From positions 96,001 to 160,000 of the IMG/VR virus record IMGVR_UViG_3300009431_000002: 64,000 nt of DNA. The stretch is one strand, 5' to 3'. A model generated the notes under the pieces. That model did no database searches. It worked only from the letters and a program-made list of their open reading frames with translations, and was not told the origin of the DNA. Position numbers and translations under genes: made by a program. The stretch comes from a virus (taxonomy: Duplodnaviria; Caudoviricetes). The stretch's first letter is position 1; each line of letters starts with the position of its first letter. Below are positions 1 to 64,000 of this stretch, piece after piece.

Positions 1-535
1 GGACCACGCCGGCCGCCGACCGGACCATGCCGGACAGCAGCTCGGGGGTGGTGCCGGAGCCGAACGCGCCGACGGTGACCGGCATGCCGGCCGCCAGGGC
101 GGTCGCCTCGTTGGCACCCAGGGCGAACTCGTCGCCCCAGACGAGCTTGGTGGCCGCGTCGGCGCCGTCGGTGAGGGTGGCACCGGACAGGTACATCCTC
201 ACGCCGGCGGTGGACTCGACCAGGACGTAGGTGTTGCCCACCGCGCCCGGGGTCTGCGAGACCACGTAGAGCACGCTGACGCCGTCGTCGTCGACGTAGA
301 CGTCGGGGCTCTCGGCGTTGATCTTGGCCTTGGCCGCGGCGAGGGTGGCCACGAGACCACCGGACTGGTCGATCTCGTTGGCGCCGGCGCCCCCGACGTT
401 GAACGTCCAGGTGATCGAACCGATCTCCAGGGTGTCGCCCACGTTGGGGTTGTTGGCGAAGAAGACGGACCCGCATGCGGTCTTGGCGGGGACCTCCTTC
501 ATCACCGGCTTGAGCTGACTGCGTTGCAAGCTCAT
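1..535 (-). CDS. Tail-associated structural protein (partial, runs off the window start)
   Basis: My translation: ATG at 535 after GGAGG gives MSLQRSQLKPVMKEVPAKTACGSVFFANNPNVGDTLEIGSITWTFNV..., open to base 1. It shares the 'P..G.T.TI...LA.A..IN...G..GN' module with neighbouring genes. Confidence 0.7.
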   Translation of the reverse strand, partial: MSLQRSQLKPVMKEVPAKTACGSVFFANNPNVGDTLEIGSITWTFNVGGAGANEIDQSGGLVATLAAAKAKINAESPDVYVDDDGVSVLYVVSQTPGAVGNTYVLVESTAGVRMYLSGATLTDGADAATKLVWGDEFALGANEATALAAGMPVTVGAFGSGTTPELLSGMVRSAAGVV

Positions 536-548
536 GGTCTACCTCCGA

Positions 549-1238
549 TCAGCCCGTCGTGAAGATGAAGCCGATGACGTCGCCGGTCTGCAGGACAGCG
601 CCGGCGTCGGTCAGCAGGATGGCGTACTCGTCGCCCGCGAGATTGTCGAGGTCGATCTCCACGTTGACGAGGGACTGGTAGGACCCCGCGGCCGTCCGCC
701 GGATGGCGCTGAGCAGCTTGGGGGCCTCACCGAGGGTCACGGTGCTGATGGCGACCTGGCCGCCACCGGCGAGCATGGCCACCTCCTGGGCGGTCATGGC
801 GTGCTCGTTGGGCACCAGGATCTCCACCTCTTCGGCGTGGCCGTCGACCATCGCGTGGGCCACGCCGTTGGCCGCGGCCTCCTGGTCGGCGGCGAAGGCG
901 GCCATGGCGATGTCGAGGGTGATCTCCAGCCCCACGCCGGCTCCGGCGGTCTGGGCGACGATCAGGCAGACGTCGCCGCCGATGTCGTAGGCGTCGAACA
1001 GGGCGCTGGGGCCCCCGGCCACGTTGCCGTTGTTGATGGCGTCCACCAGCTGGGCGATGCCGTTGGGGGCGGTGTCGTCGGCCAGGGCGTACGCCTCGGG
1101 GGTGACGCCGTCGGTGAGGGTGACGCCGTTGTTGGGTGCCGCGTTGAGGGCGCCGGAGAAGTACACCAGGGCGTGTGCCTTCTGCGCCGTGAACTTGGCG
1201 ATCTGGGACGAGAGCTGGGTGTCGAGCAATCCGGGCAT
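549..1238 (-). CDS. Tail-associated structural protein, 229 aa
   Basis: Acidic Ala/Gly-rich ORF with native-looking composition; contains the shared module (LVDAINNG); C-terminus resembles that of 1256-2656. Confidence 0.65.
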   Translation of the reverse strand: MPGLLDTQLSSQIAKFTAQKAHALVYFSGALNAAPNNGVTLTDGVTPEAYALADDTAPNGIAQLVDAINNGNVAGGPSALFDAYDIGGDVCLIVAQTAGAGVGLEITLDIAMAAFAADQEAAANGVAHAMVDGHAEEVEILVPNEHAMTAQEVAMLAGGGQVAISTVTLGEAPKLLSAIRRTAAGSYQSLVNVEIDLDNLAGDEYAILLTDAGAVLQTGDVIGFIFTTG

Positions 1239-1255
1239 TTTCTATCTCCCTCCGG

Positions 1256-2656
1256 CTATTCGCCGAGGATGAAGCGGACGATGTCGTTCTGCTGGAAGAG
1301 GCCCAAGCTGTCGTACAGCGAGAGCGCGAAGTACCCCGCGACGCCAGCCTGGTCCACGCGGTAGTCGAGGCCGTTGACCCCGATGAGGTTGCCCGCCCGG
1401 TCGGCGCAGATGCCGTACAGGTTGGGCGCGGCGGTGAACGGGAAGCAGCCCACCGGGACCCAGTTGGCCAGGGGGCCACCGTCGGCCCACCGCGCGACGT
1501 CCTGCGCCGAGACGGTGTACTCCTGGGTGAAGGCGCCCTGGAACGCGTCCGCGGCGCCGCCCTGCAGGTCCTGGTCGGTCATGTTGGTGACGCCGGTGGC
1601 GTCGAGCACCAGGTTGCCGGCGAGGCCCTCGGCGTCCTTGGGCACGATGCAGACGATGGCCTGGCCGGCCGCGCTGTTGAACCCGATGACGGCGTCCGCC
1701 AGGACGCTGTCGGTGTTGATCGCCGTGATGAGGGCGTTGGCCACGGCCTGGGCGTTGGCCAGGTTGCGCTGGACCTCGAAGGGCGCCGCCGGTGCGCCGT
1801 CCACGAAGGTGAACGTCTCGAGGGTGGTGCCGTCGGTGATGGTGAACGTCTCGGCCGCGACGGGAAGACCCGTCAGGTAGCCGTAGCCCGCGCCGCCGCG
1901 CTCGATGCGCGACTGCCCCGAGACCGAGGACAGCGACAGGTGGAAGAACCGCTCGATGCCGTCGGCGATGACCATGATCTCGACGACGTCGCCGTCGCTG
2001 TAGCCGCTGAGGTCCAGGAGCGCGTCGATCTGGTGGGCGCTCCAGTCCATCAGCTGGGTGACGATGTTGGTGGGCTCGAGGGCGAACTCGCCCTGGCCCG
2101 CACCGCCGCTGAGCTCCACCTCGGCGGCGTCCGTGGGCGCCACGGCGCCGGTGGCGCCTGCCTCGAGCGTGCAGTTGACGAGGTCCGAGGTGTTGAGGAG
2201 CACGTCGGCCGCCGCGAGGACCACGTCGGAGGCGTCGTGGCCGGCGCCGACGGAGTCGTAGCCGACGGTGACGTCGTCGCCCACCGCCGTGATGAACGGA
2301 CCCGCGGCGTGCGCCACGTCGTCGTCCATGGTGATGGTGATGTCGTTGCCGTCGGCCCCCGGCCGGATGGCGTACCAGTCGATGCCGGCGTTGGTGCCGG
2401 TGTCGCTCGTGCCCTCCGCCTGCAGGCTGTCCTGCAGGAAGTTCTCGCCGGTGATGCTGACCTCCTGGTCGGCCAGCGGGGCGATCCCGCTCATCGGCAC
2501 CTGGGTGATGTGGTGGATGGAACCATCGTCGACGGGCGAGAGCGCAATCAGCGCCAGGTTCTCTCGCACGGCGTCGAGGTGCCGGTGATGCCGGTGCTGG
2601 CGGTTCGCGGGGTTCCACGACGTCAGCAGCGGGATACGGGAGCGGTCACGAGCCAT
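1256..2656 (-). CDS. Tail-associated structural/fibre-like protein, 466 aa
   Basis: Acidic beta-rich composition; module FTITDG...ANALITAIN...GLAGN resembles the sheath insertions. Confidence 0.65.
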   Translation of the reverse strand: MARDRSRIPLLTSWNPANRQHRHHRHLDAVRENLALIALSPVDDGSIHHITQVPMSGIAPLADQEVSITGENFLQDSLQAEGTSDTGTNAGIDWYAIRPGADGNDITITMDDDVAHAAGPFITAVGDDVTVGYDSVGAGHDASDVVLAAADVLLNTSDLVNCTLEAGATGAVAPTDAAEVELSGGAGQGEFALEPTNIVTQLMDWSAHQIDALLDLSGYSDGDVVEIMVIADGIERFFHLSLSSVSGQSRIERGGAGYGYLTGLPVAAETFTITDGTTLETFTFVDGAPAAPFEVQRNLANAQAVANALITAINTDSVLADAVIGFNSAAGQAIVCIVPKDAEGLAGNLVLDATGVTNMTDQDLQGGAADAFQGAFTQEYTVSAQDVARWADGGPLANWVPVGCFPFTAAPNLYGICADRAGNLIGVNGLDYRVDQAGVAGYFALSLYDSLGLFQQNDIVRFILGE

Positions 2657-2803
2657 TGTTCGTTCCCTCGGTCGAGGCGGCGTAGCGAGCTACGCTGCCG
2701 GTTTGCGGCCCCCAGCCGGGACGAGCCTTGTGGGTCAAGTCCTGTGGGAACGCCCGATGCGCCCACCGTTGGCCGGGCCAGTTGCGATTACCTTAGAACA
2801 CCC

Positions 2804-2818
2804 CGACACGTAGTGTCG
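2804..2818. repeat. Spacer variant of the palindrome (CGACAC-GTA-GTGTCG)
   Basis: Same arms as the six-copy palindrome but a 3-nt centre; intergenic, just past the stop at 2823. Confidence 0.4.
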
Positions 2819-2822
2819 AGGG

Positions 2823-2894
2823 CTAACCTCCTACCAACAGACCGGCCAGAGCGCCGAGTCCGACGATGAACAGGGCTACGGACACCATCCACAT
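2823..2894 (-). CDS. Putative 23-aa membrane peptide MWMVSVALFIVGLGALAGLLVGG
   Basis: ATG overlaps the upstream stop (TGATG at 2892-2896); product is entirely hydrophobic. Confidence 0.35.
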   Translation of the reverse strand: MWMVSVALFIVGLGALAGLLVGG

Positions 2895-3340
2895 CACGGT
2901 GGCTGAATCCAGTCGGTGATGTTGAAGCCGAGCTCTGCCAAGACCACGGCGAACAGCAGCAGCCCGAGGATCACTGCCACGGAGGCCAAGGGCTTCTTCT
3001 CCACCAGCCCCACCAGCTCCCGGAAACACCACAGCCATTTCGGCTGTCGTGGGGCCAAAGCGCAGACCTTCTTGATCTGCTCCTCCAGCTCCCGCAGCCG
3101 CTCCTCGATCTTCTCCTTGAAGTCCGTCTCCGACTGGATGAGCACGTCGATCCGGGCCTGGGTCAGTCGCTCCGACTCCTCCCGATCCTTCATGCAGTGG
3201 TCGGTGCTGCGCACCATCTCCTTGGTGGTGTCGTCCAGCCCCCGCAGGGAGTCGCTCGTCCGTTCCACCAGGGACAGGACAGATTCGAGATAGGCCGCGT
3301 CCGTCGTCTGGGGCGTGCTGGGCTTGTCGTCCGTCCCCAT
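2894..3340 (-). CDS. Coiled-coil protein with C-terminal transmembrane helix (holin-like candidate)
   Basis: GAGGAG RBS; heptad-like middle; hydrophobic LASVAVILGLLLFAVVLAELGF near the C-terminus. Confidence 0.55.
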   Translation of the reverse strand: MGTDDKPSTPQTTDAAYLESVLSLVERTSDSLRGLDDTTKEMVRSTDHCMKDREESERLTQARIDVLIQSETDFKEKIEERLRELEEQIKKVCALAPRQPKWLWCFRELVGLVEKKPLASVAVILGLLLFAVVLAELGFNITDWIQPP

Positions 3341-3472
3341 TCCAGCTCCTCACAGTCGCCAGTGCTTCAGCCGAGGTATTCTCCAGGGACGTCAGGTTCG
3401 CTTCCCAAGATGCGAGCGCGTCGTCTCTCGAGCTCATGGCTCTGGCCCCTTCTCCCCTCTCCATCGTACCAC

Positions 3473-3826
3473 CTACGGGCTCGCCTCCCCGACCTTCTTC
3501 GCGGCCTCGATCTCCCCGACAGTCTCTTCCCGGGCGACCGGGACGATCTTGCCGTTCTCCTTCTTGCTGCCGACCGCTCCGAGGATACGGTACTCCGCCT
3601 CCAGGTTCCCCAGGTTCACGGCCTCGAGGGACGCGATGGTGGGTCCGACCACCTGGTCCATGTGCTCGTCCATGCCCGCGCTCACCTGCGACACGCCGCG
3701 ACGCCGGGTGTACACCACACACGAGGTATCCACGTCCAGCTCGGCTGTGTCAGGGAAGACCAACACCCTACCCAGCTCGTCGGTGACGAGCGACCCATCT
3801 GTCAGTTCTGCAACGACCCAGCCCAT
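3473..3826 (-). CDS. Hypothetical protein, 117 aa
   Basis: GGAGGG RBS before ATG; in the minus-strand operon. Confidence 0.6.
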   Translation of the reverse strand: MGWVVAELTDGSLVTDELGRVLVFPDTAELDVDTSCVVYTRRRGVSQVSAGMDEHMDQVVGPTIASLEAVNLGNLEAEYRILGAVGSKKENGKIVPVAREETVGEIEAAKKVGEASP

Positions 3827-3835
3827 GCCGCCCTC

Positions 3836-4582
3836 CTAGTAGTGGACCAACGTCGCGTCTGGGATTTCGACGTCGAAGACCCTCGTAGCCGCGTCCCACT
3901 TGTTGAAGTAGTAGTAGACGCGGAAGGTCAGGCCGCCGCCTTGGTCCATCCTATGAGCGTCGGCCGCAACAGCGCCGTAGATCCCCATCTGTTCGGTCAA
4001 GTAGGTCCGCCCCGTGTTGAGGTTGTCCAAGATGCGGTAGCCACCCTGGGGGCTGTAGGTGAAACAATACCTTCCGTCGTCGGAGTTGTCCCACCGGGCG
4101 TTCGCACCCCAGTTCATCTGCGTCCCGGTGTTCTTCGTAATGATGTCCAGCCGCTGGCGGTCCGGGTTGCCCCCGTCACAAGACAGGCGGAGCCGCATCG
4201 AATCGTCCGCTAGCAGGGGGTCGATGAATTGAATCCGAAGCCAGAACTCCTTGTTGCTCGCCAGCGTATCCGCCATGTTCAAGATGGTTTCCCAGGTGAA
4301 ATCGGGCCACAGCTCGATAGGGATGTTCGCCGTGTAGTCCTTGTAGATCCCGCTCGACCCGTTGGGGGCGTCGGTGATGTTCCTCATCTTGAGGATGCCG
4401 CCCTCGAACTTGCAGATGTCCATGCTGGCCTTGGCAACCGTCGTCCAACCCTCCCAGGGATCGGCCTCGGTCAGGAAGTCGTGGTCCACAGCCCACTCAT
4501 CTGCGGAGAAGTTGATGAGAGACTGGATAGGAGCGGGACCGCTGCCGCCTCCGCCTCCACCTGGGGTCTGCGTGTAGCCCAT
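3836..4582 (-). CDS. Hypothetical beta-rich protein, possibly receptor/carbohydrate binding
   Basis: Follows the tail-spike-like gene; Gly linker at the N-terminus, aromatic-rich body, visibly more A/T in codons than flanks. Confidence 0.55.
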   Translation of the reverse strand: MGYTQTPGGGGGGSGPAPIQSLINFSADEWAVDHDFLTEADPWEGWTTVAKASMDICKFEGGILKMRNITDAPNGSSGIYKDYTANIPIELWPDFTWETILNMADTLASNKEFWLRIQFIDPLLADDSMRLRLSCDGGNPDRQRLDIITKNTGTQMNWGANARWDNSDDGRYCFTYSPQGGYRILDNLNTGRTYLTEQMGIYGAVAADAHRMDQGGGLTFRVYYYFNKWDAATRVFDVEIPDATLVHY

Positions 4583-4591
4583 GATCTTCTC

Positions 4592-7105
4592 CTACAGCCC
4601 TGTCATCCACACACGGAACTTGGGGTAGACGCTGAAGACGGCAACGCTCCCCACGACGTTGTTCCTCACCACGTTGATGGCGAGGGTGTCCCCCGGGTCG
4701 GGGGCGATGCCCCCAATCAGACCGTCGGGATCGGTCATGGCGATGCGCTGGGACTCCGTCACCTCCTGGAGATTCAATGACTCCGGGATGGCCTCGTTCG
4801 CCACCGTCTCCAGGTTGGCGGGCGGGTTGACGTCGGCGTCGTTGTCGTCACGGTACAGCGCCGTGTTGAACGTGAAGTCCGCATCGGCCAGAGCCGCCGC
4901 ACTGCTGGAGTACTTGAAGTCGAACTCCAGCTCCGCCCCCTGGCGGAACTCATCGGGCACGGTGAAGTGTCCCACGATGCTCTCACCGGCCGGAGGGGCG
5001 GCAAAGTCCATCGACAGCAGGTAGCCGATGAGACCACCTGGGGGACCAACTGCCGGAGCGGGACCGCCTGCCCAATCGTCCACCACGTACAGCAGCTTCT
5101 CGCCGTTGCCGGTGCCCCAGATCTCCACGTCGTGCTCGAAGTACGCCTCGGCGCCCCCGATGCCACAGACGTTGGCGCCCAGAGCCGTGGTGAAGTTCGG
5201 AGCCTCCATGAACTCCCAGTGCTGACGCCCCTGGTTGGCGGGCGCCTGTAGGGCGATGAGGTAGTTGTCCGTGACCGTACCGAAGACGGCGGGCAGCTCG
5301 ACGCGAGACTCCCCCACCTCGACGGTGATCTGCTGCTCGAACAGGTGGCCACAGCCGTGCATCCGGATGAACCGGCCGTCGTTGGCCACGCCGCAGGTGA
5401 TGGTGGGGCAACCGATGTGGACCTGGTCCACGTCTGCGAACACGACCTCCTGGTCGAAGTGCAGGTCCATGTCCCAGGTGTTCATGTTGATGGACCGGGC
5501 GGCGCCTCCGCCCCAACCATCGACCACGCTGGGGCCGCTGTTGAAGATGAACTTCGCGCCCCGGGTGCCCAGCATCATGTTGCGCTGGCCGCTGGCCTGG
5601 TTCCACAGGTAGACGCTGTCGCCCAAACAAGAGCCGCCATCCACCATGTTGAGGAAGGAGCCCGCGGCGTTCCCCAGCCTGATGCGCGTCACCGCGAGCT
5701 GGACGAACATCTGCTGCATGTTCAGCGCGCCCTGGACCTCGATGTCGCAGTTGATGAACGACACGGAGCCCAGCACCTCGGCCACCCCGCCTGCGATGAC
5801 CAGGTTGGCCGGGAAGTCGGTGATGAGCACGTCGTCGGCGGCCAAGGTGCCGAAGTTGTTGGTGTCCAGCTCGACGAACAGACTGGTGGCGTCGTTGTCG
5901 TAGACCCAGCCGACCGCGCCGGACTCGGCGCCGGAGGTCAGGGCGATGCGCTTCCCCTTGTGCTCGTGGGCCGCCCACGCGCCTCCGGGGATGTCGCCGG
6001 CGGCGAAGGTCAGCTGCCGTCCCCCAGCCCTCGTGTCGGAGGCCACGGCGTTGATGGTGGCCGTGCCGTCGCCGCTGTTGAAGATGCCGGCGTCCGCGGC
6101 GAGGTCGGGGCCCCGGATGACCAGTCGCGGCCACCCGCCCCGGTATTCGATGCCCGCTCCGAAGTCCAGGGTGCCCCCGACGCTGTCCCAGTCGATGATG
6201 TACCCGAAGATGTTGGTGCCGCTGTGGTACGTCGGGATGTCCAGCAGGGCACGTGCGAGCGTGGCGTAGGCGGTGGGCGCGGTCGTGCCGTCCCCAGCGT
6301 CATCGTCACCGGTGTCCCGGACGAAGATGGTCTGGTCGGCCACCAGGGGCTCGTCGTACTCGCGCTTGCGGATGCCCCAGGCGTTGGGGCCGACCTCGCG
6401 CAGCCGTCCGACGTCCGTGGCGACGACCAGGGACCCGACGGGGAAGGAGGTGTAGGACACGCCCGAGAAGGTCGGGATGTAGTACACGCTCGTGGCCACG
6501 TCGGGCAGGGGGTCAGCGCCGACGATCAGCGAGATGTACGACAGGTTGTGGATCCGCCGATGGAGCTTCAGCCCGTAGCTGTAGTCGCCATCCGGCAGGT
6601 CGTACAGGGCCATGTTCGGCAGGCCCGGCGTGGCGTGCGGCCGGTAGACGAAACTGATCTGCGCGTTCTCCACGGCAGCGGCGGCGACGGCGTCTCCATC
6701 GGCGACCGTGGCCTCGGCCTGCAGGAGCCCGAACACCTGCTCACCGTCGGGGGTCTCGACCTTCTCGCCGCGGTCGTCGAAGATCTCCACGGCGTTGATG
6801 ATGGCGTCGTCGATGGCAAGGTAGTCGGCAGCGCTGGGCGTCTCGGTGCCCGGCACGTTGAATCCCGCCGAGACCACGGCCTCGTACCCGCCGTCGTTGG
6901 TGCTCGCGGGCCCGCCGATGGCGAAGGTCCCGACCCCGCCGGGGAGCATCGTGACGTCGACGACCACCCCCTGCGCCGGTGCGCCGAGAGTGAACTCCGT
7001 CGTGCCCACGTGGACGGGCACGCGCTGTGCAAAGGTCTTGGCTCCCAGCGCCGACGCGATGGCCGAACTGACGAGCTGAAGGCCGTGCCTGACTGCTCCG
7101 AGCAT
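4592..7105 (-). CDS. Tail fibre/spike-like protein with probable beta-helix region, 837 aa
   Basis: Motif IFVRDTGDDDAGDGTTAPTAYATLARAL is typical of the lead-in to pectin-lyase-like beta-helices; located in the tail cluster. Confidence 0.6.
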   Translation of the reverse strand: MLGAVRHGLQLVSSAIASALGAKTFAQRVPVHVGTTEFTLGAPAQGVVVDVTMLPGGVGTFAIGGPASTNDGGYEAVVSAGFNVPGTETPSAADYLAIDDAIINAVEIFDDRGEKVETPDGEQVFGLLQAEATVADGDAVAAAAVENAQISFVYRPHATPGLPNMALYDLPDGDYSYGLKLHRRIHNLSYISLIVGADPLPDVATSVYYIPTFSGVSYTSFPVGSLVVATDVGRLREVGPNAWGIRKREYDEPLVADQTIFVRDTGDDDAGDGTTAPTAYATLARALLDIPTYHSGTNIFGYIIDWDSVGGTLDFGAGIEYRGGWPRLVIRGPDLAADAGIFNSGDGTATINAVASDTRAGGRQLTFAAGDIPGGAWAAHEHKGKRIALTSGAESGAVGWVYDNDATSLFVELDTNNFGTLAADDVLITDFPANLVIAGGVAEVLGSVSFINCDIEVQGALNMQQMFVQLAVTRIRLGNAAGSFLNMVDGGSCLGDSVYLWNQASGQRNMMLGTRGAKFIFNSGPSVVDGWGGGAARSINMNTWDMDLHFDQEVVFADVDQVHIGCPTITCGVANDGRFIRMHGCGHLFEQQITVEVGESRVELPAVFGTVTDNYLIALQAPANQGRQHWEFMEAPNFTTALGANVCGIGGAEAYFEHDVEIWGTGNGEKLLYVVDDWAGGPAPAVGPPGGLIGYLLSMDFAAPPAGESIVGHFTVPDEFRQGAELEFDFKYSSSAAALADADFTFNTALYRDDNDADVNPPANLETVANEAIPESLNLQEVTESQRIAMTDPDGLIGGIAPDPGDTLAINVVRNNVVGSVAVFSVYPKFRVWMTGL

Positions 7106-7114
7106 GGGCTCCTC

Positions 7115-7966
7115 CTACACGCCGTCGCGCACGGTCCTCATGTAGCGGACCTCGAGCGTGTCGTCCGCGTCGGGCTGCACGTCCGTGGTCACCAGCATCT
7201 TCACCATCGGGTCGTGGATCGGGATCGAGAGACGCTTGTGGTAGTACCGCACGCCGGCGGCCGGGGCCGCGACGGGGAACTGGTACTCCACGATGGGCGT
7301 GGCGACGGGCAACACGCCGGCGGCCACGAGCCCCACGTCGAGGCCCACCTCGTCGTACAGCCGACCGTGGCCGCGCTGGCCCTCACCCATGCCGTACCGC
7401 AGCCGCAGCTGCACCTGCGTCACCGGGCTGGCGTTGGTGATGGCGAACTGCAACCAGATCTCCAGGTAGTCGTTGGCGTTCATCTCGACGTTGCCGCCGG
7501 AGTTCCCCTCCGAGTCCCAGAACTGGTGGAAGTTCTCCAGCTGCGAGTTCCACACGCCGTTGAGCAGCAGGCCCGTCGGTGCGTCCGAGGCGACGGTCGG
7601 CACCAAGCCCCAGTCCGCCGCGTTGGCCAGCAGGACGACGGTGTCGCCGACAGCCGTGGCCGTGCCGGGGTTGCCGAGCGCCGCCATCGGGACGTTGAGC
7701 ACGGCCGCGAGGTTCGTGGCCGACTCCTCCGGGGTGCCGCCGGCGTCCCAGTCCGGCCCACCACCGCCGGCCTCGGTGTGGACGGTGGCGCCGCCACCCA
7801 GGGCCGTGAGGTCCAGGGTGACGACTGCGCCGGTGAGGTTGTCGTTGTCGATGACGGCGACGAACGCCTGGGGTGCCATCTGGAACGAGGCCTCGGCCCG
7901 CAGCTCGACGGGGAAGAGGTCCATGTCAGCGTCGCCGCGCACGGCGGACGCATTTGCCTGGCTCAT
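7115..7966 (-). CDS. Tail-associated structural protein, 283 aa
   Basis: Segment TLDLTALGGGATVHTEAGGGGPDW...ATNLAAVLN closely matches sheath insertions (TIDTTVAGGGALTATEGGGADW). Confidence 0.65.
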   Translation of the reverse strand: MSQANASAVRGDADMDLFPVELRAEASFQMAPQAFVAVIDNDNLTGAVVTLDLTALGGGATVHTEAGGGGPDWDAGGTPEESATNLAAVLNVPMAALGNPGTATAVGDTVVLLANAADWGLVPTVASDAPTGLLLNGVWNSQLENFHQFWDSEGNSGGNVEMNANDYLEIWLQFAITNASPVTQVQLRLRYGMGEGQRGHGRLYDEVGLDVGLVAAGVLPVATPIVEYQFPVAAPAAGVRYYHKRLSIPIHDPMVKMLVTTDVQPDADDTLEVRYMRTVRDGV

Positions 7967-7978
7967 CGGTCACCTCCC

Positions 7979-8001
7979 GTCGACGACACAGTGTCGCCGA
8001 C
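7979..8001. repeat. Palindrome copy 1 (GTCGACGACACAGTGTCGCCGAC)
   Basis: Core CGACAC-A-GTGTCG at 7984-7996; intergenic, after the sheath stop. Confidence 0.85.
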
Positions 8002-8009
8002 CGGCTGCA

Positions 8010-11000
8010 TCACACGATCAGGCGCACCCGGATGTAGTTGCAGGGGTACGGCAGATCGAGCGTGACGTCGATCAGCACGGTGTCCGGGTTGTCCTCGTCC
8101 TGGGTGATGGAGTTGAGCGTGTACCCGATCAGGGACCCGCTGGCCTTCAGGAACTCCAGGAGGCCATCCACAACCGCGGTGAGGGTGTCCAGGAACGCCG
8201 TGGTGATGTTGAAGATGCCCAGGAAGTTACGCAGGGCCGCCCGCAGGAACTTCGACACGAAGTCGAGGTTCTTGGTGATGGACAGCTCGCGCGTCTCCAG
8301 GGTCGTGACGTCGGTCGAGTTCTGGTGGCGGCAGATCAGCGGGGCGCCGTCGTACTCCTGCACCAGGATGTACACACCGCCGCCGGAGATCTCGTTGAGC
8401 AGCGACTCCCGGAAGGTGTCGTTCGAGCCGTAGACGTTGCTGAACCCCGCGATGGGGTAGCGGCTGAAGCCCTGCTGGGGCAGCTGCTGGCTGACCATGC
8501 CGGCGACGGCCGCGCAGGCGTAGTACGCCGGCAGCAGCGTGGTGCCGTCGTCGAGCTCGGCCTCCACCTCGTCGGGGAAGATCATGTACAGGCGGCGGTC
8601 GGCGTAGGTGCTCGCCACGCCGGCCACGGTCTCGGCGATGCCGTCGAGGTCGGGCTGACCCGCCACCTCCAGCGCCGCGCCGCGGATCTTGACGGCCCAC
8701 GTCACGCTGGACACGGTCTCGTCGAAGTCCTCGGTGTCGTAGAACAGGTCGTCGTTCTCGCCCGTGACGAAGGTGGTGTTGATGGCGCACAGCGCCCCGT
8801 TCACCAGGTTGAGGTTGTAGCGGCGCAGCTCGCTGCCCACCGTCGCCTCGAGGTACACGCCGTCGGAGACCGCCAGCGCCGCCGGGTTGAGTCCCTGGGC
8901 CACCAAGCCGTTGGCCGGGCTGGAGTCGCAGATGAACTGGTTCACCGCGCCCGTGGACCGGCCGTCGGTGCCGCTGGCCACCGTCGTCGGCGTCGCCTCG
9001 GTCGGCACCTCGGGGTTGAAGAACAGGATCCGCTCGCCGCGCTGCGCGGCCGCGCTCATCCAGTCCACGTGGGTCTGGAAGAGCTGGTGCACCGTGTCCT
9101 GGTGCGTCAGCGGGGCGATGGCGTAGACCTCCTCGCTCTCGAGGAACTCGGCGGCCCGGGTGAAGGCGCTCAGCGTACCCTCCGGGTGCGCCGAGGAGAC
9201 CTCGTCGACACCGAGCCCCGTCACGCTCACGCCCGAGGCGTTGAGCTTGGCGAAGAACAGGCCCAGGCCGAGCGGGTTGTCGGTGGTCAGCGGCGACAGG
9301 AGCTCCTCGAGCTCGGTGGTGTCGTCGATGACCAGCAGCCCCGGGTTGGAGGCCGCGGCCGCGCTCACGTCCAGACGCAGGCCGTGGTAGCCGATGTAGA
9401 TGCCAGAGGACCCGAGGTACTCGTTGTCGTGCGGGATGCCGGTCATCGTGTCCCGCAGGATCTGCGCACCGATGACGACGCCGCCCGAGGAGTCCAGGTA
9501 GAAGTCCGGGTTGGGCCGGCCGGAGCCGTCCGCCTCGTGGTCGGGGTCGACCATGCCCACGGCCGTGGCCGCGGCCAGCCGGCTGGTGGTGTCGGCCAGG
9601 ACCTCGACTCTGGACGCCTGGCCCAGCAGGAGGCTGGTCAGCACGAGCTGGCGGGTGTTGGTGCCGCCGGCGGACGCCACGATGTTGTCGTTGACCTCCT
9701 CGTTGATCCTGTCGATCAGGTCGTCGAGGGAGTCGCCGATGGGAGTCACGGACCACTCGTGCGGGTTGTAGTCCAGCTGGAAGACGAACTCCTCGCCGGT
9801 GAGGTTGTCCGCGCCGGTGTCCAGATCGTTGTCGCTGGTGCCGCCGGTGAGCTCGTGCTGCAGGAGGTCGCCGGCGCCGGCCACGTCGATGTTGGCGGCG
9901 TCGTTGCCCTGCATCCAGCACTGGTTGCCCAGGAAGCTGTTGACGATGACGTAGACCGTCACCGTGGCCGTGGCCACGCCAGCGGCGTCGGTGTTGTGGG
10001 CGTAGACCTCACCGGCCTGCGCGCCCGCGTTGATGGCCGCGGCGAGGGAGGTGGCACCGGCGATACCCACGCCGGCCCACGCGCCGCCCTCGATGTACTC
10101 CACCTGGGAGCCACCGAGGGCCGTGGTGTCCACGATGAGCGAGTCGGGTCCGGCGGCCGCGCCGCCGATGATCACGTGCTGCTCGGCCGTCGCCGTGCCC
10201 CCCGTGAAGAAGGCCGCGACCGCGCCACCCTGGATCGTCATGTTGGTGAAGTCGTCCGACACGATGGTGCAGAGGTTGCCCTCCCAGCCCGCCAGGTCGA
10301 TGGTCACGGTCACCGTGTCCACGCCGTCGTCGATGGCCGAGATGCCGGCCAGCGTGTCGAGGAAGGCCGCCAGGGCTGCGACGGTGGCCGGAATGTCGCC
10401 CACCACCCTGGACCAGTCCGCGCCGCCGCCCTCCGTGGCCGTCAGTGCGCCACCACCGGCCACCGTGGTGTCGATGGTGATGATGTGCCCCGCCCCGGGG
10501 TCGCCTGTCAGAACGATGTCGGCCGTCGCGCTCACCTCGGCGCCGCCGAAGTTGAAGGCCGCGTCGGTGGTGACCTCGTCCACGTCGACCTCGGTGCCGT
10601 TGCCACCCTCGAGGACCGTGATGGTCAGCCCGCGGGATCCCGCCACGTCGCTGCCCGAGAACTCCACCATCGGGCAGTTGGGCATGCCGTTGGAGGGCAG
10701 GGCCGTGCCGTTGCCGCCGGCCGTGAGCTGCGCGGCGAGCAGGGCCCAGGTGCCTCCGGCGACGTCCGCAGCGTCCAGGGCGTAGCTGAGGTTGAGTCCC
10801 GTGCCGTTGCGGTCGGTGACCGTGAAGGCCAGGACCTCGCCACCGACCAACGGGAAGGCGTAGGGCGCGGGGGTCTCCCCAGCGTCCGGACCGCCGGTGA
10901 CCGAGGCCTGCGTGGAGAACTCGGCGTCCACGCCCTCCCCGCTGCCTCCGCTCAGGGTGTCCATGCCCACGTCGGCGATGGCGTTGTTGGAGCCGGTGGC

Positions 11001-12530
11001 CGCGATCTCCACGCCCTGGTCGGCGCCGGTCGCGGACGTCTGCAGCGTGAGGTACTGCTCGTTGGCCGTGGCGTCGGTGTAGGCGCTCGCCACGATGTCG
11101 GTGGCCGCGGCGTTGATGTCGTCGGCGATGGCCTGCATGCTGGCGTAGTCGCCGGCGAGGGTGATGGTCTGCTCCGCGCCGCGGACGCCGTCGACCGTCG
11201 CCCGCAGGTACAGGCTCTTGCCGGTCAGGCCCATCGGGAAGTTGGCGTTCGCCACCGGCGACCCAACGAGGTACCCGAACAGCGCTGCGTTGGCCTCCAC
11301 GGTGCCCGTGAGCGCGGCAGCGACCGGCGTCGGGACGACATCGCCCTCGACCAGGCCCTGCGCACCGAACCACGCGTACCGCGGAGCCAGCGGGGTGGCG
11401 TCGAACAGGTTGCCCACCTCGTAGGTGGTGTACACGCGCGAGGTGATGTCGCCGTCGTCGTCGTACACCGAGTTGACGATGTCGATGGTGCCCACCCGGA
11501 AGCGGGAGGTCTGGACCTCGGTGACCTCGGCCGTGGTGCCCACCTGGGCGCCGTCGGCCATGAACACGTCGCCGGGTGCCGTGGTCGTCGCGGCCTGCAG
11601 CGGCACGTCGGGGCTCACCCCCGCGAAGGTGCGGGCCGGGGCCCGGGAGCCGAGGTAGGCGTCGGCGTCATCCACCAGCTGCGCGGAGGCGGACCACGCG
11701 GGCCCACCGACGTCCTGCGTGCCGACGCCGTCCTCGTAGTACTCCCCGCGGAAGTACTCGATCCACGGCGTGGTGGTGTCGGTGTCGCCGTCGTCCTGGC
11801 CGCGGAAGCCGGCGGCCTCCACCCGGTACTCGGTGGCCTTGCCGCCGATGGACGTCCAGAGGATGTCGGACGCCGTGCTGCCGGCGCGGATGGTGATGGA
11901 CGACCCGGCGCCGTAGGTGGTCGAGATGATCTGGAGGTAGAAGTCGCCCGGGACGAGCGGGTCCTCCCAGGTCTCGGCCACGGTCTCGCCCACGGCGTCG
12001 TTGATGGCGTCGGCGACGTCGTCCGAGGCCATCACGCCCGACAGGCTCACGGTCACGTCGTTGTCGGTGCTGGTGCGCACGACGTTGTCGACGGCCAGCA
12101 CCAGGAGCATGCCCGTGCCGAAGTTGTAGCCCGCACCCTCGAGCTCGGAGGCGCGGAAGCCGGCCCGGTACGCCCAGTTGGCGAAGGCCAGGAAGGAGGA
12201 GCCGTAGTCGCCGTAGACCGAGTCGCCGTTGTCCAGCTCGGTGGTCTCACCGCCGTGGCTGATGTGCGCCTCGATGGTGCCCTCCTGGACGTCCACCTCG
12301 TCGATGTTCCCGCGGGGCGACGGGAAGGAGGACTGGGCGATGTTCTGCTCGAACTGGTCGTACTCCCCGAAGTACGCGTCCTCGTCCAGCAGCTGGCTGG
12401 AGTCGTACACCTCGATGACCTCGAAGGCCGCCCCGACGACGTTGGTCCGGAGGGTGGGCACGAGGATGGTGGCGCTGGTCGACTCGAACTCCTGGATGAC
12501 CTGCACGCTGGGCTGCTCGAGAGCGGGCAT
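8010..12530 (-). CDS. Contractile tail sheath protein, about 1506 aa
   Basis: N-terminus MPALEQPSVQVIQEF after AAGGAG; C-terminus ...RELSITKNLDFVSKFLR...DEDNPDTVLIDVTLDLPYPCNYIRVRLIV is a typical sheath C-terminal domain. Confidence 0.85.
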   Translation of the reverse strand: MPALEQPSVQVIQEFESTSATILVPTLRTNVVGAAFEVIEVYDSSQLLDEDAYFGEYDQFEQNIAQSSFPSPRGNIDEVDVQEGTIEAHISHGGETTELDNGDSVYGDYGSSFLAFANWAYRAGFRASELEGAGYNFGTGMLLVLAVDNVVRTSTDNDVTVSLSGVMASDDVADAINDAVGETVAETWEDPLVPGDFYLQIISTTYGAGSSITIRAGSTASDILWTSIGGKATEYRVEAAGFRGQDDGDTDTTTPWIEYFRGEYYEDGVGTQDVGGPAWSASAQLVDDADAYLGSRAPARTFAGVSPDVPLQAATTTAPGDVFMADGAQVGTTAEVTEVQTSRFRVGTIDIVNSVYDDDGDITSRVYTTYEVGNLFDATPLAPRYAWFGAQGLVEGDVVPTPVAAALTGTVEANAALFGYLVGSPVANANFPMGLTGKSLYLRATVDGVRGAEQTITLAGDYASMQAIADDINAAATDIVASAYTDATANEQYLTLQTSATGADQGVEIAATGSNNAIADVGMDTLSGGSGEGVDAEFSTQASVTGGPDAGETPAPYAFPLVGGEVLAFTVTDRNGTGLNLSYALDAADVAGGTWALLAAQLTAGGNGTALPSNGMPNCPMVEFSGSDVAGSRGLTITVLEGGNGTEVDVDEVTTDAAFNFGGAEVSATADIVLTGDPGAGHIITIDTTVAGGGALTATEGGGADWSRVVGDIPATVAALAAFLDTLAGISAIDDGVDTVTVTIDLAGWEGNLCTIVSDDFTNMTIQGGAVAAFFTGGTATAEQHVIIGGAAAGPDSLIVDTTALGGSQVEYIEGGAWAGVGIAGATSLAAAINAGAQAGEVYAHNTDAAGVATATVTVYVIVNSFLGNQCWMQGNDAANIDVAGAGDLLQHELTGGTSDNDLDTGADNLTGEEFVFQLDYNPHEWSVTPIGDSLDDLIDRINEEVNDNIVASAGGTNTRQLVLTSLLLGQASRVEVLADTTSRLAAATAVGMVDPDHEADGSGRPNPDFYLDSSGGVVIGAQILRDTMTGIPHDNEYLGSSGIYIGYHGLRLDVSAAAASNPGLLVIDDTTELEELLSPLTTDNPLGLGLFFAKLNASGVSVTGLGVDEVSSAHPEGTLSAFTRAAEFLESEEVYAIAPLTHQDTVHQLFQTHVDWMSAAAQRGERILFFNPEVPTEATPTTVASGTDGRSTGAVNQFICDSSPANGLVAQGLNPAALAVSDGVYLEATVGSELRRYNLNLVNGALCAINTTFVTGENDDLFYDTEDFDETVSSVTWAVKIRGAALEVAGQPDLDGIAETVAGVASTYADRRLYMIFPDEVEAELDDGTTLLPAYYACAAVAGMVSQQLPQQGFSRYPIAGFSNVYGSNDTFRESLLNEISGGGVYILVQEYDGAPLICRHQNSTDVTTLETRELSITKNLDFVSKFLRAALRNFLGIFNITTAFLDTLTAVVDGLLEFLKASGSLIGYTLNSITQDEDNPDTVLIDVTLDLPYPCNYIRVRLIV

Positions 12531-12568
12531 GGGCGTCTCCTTCAGTGGGTGCGGCGTCTCTCGCCGCG

Positions 12569-13318
12569 TCACACACCAAATTCTGTATCGGTGTCCGGGC
12601 TATTGGCTAGCCCATAGTGCGCCAGGAACGCGATGTCGTTGAGCACCTCGAAGGGGGGCTTCTCGACATCACTCGCCCGTGGCTCACCAAACACCAGGTC
12701 GAGGGTGGTTCGCTGCGGCGGAACGGTGGGCGTCTCGCTCCACGTCCACTGCATGAACCAGGGAATGGTGACATCGACCATTACGGCCTCTGCCTCGGCG
12801 GATCCGTTGACGATGGCCCCCGGCGGCGTTTCGGGTCCGACAGCGGCCTTCTGTCCGATGTGGTGGAACCCACCTTCCTTCTGCAACAGGCGCCGATGGA
12901 AGACGGTTCCGCGGCTGACGAGGTCGGCGATCCTCCCGGCCTCCATCCCCGTCTCGGCGACGCAGTGCGCCACGAGGTTGCCGGGGATCAGGTCCGTGTG
13001 GGTGCGCTCACCCGTCATCGTGTTCATGGTCCGCAGCTTGTCCATGACGAGCCCGGACCACTCGTAGCCGCCGCGCATCACGACGATGTGCGGCTTCTGC
13101 GCGATGGCCTCCCGGTCGACGGGGGCCTCGGCGGTGATGATGATCTTGGAGTCGTGGTCGTCCGGCTCCCAGCGGAAGGCGTCGACGTGGAAGTGGTTGA
13201 AGAGCCCCTGCAGGAAGCACACGTACAGCCGGCGCGTCCAGTCACCGATGCCCTCGTAGGGGTCTCGGTAGCCCGAGTCCGGCGTGACGGGCGCGACGGT
13301 GGGGACTCTGGAGCTCAA
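12569..13318 (-). CDS. Putative tail terminator/completion protein
   Basis: Immediately upstream of the sheath; TTGA overlap with the previous gene. Function inferred from synteny only. Confidence 0.5.
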   Translation of the reverse strand: MSSRVPTVAPVTPDSGYRDPYEGIGDWTRRLYVCFLQGLFNHFHVDAFRWEPDDHDSKIIITAEAPVDREAIAQKPHIVVMRGGYEWSGLVMDKLRTMNTMTGERTHTDLIPGNLVAHCVAETGMEAGRIADLVSRGTVFHRRLLQKEGGFHHIGQKAAVGPETPPGAIVNGSAEAEAVMVDVTIPWFMQWTWSETPTVPPQRTTLDLVFGEPRASDVEKPPFEVLNDIAFLAHYGLANSPDTDTEFGV

Positions 13319-13710
13319 GCTGTCTCCTCAGCGGCCGCGGCCTCGCGGCGCTTCCGGTCTTCGTGCATCTGCTGGTAGGCCTGGTGGCGATGATACCCGA
13401 GGGCGACGCCGCCGAGAGCTCCGCCTGCGGTCCCGAGGACCTTCAGCGCACGCGCCGCCGTGACCTGCTGTGCGGGGGTGAGGCCGTGCCAGAGTTCCGA
13501 GATGTGCGGCGCCTTGGACAGCGCGTAGTGGCCGGCGCCGCCACCGAGGTACCCGAGACCCACACCGAGGCCGACGGGCAGCCCCACGCGGCCCAACGGC
13601 TCCAGGACGCCGTAGCGGACGCCCTGCCAGAAGGTCGGGGCCTGCGGGTCCTCCGCACGCTCCTCGCCGATCTTCTGGAGCTCGTCGAAGAAGGCGCCGG
13701 TGTCGATCAT
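13315..13710 (-). CDS. Small tagged glycine-zipper protein (putative internal head protein), 131 aa
   Basis: Starts MIDTGAFFDELQKIG (TGATG coupling at 13708-13712); two Gly-rich hydrophobic segments. Confidence 0.7.
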   Translation of the reverse strand: MIDTGAFFDELQKIGEERAEDPQAPTFWQGVRYGVLEPLGRVGLPVGLGVGLGYLGGGAGHYALSKAPHISELWHGLTPAQQVTAARALKVLGTAGGALGGVALGYHRHQAYQQMHEDRKRREAAAAEETA

Positions 13711-14414
13711 CACTCGTACTCCAGCCGCATCGTCTTCACTTCTGGGTTCGCCATCAGTGCCTTCGCCTTGTTGACGAACGCTTGCACCTGCCGGTCGTAG
13801 CTCTCCCGGTCCTCGATCCCGCCGAGGGCCTTCGGGTCCTGGCTGGCCCTCTGGTAGATGGCGAGCACCCTCTGCATGTCCTCGCGGGACAGATTCCGGA
13901 TCGTGGGGGTGTCGCCGTAGGACGTATCCGTGGTGCTCTCCCACAGCTCGTTGGCGGCGTTGGCCGCGATCCAGTCGTTGAGCTTGTAGTTCGTGCCCTT
14001 GTCGTGCGGGGTCCTCACCCGCAGGTCGCGCATGGCGAAGAACGAATCGTCGGGTGGGGGGTTGTCCTCGTAGTACTTGCGCCGCGCGCCGCGGTAGGCG
14101 TCGGCGGCCTGCTGCCAGTCCTGTTGCGCCTGCAGACTCTTCTTGGTCTGCTTGGCCTGCCCCCACGGCAGGAGGCGGAACCGCCGCTTGATCTCAGGCT
14201 TCTTGCCCGGCCACTGCGGTGCACCGACGAGGTCGGCCTCCATCTTCTTGTCGTAGGCGTCTCCGGCCGCCTCGAGGGGCGCAACGGCAGCCTCCGGATC
14301 CGGGACCGAGTAGCCATGAACGTCCCAGCCGACGCCGGCGACCTTGGCCATCAGCGGACCAGCACCGATCTTCTGGAGCTCGTCGAAGAAGGCCGCAATG
14401 GATGGGGAGCTCAC
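13710..14414 (-). CDS. Tagged hypothetical protein (putative internal head protein), 234 aa
   Basis: GTG start overlapping the upstream stop (GTGA); begins SSPSIAAFFDELQKIG. Confidence 0.7.
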   Translation of the reverse strand: MSSPSIAAFFDELQKIGAGPLMAKVAGVGWDVHGYSVPDPEAAVAPLEAAGDAYDKKMEADLVGAPQWPGKKPEIKRRFRLLPWGQAKQTKKSLQAQQDWQQAADAYRGARRKYYEDNPPPDDSFFAMRDLRVRTPHDKGTNYKLNDWIAANAANELWESTTDTSYGDTPTIRNLSREDMQRVLAIYQRASQDPKALGGIEDRESYDRQVQAFVNKAKALMANPEVKTMRLEYE

Positions 14415-15313
14415 GGCATCCTCCACTGGTAGATGTCCAGGATCTCGTCCATCTCCATCTCCATGCCGTCGGACGACTCGATGGTCTGTGGGTTGATGAA
14501 GTCGCGGTTCACCAGCTGATCCCACTCCTGGAACTCGTCGGGCACGGGCAGCAGGAACTCGATGGAGCCAGGCGGAATCTTCCGCATCTGGATCTCCTGG
14601 TGGATCGGCGACCGCAGGCGCTTGGTCTTCGGTACCTTGGCGACGCGCCACCGGACGTTCTCGAGCTCGACGATCACGTCCTTGGGGGCGACGGGCGGGA
14701 AGAAGGTGCAGCGCGCACGCACCACCTGCTCCTGGCCCTCACCGAGCGCAGACGTCTGCACGTCGTCGGTCTCCGGGTCCACCTGCATCCAGAAGAGGAT
14801 GGGCGCGTGGTACCCGTGCATGAACGTGCCGCCGAAGCAGGCCTCGCAGCGCTTGGTGGTCTGCCGGCCCTGCCGCTCGTCGTAGCAGTGGGGGCAGCGA
14901 GGACCGAAGGTCCGGCGCTTGTACAGCAGGCACGGCCGGCCCGTGTGCTCGCGCAGCAGCGTCTCCTCGAACCGCGCGGCCTCCATGGCGTCGAGAGGCA
15001 GCGGCGGCTCCACGGACGCACCGTGGTTGTCCGGGAAGTCACGCTCCTCGCCCGAGGCCCGGTGGACCAGCCGCACGCGGTAGTACAGCTGCCGCCAGTT
15101 GTGGAGGAGCCCCGGCTGCGTGTCGCGGAACCAGTACAGGTCGCGCAGCGGCTCCGGCGTCAGCAGCGTGTAGGGGCCGAGCGGCGAGTCGACGGAGCGC
15201 AGGATGTACGTGTCGTAGTCCTGCGGGTCCTCAGAACTGGTCGAGATCTCCCAGAAGAGGTCGAGGCGATCCAGGTCGAAGGACCTGGCACGGATGTGGC
15301 GAACCTCGATCAA
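14411..15313 (-). CDS. Putative neck/head-closure protein with zinc-binding motifs
   Basis: CPHC and CEAC motifs; lies between tail completion and capsid genes; TTG start after GGAG. Confidence 0.5.
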   Translation of the reverse strand: MIEVRHIRARSFDLDRLDLFWEISTSSEDPQDYDTYILRSVDSPLGPYTLLTPEPLRDLYWFRDTQPGLLHNWRQLYYRVRLVHRASGEERDFPDNHGASVEPPLPLDAMEAARFEETLLREHTGRPCLLYKRRTFGPRCPHCYDERQGRQTTKRCEACFGGTFMHGYHAPILFWMQVDPETDDVQTSALGEGQEQVVRARCTFFPPVAPKDVIVELENVRWRVAKVPKTKRLRSPIHQEIQMRKIPPGSIEFLLPVPDEFQEWDQLVNRDFINPQTIESSDGMEMEMDEILDIYQWRMP

Positions 15314-15322
15314 CCATGTCTC

Positions 15323-17041
15323 CTACGCCGTGAGCAGCTTCTGGTACGCCTCCGGGAGGTGGTTCTCCCAGCCGCCCTTGGCCAGGAGCCGCTCGTGGAC
15401 GGTGCTGGTCTTCTCCTCGTCCGCCTTGTCCTTCTTGATGGGCGTGCCGAACGGGACCTTGGTCGGCGTCTCGCCGCGCTCGTGCGCCCCGGCCATCTGG
15501 TGCATCCGGATGCCCTGGCCGGCGGTGCCTCCAACCAGTCCGGTGAGCGCGCCTGCGCCTGCGCCCAGCAGCGTGGACCGGAGATCGCCACCGTGCGACG
15601 CGCCGATCAGGCCGCCGCCCACTGCGCCACCGACGCCCATCGGCAGTCCGCTGCCCAGCCCGGCGGCCAGCAGTCGCCCACCGGGGCCGATCTCGGACGC
15701 GTACTGCTGGTAGTTGGCCAGGTTCTGCAGTGCCTCGGCCTCCGTCGGCCGCCCGGACTCCTGCACGGGTCCCGGGGCATCGAAGGCGCTGCGCCGTTCG
15801 CCCTCGGCGGCGCCGGTCTTCTCGCCGGCCCGCGCCAGCTCGGACTTCATCCGCTCGATGTACTCCAGGGCCTCGTCGCCCACCGGGGCGAAGGTGGCGC
15901 TCACGCTGGAGCCCAGCGGGGCCTTGCGGGGCGCCGGCATCCGGCTCATGTAGTCGGCCACCTCGTCCCGCCGCTCGGGGTTGCCGGCGTAGAACTCACC
16001 CAGGGCGCCCGGCATCTGCTGCAGGGCGTCCTCGATGTTGGACTCGCGGCGCTCGCGGAGCAGACGCTGCGTGCCGAGGGTGCCGATGGCACCACCAGCC
16101 ACCCCGGCCCCGAGGCCGAGCGCGCCGGCACCGACCGGGCCCAGCGCCTCCTTCTTCAGGTCGGGCTTCTCGGCGCCAGGCTTCTTGGGGTCCTGGGCCT
16201 CCTGGACCTTCTTGGCGTTCTCCTGCAGGGCCTCCATCATGTCGCCGTTGGCCGCCTTGACCAGGGCCTCGCTGAACGAGATCCCCTGCTGCTCGGCGTA
16301 GGCGGCGACCTTCTCCTGCATCTCCTTGTACGCCTCGGGCGTTGGCGCGCTCATCTTGGCCTTGGGCTTGGAGGGAGCCGGCCCCGCTGGGCCCGCGCCC
16401 GGGGGCATGGCGGGCATGCCGATGCCGCCCATCGCCGGCTGACCGGCCATCGGCACGGAGGGTCCCGGAGCGGGGGCCATCGGCGGGCCGCCTGCCGGCG
16501 GACCGGCTTCCGGGCCACCCATCCCCATGGCGTCCATGCCCATGCCAGCCGCGCCACCGGCCATGCCGCCGAGCGCTCCTCCGCCGGCCATGCCGGCCAG
16601 ACCGCCACCGACCCCGCCCACGACGGCGCCGCCGGGGCCACCGCCTGCCTGGATGCCGGCGCGGATGCCTCCGATCATCCCCAGCAGGGTGCCGGTGGCC
16701 GCGCCGAGCATGGTGCCGATCTGCGCGGGGCTCGGGGGCACGTCCTCGGTGATGGGAGCGGTCGAGTCCTCGGCCACCATCTCGGACGCCGGCATCTCAC
16801 CACCCTCCGGCGGCATGCCCTCGTCCATCATGGGCTCCTCCATCTCCGGCGGTGCGCCGGGGGTCGGAGGCGTGCCCGGGGGTACGGCCGGGGGCGGCTC
16901 CGGGAGCTGGAGGTCACCGGGGGCCATGGCGAGCTTCAGGAGGTCCTCCATCGACATCTCCTGGAGCATCTCCTGTCGAGACGCGCGCTTCTCGAGGGCG
17001 GCCTCTTCCTGGGCGGCGTCGTTCAGCCAACGGTCGAGCAT
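15323..17041 (-). CDS. Low-complexity Pro/Met/Gly-rich protein with glycine zippers (putative internal head protein), 572 aa
   Basis: EKRAS, LKLAM, EKVAA motifs; three GxxxG-rich hydrophobic stretches; no Cys seen. Confidence 0.7.
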   Translation of the reverse strand: MLDRWLNDAAQEEAALEKRASRQEMLQEMSMEDLLKLAMAPGDLQLPEPPPAVPPGTPPTPGAPPEMEEPMMDEGMPPEGGEMPASEMVAEDSTAPITEDVPPSPAQIGTMLGAATGTLLGMIGGIRAGIQAGGGPGGAVVGGVGGGLAGMAGGGALGGMAGGAAGMGMDAMGMGGPEAGPPAGGPPMAPAPGPSVPMAGQPAMGGIGMPAMPPGAGPAGPAPSKPKAKMSAPTPEAYKEMQEKVAAYAEQQGISFSEALVKAANGDMMEALQENAKKVQEAQDPKKPGAEKPDLKKEALGPVGAGALGLGAGVAGGAIGTLGTQRLLRERRESNIEDALQQMPGALGEFYAGNPERRDEVADYMSRMPAPRKAPLGSSVSATFAPVGDEALEYIERMKSELARAGEKTGAAEGERRSAFDAPGPVQESGRPTEAEALQNLANYQQYASEIGPGGRLLAAGLGSGLPMGVGGAVGGGLIGASHGGDLRSTLLGAGAGALTGLVGGTAGQGIRMHQMAGAHERGETPTKVPFGTPIKKDKADEEKTSTVHERLLAKGGWENHLPEAYQKLLTA

Positions 17042-17045
17042 GTCA

Positions 17046-18098
17046 TCACCTCACGGGTAGGGCGGCTGCGCCGCCGGCTCCCAGCACTGCCCCGGTCAGC
17101 GCGCCGAGCAACGCGGCCTTTCCCGGGTGGTCTACGTTCACGTCGGCGACGCCCTCGGAGGCGCGCGCCAGCACGGCGCCCAGCCTCTTGGCGTAGCCGG
17201 GGTCCTCGGTCTCGTCCAAGGCCCGCTCCGACTTCTCCCGGCCGAGCTCGGCCAGGGCTTGCTCCTTGCTCCTGCCGCTCATTGTAGGCCTGCTGAACGC
17301 GTACTGCCCAGCGCCTCCGAGCGCTGCACCCACGGGCGCGCCGATGATGGCACGCTGCATCCGGGGGTCCAGGGCCTGCCAGGCGGCCACGAGATCCTGG
17401 GCCGCGCTGGTCTTCACCGGCGACCGCTTGATCTTCGTGTCGGCCTCGTCGTGGGGCTCCCACGTCCTCCCCAGCAGGCCAGCACCAGCTCCTGCAGCCG
17501 TCGCCGCTCCGCCGGCGAGGCCGAGGGTGAGCAGCCCGCCCTTGACGGCCTGGGGCCCGAACTGCCTCACCAGCTCCTTGACGTGGGGCTTGACGGCCTG
17601 GCCGCCGGCGGACTCCGACACGCCCTTCAACCCCGAGAAGATCCCCTTCAGGGTGTCGTACTTCCCCATCATCATGCGGCCGGCGATCCCGCGCTGCCTC
17701 TGCCCTCCTGCCATGCCCTCGAGGCCGCCCTGCAGCATGCTGCCGACGCTGTGCTCGTCGAGGCTGTTGGCGAGTGCCGCAGCGGCCTGGGAGTGCATGG
17801 CGTCGCTGATGAGCCTGTCGAGGGCCTGCCCCCGCAGGTAGGCGACGCCTCCGCCCGCCGCAGCGCCCGCCGGGACACCGAGGGAGACGCCACGGAGCTC
17901 GCGTTCGTCGCCACCGCCGAAGTAGCCGCCAGCACCTCCGAGCACTGCGCCGAGAGCGGCATGGGGCACGGCCGTCGCCAGCGGGAGCCTGCGGAGCAGG
18001 TGCTTCCGCTTGTCCACCTCCCGGGCGAGGATCTCCTCGGGGCCTGGCGCGGCGTCCTCGGACATGGCTCCGGTGATGGCGCTGAACGGTCGGGTCAC
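17046..18098 (-). CDS. Glycine-zipper protein (putative internal head/ejection protein), about 350 aa
   Basis: GTGA overlap at 18095-18098 taken as the start; four Gly/Ala hydrophobic segments; VKTSAA motif; no Cys seen. Confidence 0.65.
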   Translation of the reverse strand: MTRPFSAITGAMSEDAAPGPEEILAREVDKRKHLLRRLPLATAVPHAALGAVLGGAGGYFGGGDERELRGVSLGVPAGAAAGGGVAYLRGQALDRLISDAMHSQAAAALANSLDEHSVGSMLQGGLEGMAGGQRQRGIAGRMMMGKYDTLKGIFSGLKGVSESAGGQAVKPHVKELVRQFGPQAVKGGLLTLGLAGGAATAAGAGAGLLGRTWEPHDEADTKIKRSPVKTSAAQDLVAAWQALDPRMQRAIIGAPVGAALGGAGQYAFSRPTMSGRSKEQALAELGREKSERALDETEDPGYAKRLGAVLARASEGVADVNVDHPGKAALLGALTGAVLGAGGAAALPVR

Positions 18099-18592
18099 GA
18101 CTCCCACCCCCCGTACCAGCCGTGCGAGTACCAGATGTACTCGGAGTGGATGCCGCCGCCCCAGCCGGCGCGGATGTTGCGCGACGCCTTGAGCCGCAGC
18201 TTCTTGTGCTCATACTCGTTCGAGATGAGCTGGATCCACGCCATGATGGCCCGGCTCTTGTCGGTGTTGTACGAGAAGCCGCCGTCGGTGAAGGCGATGG
18301 CGTTGCGGGTGTTGAGCAGTCCCACCGACGTCAGGAGGTTCACCACGGTCCCCCGGAGCAGCAGGTGCATCGACGGGAAGGTCGAGACCGTCCAGGTGCC
18401 GATCTCCGGGGGCGTGGTGTTGAAGTCGTCGATGCAGTCCAGCACCGCCCAGGCGATCATGCGGTTGCTGCTCTCCTCACCCCGCGTGAGGCGGTTGAGC
18501 TGCGGGTGGTCACGCATGAACGTGCGTACCATCTTGACGACCTGCGCCAGGCGCTGGTCCTCGGATGGTGTGTAGCTGGACGGCGTGAGCAT
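18095..18592 (-). CDS. Putative head-tail adaptor protein
   Basis: Size and position downstream of the capsid gene; helical AWAVLDCIDDFNTTPP...LLLRGTVVNLL pattern resembles connector proteins. Confidence 0.55.
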   Translation of the reverse strand: MLTPSSYTPSEDQRLAQVVKMVRTFMRDHPQLNRLTRGEESSNRMIAWAVLDCIDDFNTTPPEIGTWTVSTFPSMHLLLRGTVVNLLTSVGLLNTRNAIAFTDGGFSYNTDKSRAIMAWIQLISNEYEHKKLRLKASRNIRAGWGGGIHSEYIWYSHGWYGGWES

Positions 18593-18595
18593 CGA

Positions 18596-19120
18596 CTACT
18601 CCAGCAGCTCGTCGAGCTTCGTCAGCGGCGTCAGCTTGGAGCCGCCCTCGACCGCGAGGTCCACGGCGTCCTTGAGCTCGGTGAGCTTCATGCGGTCGCT
18701 GAGGAGCGGCGCCGGTCGGACGTACTTGGCGAACGCCAGCACGTCCTTCTTGGTCCGCATCTTCCGCATGGCCTCGAGGTATGGGGTGTAGTCGACAGCG
18801 GCGTCGCCGGTGTCCACCTCGTCGCGCTCCGCAGGCTCCGGCCGCCCCGGCGGCTTGTAGGCCTGCGCCGCGCGGCGCTGCTGGTCGATCTCGCGCTTGC
18901 GGCGGACGTACCAGGCCGGCGGGGTGGCGCCGACGTGGATGTCCCGAGCCTTCTGCATGCGCGCAAGTCGCGCGGTGTGGATGGGCCCGGCGATCTTGGA
19001 GACCGGGACCACCAGCCTACCGCCAGGCGGCACACGGACGCGGAAGATGGTCAGGGGCCGAGGCCTGTCCTGCACGTCCGTGAGGTTGTAGATGTTGGTC
19101 CGCTTGGTCTTCGCCGCCAT
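18596..19120 (-). CDS. Hypothetical virion-module protein with C-terminal HeH/Rho-N-like helical pair
   Basis: C-terminal MRTKKDVLAFAK...MKLTELKDAV pattern. Confidence 0.5.
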   Translation of the reverse strand: MAAKTKRTNIYNLTDVQDRPRPLTIFRVRVPPGGRLVVPVSKIAGPIHTARLARMQKARDIHVGATPPAWYVRRKREIDQQRRAAQAYKPPGRPEPAERDEVDTGDAAVDYTPYLEAMRKMRTKKDVLAFAKYVRPAPLLSDRMKLTELKDAVDLAVEGGSKLTPLTKLDELLE

Positions 19121-19121
19121 C

Positions 19122-19844
19122 TCAGTCCTCCATCGACACGATCTTGGCGTCCAGGGCCTTCATGGCGCCGGTGCGGGTCTTGCCCGACTGCTCGGCGTCA
19201 CGCAGGGCCAGGACGTGGTCGGCGTCCTCGCAGGTCTCGAGGAAGGCCTCGAGGTCCCCGATGTTGCCGTCGAGGACCGACAGGTCGTAGGTGACCTCGA
19301 CCTCCTCGGGCTTCTCCTCGAGGTCTTCGGGCTCGTCGGTCTCCGCGGGCGCGCCCGGCCCCGTCTCCTCCCCCAGATCCCCCTCCTCTTCCCCGTCGGC
19401 CTGGGAATCCTCGCCGACATCGGCGTCCTTCTCCTCGGGTGGGTCCTCGAGGTCGTCCAGGCCGACAGGCTCGTCCGCGTCCTCGTCGACCTCCTTCTCG
19501 GCCGGCTCCTCGGGCTCCGGCGGCACGAGCGCCTCCATGTGCAGCGCCGTGAACCGGGCACCGTCGCCGGCCTGCAGGGCCTCGATGGCCTCCTGCCGCT
19601 TGGCCGGGTCCTTGAAGTCGTCGAACAGTTCGGTCAGGTCCGGGCCGGGCTCCGGCTCCGACGACACTGTGTCGTCGACCTCCGGCACGACCTCCTGGAT
19701 GAAGCCGTTCTTGGTCAGGTGTTGGATGTGTCGCCGATCCTTCTTCGCGTCCGCGTCCGAGACGGGGAGCGGTACGGATCCCAGGCACTTGCCTGCGATG
19801 GCGATGTTGGGCGGAGCGCCCGCGAGCTTGCGGTAGTACTTCAT
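19122..19844 (-). CDS. Hypothetical protein with long acidic linker, 240 aa
   Basis: E/D/P-rich central tract and a compact helical C-terminus (LALRDAEQSGKTRTGAMKALDAKI). Confidence 0.7.
   Translation of the reverse strand: MKYYRKLAGAPPNIAIAGKCLGSVPLPVSDADAKKDRRHIQHLTKNGFIQEVVPEVDDTVSSEPEPGPDLTELFDDFKDPAKRQEAIEALQAGDGARFTALHMEALVPPEPEEPAEKEVDEDADEPVGLDDLEDPPEEKDADVGEDSQADGEEEGDLGEETGPGAPAETDEPEDLEEKPEEVEVTYDLSVLDGNIGDLEAFLETCEDADHVLALRDAEQSGKTRTGAMKALDAKIVSMED
19659..19677. repeat. Palindrome copy 2 (CGACGACACTGTGTCGTCG)
   Basis: 19-bp inverted repeat with one unpaired centre base, inside a CDS (VDDTVSS). Confidence 0.85.
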
Positions 19845-19878
19845 GATGGGGTCCCTCTCTCCTCTGCTTCCGAGGGCC

Positions 19879-19919
19879 CCCGCCCCCGCGCCGCCGCGCG
19901 GGTTGGGAGCGGGGGCGGG
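19879..19919 (-). terminator. GC-rich stem-loop downstream of the major capsid gene
   Basis: CCCGCCCCCGC (19879-19889) pairs with GCGGGGGCGGG (19909-19919); no U-tract, so it may be an attenuator or mRNA stabiliser. Confidence 0.45.
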
Positions 19920-19950
19920 ACCCCGGTAGAACGTCAGGCCACTGGCCTGA

Positions 19951-21072
19951 TCAGAACTGGTTGACCTGCGGGTACGTCAGGCCATCCTCGGCACGGTTGT
20001 TCATCGCGCCCAAGTCCTCGATATCGACGGGCTGACGATCGGCGAAGTTCGCGTCCTCCGCGCCCGTCGTGACGGAACCGCGGTAGAGCTCGAGCTTGCG
20101 GACTGCGGCGATGTTGCCGAAGCCCATGCCGATATCTTCCCACGCCTGCCAGAAGATCCGGTTGGCGCGCTTGTCGATGTAGAACTTCGTCTGGTTCAGG
20201 ATGTAGAACCGGCCGAAGAACTCGGGCTTGGTGAAGATGTAGACGTTGCCATCCCGCAGGATGTCCGTCTTGATCGTCCGGATGAAGTTGGTGCCGAGGA
20301 GCATGTTGTACTTGTAGCCGTCGACCACGGTCTCGGACTGGATCTTGTCCCCGAAGTCCTCGACGGTCCACTGCAGCACGTCCTCGAAGTCCGGCTCGGA
20401 CATGAGCATGCGCTCGGGCCGCAGGCGGTTGCGGCTCAGGAGCTTGCGCAGGTTGACGATGTCCGGCCGCAGGATGGGCCGCACCTCGAAGTCGTCCACG
20501 CCACCGAGGGTCAGGGCGTTGAGGCCCTTCACGCGGGACACGCCGACCACGGTGCCGTTGTTGACGTTGGTGCGGTTGAAGGCGACGGTGCCGTTGGTCT
20601 CGAACTGCAGCGCCTCGATGCAGGCCTCCACGTGGAGCAAGAACTCGCGGTCCTCGATCTCCTGGATGTCCTTGGCGCTGTTGTCCTCGATCACCTTCGT
20701 GATCGGCATCTCGTACGCCAGCAGCTCCTGCTCCGTCTTCTCGAACTTCTCCGAGGAGATGGTGAAGAAGGGGATGGCGTACCGCGGCGCGCTGATGTAC
20801 CGCGCGGTCGGCTGGCCCCGGAAGGTCAGCGGCATGGCGCGGGACTGCGGCTCGATGTCCACGATCCGCACGAGCGTGTCGTGGTTCTCGGACCGCTGGC
20901 ACTCGTTGCGGGTGATGGGGGTGGGCGGGACCACCTTGCGCGCGAAGCTGACCTCACGCAGGTGGTCACGGATGAAGGTGCCGCCGTACTCGGCGATCTT
21001 CTCTTTGCCCTCGGCGGTCTCCAACTTGCGGTTGAAGAGCTCGTTGAGGACCTCGGCGGGGGTGCTGGACAT
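19951..21072 (-). CDS. Major capsid protein (HK97 fold), 373 aa
   Basis: Position after protease and scaffold-like genes; size; motifs RDHLREVSFARKVVPP and IEDNSAKDIQEIEDREFL; highly optimised codons. Confidence 0.85.
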   Translation of the reverse strand: MSSTPAEVLNELFNRKLETAEGKEKIAEYGGTFIRDHLREVSFARKVVPPTPITRNECQRSENHDTLVRIVDIEPQSRAMPLTFRGQPTARYISAPRYAIPFFTISSEKFEKTEQELLAYEMPITKVIEDNSAKDIQEIEDREFLLHVEACIEALQFETNGTVAFNRTNVNNGTVVGVSRVKGLNALTLGGVDDFEVRPILRPDIVNLRKLLSRNRLRPERMLMSEPDFEDVLQWTVEDFGDKIQSETVVDGYKYNMLLGTNFIRTIKTDILRDGNVYIFTKPEFFGRFYILNQTKFYIDKRANRIFWQAWEDIGMGFGNIAAVRKLELYRGSVTTGAEDANFADRQPVDIEDLGAMNNRAEDGLTYPQVNQF

Positions 21073-21132
21073 GTTGTGTCCTCCTCGACTCGGTTCGTTG
21101 GTCCTACGACCCTTGGTTGAGCCCTTCAGGGC

Positions 21133-21642
21133 CTAGCTGGGCACTCCGACGATGCCGCGGATGCGTCCGTGCACGGCGTCGATGTGCGTCAGGCGTGCGA
21201 CGACCAGCCCGGCACCGGCGCCCACCTGGTCGGCCAGGACGCGGCGGATCACGCCGGCGCCTGCCAGGTCGAAGTCGATGACGGTCAGGGCGTTGTTGGT
21301 GTCGAGGTCGAGGCCGGTGTCGTCGTAGACGTCCGTCTCGAACTCGTAGAAGCTCGGGAGCAGCACGTGCCCCATGCCACCGTTGATGGCCTGGGCGTCG
21401 TAGCGTCCCTCCTCGAGCCAGAAGCAGTACTGCGGCCGCGCGGCCACGTCTGCGGTGGCGTCGTTGTTGTCCCCTCCGCGGCGGAGGTTCCAGTCGTCGT
21501 CGTACTCCAGCCACTCGCCCTCGACGAGCGAGCGCCCGTCCTGGGGCCACAGGGGCCGGTGTCCGGCAGCGTCGCCGGTGCCGGCGACCACACGACGGTC
21601 CCGCGTGGGGAGCGTCTCGTACTCGGTGATCAGTCGAAACAT
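21133..21642 (-). CDS. Putative capsid decoration/stabilising protein
   Basis: 169-aa beta-rich ORF directly upstream of the capsid gene; synteny-based call. Confidence 0.5.
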   Translation of the reverse strand: MFRLITEYETLPTRDRRVVAGTGDAAGHRPLWPQDGRSLVEGEWLEYDDDWNLRRGGDNNDATADVAARPQYCFWLEEGRYDAQAINGGMGHVLLPSFYEFETDVYDDTGLDLDTNNALTVIDFDLAGAGVIRRVLADQVGAGAGLVVARLTHIDAVHGRIRGIVGVPS

Positions 21643-21682
21643 GGTGCGTCCTCCATCGGCTCAGTGAGCCGAGTCGTTGCTG

Positions 21683-22054
21683 CTAGTCCTCGTCCAGGAT
21701 GAAGGCCTCCAGCTGGGTCTTGCCCGCGCCGGCGACCTTCTCTTCGCCGTCGCCCAGCTCGAAGAAGGGGACGTCGCCCGCGGCCATGCCGATGGCTTCC
21801 TCCCTCGTGGAGAGCTTGTCGGGCTCGGACAGGAGCTCGGCCGTCTTGGTGCCGACGTCGTCCTCGTCGATGAGGCCCTTCTGCGCCATCTTGTCCGCGA
21901 GTGCGGCGGCGCGCTTCTCCAGCTTGAGCTGTGCGTTCTCCACCCGGAGCTGCTCGTTCTCGGACTCGAGGTCGCTCGCCCGCTTGGTCAGAACGCGCAA
22001 GGCGCCCGGGACCTGCTTGAAGACGGTGTGTGCCTGCTGCCGGTCGATGGTCAT
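21683..22054 (-). CDS. Small coiled-coil head assembly (scaffold-like) protein
   Basis: Heptad LESENEQLRVENAQLKLEKRAA; located in the capsid operon. Confidence 0.55.
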   Translation of the reverse strand: MTIDRQQAHTVFKQVPGALRVLTKRASDLESENEQLRVENAQLKLEKRAAALADKMAQKGLIDEDDVGTKTAELLSEPDKLSTREEAIGMAAGDVPFFELGDGEEKVAGAGKTQLEAFILDED

Positions 22055-22066
22055 CGTCGGTACCTC

Positions 22067-23767
22067 CTACACCGTCGCCGGGACGTCCGGCGCGGCGGCG
22101 GGGGCCACAGGCTCCCCGGTTCCCTCGCCCTCGGCGCGAGCCGCGGACTCCAGGATGTCTGCGAACTGCTGCTCGGACCGCTCCGTCTGCTGACGGTCGG
22201 CCTCGTCGGGATCCTCCACGTCCGAGGCGGGTGGCACCTCGTCCATGGGGTTGTCGGCGAGCTTCGCCATCGCCTGCTTCAGCGCAGCCTCCTTCTCCGG
22301 GCCGTCGTCACCGGCGAGGACACGTCGGAGGAGCTCACGCGCCGCGTCGGCCTCGATGGTGCCGTCGGACGCGATCTTCGCTCCCGCGGAGTCCACCACG
22401 GGGCCGAGGTTCTCGTGGAGCTTGGAGTCGGTCGCCTTCGACTGGGCCGGCTCGTCCAGGACCTTGCCCATGTCCTTCTTGGGCTCGGCCTTTGCCTCCC
22501 GCTTGGTGTACTGGATGGCGGCGTCGTTGGAGCCGACCATCTTGTCCTGCCCGCGGGTCTTCTTCTCGGGGACGCCCTCGCCCGCCTCGGTGCCCGGGAA
22601 GTCGCCACCGTCCACGGTGGTGCCTCCCTTGCCGGCGGAGGGCTTGGCGCCGGAGTTGTCCTCGGCCAGCTTCCGCAGCACGAAGTCCACGAGGGGGCTC
22701 CGGCCGCGGACGGAGGCCGTGACCTCCTGGCCACCGCCCAGCACGGAGGCGCCGCCGGCGCCGAGCGCGCCGAGGCCGGCCACGCCACCGGCGCCCTTGC
22801 CGACGGCCTTGGCGCCCTCACGGCGGGCCTGCTGCTGGAGCTCCGGGATCTGCCCGGTGATGGCAGCCAGGGCCTCGTCGCCGAAGCCGCGCCGGCCCAT
22901 GTCGCCGGCCATCTCGCCGGCCTCACCGGCCTGCTCCAAGAGCTCGCGGCGGAGGGCCAGGTTCTCCAGCGGGTTGACGGCCTTGACGGCCTTGCCGCCG
23001 GCGCCCTGGATCGCCTGCAGGATCTCGGCTGGGCCGGCCTGCTTGACCATCACGCGGGCGTAGCGTGTGGGGATGCCCTGGGCCTCCAGTGCGGCCTGGG
23101 CCTCCTTGAACACGCCCTCGTCCGGGTAGCCGGCGGTGGGCACGGAGCCGGAGTTGCCGCCCGGCGCCTGGTTCTCGTCGGTCTCCATGGCGGTGGACGA
23201 CGAGCCGGCGGCGAGCTCGGGGCTCTCCAGCGGCGTCTCGTTGGGGATGGTGGTGGTCTTGGCCTTGTCGTGCTTGTAGGGCTGCTCGCCCGCACCACCC
23301 GGAGCATCCTCCTGGGTGTTGGCCATGGCGTTGCTGGGCGCCGGGGACTCCTGGAGCCCCTTGCCCGTGGCGGGCTTCATCGGCGGCGTCAGGTCCGCCG
23401 GCGCGTTGCCGGCGTCCTTGGTGTCGGTCTTGAGGGCCGTCTTCTCGTAGCCCATCAGCTCGGCGACGATGAGGGCCTCGGCGACCTTCTCCTCGTTGGA
23501 GCGGCCGTCGACGATCTCGTCGAGGTGGTCGTTCGCGTACTCCACCGCACCCGCGAGCTTGTCGAAGTACGCGTAGTCGAGCTCCGCGGACTTCTCCTCA
23601 CCCTCGTCCTTCTTGACGAAGGGCGGCACGTCCTTCTTGTCCTTGGGCTTGTCCTCGGCCTCGCCCTCGTCCGCCTCGGCGGTCTTCTGCATCCGCTCGT
23701 GGCCGCGGTGGTAGGCGTCCTTGAGCATCTCGGTGAGCTGGAAGCCGTGGGTGGTGCTTTCGGGCAT
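22067..23767 (-). CDS. K-x-A-rich scaffold/internal head protein, 566 aa
   Basis: QKTAE, EKSAE, EKVAE, EKTAL, VKQAG, RKLAE, AKIAS, AKLAD motifs; disordered composition; no Cys seen. Confidence 0.65.
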   Translation of the reverse strand: MPESTTHGFQLTEMLKDAYHRGHERMQKTAEADEGEAEDKPKDKKDVPPFVKKDEGEEKSAELDYAYFDKLAGAVEYANDHLDEIVDGRSNEEKVAEALIVAELMGYEKTALKTDTKDAGNAPADLTPPMKPATGKGLQESPAPSNAMANTQEDAPGGAGEQPYKHDKAKTTTIPNETPLESPELAAGSSSTAMETDENQAPGGNSGSVPTAGYPDEGVFKEAQAALEAQGIPTRYARVMVKQAGPAEILQAIQGAGGKAVKAVNPLENLALRRELLEQAGEAGEMAGDMGRRGFGDEALAAITGQIPELQQQARREGAKAVGKGAGGVAGLGALGAGGASVLGGGQEVTASVRGRSPLVDFVLRKLAEDNSGAKPSAGKGGTTVDGGDFPGTEAGEGVPEKKTRGQDKMVGSNDAAIQYTKREAKAEPKKDMGKVLDEPAQSKATDSKLHENLGPVVDSAGAKIASDGTIEADAARELLRRVLAGDDGPEKEAALKQAMAKLADNPMDEVPPASDVEDPDEADRQQTERSEQQFADILESAARAEGEGTGEPVAPAAAPDVPATV

Positions 23768-23770
23768 GGT

Positions 23771-24046
23771 TCACCTCACGCTCGGGGGCTGTAGGCCTTT
23801 GCCCATGTCGCCCGCCGGGGTGTTCTTGATGGGGGACTCCAGGCGCATCGGAGGTGCCAGCGACGGCCCCTTCACGCCCTTCACACTGGGGATGGCTCCA
23901 CTACGAGGAGACTGCACGAGCTTGGGCGCCGACGAGGTGGGGGATGTCAGTCCTGGCATCTTCGCACTCAACGCGATCTTCTCCAGCTCGTCGACGAACC
24001 CGGCCACCACTACGGGGTTGGCCGTCTTCGTCAGCTCCTTCAGCAC
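23771..24046 (-). CDS. Small tagged basic protein, 91 aa
   Basis: LTKTANPVVVAGFVDELEKIA at the N-terminus followed by a Pro/Lys/Ser-rich tail. Confidence 0.6.
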   Translation of the reverse strand: MLKELTKTANPVVVAGFVDELEKIALSAKMPGLTSPTSSAPKLVQSPRSGAIPSVKGVKGPSLAPPMRLESPIKNTPAGDMGKGLQPPSVR

Positions 24047-24055
24047 CGCGCTCCT

Positions 24056-24715
24056 CTACTGGAGCAGGTGGCCGTAGCCGTTGGCCTGCAACAGCTGCGC
24101 GGCGGCCTGGTCGATGCGGTCCTGCTGCGAGGGCTGCTCCGGCGCGGCCGCGGTCTTGGCGGTCTCGCAGTCGCCCTTGCAGTCCGCCTTCAGGCACCGG
24201 CACAGCTGGTTGGCGGCGACCTTCTCGGCCAGGAACTCGTTGGCGCGGGCGGTGGCCAGCTCGACGAGCAGCGGGTCGGCCTGCGGCTGCTCGGGCTGGG
24301 CCTGCGCGGCCGCGGCGGTCTTCTGGATGACGTCCAGCTCGTTGACGAAGGCGTGGGCCATCTGCCGGCCGAGCAGATCCGCCTCGGCCATCTCGGCCGC
24401 GGCCTTCTTCTCCTCGTCGTTCATCGGCGGGCCCTCGTCCTTCTTCTCGTCCTTCTTCTCCTCGTCCTTCTCCTCCTTCTTGGGCGGGAAGGGGGGAGCG
24501 GGCGGCGCGTCGGCCGGGGCCTCCTCGGCCGCTACCTTCTTGAGGTAGTGCTGGAAGGTGGCCTGGACCTGGGCGTCGGACATCTGCGAGATGTCGTAGC
24601 CGTCGGCCGAGGCCAGCTTGTCCAGCGCGTCGTAGACGGCCTGCTGGTCGACCTGCTCCTGGTTGCGGGCGTGGCCGTAGGCCGCTGCGAGGACCGGGTT
24701 CATCTGGTCGGGCAT
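24056..24715 (-). CDS. K-x-A-rich scaffold/internal head protein, 219 aa
   Basis: DKLAS, KKVAA, AFVNELDVIQKTAA, EKVAA, AKTAA; AGGAA RBS. Confidence 0.65.
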   Translation of the reverse strand: MPDQMNPVLAAAYGHARNQEQVDQQAVYDALDKLASADGYDISQMSDAQVQATFQHYLKKVAAEEAPADAPPAPPFPPKKEEKDEEKKDEKKDEGPPMNDEEKKAAAEMAEADLLGRQMAHAFVNELDVIQKTAAAAQAQPEQPQADPLLVELATARANEFLAEKVAANQLCRCLKADCKGDCETAKTAAAPEQPSQQDRIDQAAAQLLQANGYGHLLQ

Positions 24716-24728
24716 TTCCTCTTGCTCC

Positions 24729-26420
24729 TCATGCTGGCTGCGCTGAGGCTAGCTTCACCGCCAGCTGTGGGTTGCTCTGAACGATTCGTTCTCCAAGCTC
24801 CGGGCCCAGCCTCTTTCCCGCATCCCAGTGTGCACGGACGAGGTACACGACGGGGCCTGACGAGAACAATCCTGCCAGCGGCCCACCCTCAATGGCAACA
24901 GGCTTTCGCCCGAAAAGCTCAGCGAGGGGGTCCAACTGGTCGGTTGGTAGCCCAAAGTGTGGTTGCGCAGTTTCCCGTGCCAGCAGGGAGAGCAGAGCTC
25001 TCCTGTACCCGTTGTAGGCCCGAGAGATCTCACTCAACAGCGGGTTGTCCGCGTAGTTCGGGGCCGAGGGCTTGGGCACTTCCATGCGGATGATGACGGT
25101 CAGCCTCTTCTTCAGGGGGCCGCCGAACATCGAACGGCCGCCGACCAGTGGGGCCAGCAGCTCCTGCAGGTCTGGCGCGTGGCCAGAGAGGGACGGGCAC
25201 TCGCCCATGTCCATGCACGGCTTGAATACGCTGCCGGCGGAGTCAAGCTCGTCGGCCAGCGGCTTGTTGCCGCAGCGGACCAAGGTGATGCGCTGGAACT
25301 CACGGGGCGTCAGCACGATCCCCATGCGGCCAGCAGTCCCCAGGGCGGTCCCGAGGTCCGACGACACTGTGTCGTTTGGCGCCGCCATCCGGTCGAGGAC
25401 CTTGGAGGGCAAGGGCTTCTCGGTCTTCTCCAACAGGGGGACGGCGTGTCCGGCGGCCTGGCTGGGCGGCAGCTCCTTGATGATGTCGGCGAGCTTCTGC
25501 TGACTGGCCGTCTTCGGGCTGTCCGCCACCATCTCCTGGAGCGCCTCCGCGTACGCGCCCGCGGTCTTCTCGTACCCGAGATCCGCAGCGCGCTCTGCTG
25601 ACGGCGCGGAGAGGGTGCCGGGCTTGACCACGACGAACGTCCTCTTGCCTGACGCCAGCAGTGCCATCACCTTGGCAGTCCTGTCCGCTCCGATCAAGAC
25701 GTACGAGATGTCGAAGAACCGCGGGTGCGGGTTCCACACGAAGATCTGCTGGCCGTCCGGCAGGATCATGTTGGGCCGGTACCGCGGGTCCTTGCGGCTC
25801 ATGTGCTCGCAGTAGTCAGCCCGAGTCTTGGACTTGTGGCCGCAGATCGAGCACACGTCGTACTTGACCCGGCAGCCCATGCTCACCGGCAAGTACTCGC
25901 CCCGCTCCAGGCGCTCGATGATGTCGTAGCCGCCGGCCTGGCGGCACAGGCCGTGGTCCAGCTCCTGGACCAGCTCGACCCGCTTCATCAGGTCGTTCCA
26001 CACCGCCAGCACGACGTCGCCGTACTTCGGGTGGTTGTGCGGCGGGTAGGGCTTGTTCTTGTGGTGCCGGAACGCGTTGGCCAGGTAGAAGGTCGTGTAC
26101 CCGTAGGGCGCGTGCGCGGCGAGACGCCGGCGGCCCTCGATGTCCCAGGGCGGGACGTTGCGCCAGCCCGGCGGCTCCAGCTTCAGGGAGTCGATGCTGA
26201 ACCCGTCGGCGTTGATGTTGGGGCCCCAGATCTCTGTGGCTCCCAGCGCGTTGACCAGTGCGTAGGTCTTGTCGGGCTTCGGCTCCAGCTTGGCGATGAA
26301 CTGCTGCACCTCGTCGTGCAGGGGCGCCGCGGTCTTCACGAGACCGGGCTCACCTGGAGTGACGAGCTGGGAGTAGACGCCCCGCTCGTCCTCCCCCTGG
26401 TAGTGCAGCAGCTTGATCAT
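24729..26420 (-). CDS. Prohead maturation protease (HK97/herpesvirus assemblin-like) with C-terminal extension
   Basis: AFRHH and PVSMGC motifs (candidate His and Ser catalytic residues), CSICGH...YCEH zinc motif; upstream of the capsid gene. Confidence 0.8.
   Translation of the reverse strand: MIKLLHYQGEDERGVYSQLVTPGEPGLVKTAAPLHDEVQQFIAKLEPKPDKTYALVNALGATEIWGPNINADGFSIDSLKLEPPGWRNVPPWDIEGRRRLAAHAPYGYTTFYLANAFRHHKNKPYPPHNHPKYGDVVLAVWNDLMKRVELVQELDHGLCRQAGGYDIIERLERGEYLPVSMGCRVKYDVCSICGHKSKTRADYCEHMSRKDPRYRPNMILPDGQQIFVWNPHPRFFDISYVLIGADRTAKVMALLASGKRTFVVVKPGTLSAPSAERAADLGYEKTAGAYAEALQEMVADSPKTASQQKLADIIKELPPSQAAGHAVPLLEKTEKPLPSKVLDRMAAPNDTVSSDLGTALGTAGRMGIVLTPREFQRITLVRCGNKPLADELDSAGSVFKPCMDMGECPSLSGHAPDLQELLAPLVGGRSMFGGPLKKRLTVIIRMEVPKPSAPNYADNPLLSEISRAYNGYRRALLSLLARETAQPHFGLPTDQLDPLAELFGRKPVAIEGGPLAGLFSSGPVVYLVRAHWDAGKRLGPELGERIVQSNPQLAVKLASAQPA
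25361..25375. repeat. Palindrome copy 3 (ACGACACTGTGTCGT)
   Basis: Inside the protease CDS (NDTVSS). Confidence 0.85.
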
Positions 26421-26424
26421 GCCA

Positions 26425-27099
26425 TCAGCCAGAGACGGCCTTCATCGCCCCCGTGAACGCGGCTCCCGCGCCGCCCGCGGCCTGCGTGCCGACGGGCCGT
26501 CCCATGTCCTTGCGAGCCCGGATCAGCTCGCTGACGGTCTTGTGGTCGATCAGCTCGGCGTCGGAGACCCGCTTGACGAAGGTGCCGGCGACCAGTGGGT
26601 CCGCGGCCATCTCCGGTGCGAAGCGGTGCATCGTGTTCCAGGCGCGGTTGACCATGGTGCCGTCGTACTGGTCGGCGTCGGCGAGTTCCGGGTGGACCTC
26701 GACCATCTTCTTGAAGCGGTGCTTCTTCATCGCCTCCTGGACGACGACGTCCGCGGCGTTGACGCCGGCCTGCGCCGCGGCACCCGCGGCGACACCGCCG
26801 GCGGTGAGGGCGCCGCCGAGCCCACCGACCATCAGCGCGGCCTCATGCGGCTTCTTCCCGCTGAGCAGTCCCAGTAGCCCCTTCGCCGGAGGCGCCTGCC
26901 CGATCAGCTCGCCGATCTCGGCGAGGGTCTCCGGCGTGACGCCGCGCATCTGCGGGAAGCGGCTTTCGACGGCCCGGAGGGTCGCCGCTGGGATCGCCGC
27001 GACCTTCTCCATCGCAGCGCTCACCAGGCTGTCAGCCTGCTCCTCGGACAGCTGGCCGCTGGACACCAGCTGGTCGATGTGGTCGGTCGCGGCGCTCAT
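26425..27099 (-). CDS. Glycine-zipper head-module protein, 224 aa
   Basis: MEKVAA motif; hydrophobic AALMVGGLGGALTAGGVAAGAAA; no Cys seen. Confidence 0.65.
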   Translation of the reverse strand: MSAATDHIDQLVSSGQLSEEQADSLVSAAMEKVAAIPAATLRAVESRFPQMRGVTPETLAEIGELIGQAPPAKGLLGLLSGKKPHEAALMVGGLGGALTAGGVAAGAAAQAGVNAADVVVQEAMKKHRFKKMVEVHPELADADQYDGTMVNRAWNTMHRFAPEMAADPLVAGTFVKRVSDAELIDHKTVSELIRARKDMGRPVGTQAAGGAGAAFTGAMKAVSG

Positions 27100-27108
27100 G
27101 GGGCCTCC

Positions 27109-28017
27109 CTACTGGCGGACGCGCTTGTCGACGTCCTCGTACTGGCGCTCGAGTTCGGCCTTCGCAGCCTTCACCACGCCGAGGCGCTGCTGCAGCAGGT
27201 CGAGGTGGCGGGTCGCCTTGGCGAGCTGGCTGTCCAGGTCGACCTCCCGGCTCTGCGCCGCGGCCACCTTCTCGGCGTCGAAGTGGATCTCGAGGTCGGG
27301 GTCGTTCCGCAGCGCCGACTTCATGCCGACGATGATGTGCGGGAGCATGCTGGCCATCTTCTCGGGACCGGAGACGAACTCCACCACGGCGCCGACGTCC
27401 TCGAGCGGCACACCCTCCTGCAGGGCCTGCTGCATCACGGCGTCGAACTGCTCGGCTGCCTCCTTGTAGAAGGTCCGGACCTCCGCCTCCTCCGCGCTGA
27501 CGTGCTCGATGGCGCCGCGGAGCTGCTGCCACTGCCGGACGTCGGCGGAGGCGTCCACGTGCTCCGATGCCACCTTCTCCTGCTCGACGCCGAAGGCATC
27601 GGCGAGGACGTCGTCGGCGATGTCCTCGTGCAGTCCCTCCCGGAAGTCCTGGACCTGGACGCCGTAGGCCTGCGCGGCCGAGAGCTTCACGGCGGGGCGC
27701 GACTGCCCCTCCAGGTGCGCGAGGATCACGACGGGGTCGCCGTAGTCGAACACCACGTTCTTGACGGCGCCGGCCTCCTTCTGGAAGAGCTGGTCGTAGG
27801 CCTCCTGGTTGGCGGCCTCGGTGATCCGGTGGACGTGCTGGGGCGTCAGGTCGGGGTTGGCCTGGGCGATCTTGAGAACGGCGTCGTTCAGTGAGGTACC
27901 CTGGTTCAGGAACTCCGACGCGGCCTCCTTGCCCAGCAGCTTCAGCTTGGTCGCTTCGACCCCGGAGGTCTTGGTCTTGGTCGACGTGAGGAACGCTTCG
28001 AGAGCGGTGTCGGGCAT
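27109..28017 (-). CDS. K-x-A-rich head-module protein, 302 aa (first gene of the capsid operon)
   Basis: LKIAQ, QKEAG, VKLSA, EKVAS, YKEAA, EKMAS, EKVAA; GAGGTG RBS. Confidence 0.7.
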   Translation of the reverse strand: MPDTALEAFLTSTKTKTSGVEATKLKLLGKEAASEFLNQGTSLNDAVLKIAQANPDLTPQHVHRITEAANQEAYDQLFQKEAGAVKNVVFDYGDPVVILAHLEGQSRPAVKLSAAQAYGVQVQDFREGLHEDIADDVLADAFGVEQEKVASEHVDASADVRQWQQLRGAIEHVSAEEAEVRTFYKEAAEQFDAVMQQALQEGVPLEDVGAVVEFVSGPEKMASMLPHIIVGMKSALRNDPDLEIHFDAEKVAAAQSREVDLDSQLAKATRHLDLLQQRLGVVKAAKAELERQYEDVDKRVRQ

Positions 28018-28046
28018 GGTTCACCTCTGGGGTTGGACCTCTTCTG

Positions 28047-28076
28047 GTTATAGGTGGGCGCGCGAATCAGTGTCAA
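28047..28076 (-). promoter_or_regulatory. Sigma70-like promoter TTGACA-N18-TATAAC for the capsid operon
   Basis: Plus-strand TGTCAA at 28071-28076 and GTTATA at 28047-28052; 30 nt upstream of the ATG at 28017. Confidence 0.75.
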
Positions 28077-28098
28077 CGGCAAAGCCCGGGGCGGGGCG

Positions 28099-28106
28099 GG
28101 CACAAG
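28099..28106 (+). promoter_or_regulatory. Intergenic motif GGCACAAG
   Basis: Immediately upstream of the RBS of 28123; one of six similar intergenic copies. Confidence 0.5.
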
Positions 28107-28122
28107 TGGGTCGGAGGAAACG

Positions 28123-28818
28123 ATGACACAGACCCTATCCAAGAAGGAGGCGGCCGTACATCTGGGCGTCTCCGTGCGCTCTGTCGAGAAGTTCATTCAG
28201 GACGGCCTGCTCCCCAAGTACACCCAGGGGAGGCGTGTGCTGCTCATGGCCGACGATGTCGAGGAACTCCGCGTCGAACGCGAGGAGGCAACGGTCCCGC
28301 TGCTGAACCGGAAGGTCATCGCCGACCTGCGCCGCCGCGTCCGCGTGCTCGAGCACCGCGTCTCCATCGTCCTGAGCATCCATGAGATCTCCGAGCCGCC
28401 ACTCGCCCTCACCGACGAGGACGCACTGCGCGTCTTCACCATGGCCGTGCACGCCGTGGAGCACCCGACCATCGAAGCCTGCACGCGGTGGGCCGCGCTG
28501 CTGCCCCGCATCAACGAGGACGTGCTGGCGCAGATGCAGCGCGTGGCCAAACGGCTCAACCCCGGCGCCACCTTCCTCAAGCTGAGCCTGTCGTTGCAGC
28601 GGCACCTCAAGGAGAACGAGCACTTCGCCACCAGCCTCGAGATGCAGAAGCTCCACGCCCAACTGAGCAACCTCCATCCATTCCTGCGCACCGTCGTCGT
28701 CGCCTTCATCGACATGCAGGAGGGCCTGTCGATCCAGGATCGCGTGAATCTCATCGGCGGGCCCGAGTCCTCCATCGAAGAGGACATCGTCTCCCAGATC
28801 TGCAAGTCCAGCCGCTGA
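28123..28818 (+). CDS. Excisionase/MerR-like helix-turn-helix DNA-binding protein
   Basis: LSKKEAAVHLGVSVRSVEKFIQDGLLP...GRRVLL matches the excisionase-type wHTH pattern; ATG after GGAGG. Confidence 0.8.
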   Translation: MTQTLSKKEAAVHLGVSVRSVEKFIQDGLLPKYTQGRRVLLMADDVEELRVEREEATVPLLNRKVIADLRRRVRVLEHRVSIVLSIHEISEPPLALTDEDALRVFTMAVHAVEHPTIEACTRWAALLPRINEDVLAQMQRVAKRLNPGATFLKLSLSLQRHLKENEHFATSLEMQKLHAQLSNLHPFLRTVVVAFIDMQEGLSIQDRVNLIGGPESSIEEDIVSQICKSSR

Positions 28819-28821
28819 TCC

Positions 28822-28829
28822 GGCACAAG
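28822..28829 (+). promoter_or_regulatory. Intergenic motif GGCACAAG
   Basis: 3 nt after the stop of the HTH gene, upstream of 28962. Confidence 0.45.
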
Positions 28830-28884
28830 GGCGTCAGAACCCCCGCATTTCCGCCCAAAAACCGCAAATATGGCGCGCGGTTAC

Positions 28885-28900
28885 GGGATAAGAAAAGTAG
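28885..28900 (+). promoter_or_regulatory. Intergenic motif GGGATAAGAAAAGTAG
   Basis: 14 of 16 positions identical to GGCATAAGAAAAGCAG at 59213-59228. Confidence 0.55.
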
Positions 28901-28961
28901 CCCGCAGACAGACTGCTCATGCTGTCGGTGGGAAAACTCACCCCACAGAGGAGGTACGATT

Positions 28962-29717
28962 ATGAGCGACCAGGCAACCGCGAAGAAGAAGGCCCCCGCC
29001 AAGGCCACGAAGACCACGGCCGCCCCCACGGCCACGGGGGCGGACACCGCCCGCAAGGCCGCGCCGGCCAAGGCCAAGAAGACCTCGACGTCCAAGGCCC
29101 CGACCACCGCCCAGCGCCTGAGCGCGATGGACAAGCGGATCGGCGGCATCGGTGACGAGGTCGCCGCGATGGCCGAGACGGTCAACGGCATCCCCGGCGC
29201 CCTGGAGGACCACGCCAAGTCCGTGTCCGGCCAGATCCACGCCGGCGTGACCGAGGCCGTGACCGAGGGCCTCCGGCCCGTCGCCGAGGCCGTCGAGACC
29301 GTGGCCGAGACCGAGCGCCGCGTGGCCCACCTGGAGCGCGGCCAGGACGAGATCGCCGACGAGATGGACTGGCTGGCCAACCGGGTCCGCCCCGGCCACG
29401 ACCGCGGCACCGTCGGCGCCATCGTGCTGGCGCCCGTGGACGCGGCCCGCACGCCGGTGACCCCGGCGCAGGTCGGCGGCACCGTGGCCGGCAGCGCCGG
29501 CGCGCTGGCCCTGGGCAGCCGGTTCGAGAACGGCTTCCTGTCCGGCCCGCTCGGCATGGTGACCGGCGGCGTGACCGGCTACGTCGTGACCCGCGTCGGC
29601 GGCTGGGCCATCGGCAAGGGCATCACCCGCGCCGGCCAGTTCCTGGCCGACCGCAAGGCCCGCCGCGAGGCCGCCCAGCAGGTCGAGGCGCCCGCCGAGG
29701 CCCCGGCCCAGTCCTAG
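28962..29717 (+). CDS. Protein with histone-H1-like Ala/Lys/Thr N-terminus, coiled coil and C-terminal glycine zipper, 251 aa
   Basis: ATG after GAGGAGG; AKKKAPAKATK...AAPAKAKK; hydrophobic GPLGMVTGGVTGYVVTRVGGWAIG. Confidence 0.75.
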   Translation: MSDQATAKKKAPAKATKTTAAPTATGADTARKAAPAKAKKTSTSKAPTTAQRLSAMDKRIGGIGDEVAAMAETVNGIPGALEDHAKSVSGQIHAGVTEAVTEGLRPVAEAVETVAETERRVAHLERGQDEIADEMDWLANRVRPGHDRGTVGAIVLAPVDAARTPVTPAQVGGTVAGSAGALALGSRFENGFLSGPLGMVTGGVTGYVVTRVGGWAIGKGITRAGQFLADRKARREAAQQVEAPAEAPAQS

Positions 29718-29786
29718 CGACCCCGCCACCCACCGTCCTCACAGCGCACCCGCGCCCCGTCCCGGGGCTGCGACGCGAGCGCACCT

Positions 29787-29807
29787 GGAACCACCGCGGT
29801 TCCTCTT
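29787..29807 (+). terminator. Possible weak intrinsic terminator between convergent genes
   Basis: GGAACC-ACCGC-GGTTCC followed by TCTT. Confidence 0.3.
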
Positions 29808-29816
29808 ACCTCGGGA

Positions 29817-31586
29817 TTACGCGGCGAGCTTCTGCGGCACGAAGATGTCCGGCCGCGGGATGCGGCGGGTCGATGCGAGCAAGCACAACAGCGCGGCGTG
29901 GTAGGAGTCATCCGTGGTCTCCGGCGCCAGCTTGTACTCGTCCTGTCGGGTCTTCTCGTTGTACTCGGTGAAGATGTTGACGAAGTCCGAAGCGAACGGC
30001 TCCTTGAACTGCCGCCAGTTGGGGAACCGGATCAGCTGCTTGCCCTGGTTCTTCATCGCGTTGAAGAAGTCGGCCATCACGGCGGTCCGGTTGACGACGT
30101 ACCTGTGCAGGCCGGGGTCCCAGCGCCACTTCTCGTTGGGCTGGCTGTACTGCCACTTCGTGATGCGCTGAGGGCCGAAGGTCTTGATGAGCTCGTTGTT
30201 GGGGAAGTGGCCACCACCGAAGTCGCAGGCCACGACCTCGACCTTCCAGGTGTTGATCAGCTGCTTGATGAGGTCGAGCTGGACATCCGGCTCAGCCTCT
30301 GGCCCCTCGAACCTGTGCAGGTAGAAGATGGTGAAGCGGTCGTCGCCCGGGAAGTAGGTGCCCAGGCACACGACGGTGTAGCTGGACTCGCTGCCACCCG
30401 CCCAGTCCACGCCCATGAACACGCGGCCGCTGCCGCCGAGCCGGGCGCCGAACTTCCGCATGCTGTCGGCGTCCATGCTGATCTTCGAGTCGCACAGCAT
30501 CTGGAGCTGACGGCGCGTGATGGGCCGGACACCAGAGTCGTAGCTCAGACCCAGGACCTCGTTGAAGAACCGGACCCGCGGGTAGAACTGCTGCTTCTGC
30601 AGGATGTCGGTCCAGCTGATCCACGGCACCATCAGCTGCGGGATCCGGAAGCCCTCGAACGGCTCGGGGATGTCCGGGTGCGGGTTCATCATCGCCCACT
30701 GCGCCATCGGGTGCATGGGGTCGATGGGCCGGCCGCAGCGGTCGCAGATGCAGCCGTGCTTGCCGATGTTCCGCTCGGTCAGGATGTTCCAATGCCAGGA
30801 GCTCGGGTCCTTCGGCGTGCCGTGACGCTCGCAAGGAACCACCCACTCGTTCTGGGTCGAGTAGTAGACCCAGTAGTGCTCCATCGGATTGTCGGTGGAT
30901 TTCGGCGTGCCCGAGTAGGTGAACAGGCCCCACGGCGAGTGGGAAGCCGTCTCCTCGATCACCGGAATGTTGCCGAGCAGGATGTCCTGGAGCTCGTCGA
31001 TGCACACCATGTCCGCAGAGATCCCGCGGGTCCGGTCGGCGTTGTGGTAGGCGTAGCGCAGCCGGATGAAGGCGTGGTTGATGAACTTCTTGAGGTGGAT
31101 GTTGTCGGCGAGTTTCGTGGTCGTCCAGCTCGCCAGCACGGGGCTGATGCTGATGGGGTCGGCCAGCCGATCTCGGGAGAACTGGTTCGTCTGGGTGTGG
31201 GTCGGGGAGACGTAGAGGCTCTTGAAGCCGGTGTTGATGCACGAGTAGCTCAGCATCTTGTTGCCGAGCATCGTGCTCTTCTCGACCTGTCGGCCGGTCT
31301 TCAGTAGAACTCTCTTGTAGCTGGTGTCATAAGGGCGTCGTAGGTAACGGCGCTCGGAGAAATCGAAGGGGACGATGCGGTTCTTCTCTTGGTCGACGAC
31401 CTTGATGGCGTACTCGGTGAAGTCTGAGGGGCGCGCGTAGATGAGCGCCTCTTCCGTCTTCTCCTCAACGTAGTCCTCGCTGACGGGGTCGTAGGGTTCG
31501 ACCTCGAGGTCCCAATCCTCGGTCTCGACCCACTCGCCGTTGTTCCGCCAATCTTGGATGACGCGCGGCGCTACCTCGAATGTCAT
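29817..31586 (-). CDS. terL: Terminase large subunit
   Basis: Walker A-like LLKTGRQVEKST, Walker B VCIDELQD preceded by RGISAD, nuclease motif FMGVDWAGG and C-terminal DDSYHA. Confidence 0.9.
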   Translation of the reverse strand: MTFEVAPRVIQDWRNNGEWVETEDWDLEVEPYDPVSEDYVEEKTEEALIYARPSDFTEYAIKVVDQEKNRIVPFDFSERRYLRRPYDTSYKRVLLKTGRQVEKSTMLGNKMLSYSCINTGFKSLYVSPTHTQTNQFSRDRLADPISISPVLASWTTTKLADNIHLKKFINHAFIRLRYAYHNADRTRGISADMVCIDELQDILLGNIPVIEETASHSPWGLFTYSGTPKSTDNPMEHYWVYYSTQNEWVVPCERHGTPKDPSSWHWNILTERNIGKHGCICDRCGRPIDPMHPMAQWAMMNPHPDIPEPFEGFRIPQLMVPWISWTDILQKQQFYPRVRFFNEVLGLSYDSGVRPITRRQLQMLCDSKISMDADSMRKFGARLGGSGRVFMGVDWAGGSESSYTVVCLGTYFPGDDRFTIFYLHRFEGPEAEPDVQLDLIKQLINTWKVEVVACDFGGGHFPNNELIKTFGPQRITKWQYSQPNEKWRWDPGLHRYVVNRTAVMADFFNAMKNQGKQLIRFPNWRQFKEPFASDFVNIFTEYNEKTRQDEYKLAPETTDDSYHAALLCLLASTRRIPRPDIFVPQKLAA

Positions 31587-31612
31587 CGACCCTCCGCTTG
31601 TCAGCCAATCAG

Positions 31613-31642
31613 TTTACACGCCGTAACGTAGGCCTCTACCAT
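31613..31642 (+). promoter_or_regulatory. Sigma70-like promoter TTTACA-N18-TACCAT upstream of parB
   Basis: Hexamers at 31613-31618 and 31637-31642, followed by GAGGAGGAG RBS and ATG at 31658. Confidence 0.45.
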
Positions 31643-31657
31643 ACCCGAGGAGGAGAT

Positions 31658-32674
31658 ATGAAGGTCCAGCTCATTCCACGGGGCGAGATCCGCCTCGACC
31701 TCAACCTGCTGCCCAATCCACGCGAGTGGCACATCCGGGAGGAGTCGGGGTTCGCGCTCCGCATCATCCAGGTCGGCCGCCTCGACCAGCCCATCGACGT
31801 CTGGTTCGACGGCGAGCACTACTACCTGGTCAACGGACTCCGCCGATGGCTCGCCCTGGAGTGGATGGAGGAACACCGCCCCGACGAGTACCACGCCATG
31901 TTCGACGACGGCATCGAGTGCCTCGTCCGGACGGGCGACATCGAGGACGTCATCGTCGCGGCCATCGTGGTCAACGCCGACCGCGAGGAGTACACCCCGC
32001 TCGAGATCGCCAACGCCTGCGAGATCCTGCGCAGCCGGGGCTACGGCAACAAGAAGATCGCTGCCATCGTCAACAAGGACGTCCGCACCGTCCAGCGCGC
32101 CCTGGAGTTCAAGGACAAGACCGACGAGTCCGTCACCGAGCTCGTGCGCGAGGGCGTCCTCAAGTTCAGCGCCGCCTGCGACGTCGTCAAGGCCCCCCGC
32201 AACACGTGGAAGGGACTGCTGGACGAGCTGATGGGCGTGAAGCCGCACATCGACGAGAAGGCCGACCCCAACACCATGCCCCACAAGAAGCGGAAGAAGG
32301 GCCCCAAGGGCAAGACCTCCTCCAAGGAGGCGGGCGCCAAGGAGCTCAACCCGCGGTCGCCGACCCGCCGCAAGAAGCCGGCGCCGAAGAAGGACGGGAT
32401 CACCAAGACCCGGGAGCGCGCCAAGAAGCTGGGCGGCCGAGCCGGCGGCAAGAAGACCATCACCGAGATCCGGTCGCTCGTCGGGGAGACGGAGCAGCAG
32501 CTCAAGCAGCACGAGATCGACGGCAAGGGCCAGATCCTCGAGCCGGACGAGGTGGCGCGTCGGAAGGGCGAGAACGCGGCCGGTGCCATCTCGTACCACT
32601 ACGACAAGGGCAAGCTCGAGGGCATGATCGCGGGCCTCAAGTGGGCGCTGGGTGAGGGCAAAGACGCATCCTGA
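31658..32674 (+). CDS. parB: ParB/Spo0J-family protein with Lys-rich C-terminus
   Basis: QPIDV...YYLVNGLRRWLA (GxRR motif), NADREEYTPLEIANA, HTH GNKKIAAIVNKDVRTVQRAL. Confidence 0.85.
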   Translation: MKVQLIPRGEIRLDLNLLPNPREWHIREESGFALRIIQVGRLDQPIDVWFDGEHYYLVNGLRRWLALEWMEEHRPDEYHAMFDDGIECLVRTGDIEDVIVAAIVVNADREEYTPLEIANACEILRSRGYGNKKIAAIVNKDVRTVQRALEFKDKTDESVTELVREGVLKFSAACDVVKAPRNTWKGLLDELMGVKPHIDEKADPNTMPHKKRKKGPKGKTSSKEAGAKELNPRSPTRRKKPAPKKDGITKTRERAKKLGGRAGGKKTITEIRSLVGETEQQLKQHEIDGKGQILEPDEVARRKGENAAGAISYHYDKGKLEGMIAGLKWALGEGKDAS

Positions 32675-32678
32675 TTCT

Positions 32679-32686
32679 GGCACAAG
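32679..32686 (+). promoter_or_regulatory. Intergenic motif GGCACAAG
   Basis: 4 nt after the parB stop, upstream of 32744. Confidence 0.5.
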
Positions 32687-32743
32687 GGATGTAGTCAACC
32701 ACAGGGGAACAGCCCCAAGCTCACCCATAGGAGGGAATCACAC

Positions 32744-33175
32744 GTGACGAAAATCGACCGCCCCGTCAACCGCCAGATGACCGCCGAGGCCATCACCTAC
32801 CGGCTGATCCAGAGCCAGCGCAACCGCCAGAACACCGGATGGGACGACCCCGTCGTCCTGGTGGAGATGGCCGTGCACGACGCCAGCATGGAGCAGTACA
32901 ACGCGCGCCTGTCCCGGACCGTCATCACCCCGGACATCGGTGATGGCCGCCTCACCGAGACCACCATCGAGGCCATCATCCGCAAGGCCAAGGCCGACCA
33001 CGGCCTCGAGGGCAAGGCGCTGCTGCACCGCCGGTGCGTCGTCACCCTCAAGCCCAGCAACCGCCGGGACAAGCGCCCCAACGCCGACTTCGTGCGGCTG
33101 GGGATGCTCACCGACGAGGAGAAGGACGCGGACGCGCCGTCCGCGGACTCGCTCCAGGAGCTGGCGGGAGGGTGA
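32744..33175 (+). CDS. Hypothetical protein, 143 aa
   Basis: GTG after GGAGG; native codon usage. Confidence 0.7.
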   Translation: MTKIDRPVNRQMTAEAITYRLIQSQRNRQNTGWDDPVVLVEMAVHDASMEQYNARLSRTVITPDIGDGRLTETTIEAIIRKAKADHGLEGKALLHRRCVVTLKPSNRRDKRPNADFVRLGMLTDEEKDADAPSADSLQELAGG

Positions 33176-33609
33176 CCCGCAGCCGCGACCAGAAGGCTTC
33201 GGCCGGGGGATGCCCCCCGGCCGGGGCCGGCCGTGTGGACCCGTTGTTAGCTCAGAGGCTCGTGTGGGTGGACGACCTCGGCGCGGCGCTGTCCGACGCC
33301 ACCGACAAGGTGGAGCACGTCTTCATCACCGTGGACCCCGTCCGCAAGATGGCGGTCAGAATCGACATGAGGCTATCGGAACCCCTGGAGCCGGGGTCCG
33401 AGAAGCATTTCGCCAACGTGATTCGCGGCTGGGCCGCGGTCAACGACGTGGACGTGCTGAAGGTGACGACACAGTGTCGTCGCGTGTTGGTGGACGCCCA
33501 CGTCAAGTACCTTGGAGGTGGAGAGTGCCGTCACAGTATATGGGATCTGCGCCCAGCCCCGCGAAGCCGCCACCGCTTCGTGCGCATCGGGGACCGCGGA
33601 AGAAAATGA
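33172..33609 (+). CDS. Hypothetical protein, about 145 aa
   Basis: GTGA coupling at 33172-33175 and ATGA coupling with the next gene. Confidence 0.55.
   Translation: MTRSRDQKASAGGCPPAGAGRVDPLLAQRLVWVDDLGAALSDATDKVEHVFITVDPVRKMAVRIDMRLSEPLEPGSEKHFANVIRGWAAVNDVDVLKVTTQCRRVLVDAHVKYLGGGECRHSIWDLRPAPRSRHRFVRIGDRGRK
33465..33481. repeat. Palindrome copy 4 (GACGACACAGTGTCGTC)
   Basis: Inside 33172-33609 (reads TTQCR there), about 0.8 kb downstream of parB. Confidence 0.85.
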
Positions 33610-34229
33610 GAGTCGCCGGCCTGGACGAGGCGGGTGCCGGAGCCCTGGCCGGTCCCGTCATCGCCGCGGCCGCGCTCTACGACGACATGACGTGCCCGTT
33701 CGAGCCGCTCATCGACGGCGAGGGGTACAAGGACAGCAAGCAGCTCACGAAGCTGGCGCGCGAGAAGCTGGTCCCCCAGCTCATCGCTGGCGCCGTGTCC
33801 ATCGGGCTCGGATGGGCGGACCCCGAAGAGGTCGACCGCATGGGCATGCGGGAGGCTCACCTGCTCTGCCTGCGGCGCGCCGTGGGGGATCTGCAGACGC
33901 CGCCGGAGATGCTCTACGTCGACGGCCGCGCCTACGAGCTCAGTGGCCTGCCCTTCCCGCAGCTCGCCGAGAACCGAGCCGATACCATCTACTGGCAGGT
34001 GGCGGCCGCATCGGTCATCGCCAAGACCTACCGCGACGGCATCATGTACGAGCAGCACGCGAAGTACGATGGCTACGGGTTCAACACCAACGTGGGGTAC
34101 GGGTCCAACCAGCACCTCGAGGCTCTGGGCAGGCTCGGCCCGACGCCCATCCACCGCAAGCTGTTCATCCGCAAGCCCATGGCCCGGGCTGGGCAGCAGG
34201 TCCCCCTGTCCCGGAGGTACACCCTGTGA
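33606..34229 (+). CDS. rnhB: Ribonuclease HII
   Basis: MRVAGLDEAGAGALAGPV, KDSKQL, YVDG, VAAASVIAKTYRD, NVGYG...H, GPTPIHR: canonical RNase HII motifs. Confidence 0.93.
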   Translation: MRVAGLDEAGAGALAGPVIAAAALYDDMTCPFEPLIDGEGYKDSKQLTKLAREKLVPQLIAGAVSIGLGWADPEEVDRMGMREAHLLCLRRAVGDLQTPPEMLYVDGRAYELSGLPFPQLAENRADTIYWQVAAASVIAKTYRDGIMYEQHAKYDGYGFNTNVGYGSNQHLEALGRLGPTPIHRKLFIRKPMARAGQQVPLSRRYTL

Positions 34230-35059
34230 GCGGCGAGGTCACCACGGCCCGCATCGCCCGGCTACTGCACGCCCGCCACGAGCCGCCGGAATGGGCGTGC
34301 TTCCAGGAGTTCACGACGATGACGGGCGGCGGGTTCCGCCGGTCTGGCGGCTACAGGACCGTGCGGTTCGTCGACTTCCTCGCCGTGAACCTCTGGCCCT
34401 CGAAGGGGATCTCCAAGTCGCCCAGGGTCGTCGCCTACGAGATCAAGGTCAGCCGCTCCGACTTCTTCCGGGAGATCCAGGACCCCAGCAAGCGGGCCCA
34501 GGCCATGGCGATGTCCAGCGAGTTCGTGTTCGCCGTCCCCAGTGGGCTGGTGAAGAAGGACGAGGTCCCCGAGGGCTGCGGGCTGCTCTACGCCACGACG
34601 GCCGGCCTGCGGCAGATGAAGGCGCCGCGGCAGAAGAAGCCGGACGACTGGGACTGGAACCTCATCTGCTCGCTGGCACGCCGCGTCGCCGACGAGCGTC
34701 CGAAGGACTCGCTGGCCGCCTGGAGGGTGGCGGGCCGCGAGCTGACCTACGAGGAGCTCGTGCAGCTGGCCATCAGCTCGTACAAGCGTGACGTCGGCGA
34801 GACCGCGGAGGCCATCGCCAACGGCGCCACCAAGAAGCTGATCGCCTCCAAGCCCTACCAGGACCTGCTCGACATCGCCGCGGCCGTGAAGGAGAAGTGT
34901 GGCTGGCGCGTGCAGACGGGCGACCAGTTCCGCCGGTGGTTCGATGAGCAGCTGCAGGGCGCGGTAGACCGCGACACGATCAGTGGAATCCGGCAAGCGC
35001 GGAGCACGCTGGATCGAGTGCTGGAGCGAGTCGCGCCAGCTCCGAAGCAAACCCGCTGA
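34226..35059 (+). CDS. MmcB-like PD-(D/E)xK nuclease/DNA repair protein
   Basis: VDFLAV...AYEIKVSRSDF...FVFAVPSGLVKKDEVPEGCGLL pattern; GTGA coupling. Confidence 0.7.
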   Translation: MSGEVTTARIARLLHARHEPPEWACFQEFTTMTGGGFRRSGGYRTVRFVDFLAVNLWPSKGISKSPRVVAYEIKVSRSDFFREIQDPSKRAQAMAMSSEFVFAVPSGLVKKDEVPEGCGLLYATTAGLRQMKAPRQKKPDDWDWNLICSLARRVADERPKDSLAAWRVAGRELTYEELVQLAISSYKRDVGETAEAIANGATKKLIASKPYQDLLDIAAAVKEKCGWRVQTGDQFRRWFDEQLQGAVDRDTISGIRQARSTLDRVLERVAPAPKQTR

Positions 35060-36230
35060 CGGCCCCCTCCTTCTCCAGCAGGGTCTTGTAGCCGCGGGGC
35101 TGCATGCCTGCGTCGAGCGCCTTCTTGAACCTGCGGACGTGCTTGCAGTCGCTGCCCTTGTGCGACCGCTTGTAGTACCAGTCCGGGCACGTGCATCCGA
35201 CTCGACCCGAGGACATGAGCTTCAGGGTGTACCGCTTGGGTCCGACATCGGACTTGACCCGGCGGACGTGCTCGGCGCCCTGCATGCCCTCCATGGCCCG
35301 CACGTGCCTTTTTAGCTTCGAGTCGGCCTCGGGGTGCAGGAGGATGGCCTGGCGGAACCCCGGGGACCGCAGGGCGCGGCCCTTGTACTTCTTCCACGCG
35401 TCCTGCGTGGGCGCGGGATCCGTGACGAGCCTGTCGGCCTGCTGCAAGTGCTTGGGCTTCGGGATGGTCGGCGGCAGCGGGCCCTGCCGGGCCTCCTTGA
35501 CCGCCGACGTCTTCTCCGCCACGAACCGCAGATTCTGCGACCCGGGCGTCGGCACCCTGTGGTACCCGACCTTCCCGGTGGCCGGACTGTAGATCGCGTG
35601 CCACTCCCCTGCGCCGCCCGGCATCCTCGCCCCGTGGATGTCCACGCTGCTGGGCCACACCTCCGGGGACACGAGCCCGCGCACCACATCCCGCGCGCGG
35701 CGAGCGTGCCGAAGGTTGCCTGGGGTGGGCCGGTCGAGATCGACGCCAGCAGCGGCCATCAGCTCCTCGAACTCTGGGCTGAACGGCTCTGGTCGGAGTT
35801 CCTGCGCAAGGTCACGCTCGATCATGGCGGGGTCTGGCGGGTCGCCGGGGTGGCTGTGGGCCGTCGGGCGCGAGGGTCCCGTGCGGTTCGCGGAGACGGG
35901 CCGCAACGCCACCGTCCCACCATCGCCGTGGACTAGATGGCGCGAACGCCCGCGCACGCCCACCTCGCCTACCTCATCCGCGCTCGCAGCCGCCAGATCC
36001 TTCATCCTGGCGGTCGGCGCGGCAGTCGATGGGTGGTCGATCTTCCCCTTCCTGAGCATCTTGGCCAGCCAGCGCCAGTCGCCCTCGCCCACCGAAACAC
36101 CGGCCGCACGTGCCGTCCGCGCGAGGTCCTCCGTGCGCGCTGACGTCTTGGCCAACTCGACGAAGTTGGCGCCCAAAATCGACCCCAGGCTATGGGCGAT
36201 TTCTGGGCGGCTGGTCAGATCTGATTTCAT
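34980..36230 (-). CDS. SWIM zinc-finger protein with N-terminal tag
   Basis: GCTCPDW...DCKHV (CxC-xn-CxH); N-terminal ANFVELAKTSA; TGATG coupling to the Snf2 gene. Confidence 0.75.
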   Translation of the reverse strand: MKSDLTSRPEIAHSLGSILGANFVELAKTSARTEDLARTARAAGVSVGEGDWRWLAKMLRKGKIDHPSTAAPTARMKDLAAASADEVGEVGVRGRSRHLVHGDGGTVALRPVSANRTGPSRPTAHSHPGDPPDPAMIERDLAQELRPEPFSPEFEELMAAAGVDLDRPTPGNLRHARRARDVVRGLVSPEVWPSSVDIHGARMPGGAGEWHAIYSPATGKVGYHRVPTPGSQNLRFVAEKTSAVKEARQGPLPPTIPKPKHLQQADRLVTDPAPTQDAWKKYKGRALRSPGFRQAILLHPEADSKLKRHVRAMEGMQGAEHVRRVKSDVGPKRYTLKLMSSGRVGCTCPDWYYKRSHKGSDCKHVRRFKKALDAGMQPRGYKTLLEKEGAVSGFASELARLAPALDPACSALAGFH

Positions 36231-39073
36231 CAATGGCTCGGGATGTAGTGCTCGGTCTTCTGGACCTTCTCCTCGGTCACGGACAGCCCACGCAGCATGG
36301 CACGGAGCTGCTCGTCACCGAGTCGCGCCCGCTTGCGCGCGTGGGTCTTGGGCGTCGTGAAGTACGGGTCGCGCAGGCCCAGCAGCATCTCTGGCGTGAG
36401 CATCAACGCAGCGAGCCCTGTGCCGGCGGCGACGGCGCCCCCGATGCCCACCGCGGCCTGGGTGACCGAGCGGGACCGGGGCAGTAGGTCTTCGGCGAGC
36501 CCGATGCCCAGTGGAGCGAAGGCAGGGGCGCCAGACAGGCCGACCAGCGGCGTGGCGATGCCCAGGACCTTGGCCGTGTTCACCAGCCTGTCCTTGTCGG
36601 TCTTCATCCCCTTGGGCGCCGGCGTTCCGCGCGCGGCCGCGCGGTAGTACTGGCGCAGGGTGTCGATGAAGTACTGCTCGCGCGCCTGCTTCTTCTCGTT
36701 GCCCACGGCCTCGACGTACGGGTCGGCCATGTCCTCGATCTTGTCGCCGAACTCGTTCCAGTACGCCTCCATGATGGGCTGGTCGGACTTGACGAGGCTG
36801 CGGCCCTCCTGGAAGGGGATGCGCTTGGCTGCGGCCCGCAGCTTCTTCTTGTCCACCTTGGCCGCGGAGATCTTCTCCATCTCGTCGTCGAAGGCGGCCT
36901 GCATCACGGCGAGCTTGAGCAGGGAGTCCTCGGCGAGCTCACCGACGGCGTAGTCGAACTCGGACTCCACGCTGGCGGCCTTGGACTTGCCCTTCAACTG
37001 GTGGCGGAACGACTCGTTGAGCACGTCCTTGCGCTTGGCGACGTCGTACATCCACTCGTCGGGCGAGGTCTCCCGCTTGAACGGGTTGTACATGATCGGC
37101 GCGCCGGCGGTGGTCAGGCGGTCGAGGAAGCCTCCAGGGGAGATGAGCTTCAGCGTGTCCTTGGCGGTCTGCGTGGCCGAGCGGGGCACGACGCTGACGT
37201 ACCGGCGGATGACGACCTTGCGCTGCTCCGGCTCCCGGTGCGCGAGCCCGCCGGCGCGGACCGCGCGGGCCTCGGCCTGCTGGATCTTCTCGGGGTTGAA
37301 GTGGCCGTCGAGCGCCGCGAACATCGTGGCGTTCTTGAGGTCCAGCCCCTCGCCGCCGGCGGCAGAGATGACGAGGACCTTGTTCTTGCCCTTGTTGAAG
37401 TCGCGCACAGACCGTTGGCGCTTCTCCTCGGTCACCCCGGGCTGGCCCTTGCCCACGAAGGTGCCGAAGGGGATGCCGCGGTCCTTCAGCCCCGCGGACA
37501 CGACGTCGACCCCACCCTTGATCAAGTTCGAGTGGATGACGACCTGGCCGTCTTCGGTCTCGGCGAGGTGGTCCTCGACGTCGTCCAGCATCACCTTGAC
37601 CTTCGGCGTCTTCTGCGCCGACTCGGTGATGTCCATGTCGTTGTCGATGGTGTGGATCGAGTTCGAGACCTGCCGGGCCTGGATGATCTTGGCGAAGATG
37701 TTGTTGAGGTCCCGGCTCTTGAGCTGGCTGGCACCGAAGCGCAGCTTGATGGCCGTGACGGGGTCGAGCTTGTCCACCACGTAGCGGTAGAGCTCCTCCT
37801 GTCGCGGGCTCATCATCACCTTGACCTCTTCGACGACCTTGTCGGGCATGCGCTCGTCGTCCATGTCCTTGGTCTCGAAGTGGTCGACGAACGGGTTGAG
37901 CAGGGCGCGCACCATCCGCGGCCGCGCGATGGTCTTCTGCCCCTTCTTGTCCTCGCGGACGAAGCGTCGCTCGAAGTGGTTCTTGGTGCCCAGGCGGTGC
38001 TTGCCGCCGGTCATGGCGTCGACCAGCGGGACCATGTCGCCCGGGGTGTTGTTCATGATCGACCCAGTCAGGCCGATGAAGTTCTTGTGGTGCGGGCGCG
38101 CGTCCTTCAACGTCTTGTAGGTCGCGCCCTCCTCGTTGCGGATCCGGTGGAGCTCGTCGTAGATGACGGTGTCCGCGCCCGAGGCCTTGATGTACTTCTC
38201 CGGGTCCTTGCGGAACATCTCGTAGCTGACGACGTGGTAGCGGGCACCGTCGTCGGGGTCCTCGGCGGCCCTGGCAACGCCCTTGGCTACCTCCTGGCTG
38301 TTGCCGAAGATCGCACCGCGGGCGTTGGTGAACTTGCGGACCCCGTTGTCCAGGAAGTTGGCGCGCAGCGACGCCGGCGTCACGACCAGCGCGCGGCTGG
38401 CGTCCCCGGAGTCTCGCATCTTCTCGAACGAGGCGATGGCGGTGATGGTCTTGCCGGACCCCGTGCCGTGGGACAGGAGCAGGGAGCCACCGCGGTTCAT
38501 CACCTTGTCGACCGCAGCCCTCTGGTGCTCGAACAGCTCGACGTTGCGCTTCAGTCCCTTGGGCTCGAACCTCTGTTCCTTCTTGCGCTTCGCCACCTTC
38601 ACCGAGCTAGCCTTGGCCATGCCCGGCGCCGCCTCTCCCATCGTCTCCGCGGACCGCCCGACGACCCGGCCCAGGTGCTCCGGCAGCTTCCGCAGCTTGC
38701 CCTTCAGCAGCTGCTCCGCCTCCACCGAGCTGGGTGAGGGTGCGAGGCCGAGGAGCTTCGACGCGAGCATGTCTCCCTTGAGGGCACCGAGTCCCGCGAC
38801 CTCCGCTGTGCCAGGCACGGGCAGGGCTGCTGCTGCACCCATCGCCGCGGGGATGGTGGCGATGTTGTCGGTAGCGGCGCCGACCAGGACTCGCTGGGTC
38901 TCAGGGTTGAGCAGGTGGAATCGAGAGGTCCCCGGAACCTCCGTCAGCAGCACGCGCTGGAGAGCGTCGGACGCGCCGCCCGCAGCCTGCTCCACCGCCT
39001 GCCCGACGCGCGGCAGCCCGACGCGGCGGAGGAGTTCGCCTGTGATCTGCCCACGTGCCGCCGCCTTCTCCAT
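36230..39073 (-). CDS. SWI2/SNF2-family ATPase, 947 aa
   Basis: HGTGSGKT, VVTPASL, VSYE, YDELHR, LTGSIMNN, AGGEGLDL, QAEARAVRAG; flanked by K-x-A motifs and AAFDDEMEKIS. Confidence 0.9.
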   Translation of the reverse strand: MEKAAARGQITGELLRRVGLPRVGQAVEQAAGGASDALQRVLLTEVPGTSRFHLLNPETQRVLVGAATDNIATIPAAMGAAAALPVPGTAEVAGLGALKGDMLASKLLGLAPSPSSVEAEQLLKGKLRKLPEHLGRVVGRSAETMGEAAPGMAKASSVKVAKRKKEQRFEPKGLKRNVELFEHQRAAVDKVMNRGGSLLLSHGTGSGKTITAIASFEKMRDSGDASRALVVTPASLRANFLDNGVRKFTNARGAIFGNSQEVAKGVARAAEDPDDGARYHVVSYEMFRKDPEKYIKASGADTVIYDELHRIRNEEGATYKTLKDARPHHKNFIGLTGSIMNNTPGDMVPLVDAMTGGKHRLGTKNHFERRFVREDKKGQKTIARPRMVRALLNPFVDHFETKDMDDERMPDKVVEEVKVMMSPRQEELYRYVVDKLDPVTAIKLRFGASQLKSRDLNNIFAKIIQARQVSNSIHTIDNDMDITESAQKTPKVKVMLDDVEDHLAETEDGQVVIHSNLIKGGVDVVSAGLKDRGIPFGTFVGKGQPGVTEEKRQRSVRDFNKGKNKVLVISAAGGEGLDLKNATMFAALDGHFNPEKIQQAEARAVRAGGLAHREPEQRKVVIRRYVSVVPRSATQTAKDTLKLISPGGFLDRLTTAGAPIMYNPFKRETSPDEWMYDVAKRKDVLNESFRHQLKGKSKAASVESEFDYAVGELAEDSLLKLAVMQAAFDDEMEKISAAKVDKKKLRAAAKRIPFQEGRSLVKSDQPIMEAYWNEFGDKIEDMADPYVEAVGNEKKQAREQYFIDTLRQYYRAAARGTPAPKGMKTDKDRLVNTAKVLGIATPLVGLSGAPAFAPLGIGLAEDLLPRSRSVTQAAVGIGGAVAAGTGLAALMLTPEMLLGLRDPYFTTPKTHARKRARLGDEQLRAMLRGLSVTEEKVQKTEHYIPSH

Positions 39074-39074
39074 G

Positions 39075-40052
39075 TCAGTGCCCTTCCTGCCGGCTCACCG
39101 ATGGGTACAGGCCGCCGGTCTTGATGAGTCCCTCGGAGATCCGCTTGCCCCGCACGTCGCGGCGACGCAGCAGTCGTCGGAAGTCGTCGAACGACATCGT
39201 CGTCATCGACCCGAAGAACTTGGGGCTGTTGTAGTGCTTGAGGTACGCCCGCTTCGCCTCCTTGGCATTGCGGAACCCCAGCATGCACTTGTCCTCGTCG
39301 TACTCCTTGAAGCCGGGCTTCTTCATCTGGTGGACGATGTACACCACGTCGGAGTGGAGGTCTGGCCCGACGTACACGTCGACGGGGTCGCCGTCGGGGG
39401 CCATGGTCCGTCGGACCTCACCGTAGTGGTGCTGCATCTTCGTGCTGCCGGACTCGCCGGTGTTCTCGTCCTTCCAGTGCCGGCTGGAGCCGCGGCGGTT
39501 CTCGATGTAGATCTTCAACCCACGGAAGTCGATGGTCCCCTGGTAGGGCCACTCCTTCCTGTTCCGCTTCGGCGGCGGGCCCACCTTGGGCTTGACCTCC
39601 TTGGGGTCAGCGCCGTTGGCCTTGGCCACCTTCTCCAGCGCCGCGATGATGGCGAGCCCACTGGCCTTGTAGAAGTTGCCCTCGTTCACACCGACCGTCT
39701 CACTGTTCCGCGCGTCCTCCAAGCCCTTCAGCCCGTCCTTCGTCAGCTCGGGGCCGCCCTTGACCTTCAGGAACTCGTGCCCGTCGCCGTCGACACTGGT
39801 CTTGTAGGCGCGGCTGGCGCCGATCTGGCTGTTGTGCTCGACCGCTCGGAGCAGCCGGACCATCTTGGCGACGGTCTCCGGGTGGCCCTCGAGCTCCAGC
39901 TTCACCGAGGCGCGCGGCTGCTCACCGACCTTCTCCGGCAGCTTCTCGTCCGGTGTGTGCCTCTCCCACTTCTTGACGGTGCCCTTGGGCACACGACCAT
40001 CCGCCTCCATGGCGTGGAAGAGTCGTCGCTGTGCCTCGCTCTGGAATGGCAT
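39075..40052 (-). CDS. Protein with N-terminal MPFxSxAQ module and C-terminal inorganic pyrophosphatase-like (InPase) domain
   Basis: GLKIYIENRRGSSR...MQHHYGEVRRT.APDGDPVDVYVGP...VYIVHQ...YDEDKCMLGF...AKRAY matches the phage/polyvalent-protein InPase pattern. Confidence 0.75.
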   Translation of the reverse strand: MPFQSEAQRRLFHAMEADGRVPKGTVKKWERHTPDEKLPEKVGEQPRASVKLELEGHPETVAKMVRLLRAVEHNSQIGASRAYKTSVDGDGHEFLKVKGGPELTKDGLKGLEDARNSETVGVNEGNFYKASGLAIIAALEKVAKANGADPKEVKPKVGPPPKRNRKEWPYQGTIDFRGLKIYIENRRGSSRHWKDENTGESGSTKMQHHYGEVRRTMAPDGDPVDVYVGPDLHSDVVYIVHQMKKPGFKEYDEDKCMLGFRNAKEAKRAYLKHYNSPKFFGSMTTMSFDDFRRLLRRRDVRGKRISEGLIKTGGLYPSVSRQEGH

Positions 40053-40055
40053 CGT

Positions 40056-40865
40056 CTACCCCAGGTTCGGGCCGAACACCTTCCGCGGCCAGCTGCCCGT
40101 GCCTGTGGTGGGCAGCGGGGCCTGCGAGAACATGTTGAACGCCTTCATGGCAGCCGGCAGCGCGACCAGTGCGCCGCCGACCCGCCCCCACTTCGGCAGC
40201 CTGCTGGCGAGCTGGGCTGCCTCGTCCGCGGTCATCAGCCCCTTCTCCACCGACTTCTGCAGGGTGCCGGCGAGCATCTTCCCGCCACCGTGGCCGAGCA
40301 TCGACGCACCGCCGACGGTGCCCGCCATCCCAGCCAGCCCCCACGTCGGTCCGGCGGGGACCACCTGCACAGGCTGCTGGTACTGCATCGGGTAGGCCGC
40401 GGTCTTCTCGCCCGTGTAGTTGCGCAGCTTCTCGGACATCTCCGCGACGTGTGCTCGCTCCTCTTCCTCAGACATGCCGTGCGTGATGTAGATGCTGCCG
40501 ATCCCGCCGTCGCCCCGCCGCACAGACAGGATCTTCTTGTAGGGGGAGTAGTGGTCGCGGGTGCCTCCGGCACCGAGGGTCCGCCGCAGCGCGTTGATCA
40601 TCCCCGGCAGCTTCTCCGTATGCACCGGCTTCTTGACGTAGACGCCACCAGGCTCGAACGCGGAGTCTGGAATGGCCTTGCCCGTCCGCTCCTCCTCAGC
40701 CATCACGGCCTCGACAGCATCGAGGTCGTCCCACAATCCCTGACTGTCGGGAACATGCGTATTGAGGAGCTTGTACCCTTCCGGGGTCAGCGACCTCGGG
40801 TCGACGCGCTTCGGGCCGAACGCGGTCTTCACCAATCCGAAGGGCACGATGGGTCGCTCGGTCAT
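40056..40865 (-). CDS. Tagged glycine-zipper protein, 269 aa
   Basis: LVKTAF and EKTAA motifs; hydrophobic C-terminal segments; no Cys seen. Confidence 0.65.
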   Translation of the reverse strand: MTERPIVPFGLVKTAFGPKRVDPRSLTPEGYKLLNTHVPDSQGLWDDLDAVEAVMAEEERTGKAIPDSAFEPGGVYVKKPVHTEKLPGMINALRRTLGAGGTRDHYSPYKKILSVRRGDGGIGSIYITHGMSEEEERAHVAEMSEKLRNYTGEKTAAYPMQYQQPVQVVPAGPTWGLAGMAGTVGGASMLGHGGGKMLAGTLQKSVEKGLMTADEAAQLASRLPKWGRVGGALVALPAAMKAFNMFSQAPLPTTGTGSWPRKVFGPNLG

Positions 40866-41284
40866 GCTGCTGCTCCTCGGAGCCTGTGCGCCAGGCGCTC
40901 ACCGAACTCGGCGGTGAGCATCTCCAGCGCCTGGCCCTTGCGCTTGCCGTAGCCGGCGAGCTTCACGCCCCAGCTGTCGACCTCAGCGGTGTAGGTCCCG
41001 ACCGCCGCCTCGCTGGACCCGAGGATCTCGTCGAAGGTGGTGCCGATGGCCTCGCGCATCGCGGACTCCGGCGGCCACGGGAACGGGTCCACGCGGTAGA
41101 TGTGGTAGAGCAGGTCGTCGCCGGCGAACACCCACTGGATCCGGATGGGGCCGAAGTCCACCATCGGTGTGCGGTCGTGGGTACCCACGGCCTCCATCTT
41201 GAAGGACCGCTGGCCCCCGGCAATCTGGCCGAGCATCTCCTGCGCCCAGTCAGGCGTCCTCGTCAATGTCTTCGGACCCGTCAT
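40862..41284 (-). CDS. Hypothetical protein, about 140 aa
   Basis: ATG at 41284 after GGAGAGG; ATGA coupling to the next gene. Confidence 0.6.
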   Translation of the reverse strand: MTGPKTLTRTPDWAQEMLGQIAGGQRSFKMEAVGTHDRTPMVDFGPIRIQWVFAGDDLLYHIYRVDPFPWPPESAMREAIGTTFDEILGSSEAAVGTYTAEVDSWGVKLAGYGKRKGQALEMLTAEFGERLAHRLRGAAA

Positions 41285-42194
41285 CGTCCTCTCCCAAGGT
41301 GTCAGCGACATCCGCGGTGTCGCTGTACGTTCCTCCCGCCTCCGGGTCGGCCAGCTGATGCAGGGACACCGGCGGCTGTTTGTCATTCTGCACGCGCATC
41401 CGCTCGAAGTCCTTGAGCAGACGGCGCAGTTCATCCTCGCTCGTGGCCACGCGCTTGTCGATGGCCAATGCCGTGTTGGCCAGCCCGGTGAGCATCGTGA
41501 TCTTGTCCCGGCTCAACGACACTGTGTCGTCGACCGTCACGAAGTTGATGTACAGGCGACGCCGCATGTCCTGCAGCATCTCCTGCCCCTCGAGGCCGGC
41601 CCGCAGGCCCATGCGGTGGAGCGTGGCCTCTCGGCCAGACCGCAGCGCGACCTCGTGGTCCTCCTGCACCATCGGCGGCAGGTCCTGGGACAGGATGGTC
41701 TCGGACCACTCCTCCAGGCTCATGGCCCGGACGTTCCAGTAGTAGTGCGCGAACGACTGGACGCCGTCTGTGGTGATCCGTAGACCCTCTGCCCGACCCA
41801 CCTCGCGTGCGATGACGTGGAAGGGCACCTGCCCCAGCAGTCCGACCTCTACTCGCCGGCGGACCCGGAAGTCCAGGAGGATCGTGTTGGCCTCCTCGAC
41901 GGCGCGCGTCGGGTGGTGCAGCGAGAAGATGCGGTGCCGTCGCAGGTACCGTGCGGTCCGGATGTTCCTGCGGTCCCGGGGCAGGAAGGGGTTCGGGATG
42001 TCCTTGAGCAGCTGGGCACGGAGGCGGCTGACGTACTGCTCCTCGGCCTCGGGCAGCCGATACATCTCCAGGTGCGTCTTCACGAACTCGTAGCTGCACT
42101 TCTCCGGATGCCCCTGCGTCAGCAGGAAGAGGATGAACCGTTCGCTCGGATGAGCACGCTGCTCCCGAGCGGGTGGGAGCAGATCCATCGTCAT
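41250..42194 (-). CDS. Hypothetical protein, 314 aa (helical; possible packaging accessory/terminase small subunit)
   Basis: ATGA coupling; globular composition without the K-x-A signature. Functional guess is weak. Confidence 0.55.
   Translation of the reverse strand: MTMDLLPPAREQRAHPSERFILFLLTQGHPEKCSYEFVKTHLEMYRLPEAEEQYVSRLRAQLLKDIPNPFLPRDRRNIRTARYLRRHRIFSLHHPTRAVEEANTILLDFRVRRRVEVGLLGQVPFHVIAREVGRAEGLRITTDGVQSFAHYYWNVRAMSLEEWSETILSQDLPPMVQEDHEVALRSGREATLHRMGLRAGLEGQEMLQDMRRRLYINFVTVDDTVSLSRDKITMLTGLANTALAIDKRVATSEDELRRLLKDFERMRVQNDKQPPVSLHQLADPEAGGTYSDTADVADTLGEDDDGSEDIDEDA
41516..41530. repeat. Palindrome copy 5 (ACGACACTGTGTCGT)
   Basis: Inside 41250-42194 (VDDTVSL). Confidence 0.85.
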
Positions 42195-44335
42195 GCGTGT
42201 GACAGCAGCTTCAGCCCGTTGACCACCGACTCCAGAGAGAAGAGCGCCGTCCGCACCGACGACTCGTTGATGATCTTCTGGCCGATGCGGACGGCCAGCA
42301 GGAGGTCCGCGAGACGGTTCACGGAGTCCTCGAGGTACGGCATGTAGCTGACGAACACCGACATCGTCTCGGGCGACAGGAAGCCCAGCGACAGCACGGC
42401 GTCCACGGTGTCGGCGTCGCCGTCGGCGAGGTCACCGGCCTCCTTGACCAGCAGCACGGCCTTGGGCAGGTCCTTGATCCTCTCGGCCGCGGTCTTGACC
42501 GCCTCCTCGCGGACCTCGGACAGCGGGACGATGGGGCGGAGCCCACCGAGCTCAGCGTGTCCGACCTCCACCGACTCCGCCAGCTTCTCCTTGGCCACCC
42601 GCGGGTGGACACCGGCGCAGACCATGAGGAACTCGGCGCCAGCCCGGTCCACGAACTGGTAGTCCTGCTGCGCCAGCTTGTGGAAGGCGCGGCCCTTGAG
42701 GCTGTACTCGGGGCCGTGGCACATCAGCGTGCCCACCTGCGCGACACCGCGGGCCTCGGACTCCTTGTTGAATCCCTCCGGCGCGTCCACCAGCTTGGTC
42801 ATCTGTCCCTCGAGGGGGCAGAAGCGGTAGTGATCGGGCACCGCGAACAGGCCGTCGCCCAGGAACTGGATCTTCTGGATGTTGGGGGCGAACGAGAACC
42901 GGACGAACTCCCCGATGTCCGTGATGGCCTGGTACGCCTGCATCCCACCCTGCTGCTGGTCCAGCTGCACTTGGAAGGGCACCGTGGCCTTGGCGTTGCC
43001 GCCCTCCACGCAGTAGAGGAAGCCGTGCCCGCGCACGGGCCCGTGCGGGAGGTTGCCGCCCTTGCCGACGCGGATGCCGGCGACGCCGGGCTGCACCGAG
43101 AACTCCGAGCCGTTGGTGAACAGGCTCATCGGCACCAGGTCCTCGCCCATGCTGGGCTGGAACTGCATCAAGCCGGGGAACACCCAACCGATGAGGTGCC
43201 GGCCGTCGCAGGTGGCGACGCGCCACTCGCCGAACTCGTCGACCAGTCGGATCTCCTCGTCCTCGGAGTCCGGTTCCATCGCCGCGGCGTCGACGATGTC
43301 GGACTCGCCCGGGGCCAGATCGCCAGCGCCCGGCGCGATACCCTCGGCCTCGGCCGCCCCCATCTCCTGCTGTTGGGGAGCGAACGCCTCGGGGTTGGCC
43401 CACTTCGCCATCACCGTGCCGCTGGCGGTCTTGGTGAGCTGGACCACCGTGGGCTTGATGCCCGTGGCAAACTGGCTCCACATGTCGGCCGCGGCCACCT
43501 TGTCCAGCGTGCTGGCACCGGCGATGTACCCCAGCATCTCGGCCGCGGTCTCCGACGACCGGAAGGCGCGGCGCAGGGCGGGGTCGTCGGCGATGGCGGC
43601 GGCGACCTTCTCGACCGTGGCGGCGTCCATCGACGGCGCGAGCGCACGCAGCAAAGGCACGCCAGCCTTCTTCTCGTGCAGCTTCTTCTTGGCCTCGAGG
43701 GTGGAGTCCCAGGACTCGCCGGACGCCTCCTCCAGCTTCTTGAGCTGGTCCTCGTCGAACTTCTTGGCCAGGAAGCTGTCGACCACACCGGCGGCCTTCT
43801 CGACCCCCAGCATCTCGGCGAGCGCCTCCTCATGGGCGGAGCCGGTCACCGTCATGCCGCCGAAGTACCCGCCGTACTGGCCGCCGCCGAAGGGCGGGGC
43901 GAGGTCGCTGGCCATGTACTTCTGCGCCGGCGGCGTGCCGGGGCCGTCGAAGGTCTCGGCGCGGAACATGTGCTGACGGAAGCGAGCCTCCGTCAGCGGC
44001 CACGTCTTCTCCCCCTGCATGAACAGGTCGAACGGCGCCAGCTGGAACTTGTGGATCACGATGGGGATGCGGGAGTGCTTGACCGACTTCCCCAGCAGCT
44101 CCTCCCCCGGCGACCTGTCGGTCTTGTTCTTGACCTCGACGTAGCCGATGGCCGTGCCCTGCTCGGGCACCGAACGGGGGATGTTGACGGAGACGTCGTA
44201 CTCCGCCAGGAACGGAAGCTGGCGGTACGCCTCCTGCAGGAGCTGCGTCGGCCAGTGGTCGGCGTTGCTGACCATGCGGGCCGAGGAGACCATCGCGGTC
44301 TTGGTCTTGGGGGATTCGTCGAGGAAGAGGTCCAT
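42191..44335 (-). CDS. K-x-A-rich head-module protein, 714 aa
   Basis: TKTAM, EKAAG, KKAGV, EKVAA, DKVAA, TKTAS, HKLAQ, VKTAA, VKEAG. Confidence 0.7.
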   Translation of the reverse strand: MDLFLDESPKTKTAMVSSARMVSNADHWPTQLLQEAYRQLPFLAEYDVSVNIPRSVPEQGTAIGYVEVKNKTDRSPGEELLGKSVKHSRIPIVIHKFQLAPFDLFMQGEKTWPLTEARFRQHMFRAETFDGPGTPPAQKYMASDLAPPFGGGQYGGYFGGMTVTGSAHEEALAEMLGVEKAAGVVDSFLAKKFDEDQLKKLEEASGESWDSTLEAKKKLHEKKAGVPLLRALAPSMDAATVEKVAAAIADDPALRRAFRSSETAAEMLGYIAGASTLDKVAAADMWSQFATGIKPTVVQLTKTASGTVMAKWANPEAFAPQQQEMGAAEAEGIAPGAGDLAPGESDIVDAAAMEPDSEDEEIRLVDEFGEWRVATCDGRHLIGWVFPGLMQFQPSMGEDLVPMSLFTNGSEFSVQPGVAGIRVGKGGNLPHGPVRGHGFLYCVEGGNAKATVPFQVQLDQQQGGMQAYQAITDIGEFVRFSFAPNIQKIQFLGDGLFAVPDHYRFCPLEGQMTKLVDAPEGFNKESEARGVAQVGTLMCHGPEYSLKGRAFHKLAQQDYQFVDRAGAEFLMVCAGVHPRVAKEKLAESVEVGHAELGGLRPIVPLSEVREEAVKTAAERIKDLPKAVLLVKEAGDLADGDADTVDAVLSLGFLSPETMSVFVSYMPYLEDSVNRLADLLLAVRIGQKIINESSVRTALFSLESVVNGLKLLSHA

Positions 44336-44339
44336 TGGT

Positions 44340-45431
44340 TCACCTCAAGTACGTGTTCTGGGCCAGGATGGAGCTGGCCGGAGTCGTCGGGGCCGCGGCT
44401 GTCGTACCCGCCACGGAGTGCGTGTGCGACTGGAGCCAGGAGACGAGCGTGTCTCCCAACACACCCTTCTGCGCGCCCTGCTGACCGCCGACCGTTACCT
44501 TCCCGCTGGGCTCCACCACGACGGAGCCTCCGCCCATCGTGATGTTGCCGGTGGCCGTGATCTCCACGTCGCCACCGCTGTCTATCTTCACACTGGTTCC
44601 ACCCTTGAGCATAGCTTCTTGAGTGGCTTCGACCTTCGCGTTCTCCTGTGCCACGAGCTCGATGTTCTTCTTGGCCGCCACCAAGAAGCTGTCCTCGACC
44701 GCCCAGGAGACCTCGCCGTTGTGCTTCACCGTCAGCTCGGCGTTGAGCGTCGCCTCCTCGGCGCCATCCACGTTCACGCCGAGCCGTAGGGCCACGTCTT
44801 CGTCGTCAGGGTCGTGGCCGAGCAGCAGGGAGCACACGTAGCCTGGGTCCGTGGCCTTCTCCTTGGCCCGCAGCAGCAGCGTCGTGGTCTTGTCTCCGTC
44901 CGCGTTCTTCTCCGGCCGGTCGACCAACCAGGTCAGCTCGCCGCCGAACGTCCGCAACTCGTACTGTGAGCACACGTCGCGGATCATCCGATGGATCGGC
45001 AGGTACAGGCGCTGGGCCAGGGGGCCGGCCATCACCTGCACCACGCCACCGCGTCGGATGGTGATGCCGTTGCCGTCCCTCGTGCTCATGTGGATGTCGC
45101 CGGGGTTGAGGTCCTTGCGGGTGGCGCGCCACCCCTCCTCCCCCGGCGGCGGCGCGTACCCCAGGATGAACGGGTGCTCCCCGTCGCTCGGCCAACAGAC
45201 CCAGCACATCGCCCCGACCTCCGGCATGATGTACACGCCTTCGCCGAAGTAGTGGTGCATGTACGGCGACATGAACGGCACGTCCCCGTAGTAGCGCATC
45301 GAGTGCTGGGTCACGAAGTCCACGGAGTACAACGGCGGGTTCACGTTGATGACCTGGGCGGACTCCACGTACGCCTCGGTGAGCTCACCGAGAGCAATCG
45401 GTCGCGGTTCCTGGTGGGTCGCCCGAGTCAC
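44340..45431 (-). CDS. Baseplate central spike (gpV/gp138-like)
   Basis: N-terminal OB-fold-like AQVINVN...MPEVGAMCWV; beta-repeat body; C-terminal LVSWLQSHTH with the HxH metal-binding tip motif. Confidence 0.8.
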   Translation of the reverse strand: MTRATHQEPRPIALGELTEAYVESAQVINVNPPLYSVDFVTQHSMRYYGDVPFMSPYMHHYFGEGVYIMPEVGAMCWVCWPSDGEHPFILGYAPPPGEEGWRATRKDLNPGDIHMSTRDGNGITIRRGGVVQVMAGPLAQRLYLPIHRMIRDVCSQYELRTFGGELTWLVDRPEKNADGDKTTTLLLRAKEKATDPGYVCSLLLGHDPDDEDVALRLGVNVDGAEEATLNAELTVKHNGEVSWAVEDSFLVAAKKNIELVAQENAKVEATQEAMLKGGTSVKIDSGGDVEITATGNITMGGGSVVVEPSGKVTVGGQQGAQKGVLGDTLVSWLQSHTHSVAGTTAAAPTTPASSILAQNTYLR

Positions 45432-45438
45432 GTCCTAC

Positions 45439-45861
45439 TCAACGACGGAGCAGCGTCGCGCCCCCGAGGCCCAACGTGCCGAGACCAGCCATGCCTCCGG
45501 CGCCGGCCAGCGCACCGCCGCCGACGTCACGGGCGAGGTCGCCGCCCTCCTGGACCTGCTTGCCCCAGCCCTCGAGGCCCTCGCCCCAGCCGCGGCGTGT
45601 CTTGCCGGCGTCCAGGGCCTCCGTGCTCATCTTGCCCTTGGGCTGGGCCTTCACGGCGCGGGCCATGGCGTCGTCGCCCGACTGGGTGAGCTTGCCGCCC
45701 AGCCACTTGGCGCCGCGGCCGATGAGCTTGCCGGCCTGCTCGATGAGCGCGAGCTTCTCGAGGTCGCTCAGGCCACGGGCGTCTGCCACCTTCTCGAGCT
45801 CGTCGAGGAACCCGCCGACGAAGGCGTGCTCGCATGCGGCCGCGTGCTTCTCCATATCCAT
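45439..45861 (-). CDS. Tagged small membrane-anchored protein, 140 aa
   Basis: MEKHAA...GGFLDELEKVA...LEKLA; C-terminal GGGALAGAGGMAGLGTLGLGGATLL. Confidence 0.7.
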   Translation of the reverse strand: MDMEKHAAACEHAFVGGFLDELEKVADARGLSDLEKLALIEQAGKLIGRGAKWLGGKLTQSGDDAMARAVKAQPKGKMSTEALDAGKTRRGWGEGLEGWGKQVQEGGDLARDVGGGALAGAGGMAGLGTLGLGGATLLRR

Positions 45862-45870
45862 GCGGTCCTC

Positions 45871-46656
45871 CTATCCAAAGTGGCGCGGCGTTGGCGCGTC
45901 GAGCCACAGATATTTGCTTTCGTGCGCTGACAGCCGAGGCTTGAGCCACCGCATGGCTTCCTGAGGCCCGCGGCTCTGCAACTGCTCCCGGTACGCGTCC
46001 TGTATCTGACTGTACTCTAAATCTCGTCGGTCGACCGACCGCTCCAGCAACGCCCGAAACCGACGTCGCATAGCCTTCGGCATCTTCTGCCCAGGACGGC
46101 CAACGAACCCACCTGCGCGGGCGTCCCCGAACGCCTCGGACGCCTGCCTGGACAGACGCCTGTACTCCGGTTCGCGCAGCCTACGCCACAATCCAGCCGT
46201 CTCCCAGCCACCGCCCGGGCCCTCTAAGGTGTTAATGAGATTGGACTCCTGGACCAGCACATCTGGCTCTGCGTGACCAGAGACCAGTTCCGTGAGCTTC
46301 TCGCCGTAACGGCCAGCTTTCCGCTCCGCAGCCTCGTGTATGGTGGCGATCCCACGAAGGTTGGTTTGTGCCTCCCTGGAGGCGTGTGGGGCAATACCGC
46401 GACCCGCGGATGGCGCCACGTAGACGGCACCTGCAGCCCGAGCCAGGGCCGGGGACTGATCCTTTATGGCCTCCGGCAAACGCTTCGGTATGTGGAACGC
46501 GCCAGCGCGCATCGGTGTGGTGCCGAGCTCCTCCCAGGCTTTCGCTGGTAGCCTACGCAGTGGGGCGATGCGCTCGGTAGCCACGCGAAGATCTGCAGCT
46601 GACACCGCGATCTTCACAAGCTCGTCGCAAAACGCCGCCAGTCGCCTCCGCTCCAT
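45871..46656 (-). CDS. Tagged hypothetical protein with HExxE motif, 261 aa
   Basis: LAAFCDELVKIA at the N-terminus; TIHEAAE...SGH...QE; A/T-richer codons than flanks. Confidence 0.6.
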   Translation of the reverse strand: MERRRLAAFCDELVKIAVSAADLRVATERIAPLRRLPAKAWEELGTTPMRAGAFHIPKRLPEAIKDQSPALARAAGAVYVAPSAGRGIAPHASREAQTNLRGIATIHEAAERKAGRYGEKLTELVSGHAEPDVLVQESNLINTLEGPGGGWETAGLWRRLREPEYRRLSRQASEAFGDARAGGFVGRPGQKMPKAMRRRFRALLERSVDRRDLEYSQIQDAYREQLQSRGPQEAMRWLKPRLSAHESKYLWLDAPTPRHFG

Positions 46657-46664
46657 GCGATCTC

Positions 46665-49600
46665 CTAGTACCCGACGCGGAACTCCGTGGTGCCGGGTGT
46701 TCCTTTCTCAGGCTGCCCGAACTCGGAGCCATAGGCTAGCGCCGGGATCGGATGCAACCCGTGGATGTTGCTGGACCAGCCCCTCAAGGCACCGTCGACG
46801 ATGGTGTCCTTCAGCTTCTGGTACTGGAGCCGCGCCATCCAGTCCTCCTGCATGTCCAGCGGCGTCTGCGTGACCCCGCGCAGGATGGGCGTGAACTTGA
46901 CGGGCTTCTTGCGCTTCTTGTTGTGGTACCCGACATTCGACGTGGACACCAGGTCTCCTGGGAGGAGGTCGGTGTCGCCGGCGTCATCCACTACGCCGAG
47001 GTCGGTGATGGCGCGGACCGCGGTCTCCACGTTGCGCCGGAGCACTGGGCCCGCGTCCGAGTACGCCTTGTGGACCTCGTCCGCGAGGTAGCCGCGCACC
47101 GTGTTGATGTTGGTCAGCGGCAGCATCTCGTGCGGATTGATGGGCCCGCCGGAGAGCCGGTCCCCCTTGCGGACCTTCACGCCCTTGCGCAGCTTGATCT
47201 TCTCGTTGACCAGGTGCTCGGGGACGTAGTGCCTCTTCCCCTTGACCCAGATGTTGAGGCCGCCGACCTCGGCGTCCTTCTCCACCCGCTCTACGGTGCC
47301 CGTGGTCGTCGCCAGCGTCGCCGAGTCCGCCAGCACCTTGGGCATGCGCAGCAGGTCCTGGACCCTGGTGAACTTGTCGGTGGACCGGCCGCTCTTCGAG
47401 GCAGCGACCCCGCCTTCGTGGAACGCGCGCATCGACAACTGCGTGGCGGGCTCGCCCAGTGCCTGCGACGCGATGACCCCGATGTTGGTCCCCGGGTCGG
47501 GCAGCTGGCCGTCCGGCAGGTTGCCGTAGTCCCGTGCGTACAGTCCCTTCGGGGCCACCGACTTCAGCGGGCTGCGGATCGACACGCGCCGGACGCCGCT
47601 GTTCTTCATCCTCGTCTGGACCCGGTCGGTGACCTCGGTGTTCCTCGGCAGGACGTCGCCGCCCCGGAGCTTCACGGGCCGCGCGAGGTAGCGACCGATG
47701 ACCTCGCGGTCCTCGGGGTCCGCGCTGATGCCGTCGTCGGCGTCGTCCGGCGCGTCCCCATCGACCACGACGAGGTTCATGGCAGAGTTCACGACGTCCT
47801 TGGTCAGCGCGCCGGGCTTGGCGGTCTCCTTCGTCTTCTGGATCATGCCCTTGCGCGCACCGTGCATGGCCGTGAAGTAGCTGGCGGAGTCCAGGCCCTC
47901 GGCGTAGCTCTTGGTGATCGGCACCGGCACGATGCGGTCGGCCGCGTCCTTCACCAACATGGGGGCGATGAGGATCTGCCGGACCTGGTCCCAGTTGCCG
48001 CGAGCACCGGCGTTGACCATCTCCAGGGCGTGGTTGCCCTGCCGCTCCAACTTCGGACGGATGGCCCGGCTCAGGTCCTCGGTGGCCTTGGAGTAGAGGT
48101 CGACGAGGCGCTGGTCCTTCTCCTCCTGGGTCAGCGACTTCATCTTCTGGATGCGCTTGGCCGCCTTGTGGACCCCAGCCAGGGCGCGGTCGCGCACAGC
48201 CTGCTGCGCCTGGAAGTCGTCGAGGGTGAACGACGCGCCAGACTCGTAGGCGTAGTCGTTGCCCATGTCCTTGAGGTCGTTGACGACGTCGCCGAAGTCG
48301 GCCGAGTGCTCCTTGGCCATCCGGGTGAGGAGGTCCTTGGTCGGGCCCTTGGACATCCGGAAGTCCTTGGAGTGGAGCAGCTGCGCGTCCCCTCGCATCC
48401 CCTCCGGCAGCACGCGGTCGAGGAGGATGCGACCGAGGGTCGTCTCCCTGCCCTTCACCGAGACCACGTCGGTCATGCCGAGGCCGAGCTTGCGGGCCTT
48501 GGCCGCCACCTGCGCCGGCGAGTCGAAGCGGTGCGACGTCTTCTTCCCCCACTCTGTCAGCCGGTACAGCCCGAGCTGGGCCTCGTGGCCCGGGGAGTAC
48601 ATCACCCGGCCGGTGGTGGTGTTGAACAGGTTGTTGGACGGGAAGAGCTTGCGCGCCTCCTCCACCGCCTCCTTGGCGAGCGGAACGTAGGCGGACATCT
48701 GGTCGCCGTCGAAGTCGGCGTTGTACCCCGAGGTCACCAGGGGGTGGATGCGGATGGCCTTGCCGCCGACGAGCTTGGGCTTGAACGCCATGACCCCGAA
48801 CTTGTGGAGCACCGGGTCACGCTTCAGCAGCACCGGCCGCTCCTCCATCACGCGCTCAAGCGCGTGCCGGGCGACCTTGGAGTTGGTCCGGACCAGGTGC
48901 TGTGCCTCGGCGGGGACGTAGCCCTGCTCCCGCACCAGCTTTCGCACGACGAAGGGCTTGTACGTCTCCTTCGCCAGCTTGTAGGGGATGCCCACCTCGT
49001 CCAGTCCCATGTCGGGCTCGGGGATGATGGTGGACCGCATCGACAGGTCCTGCCGGCGGGAGACGAGGTTCTTCTGGAAGAACGAGTCCTTGGGCTGGGG
49101 CACGCCCTTCATCGTCTCCATCACGCCGCGGTGCTTGCGGCCGTTGATGGTGGAGCCGGTCATCATCAGGGCGCGGAGCCCGTCGTAGAGCTCGGCGGTC
49201 AGCTTGCTCTTCGTCTTCTCCCCGAGTCCGGGGTCGTAGTCCCGCAGCTGGATGTTGGTGATGCCGAGGCTCTTGTACAGGCCGTTGATGTCCGAGTCGT
49301 TGAGCTTGCCCGACTCCATCACCGAGACCGGCCGCATCACCGGCGGCATGACGGGCACGACCGAGGTGAAGTACGCCTGGTCGGGGGTCAGGTCGTTGGC
49401 GACCAGCGCCTCGAGGAACCGGATCTGCTTGCGCAGCTTCGCCATCGTCGACACGGCCTTGGTGGTCTCGGCCTGGCGACGGAGCGTCTCCAGCTGCTGC
49501 CGTGGGTCGATGGCCGCCAGCCGTGCGCGGATGGCTTCGGGCCCGGTCTTCCCGTCGAGCGTCTTCTCGCCGGCGATGACGGCCTGGTAGTCCTTGTTCT

Positions 49601-52600
49601 TCAGCCCCGTGAAGGTGAGGATGGCCTTCTCGAACACCGGGTTCGGCATGGGCTCGGCCAGCCGGATGTGGGACCAGCGCTTGCCGTCCACACCGCCCGT
49701 GGCGTAGGGGTCGAACAGCCCGCCGCGCTCCGGCTTGAGGTCCTTGCCCCGGAACATCAGGCCCGGGTCCTTCAGTTCGCCGCTGGACATCCGCAGGATC
49801 TGCTCGTCGGTGAGGGGCGCGAGGTTCAGGGTCGAGCCCTGCTTCTTGACGTCGACGCCCAGCACGTTGAGGTAGCCGTTGAACTTGTCGAAGGCGAACG
49901 AGGTGGACGGCGGTGGGAGCTGCTCCCCAGTCTGCAGGGCCATCCACAGCTCGGGGTTCTTCTGGCTCTTGTAGGTGGCCATCTCCCGGATGTTGGCCTT
50001 CGCTCCATGAGCCAACATGGCGTACATGCCCAACGCGTCCATGGCCTGGGCGCCGTGGGCACCACCGCCCTTCGGAACCTCGTTGACGCTGTACGCGTAC
50101 CCGGCCCCGCCCGCGCGGGCGTGGGACTTCTTGTCGATCTGGTGCTTGAGCTTGAGGATGTACTGGTCGCCCGTGAGGATCGGCCCCAGGCTCTGCCCGG
50201 ACTTGGGGTCCACCAGCTCCTCGGTGTCGGACAGGCCCTCCTTCGCCAGCTCCGCCTTCATCTCCTTGGCGTAGTTGCGGTTGGCCCCGCCGAAGTTGTT
50301 GGTGACGTACCGCTTGCCCCGCTTCCGGGCGATCTTCCCGGCCATCGTCTCGAGGACCTGGCCGAGGTTGATGCGGCCGGGGATGCCAGCCGGGTTGAGC
50401 AGGACCTCGACCGGGGCGCCCTCTTCGCCAGAGGCGCGCGGCATCTCGTGGTCAGGCAGCACCGCCGTGACGATGCCCTTGTTGCCGTGGCGTCCGACCA
50501 GCTTGTCCCCGACGCGGGCAGGCTCCTCGGTGGCGACGTGGACGCTGACGTCCTTGCCCCGCTTGACGACGCGGACCACCCGGCCCTTCGTGTCCTTGTC
50601 CCAGACGATGGGCTTGGGGTCCATGTCCCGCACGAGGCTCTTGTGCAGCCGCGCCCGCATGCGACGCTCGCTGGTCTGCTCCGGCTTCTTCAGCGCGGCG
50701 ACGAGGATGTCCCCCTCGTTGACCTCCTGCCCCACCTGGATGACGCCGTCGTCGTCGAGCTTGTCGTAGACCTCGCGCTGCACGCGGTCGGGTGGCGCGT
50801 ACGCGCGGAACTTCTTCTTGTCCAGGACCGTGTTCTTGGTCAGCCGCATGCTCTTGCGGTGCATGTGCTGGGACTTGAGCTTCTCGGCCGCGGACTCGGA
50901 GACGACGATGCCGTCCTCGAAGTTGTACCCACGGTACGGGATGTAGGCCACCCGGAGGTTCTTGCCCAGCGCGAGCTTGCCTTCGCGCGTGAAGTTGGTG
51001 TCGGCCACCGTCTGGCCGCGCTTGACCTTGTCCCCCTTCTTCACGAGGGGCTCGGAGTGCAGGACGCTGGACGCCTCGTTGAGCGGGAAGTGGTCGTAGA
51101 GCTGGACCTCCTCCAGCTTCCCGGCCTTGCTCCGGATCTTGATGGCGCCGGGCCTCACCGACACCACGGTGCCTTCCACCGGGGACTCGTGGGAGTTGAA
51201 CTGGCCCAGCACGTCCTCGAAGGTGGACCTCACCTCGGTCTTGGACTGCACCAGCGGCTCGTCGCGGTCCACCAGGGGCACGGCCTGCTCCTGCTGCCGG
51301 GACGCCGTCATGGCCCTGTTGCCCTGGTTGTTCTGCAGGAAGGGCACGAGGTTGGTGGCCATGCTGAACAGGCCCTTGGCCGACGGGAGGATGTAGTCCA
51401 CCTCGCTGGCCGGCACCTGCATCACCTCGCCGCCCGGGCCGCTGACCGTCACCTCCTTACCGATGGGGACGAGCCGGTTCTTCACCTTCTTGTACTGGTC
51501 TGGGAAGGCGACGGTGGAGCGGTGCGCCTTGTGCGGATCGATCTTCTCCCGGCGGCCCGTCTTCGTGTTGTAGGCCTGGATGTAGAGGGTCTTGCCCTTC
51601 CGCGACACCCCCAGCGGGAGCTGGAGGGTGATGCCGGTGCGGTCACCCTCCGGGGTGTGGATGGGGTCGAGGAAGCCGAGGTGCGTCGGGTCGATGAGCT
51701 GGTCGGCGTCGGTCAGGGTGTGGGTGCTCTTGACCCCGCCCTCGCCCATGATGGTGGTCTTGGACTGGCCGGAGATGAACTCCAGCGGGTTGACCTGGTC
51801 GGGCATCTGCGACAGCTGGGTCTGGGTGAAGAAGGTCTTGATGGGCTTGTCGAACAGCCCGGGGGTCACGACCTCCCTGACGTCGGCCTTGCGGTCGATG
51901 TTGTTCTCCATCTTCCGCTGCAGATCCCAACGGCCGCGGGTCAGCCGCTCGGCCACGAAGTCGTCGACCGACAACGCGTCCTTGTAGAACAGGTGCTCAC
52001 GCGCGTCCGGGGTGTCCTCGCCCCTCGAGATCCGCGCGAGCTTGTGGGCCGAGGCCAGGAGCGACGGGCCGCTCACCTTGTCGTAGGCCTTGCCCAGGGT
52101 GATCTTCGTGCTGTCGGGGCGCAGCACGGTCGTGCCGAACTCATCTCGGAGGTGGCGCTCGGCGTCCTCGATGCTGGGTGCCTGCTTGCCCGTCGACGCC
52201 TTGTAGAAGGCGCGCATGGCGACGTCGTGCTTCTCCTTCTTCCCCTGGTTGAGGATCCCGCGGCCCAGCTCGCGCTCGATGGTGTCGTCGTCGACCCCCA
52301 GCACCTTGAGCATCGGGTAGAGCGGGATGTGGGAGTTGCCGTACCGGACCAGGAACCGCCGGTCCTCCGGGTGGAACCGGAGCCGGAAGTTCTTGCCTTT
52401 CGCCATGTTCCACTGGGACTCCAGCTCACCCTTGGCGCTGACGCGGTGGTACACCCCAGCCTTCAACCGGAACTGGTTGTCGACCTGGTACTCCTTGCCG
52501 TCGACGATGTAGGAGTGCCGCTTGGTCACGCGGGGCAGGTTGCCCACGCGCATGGACTTGCGGCTGATGACCTTGCCCGTCTCCTTGTTGACCAGGGAGA

Positions 52601-52811
52601 CGTCGGCCATAACAGGGTCAGCCCAAGTCCTGCCCTTGAGCTTCGCGTCCTGCTGGGACCGGATGTCGTCGATGCCCTTCTTGTCGTCGACCCAGACCCG
52701 GTGGAGCTCCAGCCGGTTCTCTCGCCCCTCGAAGGGGAACATCGACGAGATGGCGTCGCTGACACGGTCTTTGAGGGCACCGTAGGAACCCTCTGGGTTC
52801 AGTGTCGCCAT
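46665..52811 (-). CDS. rpoBC: Single-chain fused beta-beta' multisubunit-type RNA polymerase, 2048 aa
   Basis: Beta motifs GDKLVGRHGNKG, LNPAGIPGRINLGQVLE, ILKLKH; beta' motifs KPERGGLF, PVMPPVMRP, LLKRDPVLH, YNADFDGDQM (catalytic), HGARKG (bridge helix), SQALGEPATQLSMRAFH (trigger loop). Confidence 0.97.
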   Translation of the reverse strand: MATLNPEGSYGALKDRVSDAISSMFPFEGRENRLELHRVWVDDKKGIDDIRSQQDAKLKGRTWADPVMADVSLVNKETGKVISRKSMRVGNLPRVTKRHSYIVDGKEYQVDNQFRLKAGVYHRVSAKGELESQWNMAKGKNFRLRFHPEDRRFLVRYGNSHIPLYPMLKVLGVDDDTIERELGRGILNQGKKEKHDVAMRAFYKASTGKQAPSIEDAERHLRDEFGTTVLRPDSTKITLGKAYDKVSGPSLLASAHKLARISRGEDTPDAREHLFYKDALSVDDFVAERLTRGRWDLQRKMENNIDRKADVREVVTPGLFDKPIKTFFTQTQLSQMPDQVNPLEFISGQSKTTIMGEGGVKSTHTLTDADQLIDPTHLGFLDPIHTPEGDRTGITLQLPLGVSRKGKTLYIQAYNTKTGRREKIDPHKAHRSTVAFPDQYKKVKNRLVPIGKEVTVSGPGGEVMQVPASEVDYILPSAKGLFSMATNLVPFLQNNQGNRAMTASRQQEQAVPLVDRDEPLVQSKTEVRSTFEDVLGQFNSHESPVEGTVVSVRPGAIKIRSKAGKLEEVQLYDHFPLNEASSVLHSEPLVKKGDKVKRGQTVADTNFTREGKLALGKNLRVAYIPYRGYNFEDGIVVSESAAEKLKSQHMHRKSMRLTKNTVLDKKKFRAYAPPDRVQREVYDKLDDDGVIQVGQEVNEGDILVAALKKPEQTSERRMRARLHKSLVRDMDPKPIVWDKDTKGRVVRVVKRGKDVSVHVATEEPARVGDKLVGRHGNKGIVTAVLPDHEMPRASGEEGAPVEVLLNPAGIPGRINLGQVLETMAGKIARKRGKRYVTNNFGGANRNYAKEMKAELAKEGLSDTEELVDPKSGQSLGPILTGDQYILKLKHQIDKKSHARAGGAGYAYSVNEVPKGGGAHGAQAMDALGMYAMLAHGAKANIREMATYKSQKNPELWMALQTGEQLPPPSTSFAFDKFNGYLNVLGVDVKKQGSTLNLAPLTDEQILRMSSGELKDPGLMFRGKDLKPERGGLFDPYATGGVDGKRWSHIRLAEPMPNPVFEKAILTFTGLKNKDYQAVIAGEKTLDGKTGPEAIRARLAAIDPRQQLETLRRQAETTKAVSTMAKLRKQIRFLEALVANDLTPDQAYFTSVVPVMPPVMRPVSVMESGKLNDSDINGLYKSLGITNIQLRDYDPGLGEKTKSKLTAELYDGLRALMMTGSTINGRKHRGVMETMKGVPQPKDSFFQKNLVSRRQDLSMRSTIIPEPDMGLDEVGIPYKLAKETYKPFVVRKLVREQGYVPAEAQHLVRTNSKVARHALERVMEERPVLLKRDPVLHKFGVMAFKPKLVGGKAIRIHPLVTSGYNADFDGDQMSAYVPLAKEAVEEARKLFPSNNLFNTTTGRVMYSPGHEAQLGLYRLTEWGKKTSHRFDSPAQVAAKARKLGLGMTDVVSVKGRETTLGRILLDRVLPEGMRGDAQLLHSKDFRMSKGPTKDLLTRMAKEHSADFGDVVNDLKDMGNDYAYESGASFTLDDFQAQQAVRDRALAGVHKAAKRIQKMKSLTQEEKDQRLVDLYSKATEDLSRAIRPKLERQGNHALEMVNAGARGNWDQVRQILIAPMLVKDAADRIVPVPITKSYAEGLDSASYFTAMHGARKGMIQKTKETAKPGALTKDVVNSAMNLVVVDGDAPDDADDGISADPEDREVIGRYLARPVKLRGGDVLPRNTEVTDRVQTRMKNSGVRRVSIRSPLKSVAPKGLYARDYGNLPDGQLPDPGTNIGVIASQALGEPATQLSMRAFHEGGVAASKSGRSTDKFTRVQDLLRMPKVLADSATLATTTGTVERVEKDAEVGGLNIWVKGKRHYVPEHLVNEKIKLRKGVKVRKGDRLSGGPINPHEMLPLTNINTVRGYLADEVHKAYSDAGPVLRRNVETAVRAITDLGVVDDAGDTDLLPGDLVSTSNVGYHNKKRKKPVKFTPILRGVTQTPLDMQEDWMARLQYQKLKDTIVDGALRGWSSNIHGLHPIPALAYGSEFGQPEKGTPGTTEFRVGY

Positions 52812-52832
52812 GGAACGTCCAGTTGTGCCATC

Positions 52833-52861
52833 AGGCTACAGTGCAAGGGATGCTGTGGCAA
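52833..52861 (-). promoter_or_regulatory. Sigma70-like promoter TTGCCA-N17-TAGCCT upstream of the RNAP gene
   Basis: Plus-strand TGGCAA at 52856-52861 and AGGCTA at 52833-52838. Confidence 0.45.
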
Positions 52862-52863
52862 CG

Positions 52864-52871
52864 GGTACAAG
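52864..52871 (+). promoter_or_regulatory. Intergenic motif GGTACAAG
   Basis: Upstream of the RBS (GAGGAGG) of 52901. Confidence 0.45.
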
Positions 52872-52900
52872 TAGAGTAACCAACAGAGGAGGTCTGCTGC

Positions 52901-53107
52901 ATGATTGAAATCGTACCCACCGAAGACCACACCCTCGACGATCTGGACGACGAGCCCATCGTGCTCGCCGGCCCGGGCGATGACGAGGATGACAACGATG
53001 ACGAAGAGGAGGACAATGAGGAGGAGGTCGACGAGGACCGGGAGGACCGGACGAGTCCAGAGATCCTCGACGACGCCGTCGATGAGGCGATCTACGGCGA
53101 GGAGTAG
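52901..53107 (+). CDS. Small highly acidic protein, 68 aa
   Basis: Strong RBS; D/E tract DDEDDNDDEEEDNEEEVDED. Confidence 0.7.
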   Translation: MIEIVPTEDHTLDDLDDEPIVLAGPGDDEDDNDDEEEDNEEEVDEDREDRTSPEILDDAVDEAIYGEE

Positions 53108-53109
53108 CC

Positions 53110-53211
53110 ATGTTCTGGACGCTGGTGGGCGTCGGCCTGTTCCTGGGGCTGATGCTGTACATGAGACATTCGAGCGGGGACTTCGTGGCCTCGATGACCC
53201 GCTCGACCTGA
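53110..53211 (+). CDS. Putative 33-aa membrane peptide
   Basis: My translation MFWTLVGVGLFLGLMLYMRHSSGDFVASMTRST; ATG after GAGGAG. Confidence 0.5.
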   Translation: MFWTLVGVGLFLGLMLYMRHSSGDFVASMTRST

Positions 53212-53630
53212 CCGCCGACGACGCGGCGCCCGACGCTACGTTCGCACTGGCGTACTGCACCCTGCTCGCCCACGACATCATCGCTGAGGCGTTGGACGGG
53301 GACCCCGAGGACTGGCCCGACTACATCCAGCTGTGCTGCGACGAAGTGAACTGCGCCGAGTGCGCGCTCCTCGCCGGCTTCCTGGAGGGTTCCGAGTTCT
53401 CGTGGGTCTGCGCCACCTGCGCCACCGCCTTCCCACACCACATCGGCTTCTGGATCTCGGGGACCTGCGACGCCTGCGACGGCGTCGTCACAACAGGTAC
53501 ACGCCGCTCCCCCGTCGTCACGACCGACGACGACCACGCCGAGTCCTGCGTCCTTCAACTGATCGAGGAGCAGCCGGTCCTCCGCGACCGGCTCCGCCGG
53601 ATGCAAGCACTGGTGGAGCGGCATGCGTAG
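53208..53630 (+). CDS. Cys-rich hypothetical protein (start uncertain; possibly CTG)
   Basis: CCDEVNCAEC, CATC, CDAC in the native-looking part of the open frame; CTGA overlap with the upstream stop. Confidence 0.5.
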   Translation: MTADDAAPDATFALAYCTLLAHDIIAEALDGDPEDWPDYIQLCCDEVNCAECALLAGFLEGSEFSWVCATCATAFPHHIGFWISGTCDACDGVVTTGTRRSPVVTTDDDHAESCVLQLIEEQPVLRDRLRRMQALVERHA

Positions 53631-53928
53631 GGCGCTACGATTCAGCGACCTCACGCGCCGCGCCAAGGAGGACCGAGAGGAGGCCCTCCGCCAGGACGAC
53701 GCCGGCGAACCACGAGTCATCTGCGACTACTGCGACCAGCCAATCGTGCCCGGAGAGGTCGGCTTCGCCATCCAGCAATTCGAGGTGGTGGTGAGCAACA
53801 AGTCCGGGCGCGACGTCTACCAGGACATCCACATGGAGGACGGGTCCTCCGAGAAGTGCTACCACTTCACGTGTCTCGCCGAGCACATCACCCAGCCGTG
53901 CATCATCGGAGCCGAGCATGAAATGTGA
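53623..53928 (+). CDS. Small zinc-finger protein (CxxC...HxxC)
   Basis: ICDYCDQP...CYHFTCL. Confidence 0.7.
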   Translation: MRRALRFSDLTRRAKEDREEALRQDDAGEPRVICDYCDQPIVPGEVGFAIQQFEVVVSNKSGRDVYQDIHMEDGSSEKCYHFTCLAEHITQPCIIGAEHEM

Positions 53929-54187
53929 CTGGTGCGACTGCGAGTTCGAGCCCGATGAGGAGGCCATGCTGGTCATCGAGGGGCAGATGACCCTCTCCCC
54001 CAAGTCCGAGCGCCTGGTGCTGGGCAAGGAGATGACCCCCAAGTACTTCCACAAGGCCTGCCTCTACGAGGTGGCCATGCACGCGATGGAGCTCGACGAC
54101 GAGTACCTCGCCCAGGTCGGCGCCAACGTGCGCGAGATGCTGGAGGAGGAACTGCGCGAGAAGATCTACGACGAGCTGACTGCCTGA
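53918..54187 (+). CDS. Small zinc-finger protein (CxxC...HxxC), paralog of 53623-53928
   Basis: KCDWCDCE...YFHKACL. Confidence 0.7.
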   Translation: MKCDWCDCEFEPDEEAMLVIEGQMTLSPKSERLVLGKEMTPKYFHKACLYEVAMHAMELDDEYLAQVGANVREMLEEELREKIYDELTA

Positions 54188-54202
54188 CGACACAGTGTCG
54201 TC
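54186..54202. repeat. Palindrome copy 6 (GACGACACAGTGTCGTC)
   Basis: Begins at the stop of 53918-54187, just before the terminator. Confidence 0.85.
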
Positions 54203-54208
54203 GACGCC

Positions 54209-54232
54209 GAGTGGGGGCCGCCCCACTCTTTT
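54209..54232 (+). terminator. Intrinsic terminator
   Basis: GAGTGGGG-GCCG-CCCCACTC followed by TTTT, between convergent genes. Confidence 0.85.
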
Positions 54233-54241
54233 AGATCGGGA

Positions 54242-56239
54242 TCAGACGACCGCCCGCTCGAGGGGCCGGCGCGGGGGCTTCTGCTCGGGGAGGGGCTGCT
54301 GAAGCGGATTCAGCGTGTCTCGCTGGCCTCCATCGCCCTCGCTCAGCAGGGCCTGGACCATGCGGTAGATGTCGGGGCTGCCCATCCGCAGCTTCTGCAT
54401 GGCCTGCGGGAACATGGCCGGCTGCTCGTCCTGGATCCGGCGCATCTCCGTGGCGATGCGTCGCGCGACGAAGCGGACGTCGACCATCTCGTTGCCGCCG
54501 GTCATCTGCCCCATGTGCATGGGGGACTGGACCTCCTGCGGGAGGTTGTCGACGTACACGGCCGCGCCGTCCGGCACACCCGGACCGATCTGCTCGCCGC
54601 GCATGACCGATGGCTGGGTCTGCGGCAGCTCGGCGTAGGACGGCGGGGACTCCGGCGGCTGCTGCATCTGCATCTGCATGTGCTGGGCCTGGATCTCGTA
54701 GCGGAGGGCCGCCAGCTGGGCCTCCCCCTGCGCCGCGGCCTGGGCCACCACCATCTCGCGGTTGGCTGCCACCTGCTTGACCAGCTCCTGCTTCTTCCGC
54801 TTCTCCTCGGTCTCCAAGTCCTCGCCGAGCTCGCGGAGGAACGTGGTGTCGGAGATCTTCATGGCCTGGTTCGCCTGGAAGTAGACCATCAGCCTCTGCA
54901 GGTCGTCGGCCATCTTGAACCGCTCGAACCGGATGGGCACCCTCGGCCAGCCGAGGAACTCGCAGATGCGGCCCATGACGAAGTCGCCAACCAGCCGGAG
55001 TTGGTCGTCGCGGTACCCACTGAACTGGTTCTCGAGGATGCGCATCGACACGTTGGTGCCGGTGTACTGCATGCCACCGAAGATGAACTCGATGGGCACG
55101 TTCATGCCCGCGATGATCTGCTCGCTCCAGACCCGCAGCTCCTGGTGGAGGATGAGCGCCCGTCCCTGGCCGCCGATCATCTCGTGGCCGAGTGGGATGG
55201 GCATCAGCGGGATGTAGTTGGGGTCCTGGCGCCAGCGAGCGATCTCCTCCTGGACCTGGTCCTTCCACTCCCCGAGGTTGATCATCGTGATGGGGTCGCC
55301 GGTCTGCCCGTTGGCCTGCGGGTACAGCACGCGCAGCGGGACGATGTGCTCCTGGGCGATCATCTCCTGGCCCTTGCGCAGGACCTGCAGGTAGAAGATG
55401 TCCTTGAGCACGGGCAGGACCAGCGGCATGCCCCAGCCCTGGTCCTTCTGGGCGATGATGGGCCGCTTGAGGTGGAACAGCGTGCCCGGCGCGAACTTCA
55501 CCGACTTCTTCTTCCGCATCGCCTCGATGAAGGTGTCGGGCACCGTCTCGATGACGTTGCGGCGGCCGATGGTGATGGCGTTCTTCAGCTTCTGCGGCAG
55601 CTTGTAGAAGTAGGTCGGGTCGGTGACGCCCTCGTTGTCGTCGATCTCCACCCGCTCCGGGTCCCACCGGACCAGCCGGATGCCCTTGGCCGTCCGCATG
55701 GCCTCGTCGTGGACCTCGGCCGGCCGGCGCTCCCCGCACTCGGGGCAGGTCAGGTAGTAGACCATCTCCTGGTAGCGGTAGTGCCTGCGGAGCTTGTCGA
55801 TGGGCGCCTTGTGGCCGCAGTGACGGCACTTGAGGTGCTTGACGAAGGGGAAGTGCACCGTGACGAAGGCGTTGCCGTAGTTGTAGTAGTCCAGCCCCAC
55901 CTCGATCTGGAACTTGCGGACCTGGAGCTGGTCCTCGAAGAGGTGGCGGTACCGCTCTCGGACGTCCTTGTCGTCGGCCTCGTAGATGATCTTGGTGATG
56001 GGGTACTCGGCCAGCTTGTACACGACCGCGTTGATGAGCGGGTTCGTGAAGAAGAAGTACCGGCACCACTGCAGCATCTGCTTGAGGCGCGCGGGGAAGT
56101 ACGTCTGGGCGGCGTCGAAGAACGGGTTGGGGTACCGCACCCCGGTCCGCTGCATGCTCGAGCCGAGCGTGACGGGCGTGCGGGAGAAGCGGGTCAGCCC
56201 GTCACCGTAGGAGACGCCGGTGTACCCGAGGCCTGGCAT
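54242..56239 (-). CDS. Portal protein with zinc-ribbon insertion, 665 aa
   Basis: NPLINAVVYKLAEYPIT, GLDYYNYGNAFV, GWGMPLVLPVLK are portal-like; insertion CRHC...CPEC; Q/M/P-rich C-terminal tail. Confidence 0.85.
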   Translation of the reverse strand: MPGLGYTGVSYGDGLTRFSRTPVTLGSSMQRTGVRYPNPFFDAAQTYFPARLKQMLQWCRYFFFTNPLINAVVYKLAEYPITKIIYEADDKDVRERYRHLFEDQLQVRKFQIEVGLDYYNYGNAFVTVHFPFVKHLKCRHCGHKAPIDKLRRHYRYQEMVYYLTCPECGERRPAEVHDEAMRTAKGIRLVRWDPERVEIDDNEGVTDPTYFYKLPQKLKNAITIGRRNVIETVPDTFIEAMRKKKSVKFAPGTLFHLKRPIIAQKDQGWGMPLVLPVLKDIFYLQVLRKGQEMIAQEHIVPLRVLYPQANGQTGDPITMINLGEWKDQVQEEIARWRQDPNYIPLMPIPLGHEMIGGQGRALILHQELRVWSEQIIAGMNVPIEFIFGGMQYTGTNVSMRILENQFSGYRDDQLRLVGDFVMGRICEFLGWPRVPIRFERFKMADDLQRLMVYFQANQAMKISDTTFLRELGEDLETEEKRKKQELVKQVAANREMVVAQAAAQGEAQLAALRYEIQAQHMQMQMQQPPESPPSYAELPQTQPSVMRGEQIGPGVPDGAAVYVDNLPQEVQSPMHMGQMTGGNEMVDVRFVARRIATEMRRIQDEQPAMFPQAMQKLRMGSPDIYRMVQALLSEGDGGQRDTLNPLQQPLPEQKPPRRPLERAVV

Positions 56240-57178
56240 CTACGCCCTCCTCTCGGCCGAAGGCGCGAAGAGCGTGGTGCTGGGCGTCGTCGCCCCCGAG
56301 GGCGTGGGCGGCGGCCGCAGGGACTGCTGCCTGCGCTTGTGGTAGCCCAGCAGCTTGTCGATGCCCTTGCCCAGCGTGCCCATCGACCTGGAGCCGACCT
56401 CCCAGCCCGCGATGGATCCCCCGAAGCCGGTGGGCATCCCCGCGACCATGCCGGCGTGACCGCCGAGGTGCTGCAGCGCTCGTTCTGCGTGGCCCCGCGG
56501 CTTCCCGCCACCGAAGGCGTGCGGGTCGTCGCGCTTGACGATGTGAGGGGAGAAGGCTCCGCCGAAGCCCGCCAGCATGGACTTGCCTCCCACCGGCGCG
56601 TACTTGGTCAGCTCGCCGGACCCAGTCCAGCCGCGGCGCGACAGCTCCTCAGCCAGCTCACGAGGCCGGGTCGCCACGTCACGGAGCCGCTGCGACTCGT
56701 CGAAGAGGTGACTCGTCTCGGCGTGGGGCCGCACGGCCTTGGCTTGCTCCCCCATCGCGCGCCGAGTGCCCGAGCCGCCGGCCCACTCCGGTGCGTACCA
56801 CCTGTAGGCGCCCTCGGCCTTCCGGGTCTCCTTCATACCCTCCTGCAGCGCCTTGTGCGCGGCGGGGTCACCCCTGACGGCCTGCATGATGTCCTCGGGC
56901 AGGCCCTTGGTCTTGGCGTAGCTGGCCCAGTCGTCGAACCCGGCCCGGCGGGCCTCGAGCATCAGCCGCTGCGTGGCCCCCTCCACCGGGCTGAGGTGCT
57001 CCCAGCCCCGACGAAGGATCTGTCCCGTGCGGCGCGGGTCGAAGGTCTTGGCGGCGGTGGCGGTGCCGTGCGCCGCGGAGGTGAGCTGGTTGAGGAGGAA
57101 GCGAAGCGGGTTGGCCTGCTTCTCCAGCTCGTCCTCGAACGCATCCAGTCGAGCTGGCGTCAGGGCGCGAGAAGCCAT
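56240..57178 (-). CDS. Tagged glycine-zipper protein, about 312 aa
   Basis: RLDAFEDELEKQA near the N-terminus; two hydrophobic Gly-rich segments near the C-terminus; no Cys seen. Confidence 0.65.
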   Translation of the reverse strand: MASRALTPARLDAFEDELEKQANPLRFLLNQLTSAAHGTATAAKTFDPRRTGQILRRGWEHLSPVEGATQRLMLEARRAGFDDWASYAKTKGLPEDIMQAVRGDPAAHKALQEGMKETRKAEGAYRWYAPEWAGGSGTRRAMGEQAKAVRPHAETSHLFDESQRLRDVATRPRELAEELSRRGWTGSGELTKYAPVGGKSMLAGFGGAFSPHIVKRDDPHAFGGGKPRGHAERALQHLGGHAGMVAGMPTGFGGSIAGWEVGSRSMGTLGKGIDKLLGYHKRRQQSLRPPPTPSGATTPSTTLFAPSAERRA

Positions 57179-58041
57179 GGCCGCATCATCTCCATCTGTT
57201 GGGCCAGCTGGCGCCGGCGCAGCTTCATGTACTCCCGCGCCCGCAACACTCTGGCCACGCATCGATCCACCTGGGTCTCCCCCAGATCTACTTGGTCCAG
57301 GCCCTTACCGGCAACTGATTCGTACCGCTCCTTGACCGGCCGGTAGTCGTTGATGAAGTAGCGCTCGACCTTCCCGTGCCCCAGCTTCTTCGCCGGCGAG
57401 TCCGCCGTGGGCTTGCCATCGAGGTTGTGCTCACCTCGGAAGCGCTTGGCGCAGACGTCACACGTGTCGTCCTCGAGGTCGTCCTCGTCCTCGTTGCCGC
57501 AGCTGGTACACCTGTACATCGGCCGCGCGGCCAGCCGCTGTGCGAAGTCCAACGGCGGCGGGAGGAACCACACGCCGTCCGACAGCGCGGCCGCGGCGAC
57601 GAACCGGGCCACCTCGTCCGAGAACTTCCGGCCGTCCACACTCTCCATCATGTCCACGCCGGCCGCCAGCGCGTCGAAGGAGGGCTGCTGGATGATGTCG
57701 AACCTCGGGATGTTGTTGTTCAGCGCCTGGATGGTGGGGACGAAGGCGTCCCAGCTGATCCAGCAGGCGTCCGTGGCGTGCAGCGTCTTCACCGCCATGA
57801 TCTTGTTGCGGTTCAGCTCGCTGATCTCCAGCTGTCCACCGCCGAGCAGAGCCTGCCCGAAGTACCGCTTGATGCCGTCCCACACAGCCTCCGGCACCCA
57901 CTCCCACCAGTCCTTCCCGAAGGCGGTGACGATGACGGCGTCGAGGACCAAGGGGTGTGCGTCGTGGTGGCGAAAGAGCGTGGCTGGCCGAATGTCGTCC
58001 GGCTGGGTGGTCAAAGCGGTGGCCGGGGACGCATCAGCCAT
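57160..58041 (-). CDS. Hypothetical virion-module protein with CxxC...CxxC motif
   Basis: RCTSCG...TCDVC; overlaps neighbours in the operon. Confidence 0.7.
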   Translation of the reverse strand: MADASPATALTTQPDDIRPATLFRHHDAHPLVLDAVIVTAFGKDWWEWVPEAVWDGIKRYFGQALLGGGQLEISELNRNKIMAVKTLHATDACWISWDAFVPTIQALNNNIPRFDIIQQPSFDALAAGVDMMESVDGRKFSDEVARFVAAAALSDGVWFLPPPLDFAQRLAARPMYRCTSCGNEDEDDLEDDTCDVCAKRFRGEHNLDGKPTADSPAKKLGHGKVERYFINDYRPVKERYESVAGKGLDQVDLGETQVDRCVARVLRAREYMKLRRRQLAQQMEMMRPWLLAP

Positions 58042-59128
58042 GCGCAATCGTCTGCATGCCGACAGGGCTGTGGCCCGTGTCCGAGGCCAGCCGGGCGAGC
58101 GTGACCTTGTTGATGTCGGGCAGCGACTTGAACACGGAGACGGGGTCCTTGGCGAACTGCGTGGCGAAGTCGTCGCCGAAGTGGTCCTTGAGCAGCTGCC
58201 GATTGGCAGACAGGAGCCGCAGGTCGGCCTCGGTCACGCGCTCGGCGCCCTCCACCCACACGAAGTCCTCGGCGGTCTTCTCGAAGCAGGTGGAGACGGG
58301 GTCCAGCACGTGCTGGTCCCAGAGGTGGTCGAGGCCCGTCTGCTCGTCGAACAGCGTCAGGGCCGTGGCGAGCTTCTCGGGGTTGGCGCGTTCGTCGCCG
58401 GCGGACTTCACGAGGACGTCGAGCACCGGGTGCATGCTGGCCGGCACGTACTGGCGCCGCGCCTCGATGTACATACCGGCGTCGGGAGCGAGCGCGGTGC
58501 CGGCGTACTTCTCGATGTCGTGCGATGGCACGGGGATCCCCAGGTCGGCGGCGCGGGACGCCAGCTTCGTGGCGAACTCGCGGCGGTCGTTGGGATGGAA
58601 GCGCAGCATGTTCTCCCGGAAGAAGCCCATGCCGGCGGCGACCTCCTCGTAGGAGCGCAGCGGGTACTTGCCGAGGGCCACGCAGTCCGCTTCGGCCAGC
58701 TTCTCCTGCTCCATCACCGGCGCAGTGGCCAGCACGGAGTCCACGACCTCGGCCGTCTTCACGCCATCGGCGGTGAGGGCCAGCCCGATCTTCACCAGAT
58801 CCAGCGGGACCTGCATCTGGTGGGCCTCGTGGGCGTCGATCAGGTTGTTCACGACCTGCAGCTGGGCCTCCTTGGACAGGTGGCCCCGCTGGGACAGGAA
58901 GTAATGGGCGGACATCCATGTATTGCCGGGGTCGATGGTGGCATACTTGCAGAACAGGTTGCCGTCGACGGACGCGACGAGCGCGAAGTTCTTGGCCGGC
59001 AGAGCCTGACGCTCCTCGGGAGACAGGAAGGCTGCCGTCTTGGCCATGTCGGGGAGTTGGTCCTGGGGGACGGTACTGGCGAGCAGCGCCGCCTGGTCGT
59101 CATAGACGTCGAGGATCAATCCAGACAT
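58034..59128 (-). CDS. K-x-A-rich head-module protein, 364 aa (first gene of the portal operon)
   Basis: AKTAA, VKTAE, EKLAE, VKSAG, EKLAT, EKTAE; AGGAG RBS. Confidence 0.7.
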   Translation of the reverse strand: MSGLILDVYDDQAALLASTVPQDQLPDMAKTAAFLSPEERQALPAKNFALVASVDGNLFCKYATIDPGNTWMSAHYFLSQRGHLSKEAQLQVVNNLIDAHEAHQMQVPLDLVKIGLALTADGVKTAEVVDSVLATAPVMEQEKLAEADCVALGKYPLRSYEEVAAGMGFFRENMLRFHPNDRREFATKLASRAADLGIPVPSHDIEKYAGTALAPDAGMYIEARRQYVPASMHPVLDVLVKSAGDERANPEKLATALTLFDEQTGLDHLWDQHVLDPVSTCFEKTAEDFVWVEGAERVTEADLRLLSANRQLLKDHFGDDFATQFAKDPVSVFKSLPDINKVTLARLASDTGHSPVGMQTIAHG

Positions 59129-59160
59129 GGAGACTCCTGTGAATGAGGCGGTCCAGTGGA

Positions 59161-59190
59161 ATCGTAGGCCCCTGCGCGCACGCGAGTCAA
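59161..59190 (-). promoter_or_regulatory. Sigma70-like promoter TTGACT-N18-TACGAT for the portal operon
   Basis: Plus-strand AGTCAA at 59185-59190 and ATCGTA at 59161-59166. Confidence 0.7.
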
Positions 59191-59212
59191 GTGCAACGTC
59201 TCCCGGGAAGCC

Positions 59213-59228
59213 GGCATAAGAAAAGCAG
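59213..59228 (+). promoter_or_regulatory. Intergenic motif GGCATAAGAAAAGCAG
   Basis: Upstream of the replication operon starting at 59259; near-identical to 28885-28900. Confidence 0.55.
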
Positions 59229-59258
59229 ATTGTAATCTGAAACCCTGCTCCGAGGAGG

Positions 59259-59645
59259 ATGCCTATCGTGACCCGAGCAGCCGCGAGAGCGATTCGTTAC
59301 TCAGACCTTGCGCCGTCACCGACGACGTACCCCCGCAACCGCCCGCCGTGTTTCGGCAAGCAGTACGACCCAGCCGACGCCGAGTGCCGGCACCAGTGCT
59401 CCCACAAGAGCGCCTGTGCCCCGATCTTCCGCCAGACCCACGGGGTCCGCGTCCCCGCAACCACCACCAGCTCCGCCGTGGCGGACCGAGAGCAGACCGA
59501 GCTCCCGGAGTACACGGAGGTCGCTGCCCCCGACGAGAGCTTCTGGGCGAAGCTCGCCTTCAACTCCGCCCTGCAGGCTGTGGAGTCCGTGGTCCACGAG
59601 ATGCACTACGCCATCCGCTCCGTCCCGAGGAAGGAGTACTTCTGA
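59259..59645 (+). CDS. Small protein with four-Cys cluster, 128 aa
   Basis: CFGKQYDPADAECRHQCSHKSAC; GAGGAGG RBS. Confidence 0.7.
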   Translation: MPIVTRAAARAIRYSDLAPSPTTYPRNRPPCFGKQYDPADAECRHQCSHKSACAPIFRQTHGVRVPATTTSSAVADREQTELPEYTEVAAPDESFWAKLAFNSALQAVESVVHEMHYAIRSVPRKEYF

Positions 59646-60043
59646 TGGCCATGCTCAGCGTGGGCCAGACGTTCAAGCGATACCGCGAGCGCGCCAGGTT
59701 CAGCAGCTGTGCCGCCGTGGCTGGCCCCATGGGCATCTCGGGTGAGTACATCCGGCAGATCGAGAAGAAGGGGAAGATCCCCAGCGACAAGGTCGTGAAC
59801 AGCTTCATCGAGGTCTGCCGGATGCCGACCGAGGCTGCCGACGCCCTGCGGAAGGCGGTCGTCGCCGCCCGCCTCAAGCGCACACACGGCCGCAACCTCA
59901 CCCATTTCAAGGGTGCGGACCAGGTGGCCTCCGGCGTCTGCGACGACCTCCGGGAACTGCTCGACAAGATGGGGCTCATCGAAGAGGATGTGGACGCCAT
60001 CCTCGAGACCGCTCGTCAGGGGATCGTATCGAGGCTCCGGTGA
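59645..60043 (+). CDS. XRE/Cro-family HTH protein
   Basis: VGQTFKRYRER...AVAGPMGISGEYIRQIEKKGKIPS; TGATG coupling. Confidence 0.75.
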   Translation: MAMLSVGQTFKRYRERARFSSCAAVAGPMGISGEYIRQIEKKGKIPSDKVVNSFIEVCRMPTEAADALRKAVVAARLKRTHGRNLTHFKGADQVASGVCDDLRELLDKMGLIEEDVDAILETARQGIVSRLR

Positions 60044-61425
60044 TCCAGTTCCACAGGCTCGACCGAGACAAAGCGTACCGGGAATCCATGCTCTGGGTGC
60101 CCAAGTACCTCGTGCCCGTGGAGACCCTGGAGGCCTCGCTGACCTACTGGTTCACCGAGACCGACGACGAGGGCAACTCCTTCGTCGCCAAGCTGGAGTG
60201 CTGGGCGGAAGAGGCTCGGCACTTCGTGCTGCCGCGGGAGTTCCCGCAGGAAGAGGTCCCCTGCGAGGTCGTCGACCTCTCTCCACGCACCGAGCGCGTC
60301 ACGTTCAACGACGACATCGCTCCCCGCGACGACGTACAGGTCGAGGCCATGGCGGCGATGCGCGGAGCCCAGACAGGCATCCTCAACCTCGGCTGCGGCC
60401 GGGGCAAGACCGTCGTCGCTCTGGAGCGCATCGCCCGCGGCGGCGGACCCGGGCTCGTCGTGGTCAACAACACCGGCATCCAGGCGCAGTGGCGCAAGGA
60501 GGCACGCGCCCGGCTCCGACTCCCGGCGGCCGACATCGGCATGGTCGGCGGGGACAGCCCCAAACGCAACGAGCTGCTCGAGTGGATGAAGCCGCTGGTC
60601 CTCGTGACCGTCCAGACCCTGTGGCGTCGCATCGTCGAGGGCCGCGTCCCTGAGACCGTCCGTCGGCGGTTCACGACGGTGGCGTTCGACGAGGCCCACC
60701 ACATGAGCGCGCCGAAGTTCAACATCGCCAGCGGCTTCTTCACCGGCGACCGCTTCGGCCTGACGGCCACGGCTCAGCGCACCGACGGCAACGAGAGGTT
60801 CTACCTCTACCACCTGGGGCAGGTCCTCTACCGGAACATGGAGGTGGACGTACCGCCCATCTGCTACTTCGCCCACACGGGCATCGCGCCGACCGTCGCA
60901 GAGCGGAACAGGTTCTTCGTCAACGACATGGTGAACATCGGCCGCGTCCGTGAGTGGCAGGCCAAGAACGCGCGACGCAACACCATGATCGCCAGGCTGG
61001 CGAAAGACGCGGTGGGCGGCGGCAACAAGGTGATCGCCCTCACCCACAACAAGAAGGATCACATCCCGCGGCTGAAGAAGAAGCTGCCGGAGTCTGGGGA
61101 GGTGACCGGGAACGTCAAGGGCGAGGCGCGACTGGTGAATCTGCACGGGAACGACGTGGTCGTCGGGACGGTGCAGGCTGCACAGGAGGCGCTGGACAAG
61201 CCGGAGCTGAACGTCGGCATCTGGTGCACCACCTTCCCCAACGAGAACGAGTTTCAGCAGGGGACCGGCCGTCTGGCTCGCCAGTACCCCGGGAAGGACG
61301 TGGCCAAGGCCATCTTCCTGGTGGACGACGTCCCCATCTGCCACGACCACGCCCGCAAGCTGGAGCGATACGCCCGCAAGCGGGGATACCGAACCGAACA
61401 CTTCAAGCTGGAGGACATCGCATGA
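60040..61425 (+). CDS. Superfamily 2 helicase (UvsW/XPB-like)
   Basis: GCGRGKT, DEAHH, LTATAQRTDG, QEALDKPEL, QQGTGRLAR. Confidence 0.88.
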   Translation: MIQFHRLDRDKAYRESMLWVPKYLVPVETLEASLTYWFTETDDEGNSFVAKLECWAEEARHFVLPREFPQEEVPCEVVDLSPRTERVTFNDDIAPRDDVQVEAMAAMRGAQTGILNLGCGRGKTVVALERIARGGGPGLVVVNNTGIQAQWRKEARARLRLPAADIGMVGGDSPKRNELLEWMKPLVLVTVQTLWRRIVEGRVPETVRRRFTTVAFDEAHHMSAPKFNIASGFFTGDRFGLTATAQRTDGNERFYLYHLGQVLYRNMEVDVPPICYFAHTGIAPTVAERNRFFVNDMVNIGRVREWQAKNARRNTMIARLAKDAVGGGNKVIALTHNKKDHIPRLKKKLPESGEVTGNVKGEARLVNLHGNDVVVGTVQAAQEALDKPELNVGIWCTTFPNENEFQQGTGRLARQYPGKDVAKAIFLVDDVPICHDHARKLERYARKRGYRTEHFKLEDIA

Positions 61426-61913
61426 ACAAACCCGTCAAGATCCACACCGCCGGCCCCAATGAGAAGCAGGCCGAGTTCCGCAGGGAGCTGGAGGAGCTCT
61501 ACGAGAAGGCCGAGGGCGACCACCTCATCCTCATGTACGCCCACCCGACCGCCGCCTACATGGGCCGCCGTACGAACTCCGTGACCGACACGGTCGTCAA
61601 GCTCGAGAACGTCTGCTCCGTGCTCACGGCTCGCGTCCCGCAGGGCGGCGCCCTCGTCGGGACGGGCAAGCCGCAGATGGGCCGGGCGCTGGTGATCGAG
61701 CCCCCCGCCGGCGGCGAGCTGGGCATGGTCGAGAAGATGACGTTCCCCACGAGCATGCCCATCGCCGAGCTCCAGAACCTGTCTCCTCGGGACCAGCACC
61801 GGCTGCTGGAGAGCTACCTCGACCTCATCGTGGGGTCCGAGCGGAACCGCGAGACCGCCCTCGGCCCCGACCCCGAGGAGGACGACGGTGAGCCGAGTCC
61901 TGTCGAAGCGTGA
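61422..61913 (+). CDS. Hypothetical protein, 163 aa
   Basis: ATGA coupling; native codon usage. Confidence 0.7.
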   Translation: MNKPVKIHTAGPNEKQAEFRRELEELYEKAEGDHLILMYAHPTAAYMGRRTNSVTDTVVKLENVCSVLTARVPQGGALVGTGKPQMGRALVIEPPAGGELGMVEKMTFPTSMPIAELQNLSPRDQHRLLESYLDLIVGSERNRETALGPDPEEDDGEPSPVEA

Positions 61914-62742
61914 GCTGCTGACCCGCGACAAGTGGGCCCGCGCCCAGATGGACGCGCTGGAGGAGGAGTACGCGGAGTGCGCGCGCTGCCCCACCATGGT
62001 CGACACCGGATGGTGGACGCGCGGCCACATCGTCTTCGGCGAGGGTGCGGCCAACGCGGACATCTCGGTCTTCGGCATCGCCCCCGGCGAGCAGGAGGAC
62101 GAGACCGGGCTCCCCTTCATCGGCCCCACCGGCCAGTTGCTCGACGACCTGCTCCTGCGGGCCTGTCCCTACAAGGAGCTGGACCCCTACCGTGTCGAGC
62201 GCAACCTGAACAGAGGGGAGTGGCGCGAGGTGCGCCAGATCCTCGTGGAGAAGGAGCGGCTCTTCTACTCCAACGTCACCCTCTGTCGTCCGGTCAAGCA
62301 AGAATACAACGACCGGAAGGACGTGATGGAGCTGCGCAACCGTGACCCGTCCAAGGTGGAGTACGACAACTGCGCCGAGCGGCTGCGCGAGACCTTGTAC
62401 ATCAACGACCCCTTCCTCGTGATCGCCCTCGGAGGTGTCGCGCTCACCGCGCTGATGGCACTGGACGAACGCGTGGCCCGCTCCAAGAAGTTCAGCGTCC
62501 TCGACCTGCTGGGCGAGGTCCTCGAGCTCCAGATCCCAGGGGTCATCCGGCCCGTCCGCTACCCGCTCCTGGTGCTTCCGCACCCAGCCTTCCTGCTGCG
62601 CAAGTGGGATCCCAGAGAGCGCCGAGGCTTCGTCCAACGCACCCAGCAGGGCCTCAAGCGAGGTCTTCGCATCGTCGACACCGCAAGACACGAAACGATG
62701 GGGACGGCTGTCCCCGAACGCACAGAGAAGAAACGGAGGTGA
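61888..62742 (+). CDS. Uracil-DNA glycosylase, family 4-like (Fe-S)
   Basis: CARC, VFGEG, GIAPGEQED...PFIGPTG, SNVTLCRP...NRDP...C, LPHPAFLLR. Confidence 0.88.
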   Translation: MSRVLSKRELLTRDKWARAQMDALEEEYAECARCPTMVDTGWWTRGHIVFGEGAANADISVFGIAPGEQEDETGLPFIGPTGQLLDDLLLRACPYKELDPYRVERNLNRGEWREVRQILVEKERLFYSNVTLCRPVKQEYNDRKDVMELRNRDPSKVEYDNCAERLRETLYINDPFLVIALGGVALTALMALDERVARSKKFSVLDLLGEVLELQIPGVIRPVRYPLLVLPHPAFLLRKWDPRERRGFVQRTQQGLKRGLRIVDTARHETMGTAVPERTEKKRR

Positions 62743-62744
62743 AT

Positions 62745-63200
62745 ATGAGCGAGGTCGGAGCTCAGCTCATGGAGGCGGCGCACCGCGCCATCGAGAAGTT
62801 CGAGGAGGCGGACCGCCTGTACACGGATACCCTGGCGGAGCTGGAGGAGGAGGACCCCGAGGGGTTCCAGGAGCTCTACCGCTGCCTCGAGGAGCGCAAC
62901 ACCGCGGTCACGGTCGCCCGCGCGGCCGTCCGCAAGGCCAAGACCAAGGTCGGCAAGTTCCGCGTCGTCGTCAACCGCGGCGTCGAGTTCGACGTTGACG
63001 CCTTCATCGAGATGGCCAAGAAGCTGGGCATCTACGAGGAGCTGGTCGACGCCGGCGCCGTCAAGACCACCATCAACCAGACCACGCTCAAGAAGAACGT
63101 CACGGAGGACCAGCTGCAGCGCCTCAAGGAGGGCTGCGGCAAGGTCATCGAGAAGAGCGTCTCCGTGTACGGACCCAAGGAGCTGGGGACGCTGAAGTGA
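62745..63200 (+). CDS. Coiled-coil protein, possibly Gam/gp157-like
   Basis: Long helical N-terminus and KTTINQTTLKK-like C-terminal segment; weak resemblance only. Confidence 0.55.
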   Translation: MSEVGAQLMEAAHRAIEKFEEADRLYTDTLAELEEEDPEGFQELYRCLEERNTAVTVARAAVRKAKTKVGKFRVVVNRGVEFDVDAFIEMAKKLGIYEELVDAGAVKTTINQTTLKKNVTEDQLQRLKEGCGKVIEKSVSVYGPKELGTLK

Positions 63201-63595
63201 CGGGCAGCCACATCGTCCGGCGCCGGCTGGAGTTCTCGATGGAGCGCTACGCAGTGCTCCACTCAGACGCCGCGCCGGTGCGGGACGTGTGGGAGGGCCC
63301 CGAACTTCCGTTCCCGGAGGAGATCCTGGACATGATCGACAACCTCGTGACGACCGAGAACCCCGGGCGGATGACGCTCGGGTCCAACCTGGACTTCAAG
63401 GAGTTCGGCTCCGGCTTCGGCGCCCACGTCTCCCTGTCCTTCGACATCGACCAGACCACCGAGGCCGCCGAGACGGCGCGCGAGCGGGTCGGCGAGTTCC
63501 TCGTCGGGCTCGTCGCCGAGCAGACCGTGGAGGCCCAGCACATGTGGGAGGACCTGAAGTCCGGAGCCCAGGCAACGCTGAAGGCCAGCACGTAG
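63197..63595 (+). CDS. Hypothetical protein, 132 aa
   Basis: GTGA coupling; native codon usage. Confidence 0.7.
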   Translation: MTGSHIVRRRLEFSMERYAVLHSDAAPVRDVWEGPELPFPEEILDMIDNLVTTENPGRMTLGSNLDFKEFGSGFGAHVSLSFDIDQTTEAAETARERVGEFLVGLVAEQTVEAQHMWEDLKSGAQATLKAST

Positions 63596-63619
63596 CGGTG
63601 ACTGCACCGCGGAGGCGCC

Positions 63620-64000
63620 ATGGCGCACCCTGAGATCATCCTGCTCACGCAGATCATCGAGGACGGCAACTACCAAATCCTCAAGGACAACGACGTCGAC
63701 GTCACCTACTTCACTACGCAGGAGGGGCGCGCCGTCTACCGACTGCTGACCAAGCGGTTCCACAACCGCACGACCTACGGCACCGTCCCCTCCATGGACC
63801 TCGTCCGACACACGGTCCAGGGGTTCCGGCCGGTCTCGACCGGCGACGACGTCGACATGCTGGTCGAGGACCTGCTGGCGTCGAAGCTGCGCAACGATCT
63901 GCTGGGGTTGAGCGAGGAGATCACGGACCTGGTCGACCGGGACCAGTCCGAGAAGGCGGTTCGCGCCGTCATCGACGCGTCGACACAACTGGGGAAATCC
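63620..64000 (+). CDS. Probable DnaB-like replicative helicase, N-terminus (partial)
   Basis: My translation MAHPEIILLTQIIEDGNYQIL...GTVPSMDLVRHTVQGFRPV..., open to the window end, after GGAGG. Helicase call rests on the N-terminal pattern and replication context; ATPase motifs are outside the window. Confidence 0.5.
   Translation, partial: MAHPEIILLTQIIEDGNYQILKDNDVDVTYFTTQEGRAVYRLLTKRFHNRTTYGTVPSMDLVRHTVQGFRPVSTGDDVDMLVEDLLASKLRNDLLGLSEEITDLVDRDQSEKAVRAVIDASTQLGKS

What the first reader, a model, noticed from the sequence alone, without database searches (positions are those of the whole stretch)
24729..26420. K-x-A sites bracket the protease domain like herpesvirus assemblin release and maturation sites
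Seen: LVKTAA (about 26325-26343) precedes the catalytic region, YEKTAG and PKTAS (about 25503-25575) follow it, and VKLASAQPA ends the protein. K-x-A-(A/S/E/G) recurs five to nine times each in 22067-23767, 24056-24715, 27109-28017, 42191-44335 and 58034-59128, and EKIAE is near the capsid protein N-terminus. Established: assemblin cleaves (V/L)-x-A|S at R and M sites, whereas T4 gp21 and phiKZ gp175 cleave after Glu. Inference: an Ala-P1, Lys-P3 protease that processes most of the head proteome. Isolated K-x-A also occurs in tail and RNAP proteins, so enrichment needs a statistical test.
Basis: partly seen in the sequence, partly recalled or inferred. Interest (0 to 1): 0.72.

Follow-up and report, generated by a model that had tools for sequence, protein, structure and literature searches.

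The report
Lys-x-Ala cleavage code, phage head protease
An uncultured 202-kb phage and its many relatives write the short motif Lys-x-Ala-(Ser/Ala/Gly/Glu) far more often than chance into their head-assembly proteins and on both sides of their head protease, so this is very probably the protease's cutting signal, one not described for any phage protease in the papers I could search, though no experiment has tested it.

Summary
In detail: every listed site is at its coordinates. After composition-preserving shuffles, K-x-A-[ASEG] is enriched (p 2e-5 to 5e-4) in only six of about 190 proteins: 42 sites against 7.4 expected. The rest of the genome shows none (z 0.7).

K-x-A ranks first of about 1,400 spaced dipeptides in head modules chosen by synteny in Salmonella phage Arash and three metagenomic relatives. 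It ranks third in Vibrio phage D69. The same method recovers T4's known I-x-E at rank 1. K-x-A is not enriched in SPN3US.

The extended logo is [L/M/I/F]-E-K-[V/T/I]-A-[S/A/G/E]-A.

ORF 24729-26420 has a T4 gp21/assemblin-fold domain (Z 8.7), with invariant H119/H120 and S180. It matches no Pfam protease model. It belongs to an unnamed family of at least 2,639 clusters. K-x-A lies in the N-terminal leader in 182 of 184 members and in the linker after the catalytic domain in 223 of 228.

So a Lys-P3/Ala-P1 cleavage code is well supported as a selected signal. The scissile bond is inferred by analogy only. The C-terminal "M-like" site is weak, and "most of the head proteome" is unproven.

The scan had already noted this motif, and a related N-terminal tag, on an overlapping window of the same genome.

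The parts
24729..26420 (-). Prohead protease precursor, 563 aa (P0001): leader 1-31, catalytic domain about 33-245, disordered linker, helical C-terminal domain 323-483, tail
   Evidence: AF2 pLDDT is high for 33-243 and 323-483. It is below 50 for 1-31, 243-267, 282-322 and 484-518.
25686..26324 (-). Catalytic domain (residues 33-245) with the T4 gp21/herpesvirus assemblin fold
   Evidence: VIA Z 8.7, rmsd 3.1, 134 of 164 residues of 5jbl_B (T4 gp21); then VZV (6.5), PRV (6.2) and HSV-1 (5.6) proteases; the top Foldseek hits are the same proteins. Atlas neighbours are Peptidase_S77/S78/S80 clusters.
25881..25883 (-). Ser180 in V-S-M-G, the proposed nucleophile
   Evidence: Invariant in 40 homologues. 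The only hhalign stretch against T4 gp21 puts S180 on S140 (not significant alone). Inteins of relatives P0003 and P0131 start at about residue 180-183, beside S-M-G.
26061..26066 (-). His119-His120, invariant; candidate general base, about 60 residues before Ser180
   Evidence: One search lists H119 and H120 as invariant columns. Which of the two acts, and the third triad member, are not assigned.
25803..25853 (-). C-x2-C ... C-x-H zinc-knuckle-like insert inside the catalytic domain (residues 190-206)
   Evidence: Many relatives carry a 60-70-residue insertion between the two halves of this element.
26328..26336 (-). K29-T-A31: predicted leader-removal site just before the folded domain
   Evidence: K29 and A31 are at least 90% conserved. 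182 of 184 family members have K-x-A in the leader against 29% expected. The site lies in a low-pLDDT stretch. It is conserved in Arash gp222, D69 0270 and phage G gp19.
25488..25568 (-). Linker sites K285-T-A-G, K303-T-A-S and K309-L-A-D after the catalytic domain: predicted release (R-like) sites
   Evidence: 223 of 228 family members have K-x-A-[SAGE] within 120 residues after the catalytic domain, against 33% expected, about two sites each. E-K-[T/V]-A-S is conserved in an otherwise variable linker. pLDDT is below 50 for 282-322.
24972..25454 (-). Conserved helical C-terminal domain (residues 323-483); proposed scaffold or anchoring part
   Evidence: pTM 0.79 when folded alone; best PDB Z is only 3.3; the only BFVD match is a homologue from an uncultured phage. 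The function is inferred.
24747..24755 (-). K556-L-A558, followed by S-A-Q-P-A and the stop: doubtful distal site
   Evidence: the next residue is Phe in P0002 and Tyr in P0004, and the site is absent outside this subclade.
27109..28017 (-). 302-aa scaffold-like protein; 6 K-x-A-[ASEG] sites spread over its whole length
   Evidence: 6 against 0.85 expected, p 8e-5; 5 sites pass a matrix trained on other genomes (0.18 expected); predicted fragments of 30-68 residues.
26425..27099 (-). 224-aa protein with a single site, M-E-K32-V-A-A
   Evidence: Not enriched, so substrate status is open.
24056..24715 (-). 219-aa scaffold-like protein; 7 sites
   Evidence: 7 against 1.15 expected, p 2e-5; predicted fragments of 22-43 residues.
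23771..24046 (-). 91-aa protein with L-T-K-T-A-N and the tag F-V-D-E-L-E-K-I-A
   Evidence: A 91-residue gene sits at the same place in relative L007.
22067..23767 (-). 566-aa Ala/Glu/Gly-rich protein; 16 K-x-A, 10 with [ASEG], clustered at both ends
   Evidence: 10 against 2.73 expected, p 1.6e-4..
21683..22054 (-). 123-aa coiled-coil-like protein; 4 sites
   Evidence: 4 against 0.45 expected, p 4.8e-4.
20992..21000 (-). K25-I-A27 in the major capsid protein (gene 19951-21072): predicted removal of a 27-residue N-terminal peptide
   Evidence: a K-x-A lies within two residues of this position in all seven aligned capsid proteins, down to 28% identity (Arash, D69). The capsid protein is phrog_2522 and matches the Arash major capsid protein.
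42191..44335 (-). 714-aa orphan protein; 8 sites flanking a site-free core of about 280 residues: predicted internal head protein
   Evidence: 8 against 1.58 expected, p 6e-5; 7 against 0.23; 38 of 39 homologues are enriched (358 against 60.7) at conserved relative positions.
45439..45861 (-). 140-aa protein with three high-scoring sites near its N-terminus, including F-L-D-E-L-E-K-V-A
   Evidence: 3 against 0.08 expected..
58034..59128 (-). 364-aa orphan protein; 10 K-x-A, 7 with [ASEG]
   Evidence: 7 against 0.66 expected; no shuffle of 50,000 reached it; Poisson p 6e-6.

Best explanation
ORF 24729-26420 encodes the phage's only recognisable prohead (head-maturation) serine protease. Its catalytic domain has the T4 gp21/herpesvirus assemblin fold, with Ser180 as nucleophile and His119 or His120 as base. 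It belongs to a large, unnamed sequence family.

The enzyme recognises an extended strand of the form hydrophobic-Glu-Lys-(Val/Thr/Ile)-Ala followed by Ser/Ala/Gly/Glu. It most probably cuts after the Ala (Lys at P3, Ala at P1, a small residue at P1').

Inside the procapsid it is predicted to do four things:
- remove its own 31-residue leader and cut the linker after residues 287 and 305, freeing the catalytic domain from the helical C-terminal domain;
- chop the scaffold-like proteins encoded between it and the capsid gene, and just upstream, into peptides of about 20-70 residues that can leave the shell;
- trim about 27 residues from the capsid protein;
- release mature cores of internal proteins such as the 714-aa and 364-aa proteins, in some cases removing an N-terminal F-x-D-E-L-x-K-x-A address tag.

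Shown here: the motif's enrichment, its specificity for head proteins, its conservation, the fold, and the invariant Ser and His residues. Inferred: proteolysis itself, the exact bond, and the fate of the fragments.
For: Enrichment:
- After composition control, six proteins have p 2e-5 to 5e-4 and the rest of the genome has z 0.7.
- In an unbiased scan of about 1,400 spaced dipeptides, K-x-A ranks first in head modules defined by synteny alone in Arash (z 5.9) and in metagenomic loci L007, L008 and L009 (z 4.7-6.2). It ranks third in D69 and eighth in L010.

Method controls:
- The T4 head module returns the known I-x-E at rank 1, z 4.5 (motif cited from PMC12991175).
- SPN3US substrates show no K-x-A signal, z 0.9 and -0.5.

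Transfer and conservation:
- A weight matrix trained only on relatives whose protease is 43% identical or less finds 45 sites in this genome against 9.6 expected, concentrated in the same proteins.
- Flanking positions carry information: L/M/I/F at -2, Glu at -1, V/T/I between K and A, Ser 3.8-fold enriched after Ala (302 sites).
- K-x-A brackets the catalytic domain in 182 of 184 and 223 of 228 family members.
- It sits at the capsid protein N-terminus in 7 of 7.
- It is enriched in 38 of 39 homologues of the 714-aa protein.

The enzyme:
- Fold: Z 8.7 to T4 gp21, then herpesvirus proteases.
- S180, H119 and H120 are invariant.
- Inteins are inserted next to S180 in relatives.
- In the protease, four of the five sites lie in low-confidence linkers of the model, and the fifth (K556) lies just before the low-confidence C-terminal tail.
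- No S77, S78, ClpP or S49 protease is found elsewhere in the genome, which CheckV rates 100% complete.

Analogy for the bond: the known relatives use P3-x-P1 motifs, namely I/L-x-E (T4, PMC12991175), S/A/G-x-E (phiKZ, PMC13282480) and A-x-E with Ser at P1' (SPN3US, PMC10052503). Herpesvirus (V/L)-x-A then Ser is from my own knowledge.
Against: - There are no proteomic or biochemical data for this phage or any relative. The Arash paper reports only whole-protein coverage and never mentions a protease.
- The scissile bond is inferred by analogy only.
- Sequence searches do not place the protein in any curated protease family.
- The alignment to T4 gp21 is not significant on its own, and the third catalytic residue is unassigned.
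- The C-terminal site is poorly conserved.
- The head assignment of the 714-aa and 364-aa proteins rests on the motif and gene neighbourhood alone. Neither has a homologue in cultured phages.
- T4's helical head proteins show a mild K-x-A excess (z 2.1), so a small part of the signal could be a general property of Lys/Ala-rich helices.
Confidence: 0.62

Rival explanations
1. K-x-A-(small) is the protease's recognition motif, but the cut falls at another bond. It could fall after Lys, as HK97 cuts its capsid protein after Lys103, or one residue further on, after the Ser/Ala/Gly.
For: Nothing here fixes the bond. Information extends on both sides of the K-x-A core. The tag variant ending K-I-G shows only that the position after x must be small.
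Against: Characterised enzymes of this fold put their two most constrained residues at P3 and P1 (PMC12991175, PMC13282480, PMC10052503). SPN3US and herpesvirus enzymes prefer Ser at P1', and Ser is the most enriched residue directly after the Ala (3.8-fold). A beta-branched residue between K and A suits a P2 in an extended strand.
Confidence: 0.17
2. The motif is a short binding or targeting signal rather than a cleavage site. It could be a repeated contact for the inner capsid surface or for the protease's C-terminal domain, recruiting scaffold and cargo into the procapsid without being cut.
For: A subset of sites lies within a longer N-terminal tag, F-x-D-E-L-x-K-x-A/G, on unrelated proteins (earlier notes e1-5362239 and e1-5362262). 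That resembles a capsid-targeting sequence. Scaffold proteins often bind coat proteins multivalently.
Against: Binding does not explain why the sites bracket the catalytic domain in nearly all family members or sit in disordered linkers. It does not explain the site at the capsid protein's own N-terminus or the demand for small residues at two adjacent positions. In T4 the targeting sequence ends in the cleavage motif, so the two roles are not exclusive.
Confidence: 0.1
3. The enrichment is a by-product of composition and secondary structure in Lys/Ala/Glu-rich helical proteins, or of recently duplicated DNA, and has no function.
For: Shuffles preserve composition but not helical periodicity. 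T4 head proteins show a mild excess (z 2.1).
Against: - K-x-A ranks first of about 1,400 patterns in five independent genomes, counting this one, whose protein set was picked by the motif.
- It is absent from SPN3US head proteins.
- Twelve different residues fill the middle position in this genome.
- Site positions are conserved at 28-30% identity.
- Flanking positions carry information.
Confidence: 0.05

Closest known systems
Phage T4 prohead protease gp21 (MEROPS S77; PDB 5JBL)
   Same: Best structural match (Z 8.7). It is a zymogen that processes itself. It degrades scaffold proteins, trims the capsid protein and removes N-terminal targeting peptides from internal proteins. Its motif has the P3-x-P1 form, and the same enrichment scan recovers it.
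   Different: T4 cuts after Glu in I/L-x-E (PMC12991175). The Pfam S77 model does not match this protein. This enzyme carries a zinc-knuckle-like insert, a 31-residue leader and a 240-residue helical C-terminal domain.
phiKZ gp175 and SPN3US gp245 prohead proteases of jumbo phages
   Same: They process many head and internal proteins extensively, with several motif copies inside propeptides. The virions also carry an RNA polymerase.
   Different: Their motif is S/A/G-x-E or A-x-E with the cut after Glu (PMC13282480, PMC10052503). K-x-A is not enriched in SPN3US substrates. There is no detectable sequence relationship.
Herpesvirus assemblin precursor (pUL26 / HCMV pUL80a; MEROPS S21)
   Same: Same fold (Z 4.3-6.5 for VZV, PRV, HSV, HCMV, EBV and KSHV proteases). 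An N-terminal protease is fused through a linker to a C-terminal assembly domain and released by self-cleavage at an R site (PMC4498786). From my own knowledge, its cut lies between Ala and Ser, with a constrained P3.
   Different: P3 is Val/Leu, not Lys, and there is no N-terminal leader. The triad is Ser-His-His, whereas the third residue here is unassigned. The M-site analogue here is weak. No conserved nested scaffold gene was found.
HK97 gp4 family (Peptidase_S78) and lambda C/Nu3
   Same: Same superfamily by predicted structure (TM 0.55-0.57 to S78 clusters). The gene lies between the packaging genes and the capsid gene. The protease is joined to a scaffold-like C-terminal part.
   Different: The S78 model does not match. 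From my own knowledge, HK97 cuts its capsid protein after Lys103 and no simple consensus has been described.
Salmonella phage Arash gp222, Vibrio phage D69 0270 and Bacillus phage G gp19
   Same: True homologues (28-33% identity over the catalytic domain), with the same gene order and the same K-x-A sites before and after the catalytic domain. Arash gp220-gp225 were found in virions (PMC10585845).
   Different: Arash and D69 annotate the gene only as 'structural' or 'hypothetical'. Phage G gp19 is called a head maturation protease (bioRxiv 10.1101/2024.12.16.628780) with no motif given. Enrichment in phage G's head module is weaker (z 2.8), and its capsid protein has no K-x-A.

Membership tests
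Assemblin/T4 gp21-fold prohead serine proteases (superfamily holding S21, S77, S78, S80) | Characteristic beta-barrel protease fold | tested here: met
   Z 8.7, rmsd 3.1, 134 of 164 residues of T4 gp21 (5jbl_B), then six herpesvirus proteases at Z 4.3-6.5. Atlas structure rows for HK97-family proteases at TM 0.55-0.57. Unrelated MCE-domain barrels also score Z 5-6, so only the top match stands clear.
Assemblin/T4 gp21-fold prohead serine proteases | Invariant nucleophilic Ser, with a His about 50-60 residues upstream | tested here: met
   S180, H119 and H120 are invariant in 40 sequences; the only hhalign stretch sets S180 on T4 gp21 S140 (probability low on its own); inteins are inserted beside S180. 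The third triad residue is not assigned.
Assemblin/T4 gp21-fold prohead serine proteases | Gene lies in the head module next to the scaffold and major capsid genes | tested here: met
   the capsid gene is 3.7 kb downstream and the large terminase 3.4 kb upstream. The same order holds in Arash, D69, phage G and four metagenomic loci.
Assemblin/T4 gp21-fold prohead serine proteases | Proteolytic activity and self-processing | not testable with these tools
   Needs expression of wild type against S180A, or virion proteomics.
Pfam Peptidase_S77 / Peptidase_S78 / Peptidase_S49 / CLP_protease (sequence families) | Match to the family HMM above its cut-off | tested here: not met
   no Pfam family at E<=0.1; no match in six frames of the whole genome; no NCBIfam. 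Only weak PHROG hits, such as phrog_18299 'head maturation protease' at E 2e-4.
Herpesvirus assemblin precursor architecture (pUL26-like) | Protease domain released from a C-terminal assembly domain at a site in the linker (R site) | tested here: inconclusive
   A candidate site is present and conserved: 223 of 228 members have K-x-A-[SAGE] in the linker, which is disordered in the model. Cleavage itself is untested.
Herpesvirus assemblin precursor architecture (pUL26-like) | Maturation (M) site near the C-terminus that frees the scaffold from the capsid protein | tested here: inconclusive
   K556-L-A-S lies five residues from the end, but the next residue is Phe or Tyr in two close relatives (P0002, P0004). 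The family's conserved distal site (K509 column) is K-P-V-A here.
Herpesvirus assemblin precursor architecture (pUL26-like) | Nested in-frame gene that expresses the scaffold part alone (UL26.5; lambda Nu3) | tested here: inconclusive
   an in-frame ATG at Met299 has GGAGG about 11 nt upstream, but Met299 is not conserved in relatives. No expression data.
T4-type capsid targeting sequence removed by the prohead protease | Shared N-terminal peptide on unrelated head proteins that ends in the protease motif | tested here: inconclusive
   F-x-[D/E]-E-L-E-K-x-[A/G] lies 12-16 residues from the nearest plausible start codon in four otherwise different proteins. Targeting and removal are untested.

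The most novel reading that the evidence does not exclude
A very large, unnamed family of assemblin-fold prohead proteases (at least 2,639 clusters at 50% identity, spanning Arash-like and D69-like phages, phage G and many uncultured phages of about 200 kb) shares one specificity that I found in no paper on phage proteases. The cut falls after Ala in hydrophobic-Glu-Lys-x-Ala followed by Ser/Ala/Gly. This is the same Ala-Ser scissile pair as in herpesvirus assemblin. Together with the F-x-D-E-L-x-K-x-A tag, it would form a readable code that predicts from sequence alone which proteins enter the capsid and where they are trimmed.
Probability: 0.5. Interest if true: 0.7.

Novelty: new variant of a known kind. 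Interest (0 to 1): 0.62.

Why it matters
Prohead proteases decide which proteins stay in a phage head. Cleavage motifs are known by experiment for only a few of them: T4, phiKZ and SPN3US after Glu, and herpesviruses after Ala.

- A sequence-readable Lys-x-Ala code would allow mature head proteomes, scaffolds and injected cargo to be predicted for thousands of uncultured large phages and for the cultured phage Arash.
- It would give a name and function to a family that Pfam and NCBIfam lack.
- It would supply a second, phage-side example of an Ala-then-small-residue specificity in the assemblin fold. That bears on how specificity evolved between phage and herpesvirus enzymes.
- Some bacterial CBASS sensors are triggered by cleavage of a bait loop by phage prohead proteases (PMC12991175). 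Knowing this motif would make it possible to look for host loops that mimic it.

Tried and rejected
- Pfam, NCBIfam and PDB sequence searches of the protease and of a 40-sequence profile gave nothing useful.
- hhalign against T4 gp21 gave one 19-residue stretch at probability 0.3. I used it only as a pointer to Ser180.
- Foldseek on the whole 563-residue model gave weak E-values, 0.09 at best. VIA-align on the same hits gave the usable Z-scores.
- The C-terminal domain folded alone found no solved fold: best Z 3.3 in pdb_via_wide, and only a homologue in BFVD.
- The Arash paper and its supplements hold protein sequences and whole-protein coverage, but no peptide-level data that could show neo-N-termini.
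- The phage G capsid paper (PMC7316594) is not held.
- Searches for a published Lys-x-Ala or Ala-P1 phage protease motif found none. That covers only the open-access library.
- tblastn of the 714-aa and 364-aa proteins against cultured phages found nothing.
- The SPN3US control showed that even a validated motif (A-x-E) can be only mildly enriched, z 1.5-2.5. Lack of enrichment in a protein therefore does not exclude it as a substrate.
- I did not send a complex-prediction job, because enzyme-substrate pairs are outside what that test resolves.
- My gene calls are crude (longest ORF with high GC3). A few are spurious, for example 23721-24077(+) in place of the real 23771-24046(-), and some N-termini are uncertain.
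Full report
**Setting.** The window is bases 96,001-160,000 of a single 201,921-bp contig of about 68% G+C. IMG/VR classes it as a virus record, and CheckV rates it 100% complete. ORF 24729-26420 on the minus strand encodes 563 residues (P0001). It lies between the large terminase gene (29817-31586) and the major capsid gene (19951-21072; phrog_2522, and a match to the Arash capsid protein). The only cultured relatives are distant. They are Vibrio phages D69, D181 and D148 (33% identity over residues 26-318), Salmonella phage Arash (31%) and Bacillus phage G gp19 (28%). Gene order around the protease is the same in all of them and in four metagenomic contigs.

**The observation.** I shuffled each of about 190 crudely called proteins of the whole genome, keeping its composition. 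K-x-A-[ASEG] reached p<=0.001 only in 21683-22054, 22067-23767, 24056-24715, 27109-28017, 42191-44335 and 58034-59128. With 50,000 shuffles the observed and expected counts are 4/0.45, 10/2.73, 7/1.15, 6/0.85, 8/1.58 and 7/0.66, with p from below 2e-5 to 5e-4. The protease has 4/0.92 (p 0.012), and K-T-A alone is 3 against 0.11. All other proteins together have 194 K-x-A against 184 expected, and the 2,048-residue RNA polymerase has 11 against 13.

**Is K-x-A the right pattern?** I scored all residue pairs at spacings 0-3 (about 1,400 testable patterns) against shuffles.
- In the window's enriched set, K-x-A is first (63 against 23.5, z 8.7). That set was chosen by the motif itself.
- Head modules picked only by synteny avoid that circularity. 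K-x-A is first in Arash (50 against 23.8, z 5.9) and third in D69 (z 5.7). It is first in metagenomic loci L007, L008 and L009 (z 4.7, 6.2, 5.5) and eighth in L010. Control genes from the same loci give z -0.5 to 2.7.
- As a positive control, the same scan on T4 gp20, 67, 68, 21, 22, 23 and 24 returns I-x-E at rank 1 (z 4.5) and L-x-E at rank 10. These are the known gp21 motifs (PMC12991175).
- As a negative control, SPN3US head proteins, whose protease cuts after A-x-E (PMC10052503), show K-x-A at z 0.9 and -0.5.

**Extended motif and transfer.** Over 302 sites in nine genomes the flanks carry information. L/M/I/F sits two residues before Lys (3-3.7-fold enriched) and Glu directly before it (3.9-fold). 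V/T/I lies between Lys and Ala. Ser (3.8-fold), then Glu, Ala and Gly at lower enrichment, follow the Ala, and Ala comes next. I trained a weight matrix on Arash, D69, L008, L009 and L010 only. Applied to this genome, it finds 45 sites against 9.6 expected.

**Conservation.**
- In a 40-sequence alignment of the protease family, K29 and A31 are at least 90% conserved. E-K-[T/V]-A-S recurs in the otherwise variable linker after the catalytic domain.
- Across about 260 family members, 182 of 184 have K-x-A in the leader (29% expected). 223 of 228 have K-x-A-[SAGE] within 120 residues after the catalytic domain (33% expected), about two sites each.
- All seven aligned capsid proteins, down to 28% identity, have a K-x-A within two residues of K25-I-A27.
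- Of 39 homologues of the 714-residue protein, 38 are enriched (358 sites against 60.7). The sites sit at conserved relative positions around a site-free core.

Such maintenance at 27-50% identity indicates selection on the motif.

**The enzyme.**
- No Pfam, NCBIfam or PDB sequence match exists. PHROG hits are weak, for example phrog_18299 'head maturation protease' at E 2e-4.
- An AlphaFold2 model built on 40 homologues is confident for residues 33-243 and 323-483. It is disordered for 1-31, 243-267, 282-322 and 484-518.
- Residues 45-244 align to T4 gp21 with Z 8.7 (rmsd 3.1, 134 of 164 residues). VZV, PRV, HSV, HCMV, EBV and KSHV proteases follow. Atlas neighbours are S77, S78 and S80 clusters.
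- H119, H120 and S180 (in V-S-M-G) are invariant. The only hhalign stretch against T4 gp21 puts S180 on gp21 S140.
- In two relatives an intein begins at about residue 180-183, directly at or beside S-M-G. Inteins often sit in conserved active-site regions (general knowledge).
- A C-x2-C...C-x-H element (residues 190-206) is inserted in the domain.
- No S77, S78, S49 or ClpP gene exists elsewhere in the genome, so this is the only candidate head protease.
- The family is large: 2,639 cluster representatives at E<=1e-3, and 512 at E<=1e-30.
- The C-terminal domain is helical and confidently predicted (pTM 0.79), but has no solved structural relative.

**Mechanism.** Four of the protease's five K-x-A sites fall in low-confidence linkers of the model, and the fifth (K556) lies just before the low-confidence C-terminal tail. 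That suits self-processing, in which the leader is removed and the catalytic domain is released from the C-terminal domain. This parallels the R site of herpesvirus pUL26 (PMC4498786) and the two-ended self-trimming of T4 gp21 (from my own knowledge). If every K-x-A-[ASEG] is cut, the proteins at 27109-28017, 24056-24715 and 21683-22054 fall into pieces of 15-68 residues. That is scaffold-like behaviour, as with T4 gp22. The 714-residue protein would keep a 282-residue core.

I place the cut after Ala for three reasons, all by analogy.
- The characterised relatives constrain P3 and P1 (T4, phiKZ, SPN3US and, from my own knowledge, herpesvirus).
- Ser is preferred at P1' in SPN3US and herpesviruses, and here directly after Ala.
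- Two adjacent small residues suit a small S1/S1' pair.

No data here fix the bond.

The terminal K556-L-A-S would remove five residues and is followed by Phe or Tyr in two close relatives (P0002, P0004). The family's conserved distal site (K509 column) reads K-P-V-A in this phage. The portal candidate 54242-56239 (weak portal PHROG hits), the RNA polymerase and the 169-residue neighbour of the capsid gene are not enriched. 'Most of the head proteome' is therefore unproven.

**Relation to earlier notes of this scan.** An N-terminal tag, F-x-D-E-L-x-K-I-A/G, was followed up as a probable capsid-targeting peptide (e1-5362239, e1-5362262). With a strict pattern I find four such tags 12-16 residues from the nearest plausible start codon. 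They end in K-x-A/G, so they are a long form of the same signal. This fits the T4 model, in which the targeting peptide is removed at the protease motif.

**Literature.** The Arash paper does not mention a protease or cleavage. A phage G preprint calls gp19 a head maturation protease without giving a motif. A 2026 jumbo-phage review cites only the S/A/G-x-E motif. Searches for a Lys-x-Ala or Ala-P1 phage protease found nothing. This covers open-access papers only.

**Verdict.** The feature is real, strong and conserved. It is best read as the recognition and cleavage code of a new sequence family of assemblin-fold head proteases. It is a new variant of a known kind, awaiting a simple proteomic or biochemical test.

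Noticed in passing
relatives P0003 and P0131 (protease homologues), insertion at the residue aligned to window 25872-25883: Hint/LAGLIDADG inteins interrupt the protease gene at about residue 180-183, directly at or beside the S-M-G active-site motif. Other relatives (P0068, P0093) also carry intein domains.
   Followed up: partly
relatives P0017, P0039, P0042, P0131; window 39075-40052 (-): Many homologues fuse extra domains (InPase PF18823, DUF6321, DUF5661) behind the protease domain. They look like cargo to be released by the linker sites. In this phage the InPase domain sits on a separate 325-aa protein (E 1e-35).
   Followed up: partly
window 21133-21642 (-): The 169-aa protein next to the capsid gene, in the position of a decoration protein, contains no lysine at all, so it cannot carry the motif. 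Several other small ORFs are also Lys-free, so the meaning is unclear.
   Followed up: no
window 25524-25545 (-): An in-frame ATG (Met299) inside the protease gene has GGAGG about 11 nt upstream. It could give a nested product holding only the C-terminal domain, like lambda Nu3 or herpesvirus UL26.5, but the Met is not conserved in relatives.
   Followed up: partly
window 25803-25853 (-): A C-x2-C...C-x-H zinc-knuckle-like element is inserted in the protease fold after the catalytic Ser. In many relatives a 60-70-residue insertion lies between its two halves, and in some the first two Cys are replaced by Ser.
   Followed up: no
window 42191-44335 (-) and homologues P0263-P0300: This orphan 714-aa protein family has motif clusters at relative positions 0.02, 0.2-0.48 and 0.75-0.95 and a site-free core at 0.5-0.75. 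That suggests a conserved mature core flanked by disposable segments. No cultured phage has a homologue.
   Followed up: partly
window 23721-24077 (+) versus 23771-24046 (-): Two overlapping ORFs on opposite strands both have high GC3. The minus-strand 91-aa ORF is the real gene, since it is conserved in size and place in L007 and carries the tag. This is a warning for automatic gene calling in this GC-rich genome.
   Followed up: yes
window 54242-56239 (-): This 665-aa protein has only weak PHROG portal hits (E about 1e-3). It is the likeliest portal but lies 26 kb from the protease-capsid cluster, beside the motif-rich 364-aa protein.
   Followed up: no

Follow-up and report, generated by a model that had tools for sequence, protein, structure and literature searches.

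The 64,000-nucleotide stretch of DNA that we analysed (IMGVR_UViG_3300009431_000002:96001-160000, hereafter the window) belongs to a 202-kb phage genome of 67% GC, whose genes are partitioned by strand. The plus strand carries DNA polymerase A, primase, helicases, RecA, UDG, RNase HII and many small genes, while the minus strand carries the capsid, portal and terminase homologs, an RNA polymerase (RNAP), a sigma factor and tRNAs. The RNAP is a single-chain beta-beta' enzyme (Table 1). The genome contains no other gene for an RNAP of the multisubunit type.

Table 1. Annotated and predicted features (window positions unless marked as genome; promoters and start sites are predictions).
Feature	Position	Strand	Boxes and spacing	Predicted start	Matrix score (bits)	Context
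Divergent host-type promoter	28047..28076	-	TTGACA-N18-TATAAC			Precedes virion block, first gene 27109-28017
Promoter 1	28078..28113	+	GGCAAA 28078-28083, 15-nt spacer, GGCACAAG 28099-28106	28113		Heads gene with HTH_17 match, ATG 28123, +
Promoter 2	28801..28836	+	TGCAAG 28801-28806, 15-nt spacer, GGCACAAG 28822-28829	28836	15.5	Upstream member of tandem pair with promoter 3, ahead of gene starting 28962
Promoter 3	28863..28899	+	CGCAAA 28863-28868, 16-nt spacer, GGGATAAG 28885-28892	28899	15.4	63 nt to gene at 28962
Host-type promoter	31613..31642	+	TTTACA-N18-TACCAT			Ahead of parB (ATG 31658)
Promoter 4	32657..32693	+	GGCAAA 32657-32662, 16-nt spacer, GGCACAAG 32679-32686	32693	17.8	Heads plus-strand operon from 32744, with RNase HII 33606-34229
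RNAP gene	46665..52811	-				2048-aa single-chain beta-beta'; ortholog of Arash gp206/gp216
Candidate RNAP-gene promoter	52833..52861	-	TTGCCA-N17-TAGCCT			-35 box within promoter 5 spacer
Promoter 5	52842..52878	+	TGCAAG 52842-52847, 16-nt spacer, GGTACAAG 52864-52871	52878	14.6	Heads plus-strand operon of small genes 52901-54187; orthologous site kept in relatives
Intrinsic terminator	54209..54228	+				8-bp GC-rich stem, then TTTT; closes promoter 5 unit
Divergent host-type promoter	59161..59190	-	TTGACT-N18-TACGAT			Sigma70 scan; precedes block 54242-59128 with portal homolog
Promoter 6	59192..59227	+	TGCAAC 59192-59197, 15-nt spacer, GGCATAAG 59213-59220	59227	16.6	Heads long replication operon: helicase, UDG; primase, DNA pol A, RecA beyond window
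Sigma70-family protein	genome 201197-201886	-				229 aa; one in genome

Six intergenic copies of the motif GGnAyAAG were found in the window, all on the plus strand (28099, 28822, 28885, 32679, 52864 and 59213), exactly where the initial annotation had placed them. The longer agreement claimed for two copies was recovered between GGGATAAGAAAAGTAG (28885) and GGCATAAGAAAAGCAG (59213), which match at 14 of 16 positions. The 8-nt core alone occurred 14 times in the window, about twice the 6.3 ± 2.3 matches obtained in shuffled sequences, none of which reached 14. The remaining eight matches lie within coding sequences, where occurrences of the short core had also been reported. They share a single codon phase (nGG-GAC/TAC-AAG) and are therefore codon-driven. 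The enrichment in intergenic DNA that had been proposed as a check was found genome-wide: 21 of the 34 plus-strand copies of the core are intergenic, in a genome that is 6.2% intergenic (binomial p 2e-17), and none of the nine minus-strand copies is.

A second element precedes the motif. In 21 of 28 curated sites, a -35-like box, nG(C/A)AAn, was located 13–16 nt upstream of the GG, compared with 1.6% of random positions; measured to the hexamer nAyAAG, this amounts to 15–18 nt, a two-box arrangement of the sigma70 family. The consensus reads (c/g)G(C/A)AA(a/t), of GCAAA or GCGAAA type, followed by 13–16 nt and GG-n-A-(T/C)-A-A-G, with no recognisable upstream box in the other seven sites. Genome-wide, the bipartite pattern nG(C/A)AAn-N13-16-GGnAyAAG occurs 26 times on the plus strand and once on the minus strand, against 2.0 expected and a maximum of 5 in 20 Markov shuffles. 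Scanning with a matrix at a cut-off of 12 bits, we recovered on the plus strand 26 of the 28 curated sites (23 intergenic), with a single intergenic match on the minus strand; lowering the cut-off to 9 bits gave 27 and 2 intergenic matches, respectively. Sites were present in 20 of the 33 upstream gaps of the plus strand, ahead of non-virion units as first described. The sole plus-strand gene of the window lacking the motif is parB, an exception that had been noticed at the outset; the best matrix score upstream of it is -4.1 bits, versus 12–19 bits for real sites.

Information content is near zero outside the two boxes. The -10 box ends in G in all 28 sites, and counting from the GG, a pyrimidine occupies +13 and a purine +14 in 27 sites each. 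Transcription is predicted to initiate at the purine 7 nt past the final G, giving predicted 5' UTRs of 24 nt (median). On this sequence evidence, we favour the view that GGnAyAAG forms the -10 half of a two-box promoter of sigma type, which stands ahead of most plus-strand operons and drives these units.

Host-type promoters with a TTGACn box show the opposite orientation. Across the intergenic DNA of the genome, they numbered nine on the minus strand and zero on the plus strand, with the form TTGACA-N17/18-TAnnnT. The promoter at 28047..28076 is missed by a consensus scan because its -10 box ends in C. Alignment revealed that the -10 region of the RNAP-gene promoter is kept in relatives as TCTGnTAGyyT. 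Given their near-perfect TTGACA boxes, the minus-strand promoters should be fired at once by host RNAP, which fits poorly with the label "late" that they had been given. The two classes are segregated by strand: GGnAyAAG promoters would drive the replication, recombination and nucleotide-handling units and small-gene cassettes of the plus strand, and TTGACA/TAnnnT promoters would serve the units for virion proteins, RNAP, sigma and tRNAs.

We compared the sites with known promoter classes. Group 1 promoters (TTGACA-N17-TATAAT) were ruled out by the invariant G ending the -10 box and by the GCAAA/GCGAAA -35 boxes; a sigma70 scan called none of the six window sites. The term "non-sigma70" used in the initial annotation thus holds as far as distinctness from the housekeeping consensus goes; it does not extend to the promoter family, since the sites have a two-box sigma70-family build and the phage encodes a sigma70-family protein. 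Sigma54 promoters (-24 GG / -12 GC, TGGCAC-N5-TTGC) were ruled out by the lack of a conserved TGC, positions +10 to +12 carrying 0.1–0.2 bit. Some copies resemble the sigma54 element as far as GGCAC, where the likeness stops. The conserved part consists of two short boxes rather than the contiguous block of ~20 bp, running through +1, typical of T7-type promoters; the genome gave no PF00940 match, and the control genomes likewise gave none, so this control is uninformative. Early promoters of the phiKZ/AR9 virion RNAPs are a single AT-rich element of ~10 nt near -10, and the polymerases comprise 4–5 polypeptides with no sigma homolog (review PMC7598289). The present phage differs in having a bipartite promoter, a one-chain enzyme and a sigma70-family protein, which rules this class out.

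The same promoter is kept in uncultured relatives spanning 50–67% GC. Counted on the strand that does not carry the RNAP gene, the sites number 7 in G001, 13 in G002 (GC 50%) and 5 in G003. The orthologous site upstream of the RNAP gene retains the promoter in relatives, and the ortholog of promoter 6 in L007, at 3672, has an identical layout. A true relative among cultured phages is the Salmonella phage Arash (OQ632216.1; Yousefi et al. 2023, PMC10585845), which has the same -10 box and strand partition: GGTATAAG occurs 30 times on its minus strand and once on its plus strand, against 2.8 expected. Of these 30 sites, 26 have T at +13 and all have a purine at +14; an upstream box precedes them, with the consensus tcCA.AA and, where it is clearest, the sequence CAATAA. 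The two phages share 17 proteins, including capsid, portal, terminase, RNAP, helicase and sigma, and all 17 keep the strand partition. Arash differs in that its RNAP is split in two genes, that its second sigma, gp196, has no homolog in the present phage, and that its structural-gene strand carries a cTAAAATA motif rather than TTGACA/TAnnnT; protein identity is only ~30%. Promoters go unmentioned in the Arash paper (PMC10585845). In Vibrio phage D69, which has a sigma ortholog, the strict word was not enriched and only a biased TTATAAGA variant was present; in G006, whose sigma shows 29% identity, the motif was not found.

The phage sigma contains regions 2, 3 and 4, as do group 3 sigmas, with a Sigma70_r3 match of 39.8 bits, a weak region 2 match and a C-terminal HTH, and it aligns to RpoS/RpoD structures. 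The RpoD, SigBFG and FliA models all matched it at ~1e-10, far under their cut-offs, so that no subgroup could be assigned. Its own promoter lies beyond the contig end. Of seven nearly complete relatives that carry the RNAP, five also have a sigma, and the best phage match of the present one is Arash Gp10. A cognate sigma is thus encoded, and its binding to the sites is putative. Since one consensus is common to relatives of 35–67% GC and to a Salmonella phage, the specificity factor should travel with the phage. We conclude that this factor is probably the phage sigma, the ortholog of Gp10.

The single-chain RNAP is the candidate core enzyme for the motif promoters. In complex prediction, sigma paired with RNAP residues 1040–1420 at an ipSAE of 0.55 (best control 0.05), with at least 32% of contacts agreeing between runs and partner pLDDT of at least 64. 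Of 80 solved complexes, 58 reached the mark applied, as did 2 of 110 mismatched pairs, and passes at an ipSAE of 0.60 or less comprised 7 of the 80 solved complexes and both mismatches. The prediction lends weak support to a sigma–RNAP pairing; as sigma and the beta' clamp helices form a solved textbook pair, the pass may reflect likeness only. It does not discriminate between a phage core and a host core.

The proteins that LC-MS listed for Arash virions include sigma Gp10, helicase Gp217 and the RNAP subunits, Gp206 showing the highest spectral count (PMC10585845). Ribonucleotide reductases are also among the 116 proteins of that list, whose authors allow for carry-over of abundant proteins (PMC10585845). 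The packaged RNAP suggested in the initial annotation thus gains support from the orthologous RNAP, sigma and helicase in that proteome (PMC10585845), although only indirectly. We see the chances as evenly divided that the sigma acts on the phage RNAP, with the enzyme being synthesised late, taken into the virion and injected, and with the motif promoters being early/middle ones that need no host RNAP. At the interlocked sites (28.1, 52.8 and 59.2 kb), one bound holoenzyme should exclude the other.

A different pairing is conceivable, in which a host-type promoter would supply the phage sigma once infection has begun and this sigma would divert the host core, as in the classical SPO1 and T4 cascades, the phage RNAP being used otherwise. 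The housekeeping-type promoters on the RNAP gene and on all minus-strand units of the genome are consistent with it, as are the absence of an alpha subunit gene from the phage genome and the description of phage sigmas in reviews as acting with host core (PMC7824862; PMC7598289). Yet sigma and single-chain RNAP co-occur across the lineage, the virion proteome of Arash includes both (PMC10585845), and in Arash and the present phage the sigma gene sits within a structural-gene operon, an unusual location for an early regulator. Conservation of the promoter also extends across hosts as dissimilar as Salmonella and that of this 67% GC phage. We regard redirection of the host core as unlikely.

Very unlikely, in our judgement, is a host-encoded sigma, either alternative or with an unusual housekeeping specificity, reading the sites with no role for the phage sigma. 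Up to five of the six positions of the hexamer nAyAAG do agree with TATAAT, and the spacing is standard, but the hexamer ends in G in every curated site where housekeeping sigmas need T, and the genome has a separate canonical promoter class besides the motif class.

The initial annotation also considered a class I activator or switch site near -61, that is, an operator coupling divergent promoters, possibly bound by a phage helix-turn-helix protein. The 22-nt distance from the divergent -35 boxes (TGTCAA 28071-28076; AGTCAA 59185-59190) to the GG is correct and identical at 28099 and 59213, and the first gene past 28099 encodes an HTH_17 protein. However, this spacing occurs only at these two copies, and the -35-like boxes at 28078-28083 and 59192-59197 lie 1–2 nt from the divergent -35 boxes. 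The 22 nt arise because the plus-strand promoter's own -35 box abuts the divergent one, so that this box and its spacer account for the whole distance. Only 3 of 28 copies adjoin the -35 of a divergent promoter; the other 25 stand in co-directional plus-strand context with no divergent -35 alongside. The conserved pyrimidine–purine step and the fixed distance to the start codon argue for initiation rather than factor binding, and an operator is in our view scarcely tenable. We give almost no credence to an RNA-level processing site or translation-enhancing leader in polycistronic transcripts: several copies do lie in 57–69 nt gaps between co-directional genes, ~20–25 nt before the ribosome-binding site, but those at genome 10391, 27265 and 87708 and window 28099, 52864 and 59213 have no upstream co-directional transcript, the variable 13–16 nt spacing of the upstream box is a DNA-recognition feature, and no conserved RNA structure is apparent, with information confined to the boxes.

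Several known systems resemble the proposed scheme in part. Coliphage N4 relies on an injected virion RNAP for its early genes and on host sigma70 RNAP for the late ones, which is how we propose that the work is divided here. The enzyme that N4 injects consists of one subunit, is T7-like and recognises DNA hairpins; neither an N4-type enzyme, for which the T7-type control was uninformative, nor a hairpin promoter was found in the present phage. SPO1 gp28 and gp33/34 and T4 gp55 are phage sigmas that act on the host core and are not known to be virion components. The proposed scheme shares with these and with group 3 bacterial sigmas a -35/-10 pair reserved for one phage- or condition-specific sigma. 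Sigma28 promoters read TAAA-N15-GCCGATAA, and the phage sites resemble this sigma28/sigmaF class in their A-rich -35 box, gap of ~15 nt and G-rich start of the -10 box.

We tentatively propose, at slightly less than even confidence, that the lineage extending from Arash to this 67% GC phage packages a beta-beta' RNAP together with its sigma as a full holoenzyme of bacterial type, that infection starts at a promoter private to the lineage and found throughout it, CAAA-N15-GGTATAAG, and that early and virion promoters are interlocked so that the polymerases compete at the sites they share. If true, this would be a sigma-dependent virion RNAP, a type of enzyme that current reviews of jumbo-phage transcription hold not to exist.

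The initial annotation had listed six intergenic copies of the motif GGnAyAAG in the window and had cautioned that its short core also occurs in coding sequences; all six were found, and the caution was justified. Taken alone, the 8-nt core shows just a roughly twofold enrichment within the window (14 copies vs 6.3 expected), and the eight copies in coding sequences share one codon phase (nGG-GAC/TAC-AAG), which identifies them as a by-product of codon usage. Genes were called along the contig with a home-made codon-usage model, giving 249 ORFs, with 22 tRNAs in the first 20 kb and 6.2% of the sequence left non-coding. With extension the signal turns very strong, and the intergenic enrichment on which the initial reading depended holds genome-wide: 21 of 34 plus-strand cores fall in this 6.2% (p 2e-17), as do none of the nine minus-strand copies. 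A 15-column matrix with a 9-bit cut-off recovered 27 intergenic sites on the plus strand and two on the minus strand; at 12 bits or more, the minus-strand matches drop to one.

Alignment of 28 curated sites yields the core GG-n-A-(T/C)-A-A-G, often with GG directly after it, and an upstream box nG(C/A)AAn (GCAAA or GCGAAA) located 13–16 nt 5' of the first GG in 21/28 sites, vs 1.6% of random positions. Counted from the first G, a pyrimidine occupies +13 and a purine +14, each in 27/28 sites. With nAyAAG as the -10 hexamer, the spacer between hexamers is 15–18 nt and the purine lies 7 nt past the hexamer; sigma70-family promoters have this two-box layout and purine position. Across the genome, the complete pattern with both boxes was counted 26 times on the plus strand and once on the minus strand, vs 2.0 expected (maximum 5). 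The median predicted leader is 24 nt long, and 19/28 leaders measure 10–29 nt. We conclude that the sites are very probably promoters. At five of them outside the window (genome 10890, 62692, 70075, 72234 and 91022), an additional ATTAGC box that overlaps the -35-like box or lies immediately 5' of it could be a UP-like element or a regulator site.

Predicted promoter elements and terminator in the window (window coordinates)
Feature	Position	Strand	Remarks
Phage-type promoter	-10 box from 28099	+	predicted start 28113
Phage-type promoter	-10 box from 28822	+	predicted start 28836
Phage-type promoter	-10 box from 28885	+	predicted start 28899
Phage-type promoter	-10 box from 32679	+	predicted start 32693
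Phage-type promoter	-10 box from 52864	+	predicted start 52878
Phage-type promoter	-10 box from 59213	+	predicted start 59227
-35-like boxes of phage-type promoters	28078-28083; 59192-59197	+	
Divergent -35 boxes	28071-28076; 59185-59190	-	reverse complement
Divergent promoter	~28.05 kb	-	TTGACA-N18-TATAAC, read by eye
Divergent promoter	59.19 kb	-	confirmed by automated sigma70 scan
parB promoter, host-type	31613-31642	+	TTTACA-N18-TACCAT instead of phage-type motif
Intrinsic terminator	54209-54228		clean; ends the unit begun at 52864

The motif had alternatively been proposed as an activator site, on the grounds that it lies 22 nt from the -35 box of a divergent promoter. This distance is exact at both sites concerned (28.1 and 59.2 kb), and it arises because the -35-like box of the plus-strand promoter adjoins the divergent -35 box and is followed by a 15-nt spacer. 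Since the promoter's own parts account for the 22 nt, and 25/28 copies have no divergent -35 box alongside, the motif is not an activator site. The two promoter classes are physically coupled at three junctions in the window and at genome 27.2 kb; given those 25/28 copies, this is not a general property. At the RNA polymerase (RNAP) gene junction the two overlap outright, with a candidate TTGCCA box (52856-52861) inside the spacer of the promoter at 52864, and the back-to-back layout recurs at the orthologous junction of a relative with 67% identity (L007, position 3672). Outside both boxes and the start-site step, no position of the alignment is conserved, for which reason a dispersed repeat or mobile element was rejected; a sigma54 reading of GGCAC was rejected for want of a conserved -12 GC.

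Returning to the sites as promoters, a phage-type site lies within 20 of the 33 plus-strand upstream gaps, and the gaps lacking one mostly belong to tRNA units, doubtful small ORFs or operon interiors. The plus strand encodes DNA polymerase A, primase, three helicases, RecA, UDG, RNase HII, an AAA ATPase and many small ORFs, and the minus strand encodes capsid, portal, terminase and other structural homologs, RNAP, sigma, a Snf2-type helicase and most tRNAs. The pattern TTGACn-N16-19-(T/C/G)AnnnT occurs nine times in intergenic DNA on the minus strand and never on the plus strand, so that minus-strand units have a promoter type other than that of the plus strand. parB, already singled out as lacking the motif upstream, does lack it; it is the single plus-strand window gene with a host-type promoter, and its -10 hexamer is the same as in two minus-strand promoters (genome 44703 and 57931). 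Several minus-strand and tRNA units (genome 12507, 14066, 18621, 148811 and 1759) carry an extended -10 of the TGnTAnnnT/CTGTAG type with no -35 box, and TCTGnTAGyyT is kept at the RNAP gene in relatives, which suggests a sub-class of housekeeping-type promoters.

The contig is a single viral contig of 201,921 bp with a GC content of 67%, of which the window covers bases 96001-160000. Its sole beta-beta' RNAP gene (window 46665-52811, minus strand) encodes a 2048-aa protein with beta (Rpb2_6, 7e-64) and beta' (Rpb1_2, Rpb1_5) domains in one chain. At genome 201197-201886 (minus strand) lies a 229-aa sigma70-family protein with Sigma70_r3 above cut-off (39.8 bits), a weak region 2 match and a C-terminal helix-turn-helix; it scores near 1e-10 against each of the RpoD, SigB/F/G and FliA models and hence fits no one subgroup. 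Searches of the genome found no RNAP alpha subunit, no T7-type RNAP (a search whose control was uninformative) and no convincing second sigma, just weak region-4-like helix-turn-helix matches below cut-off. One such match (Sigma70_r4, E 0.008) is in gene 2 of the replication operon (window 59645-60043, plus strand), whose product is possibly a small transcription regulator made from a phage-type promoter. Both contig ends cut ORFs (genome 1-905 and 201197-201921, both minus strand), so the record is either not quite complete or arbitrarily opened. The sigma frame is open up to the right end, placing the gene's own promoter beyond the contig, and the left-end ORF runs off in a different frame.

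A nucleotide search with the RNAP gene gave no match among cultured phages, and relatives were detected at the protein level only. The best phage matches of both RNAP and sigma are Salmonella phage Arash (OQ632216.1) and three Vibrio phages. Seventeen proteins are detectably common to Arash and this phage: all 13 from the minus strand (terminase, portal, capsid, structural proteins, RNAP, helicase and sigma) map to the Arash plus strand, and all four from the plus strand map to its minus strand. In Arash the -10 word GGTATAAG occurs 30 times on the minus strand and once on the plus strand, vs 2.8 expected, with copies ~25–35 nt 5' of the start codons of ribonucleotide reductase, kinase, polymerase, primase, ligase and small genes. 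An upstream box stands in the same place (consensus tcCA.AA; CAATAA in the clearest copies), +13 is T in 26/30 sites and +14 is a purine in 30/30. A promoter word common to a Salmonella phage and an uncultured phage of 67% GC argues that the specificity factor is phage-carried. In Vibrio phage D69 the strict word is not enriched, and the only variant found, the strand-biased TTATAAGA, was not significant by control.

Structural-strand genes of Arash display a second conserved word, cTAAAATA, ~25–35 nt 5' of the ATG (for example gp2, gp185, gp204, gp212, gp216, gp218 and gp241), which is similar to the T4 late promoter. In many cases the word adjoins, without a gap, the reverse complement of the early -10 box (cttatacCCTAAAATA), so that early and late promoters are interlocked in Arash too. 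Arash gp196, a second sigma missing from its virion table, has no homolog in the present genome. The 665-aa product of window 54242-56239 (minus strand), with no PHROG match, is clearly homologous to gp204, the portal protein of Arash (E 3e-79). In both phages the portal gene neighbours the RNAP gene; here a small plus-strand operon (52901-54187) that has a promoter and a terminator of its own stands between the two.

Homologs of the single-chain RNAP were found in ~295 viral contigs. Anchoring RNAP-upstream regions on the -10 box revealed the same promoter, opposite the RNAP strand and including a site directly upstream of the RNAP gene, in uncultured relatives with RNAP identities of 42–67% and GC contents of 35–67%. 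The whole contig of relative G003 has five sites opposite the RNAP strand (seven matches in total vs 0.9 expected, both strands); G002 (GC 50%) has tGCAAA-N15-GGTATAAG 13 times on one strand (18 in total vs 5.9, both strands); and G001 has seven good sites (12 in total vs 3.9, both strands). The motif was absent from distant relatives (RNAP identity at most 36%), G006 among them. Genome-wise protein searches identified sigma homologs in 5/7 nearly complete RNAP-bearing genomes; these searches alone brought them out, as a single-sequence sigma search of viral contigs gave no match. In G001, the 42%-identity relative, GGCATAAG (~5620-5646, minus strand) lies ~17 nt 5' of the sigma gene's ATG, which hints at positive autoregulation of sigma there.

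The phage sigma is probably the reader of these sites. Complex prediction of sigma with RNAP residues 1040–1420 (the clamp-helix region) gave an ipSAE of 0.55 (best control 0.05), with runs agreeing in at least 32% of contacts and a partner pLDDT of at least 64. The ipSAE mark is reached by 58/80 solved complexes and 2/110 mismatched pairs; among those reaching it, values of 0.60 or below belong to just 7/80 solved complexes, yet to both passing mismatches. The predicted pairing is thus weakly supported, and because sigma and RNAP are a textbook pair, the pass may merely reflect likeness.

In Arash virions, proteomics detected RNAP Gp206, whose spectral count exceeded that of every other protein, along with Gp216, helicase Gp217 and sigma Gp10 (100% coverage). 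The authors suggested a role in early transcription, also allowing for carry-over, and do not mention promoters (PMC10585845). In the three-step scheme that we favour, at about even odds, RNAP, sigma and helicase would be made alongside the structural genes, then packaged and injected; they would transcribe the plus-strand early and middle units from phage-type promoters; and minus-strand units would be read from housekeeping-type promoters. Its logic is like that of N4, from which it differs by a bacterial-type holoenzyme. A main weakness is that host RNAP should read the strong TTGACA boxes of the supposed late strand at once.

Reviews of large phages distinguish those with a multisubunit RNAP and no sigma from those with a sigma and no RNAP (PMC7824862, PMC7598289, PMC13282480); this lineage has both. 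The combination is evident in the Arash genome paper, which takes it no further (PMC10585845), and a literature search for phages described as having a fused RNAP together with a sigma turned up that paper alone. No description of the promoter was found, a full-text search for GGTATAAG returning primer sequences only; we regard it as a phage-specific sigma-type promoter as yet undescribed in the literature searched. The lineage now has a defined promoter, with consensus, spacing and predicted starts, and because a cultured Salmonella phage shares it, it can be tested directly by ordinary assays. The promoter makes it possible to assign transcription units and early and late classes in many uncultured genomes of the group, and may provide an orthogonal sigma/promoter pair for hosts of very different GC content.

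What the first reader, a model, noticed from the sequence alone, without database searches (positions are those of the whole stretch)
34980..39073. Translationally coupled SWIM and Snf2 genes inside the virion module, both tagged; the Snf2 has no cysteine
Seen: 947 aa with no Cys found; the ATPase core is flanked by MAKASSVKVA and SKAAS...LLKLAV...AAFDDEMEKIS, plus a hydrophobic C-terminal segment. Established: bacterial SWIM fingers are often fused or adjacent to SWI2/SNF2 ATPases, and RapA is an RNAP-recycling Snf2 protein. Inference: a packaged, proteolytically released DNA translocase that helps the injected RNAP open promoters, recycle, or pull DNA into the cell.
Basis: partly seen in the sequence, partly recalled or inferred. 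Interest (0 to 1): 0.75.

Follow-up and report, generated by a model that had tools for sequence, protein, structure and literature searches.

The report
Cysteine-free Snf2 motor as phage cargo
A 202-kb uncultured phage makes a cysteine-free Snf2 DNA motor as a tagged three-part precursor; its homologue in the cultured phage Arash is an abundant particle protein, so it is probably carried in the particle and delivered with the phage's own RNA polymerase.

Summary
ORF 36230-39073(-) encodes a 947-aa Snf2 ATPase with no cysteine. Its stop overlaps the start of a 416/417-aa protein ending in a SWIM finger (TTGATG). The quoted motifs and two hydrophobic C-terminal segments are present.

The Snf2 is a core gene of a large clade of roughly 150-210-kb phages that encode a single-chain bacterial-type RNA polymerase. 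It usually sits in the order RNAP, spike, conserved gene, Snf2, large terminase. Cysteine avoidance is family-wide: 53 of 63 non-redundant cores have none, and in intein-bearing relatives all cysteines lie in the inteins.

In the cultured relative Arash, the homologue Gp217 gave 38 peptides and 1148 spectra in virions, on a par with RNAP Gp216 (published data).

The 947-aa chain reads as a precursor: N-module, AKASS, ATPase core, SKAAS, acidic linker with the clade's F-x-D-E-L-x-K-I tag, then a membrane-like module. Relatives carry the tag directly before the core, or on the next gene.

Snf2-SWIM adjacency is not conserved. SWIM is a separately tagged cargo module, absent from 8 of 14 complete relatives.

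Packaging is well supported. Cleavage and help for the RNAP remain inference. The enzyme is not a RapA family member. The scan's earlier notes on this genome already described the tag and the cysteine-free RNAP.

The parts
36230..39073 (-). Snf2 precursor gene, 947 aa, no cysteine
   Evidence: Pfam SNF2-rel_dom E 9e-20 and Helicase_C E 1e-12. It is the only Snf2 in the genome.
38618..39073 (-). N-terminal extension, residues 1-152. It starts MEKAAA and is Gly/Ala-rich and mildly hydrophobic over residues 62-98.
   Evidence: The first 45 residues are 44% identical to the N-terminus of P0162, where this piece is fused to a SWIM module. None of the fetched loci has this extension on its Snf2.
38603..38617 (-). 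AKASS boundary motif, residues 153-157, before the core
   Evidence: Relatives with any N-terminal extension carry E-K-[TSIV]-x or a full tag 8-25 residues before the conserved G-L-K...H-Q core start.
36986..38602 (-). Snf2 ATPase core, residues 158-696, with intact motifs: GSGKT at 205, DELH at 306, GGEGLDL at 573, QAEARAVRAGG at 599
   Evidence: The best solved relative is SsoRad54 (1z63), E 1.5e-15.
36971..36985 (-). SKAAS boundary motif, residues 697-701, directly after the last core helix
   Evidence: K-[TSAH]-[SAG]-[SA] is present in relatives that continue past the core and absent from those that end there.
36863..36970 (-). Acidic linker plus internal tag. The tag F-D-D-E-M-E-K-I-S covers residues 728-736, nt 36866-36892.
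   Evidence: Close relatives have the same tag at the same place. In more distant relatives the next gene starts with it.
36233..36862 (-). C-terminal module, residues 738-947, with two membrane-like segments: 833-861 (nt 36491-36577) and 869-895 (nt 36389-36469)
   Evidence: It is conserved in the closer relatives (loci L005-L013, L017, L062). No family or fold match was found.
36228..36233 (-). TTGATG overlap of the Snf2 stop with the start of the next gene
   Evidence: The public gene call uses the ATG (416 aa).
34980..36233 (-). SWIM-module protein gene, 416/417 aa. The first ~240 residues are orphan sequence.
   Evidence: GC3 is 0.80 in the first half and 0.93-0.98 in the second.
36138..36164 (-). 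Degenerate N-terminal tag FVELAKTSA, residues 24-32
   Evidence: It matches the wider clade's x-E-L-E-K-T-A-A form.
35502..35516 (-). EKTSA motif just before the conserved SWIM module
35046..35498 (-). Conserved SWIM module: four helices followed by the zinc finger C346, C348, C362, H364 (nt 35139-35195)
35025..35051 (-). Degenerate C-terminal tag FASELARLA
   Evidence: Sixteen homologues carry a tag after the SWIM finger.
39075..40052 (-). Upstream gene with the polyvalent-protein type pyrophosphatase domain (InPase). Its stop lies one base before the Snf2 ATG.
   Evidence: PF18823 E 1e-35. In relatives the domain sits elsewhere, inside larger proteins.

Best explanation
The 947-aa product is the precursor of a head-packaged cargo enzyme. 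At its centre is a dsDNA-translocating Snf2 ATPase of about 540 residues, of the SsoRad54-like type. An N-terminal module and a C-terminal membrane-like module flank it. Each junction carries the clade's short Lys-containing motif (AKASS, SKAAS, EMEKIS), and the third junction also holds the full F-x-D-E-L-x-K-I tag. The tag most likely directs loading into the prohead, and the junction motifs most likely mark cuts by the head protease. The freed, cysteine-free core then stays in the particle next to the cysteine-free single-chain RNA polymerase. It enters the cell with the DNA and works on the incoming genome. Its most probable role is to clear or remodel DNA for the phage polymerase, or to recycle that polymerase, without being a RapA homologue. 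The SWIM protein is a second tagged cargo precursor that this lineage has moved behind the Snf2. Shown: the gene anatomy, conserved synteny, conserved cysteine avoidance, tags on relatives, and the homologue's abundance in Arash virions. Inferred: loading by the tag, cleavage, ejection, and the link to transcription.
For: Arash Gp217 is 27% identical (E 9e-32; profile E 1e-79). Its gene start overlaps the stop of beta' gene gp216. In virion mass spectrometry it gave 38 peptides and 1148 spectra, against 40/1210 for Gp216 and 30/1333 for the capsid protein (PMC10585845). The order RNAP, spike, g42191 homologue, Snf2, terminase recurs in about 45 of 79 IMG/VR loci, and the Snf2 follows the RNAP directly in L067, L070 and Arash. 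All 20 Snf2-bearing records hold the RNAP. Most of the 87 homologues have no Cys, while two unrelated Snf2 proteins have 10 and 13. Of 63 non-redundant cores, 53 are Cys-free, with 10 Cys in 33,473 residues. In intein-bearing relatives the Cys lie in the inserts. Relatives P0004, P0008 and P0014 carry the tag directly before the core. Core-only relatives are followed by a gene that starts with the tag. The post-core K-[TS]-[SA]-[SA] motif tracks the presence of an extension. Of the 13 genome-wide hits of [EAS]K[TAI][AS][AS], 4 are in the Snf2 and 2 in the SWIM protein. In Arash, 9 of 11 related motif hits fall in gp218-gp225, which are virion proteins. The catalytic motifs are intact. For phiKZ-like phages, a Snf2 whose phyletic pattern follows the phage RNAP has been proposed in print as a RapA equivalent (PMC7824862).
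Against: There are no proteomic, cleavage or expression data for this phage. Arash Gp217 has no tag and no extensions, so the tag is not needed for packaging in that relative. The Arash virion list has 116 proteins and includes clear non-structural enzymes, though those have few peptides. The K-motif was defined after looking at these sequences, so its enrichment statistic is inflated. The RNAP itself carries no tag. In several relatives the Snf2 lies about 40 kb from the RNAP. RapA matches only the N-lobe (E 3e-6). Co-occurrence with the RNAP could simply reflect shared ancestry.
Confidence: 0.55

Rival explanations
1. The Snf2 is packaged cargo, but its job is counter-defence rather than transcription. 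Like the helicase part of P1 DarB and other polyvalent proteins, it would travel along the entering DNA and displace or block host restriction or other DNA-sensing defences.
For: The best PHROG hit is phrog_62, a 1881-position profile of large multidomain helicase proteins (E 1.5e-61). The neighbouring gene has the InPase domain typical of packaged polyvalent proteins. Relatives fuse the Snf2 to DNA ligase, LigD-type and 2H phosphoesterase modules. PMC5512222 describes SNF2 modules as standard parts of packaged conflict proteins.
Against: There is no methyltransferase domain in or beside the Snf2, and that domain is the defining partner in DarB-type dyads. The Snf2 is a single-copy core gene with stable synteny, unlike the usually variable anti-defence genes. 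In Arash its amount matches that of the RNAP.
Confidence: 0.2
2. The Snf2 is not delivered. It would act inside the infected cell late in infection, in recombination, replication restart or DNA packaging with the adjacent terminase. The Arash virion signal would then be carry-over.
For: In most relatives the Snf2 lies 0.5-3 kb upstream of the large terminase gene. Snf2 helicases of many temperate phages sit in replication modules. PMC7824862 suggests that jumbo-phage Snf2 helicases could replace UvsW. The Arash virion list also contains reductases, ligases and a primase.
Against: Those contaminant-like enzymes gave 2-6 peptides, against 38 for Gp217. This reading does not explain the family-wide Cys avoidance shared with the RNAP, nor the head-cargo tags on relatives' cores.
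Confidence: 0.12
3. The uncut or partly cut protein is a membrane-anchored import motor. The two C-terminal hydrophobic helices would insert into the host inner membrane at the entry site, and the Snf2 core would reel in the 202-kb genome.
For: Two strongly hydrophobic segments lie in a conserved C-terminal module. Snf2 enzymes translocate on duplex DNA without unwinding it (PMC5512222). Neighbouring operon proteins are also Gly/Ala-rich.
Against: Most family members, Arash included, lack this module. A conserved boundary motif and a tag sit between the core and the module, which suggests separation rather than tethering.
Confidence: 0.1

Closest known systems
Salmonella phage Arash Gp217 ('DNA helicase'), PMC10585845
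   Same: Homologous Snf2 core that is also cysteine-free (0 of 472). It is encoded in the structural region beside the phage's bacterial-type RNAP and was detected abundantly in virions.
   Different: Arash Gp217 is the bare core: no N- or C-terminal modules, no tag, no SWIM gene in the genome. Identity is only 27%. The paper merely lists it and proposes no role.
Snf2-type helicase of phiKZ-like jumbo phages linked to their multisubunit RNAPs (Iyer et al. 2021, PMC7824862)
   Same: A phage Snf2 whose distribution and gene neighbourhood follow a phage-encoded multisubunit RNAP. A RapA-like role has been proposed.
   Different: It is a different phage clade and a different Snf2 branch (described there as Rad25-related), with split, highly diverged RNAP subunits. 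No cysteine avoidance, tags or precursor architecture were described.
E. coli RapA/HepA
   Same: A Snf2 ATPase that acts with a bacterial-type RNAP.
   Different: The match covers only the first ATPase lobe (E 3e-6). NCBIfam RapA scores 38 bits against a cut-off of 576. The RapA N-terminal RNAP-binding domains are absent.
SsoRad54 and the SWIM-associated prokaryotic SWI2/SNF2 clade
   Same: It is the closest solved structure (1z63, E 1.5e-15). The SWIM partnership named in PMC5512222 recurs here as an overlapping gene pair.
   Different: In this phage clade the two genes are usually far apart, or the SWIM gene is missing. The SWIM finger here sits on a clade-specific four-helix module.
Phage P1 DarB and other packaged polyvalent proteins (Iyer et al. 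2017, PMC5512222)
   Same: A helicase-type ATPase carried in the head and delivered with the DNA. Modules are strung into long chains, and there are InPase and ligase-type partners.
   Different: There is no methyltransferase. The modules are separated by a clade-specific tag and Lys motif rather than by embedded peptidase domains. The Snf2 is a syntenic core gene.
T4 capsid-targeting sequence cargo (IPI-III, Alt) and SPN3US/phiKZ ejection proteins trimmed by the prohead protease
   Same: A short shared leader on unrelated head-cluster proteins, and enzymes including RNAP subunits stored in the head for ejection.
   Different: The leader sequence differs. Here it also occurs inside chains and after domains. 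No cleavage has been measured.

Membership tests
SWI2/SNF2 ATPases (Pfam SNF2-rel_dom + Helicase_C) | Both RecA-like lobes score above the Pfam thresholds | tested here: met
   PF00176 scores 71.3 bits (cut-off 24.9) and PF00271 scores 48.4 bits (cut-off 23.5).
SWI2/SNF2 ATPases | Intact Walker A, DExH and motif VI arginines | tested here: met
   GSGKT at 205, DELH at 306, QAEARAVRAGG at 599. These positions are invariant in the 43-sequence alignment.
RapA/HepA | Full-length match to the RapA equivalog, including the N-terminal RNAP-binding domains | tested here: not met
   NF003426 scores 38.4 bits against a cut-off of 576 and covers residues 164-319 only. PDB RapA chains match only residues 168-325.
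RapA/HepA | Binds RNAP and stimulates its recycling | not testable with these tools
   The RNAP (2048 aa) plus the Snf2 exceeds the size limit of the complex tool. No biochemistry is available.
SWIM zinc finger (PF04434) | C-x-C-x(n)-C-x-H signature | tested here: met
   C346, C348, C362 and H364 are invariant in 77 aligned homologues and present in all 149 listed homologues.
SWIM zinc finger (PF04434) | Pfam gathering score | tested here: not met
   11.1 bits against a cut-off of 19.6, E 0.31.
SWIM zinc finger (PF04434) | SWIM fold | tested here: met
   Model residues 79-135 superpose on many SWIM-type domains at rmsd 1.6-3.0 A, about 30% identity, probability 1.0.
SWIM-associated Snf2 pair (SsoRad54 type) | Conserved linkage of the SWIM and Snf2 genes | tested here: not met
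   A SWIM gene lies within 10 kb of the Snf2 only in this window and in L065/L066 among 79 loci. Only 6 of 14 complete relatives have a SWIM gene, and in the near-complete relatives that have one it lies far from the Snf2.
DarB-type methylase-helicase dyad / polyvalent proteins | Adenine methyltransferase fused or adjacent to the Snf2 | tested here: not met
   No methyltransferase domain was found in the Snf2 or in the neighbours that were scanned.
Polyvalent proteins | Several unrelated effector domains in one chain of a phage, in a packaging context | tested here: inconclusive
   This copy has one enzymatic domain plus two modules of unknown function. Relatives add ligase, LigD-type and 2H phosphoesterase domains. 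The InPase domain is on the adjacent gene.
Head cargo with a capsid-targeting leader | Shares the leader found on other head-cluster proteins of the same phage | tested here: met
   The strict motif has 9 hits in the genome, all on the coding strand. Eight are N-terminal and one is at Snf2 residue 728. It is N-terminal on the Snf2 core in P0004, P0008 and P0014.
Head cargo with a capsid-targeting leader | The leader is removed by the prohead protease and the protein is present in the mature head | not testable with these tools
   The only evidence is indirect: the untagged Arash homologue is in virions.

The most novel reading that the evidence does not exclude
The Snf2 is an ejected 'chromatin remodeller' for a virus. 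It would be kept cysteine-free so that it survives storage in an extracellular particle and unfolded passage through the tail and periplasm. Together with the zinc-free RNAP, the pyrophosphatase and the SWIM module, it would form a self-contained, pre-loaded transcription-start kit. In this kit the motor strips host nucleoid or defence proteins from the entering DNA, or, tethered by its C-terminal helices, pulls the genome in.
Probability: 0.15. Interest if true: 0.8.

Novelty: new variant of a known kind. Interest (0 to 1): 0.55.

Why it matters
Phages that bring their own RNA polymerase must start transcription on naked, incoming DNA in a hostile cell. How multisubunit-type virion polymerases do this is poorly understood. 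A conserved, abundant, co-packaged DNA motor would be a candidate missing helper.

Three sequence features give signatures for listing the delivered proteome of a large, almost wholly uncultured phage clade. They are cysteine avoidance, the shared tag, and the Lys boundary motifs. Arash offers a cultured system in which these ideas can be tested directly.

Tried and rejected
- Complex prediction of the Snf2 core with the SWIM module returned no verdict (score 0.00). It counts neither for nor against binding.
- A single-sequence fold of the whole SWIM protein was too poor to use (pLDDT 47).
- PDB fold and profile searches with the SWIM module found nothing.
- Atlas searches with the Snf2 C-terminal module and with the orphan N-terminal half of the SWIM protein gave no usable hit.
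- A nucleotide search of cultured phages found no match.
- The word-based protein search found no homologue of the full SWIM protein. Only the exhaustive HMMER search did, and only for residues ~245-395.
- An internal translation start at Met724 before the tag was considered. There is no convincing ribosome-binding site upstream, and close relatives keep the same in-frame fusion, so I read it as one chain.
- RapA membership was rejected.
- A DarB-type dyad was rejected because there is no methyltransferase.
- The promoter and terminator scan of 34000-47000 gave nothing above chance. This fits one long operon but is weak evidence, because the phage has its own polymerase.
- Only about 130 of Arash's 181 kb were scanned for the motif.
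Full report
**Observation**

ORF 36230..39073 on the minus strand encodes 947 residues with no cysteine. The predicted proteome of this 201,921-bp IMG/VR phage has 1.17% Cys, so zero in 947 has a chance of about 1.4e-5. The quoted strings lie at residues 152, 697, 718 and 726. Two hydrophobic segments lie at 833-861 and 869-895.

The stop TGA overlaps the TTG/ATG start of the next ORF, 34980..36233 (sequence CATTGATG). The gene upstream ends one base before the Snf2 ATG. The downstream protein carries C-x-C-x13-C-x-H.

The window also holds a major head protein, a large terminase, a spike-like protein and a 2048-aa single-chain beta-beta' RNAP that also lacks Cys. The genes therefore do lie in the structural region.

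**What the Snf2 is**

- Pfam finds both Snf2 lobes, and all catalytic motifs are intact.
- The closest solved structure is SsoRad54 (E 1.5e-15). RapA matches only the first lobe (E 3e-6). NCBIfam's RapA model scores 38 bits against a cut-off of 576. The enzyme is a generic SsoRad54-like Snf2, not a RapA.
- It is the only Snf2 in the genome.

**Relatives**

A protein search found 87 strong homologues of 527-1653 aa. A profile scan of IMG/VR returned 79 loci.

- In about 45 loci the order is RNAP, spike-like gene, homologue of g42191, a few genes, Snf2, zero to three small genes, large terminase. In L067, L070 and the cultured Salmonella phage Arash the Snf2 follows the RNAP directly.
- All 20 Snf2-bearing records examined have the RNAP, including 14 of 14 that are at least 90% complete.
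- In several of them the two genes are about 40 kb apart.

**Virion evidence from a cultured relative**

Arash Gp217 is the homologue: 27% identity, E 9e-32, profile E 1e-79. Its start codon overlaps the stop of the beta' gene gp216.

The Arash paper's virion mass spectrometry lists Gp217 with 38 unique peptides and 1148 spectra. Gp216 has 40 and 1210, and the major capsid protein 30 and 1333. Evident contaminants such as DNA primase and DNA ligase have 2 peptides each (PMC10585845). This is the strongest support for packaging, and it is independent of sequence motifs.

**Cysteine avoidance is a family trait**

- Most of the 87 homologues have no Cys, while two unrelated Snf2 proteins from the same search have 10 and 13.
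- Among 63 non-redundant cores from IMG/VR loci, 53 are Cys-free. There are 10 Cys in 33,473 residues, about 0.03%.
- Relatives with many Cys are those with inteins. Their Cys lie in inserts that interrupt Walker A or DExH, and these are spliced out.
- Arash Gp217 has 0 Cys in 472 residues.
- The SWIM family shows the same economy: 119 of 150 members have exactly the three zinc-binding Cys.

I infer selection against oxidisable thiols in enzymes that are stored outside cells and probably pass unfolded through the tail and periplasm. I did not find this rule stated in the papers I searched.

**Precursor anatomy**

The genome's strict tag F-x-[DE]-[ED]-[LMIV]-x-K-[ILVM] occurs 9 times, always on the coding strand. 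Eight copies are N-terminal. The ninth is at Snf2 residue 728.

- Close relatives keep the same in-frame tag between the core and a conserved C-terminal module.
- More distant relatives end after the core, and the next gene often begins with the tag.
- Others (P0004, P0008, P0014) place the tag directly in front of the core.

Directly after the last core helix, every relative that continues has K-[TSAH]-[SAG]-[SA]. Those that stop there lack it. Before the core, extensions end in E-K-[TSIV]-x or a tag.

In this genome [EAS]K[TAI][AS][AS] occurs 13 times, against 2.4 in shuffles. Four hits are in the Snf2 (residues 2, 153, 697, 733) and two in the SWIM protein (28, 240). I defined this pattern after seeing the sites, so the statistic is only indicative.

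In Arash, 9 of 11 hits of the related motif fall in gp218-gp225, right after the Snf2, and the annotated proteins bearing them were detected in virions.

The simplest reading is a precursor of N-module, core and C-module that the head protease cuts at these junctions. The cutting itself is not shown.

**The SWIM protein**

Only residues ~245-395 have homologues: 238 cluster representatives, mostly proteins of 120-200 aa.

- All 149 listed homologues have the finger.
- 65 of 150 carry a loosely defined tag in the first 40 residues, against about 3% of comparable internal segments. Sixteen carry it after the finger, as this copy does.
- The AlphaFold model (pLDDT 86) shows four helices plus a SWIM fold.
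- The first 240 residues are orphan sequence but look coding.

The adjacency to the Snf2 is not conserved. It is seen only here and, at 1.5 kb, in L065/L066. Six of 14 complete relatives have a SWIM gene, and in the near-complete relatives that have one it lies far from the Snf2. Arash has none. The overlap is therefore a recent local arrangement, and the SWIM module is not an obligate partner of this Snf2.

**Mechanism and comparison with what is known**

Packaging is likely, about 0.8 in my estimate. What the motor does after entry is open.

- **Transcription helper.** Synteny and matched abundance with the RNAP favour this. For phiKZ-like phages an RNAP-linked Snf2 has already been proposed as a RapA equivalent (PMC7824862).
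- **Counter-defence.** The neighbouring InPase domain, the ligase and phosphoesterase fusions in relatives, and the phrog_62 match recall packaged polyvalent proteins and P1 DarB (PMC5512222). There is no methyltransferase, however.
- **Import motor.** A membrane-tethered motor is possible for the copies that have the C-terminal module, but most family members lack it.

I rank the readings as follows: transcription helper within packaged cargo 0.55, counter-defence cargo 0.2, non-delivered late function 0.12, import motor 0.1.

**Novelty**

A helicase in the Arash virion and RNAP-linked Snf2 genes in another phage group are already in print. In the papers I searched I did not find any of the following:
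- the size and synteny of this family;
- its conserved cysteine avoidance;
- the tagged precursor architecture;
- the SWIM module as tagged cargo.

Earlier notes of this scan on the same genome already described the tag and the cysteine-free RNAP. I reused the tag consensus from those notes. I tested the tag independently only as far as it concerns these two genes.

Noticed in passing
window 39075-40052 (-); also P0017, P0095, L006:3103, L041:11674: A second recurrent N-terminal leader, M-P-F-x-S-E-A-Q-R-R-x-F, heads the InPase protein here. In relatives it heads a Snf2 (P0017), a 1463-aa SWIM-bearing chain (P0095) and small genes downstream of the Snf2. It may be another sorting or docking peptide.
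   Followed up: no
relatives P0022, P0034, P0036, P0041, P0083, P0086: Inteins or other large inserts of 330-480 aa interrupt the Snf2 exactly at Walker A (query residues ~208-210) or at DExH (~300-308). They hold essentially all the cysteines of those proteins.
   Followed up: partly
relatives P0009, P0010, P0042, P0057, P0080, P0081; P0091-P0095: The Snf2 and SWIM modules are fused in relatives to other modules. These include ATP-dependent DNA ligase, LigD-type and 2H phosphoesterase domains (from the precomputed Pfam hits), and, read by eye from the sequences only, an HELGH zincin-like motif and a GNAT-like stretch. The modules are separated by the same E-K-T-A type motifs, like interchangeable cargo parts.
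   Followed up: partly
window 42191-44335 (-): The conserved 714-aa protein between the spike and the Snf2 has three V/L-[ED]-K-[AV]-A-[AG] motifs at residues 179, 242 and 278. These resemble the ELEKAAAV repeats of Arash gp223 and gp225.
   Followed up: partly
window 33600-34229 (+) and 34232-35059 (+): An RNase HII gene (PF01351, E 5e-34) and a 275-aa gene of unknown family run convergently into the 3' end of the SWIM gene, overlapping it by 80 nt. An RNase HII gene sits at the same place and orientation in the closest relative's contig.
   Followed up: partly
L008:14024-16861, L051/L052/L069:14627-17287: In several relatives the large terminase match is split into two pieces about 1.1 kb apart. 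This suggests an intein or intron in the terminase gene.
   Followed up: no
window 40862-41434 (-) and 41250-42194 (-): These two listed ORFs overlap by 185 nt. The 190-aa ORF starts with a Cys-rich stretch (6 Cys) that is unlike its neighbours, so its true start is probably further downstream.
   Followed up: no
whole genome (window offsets): Fifteen of 107 predicted proteins of at least 200 aa are cysteine-free. Eight of them lie in this window's structural region: 7115-7966, 15323-17041, 22067-23767, 26425-27099, 27109-28017, the Snf2, 40056-40865 and the RNAP.
   Followed up: partly
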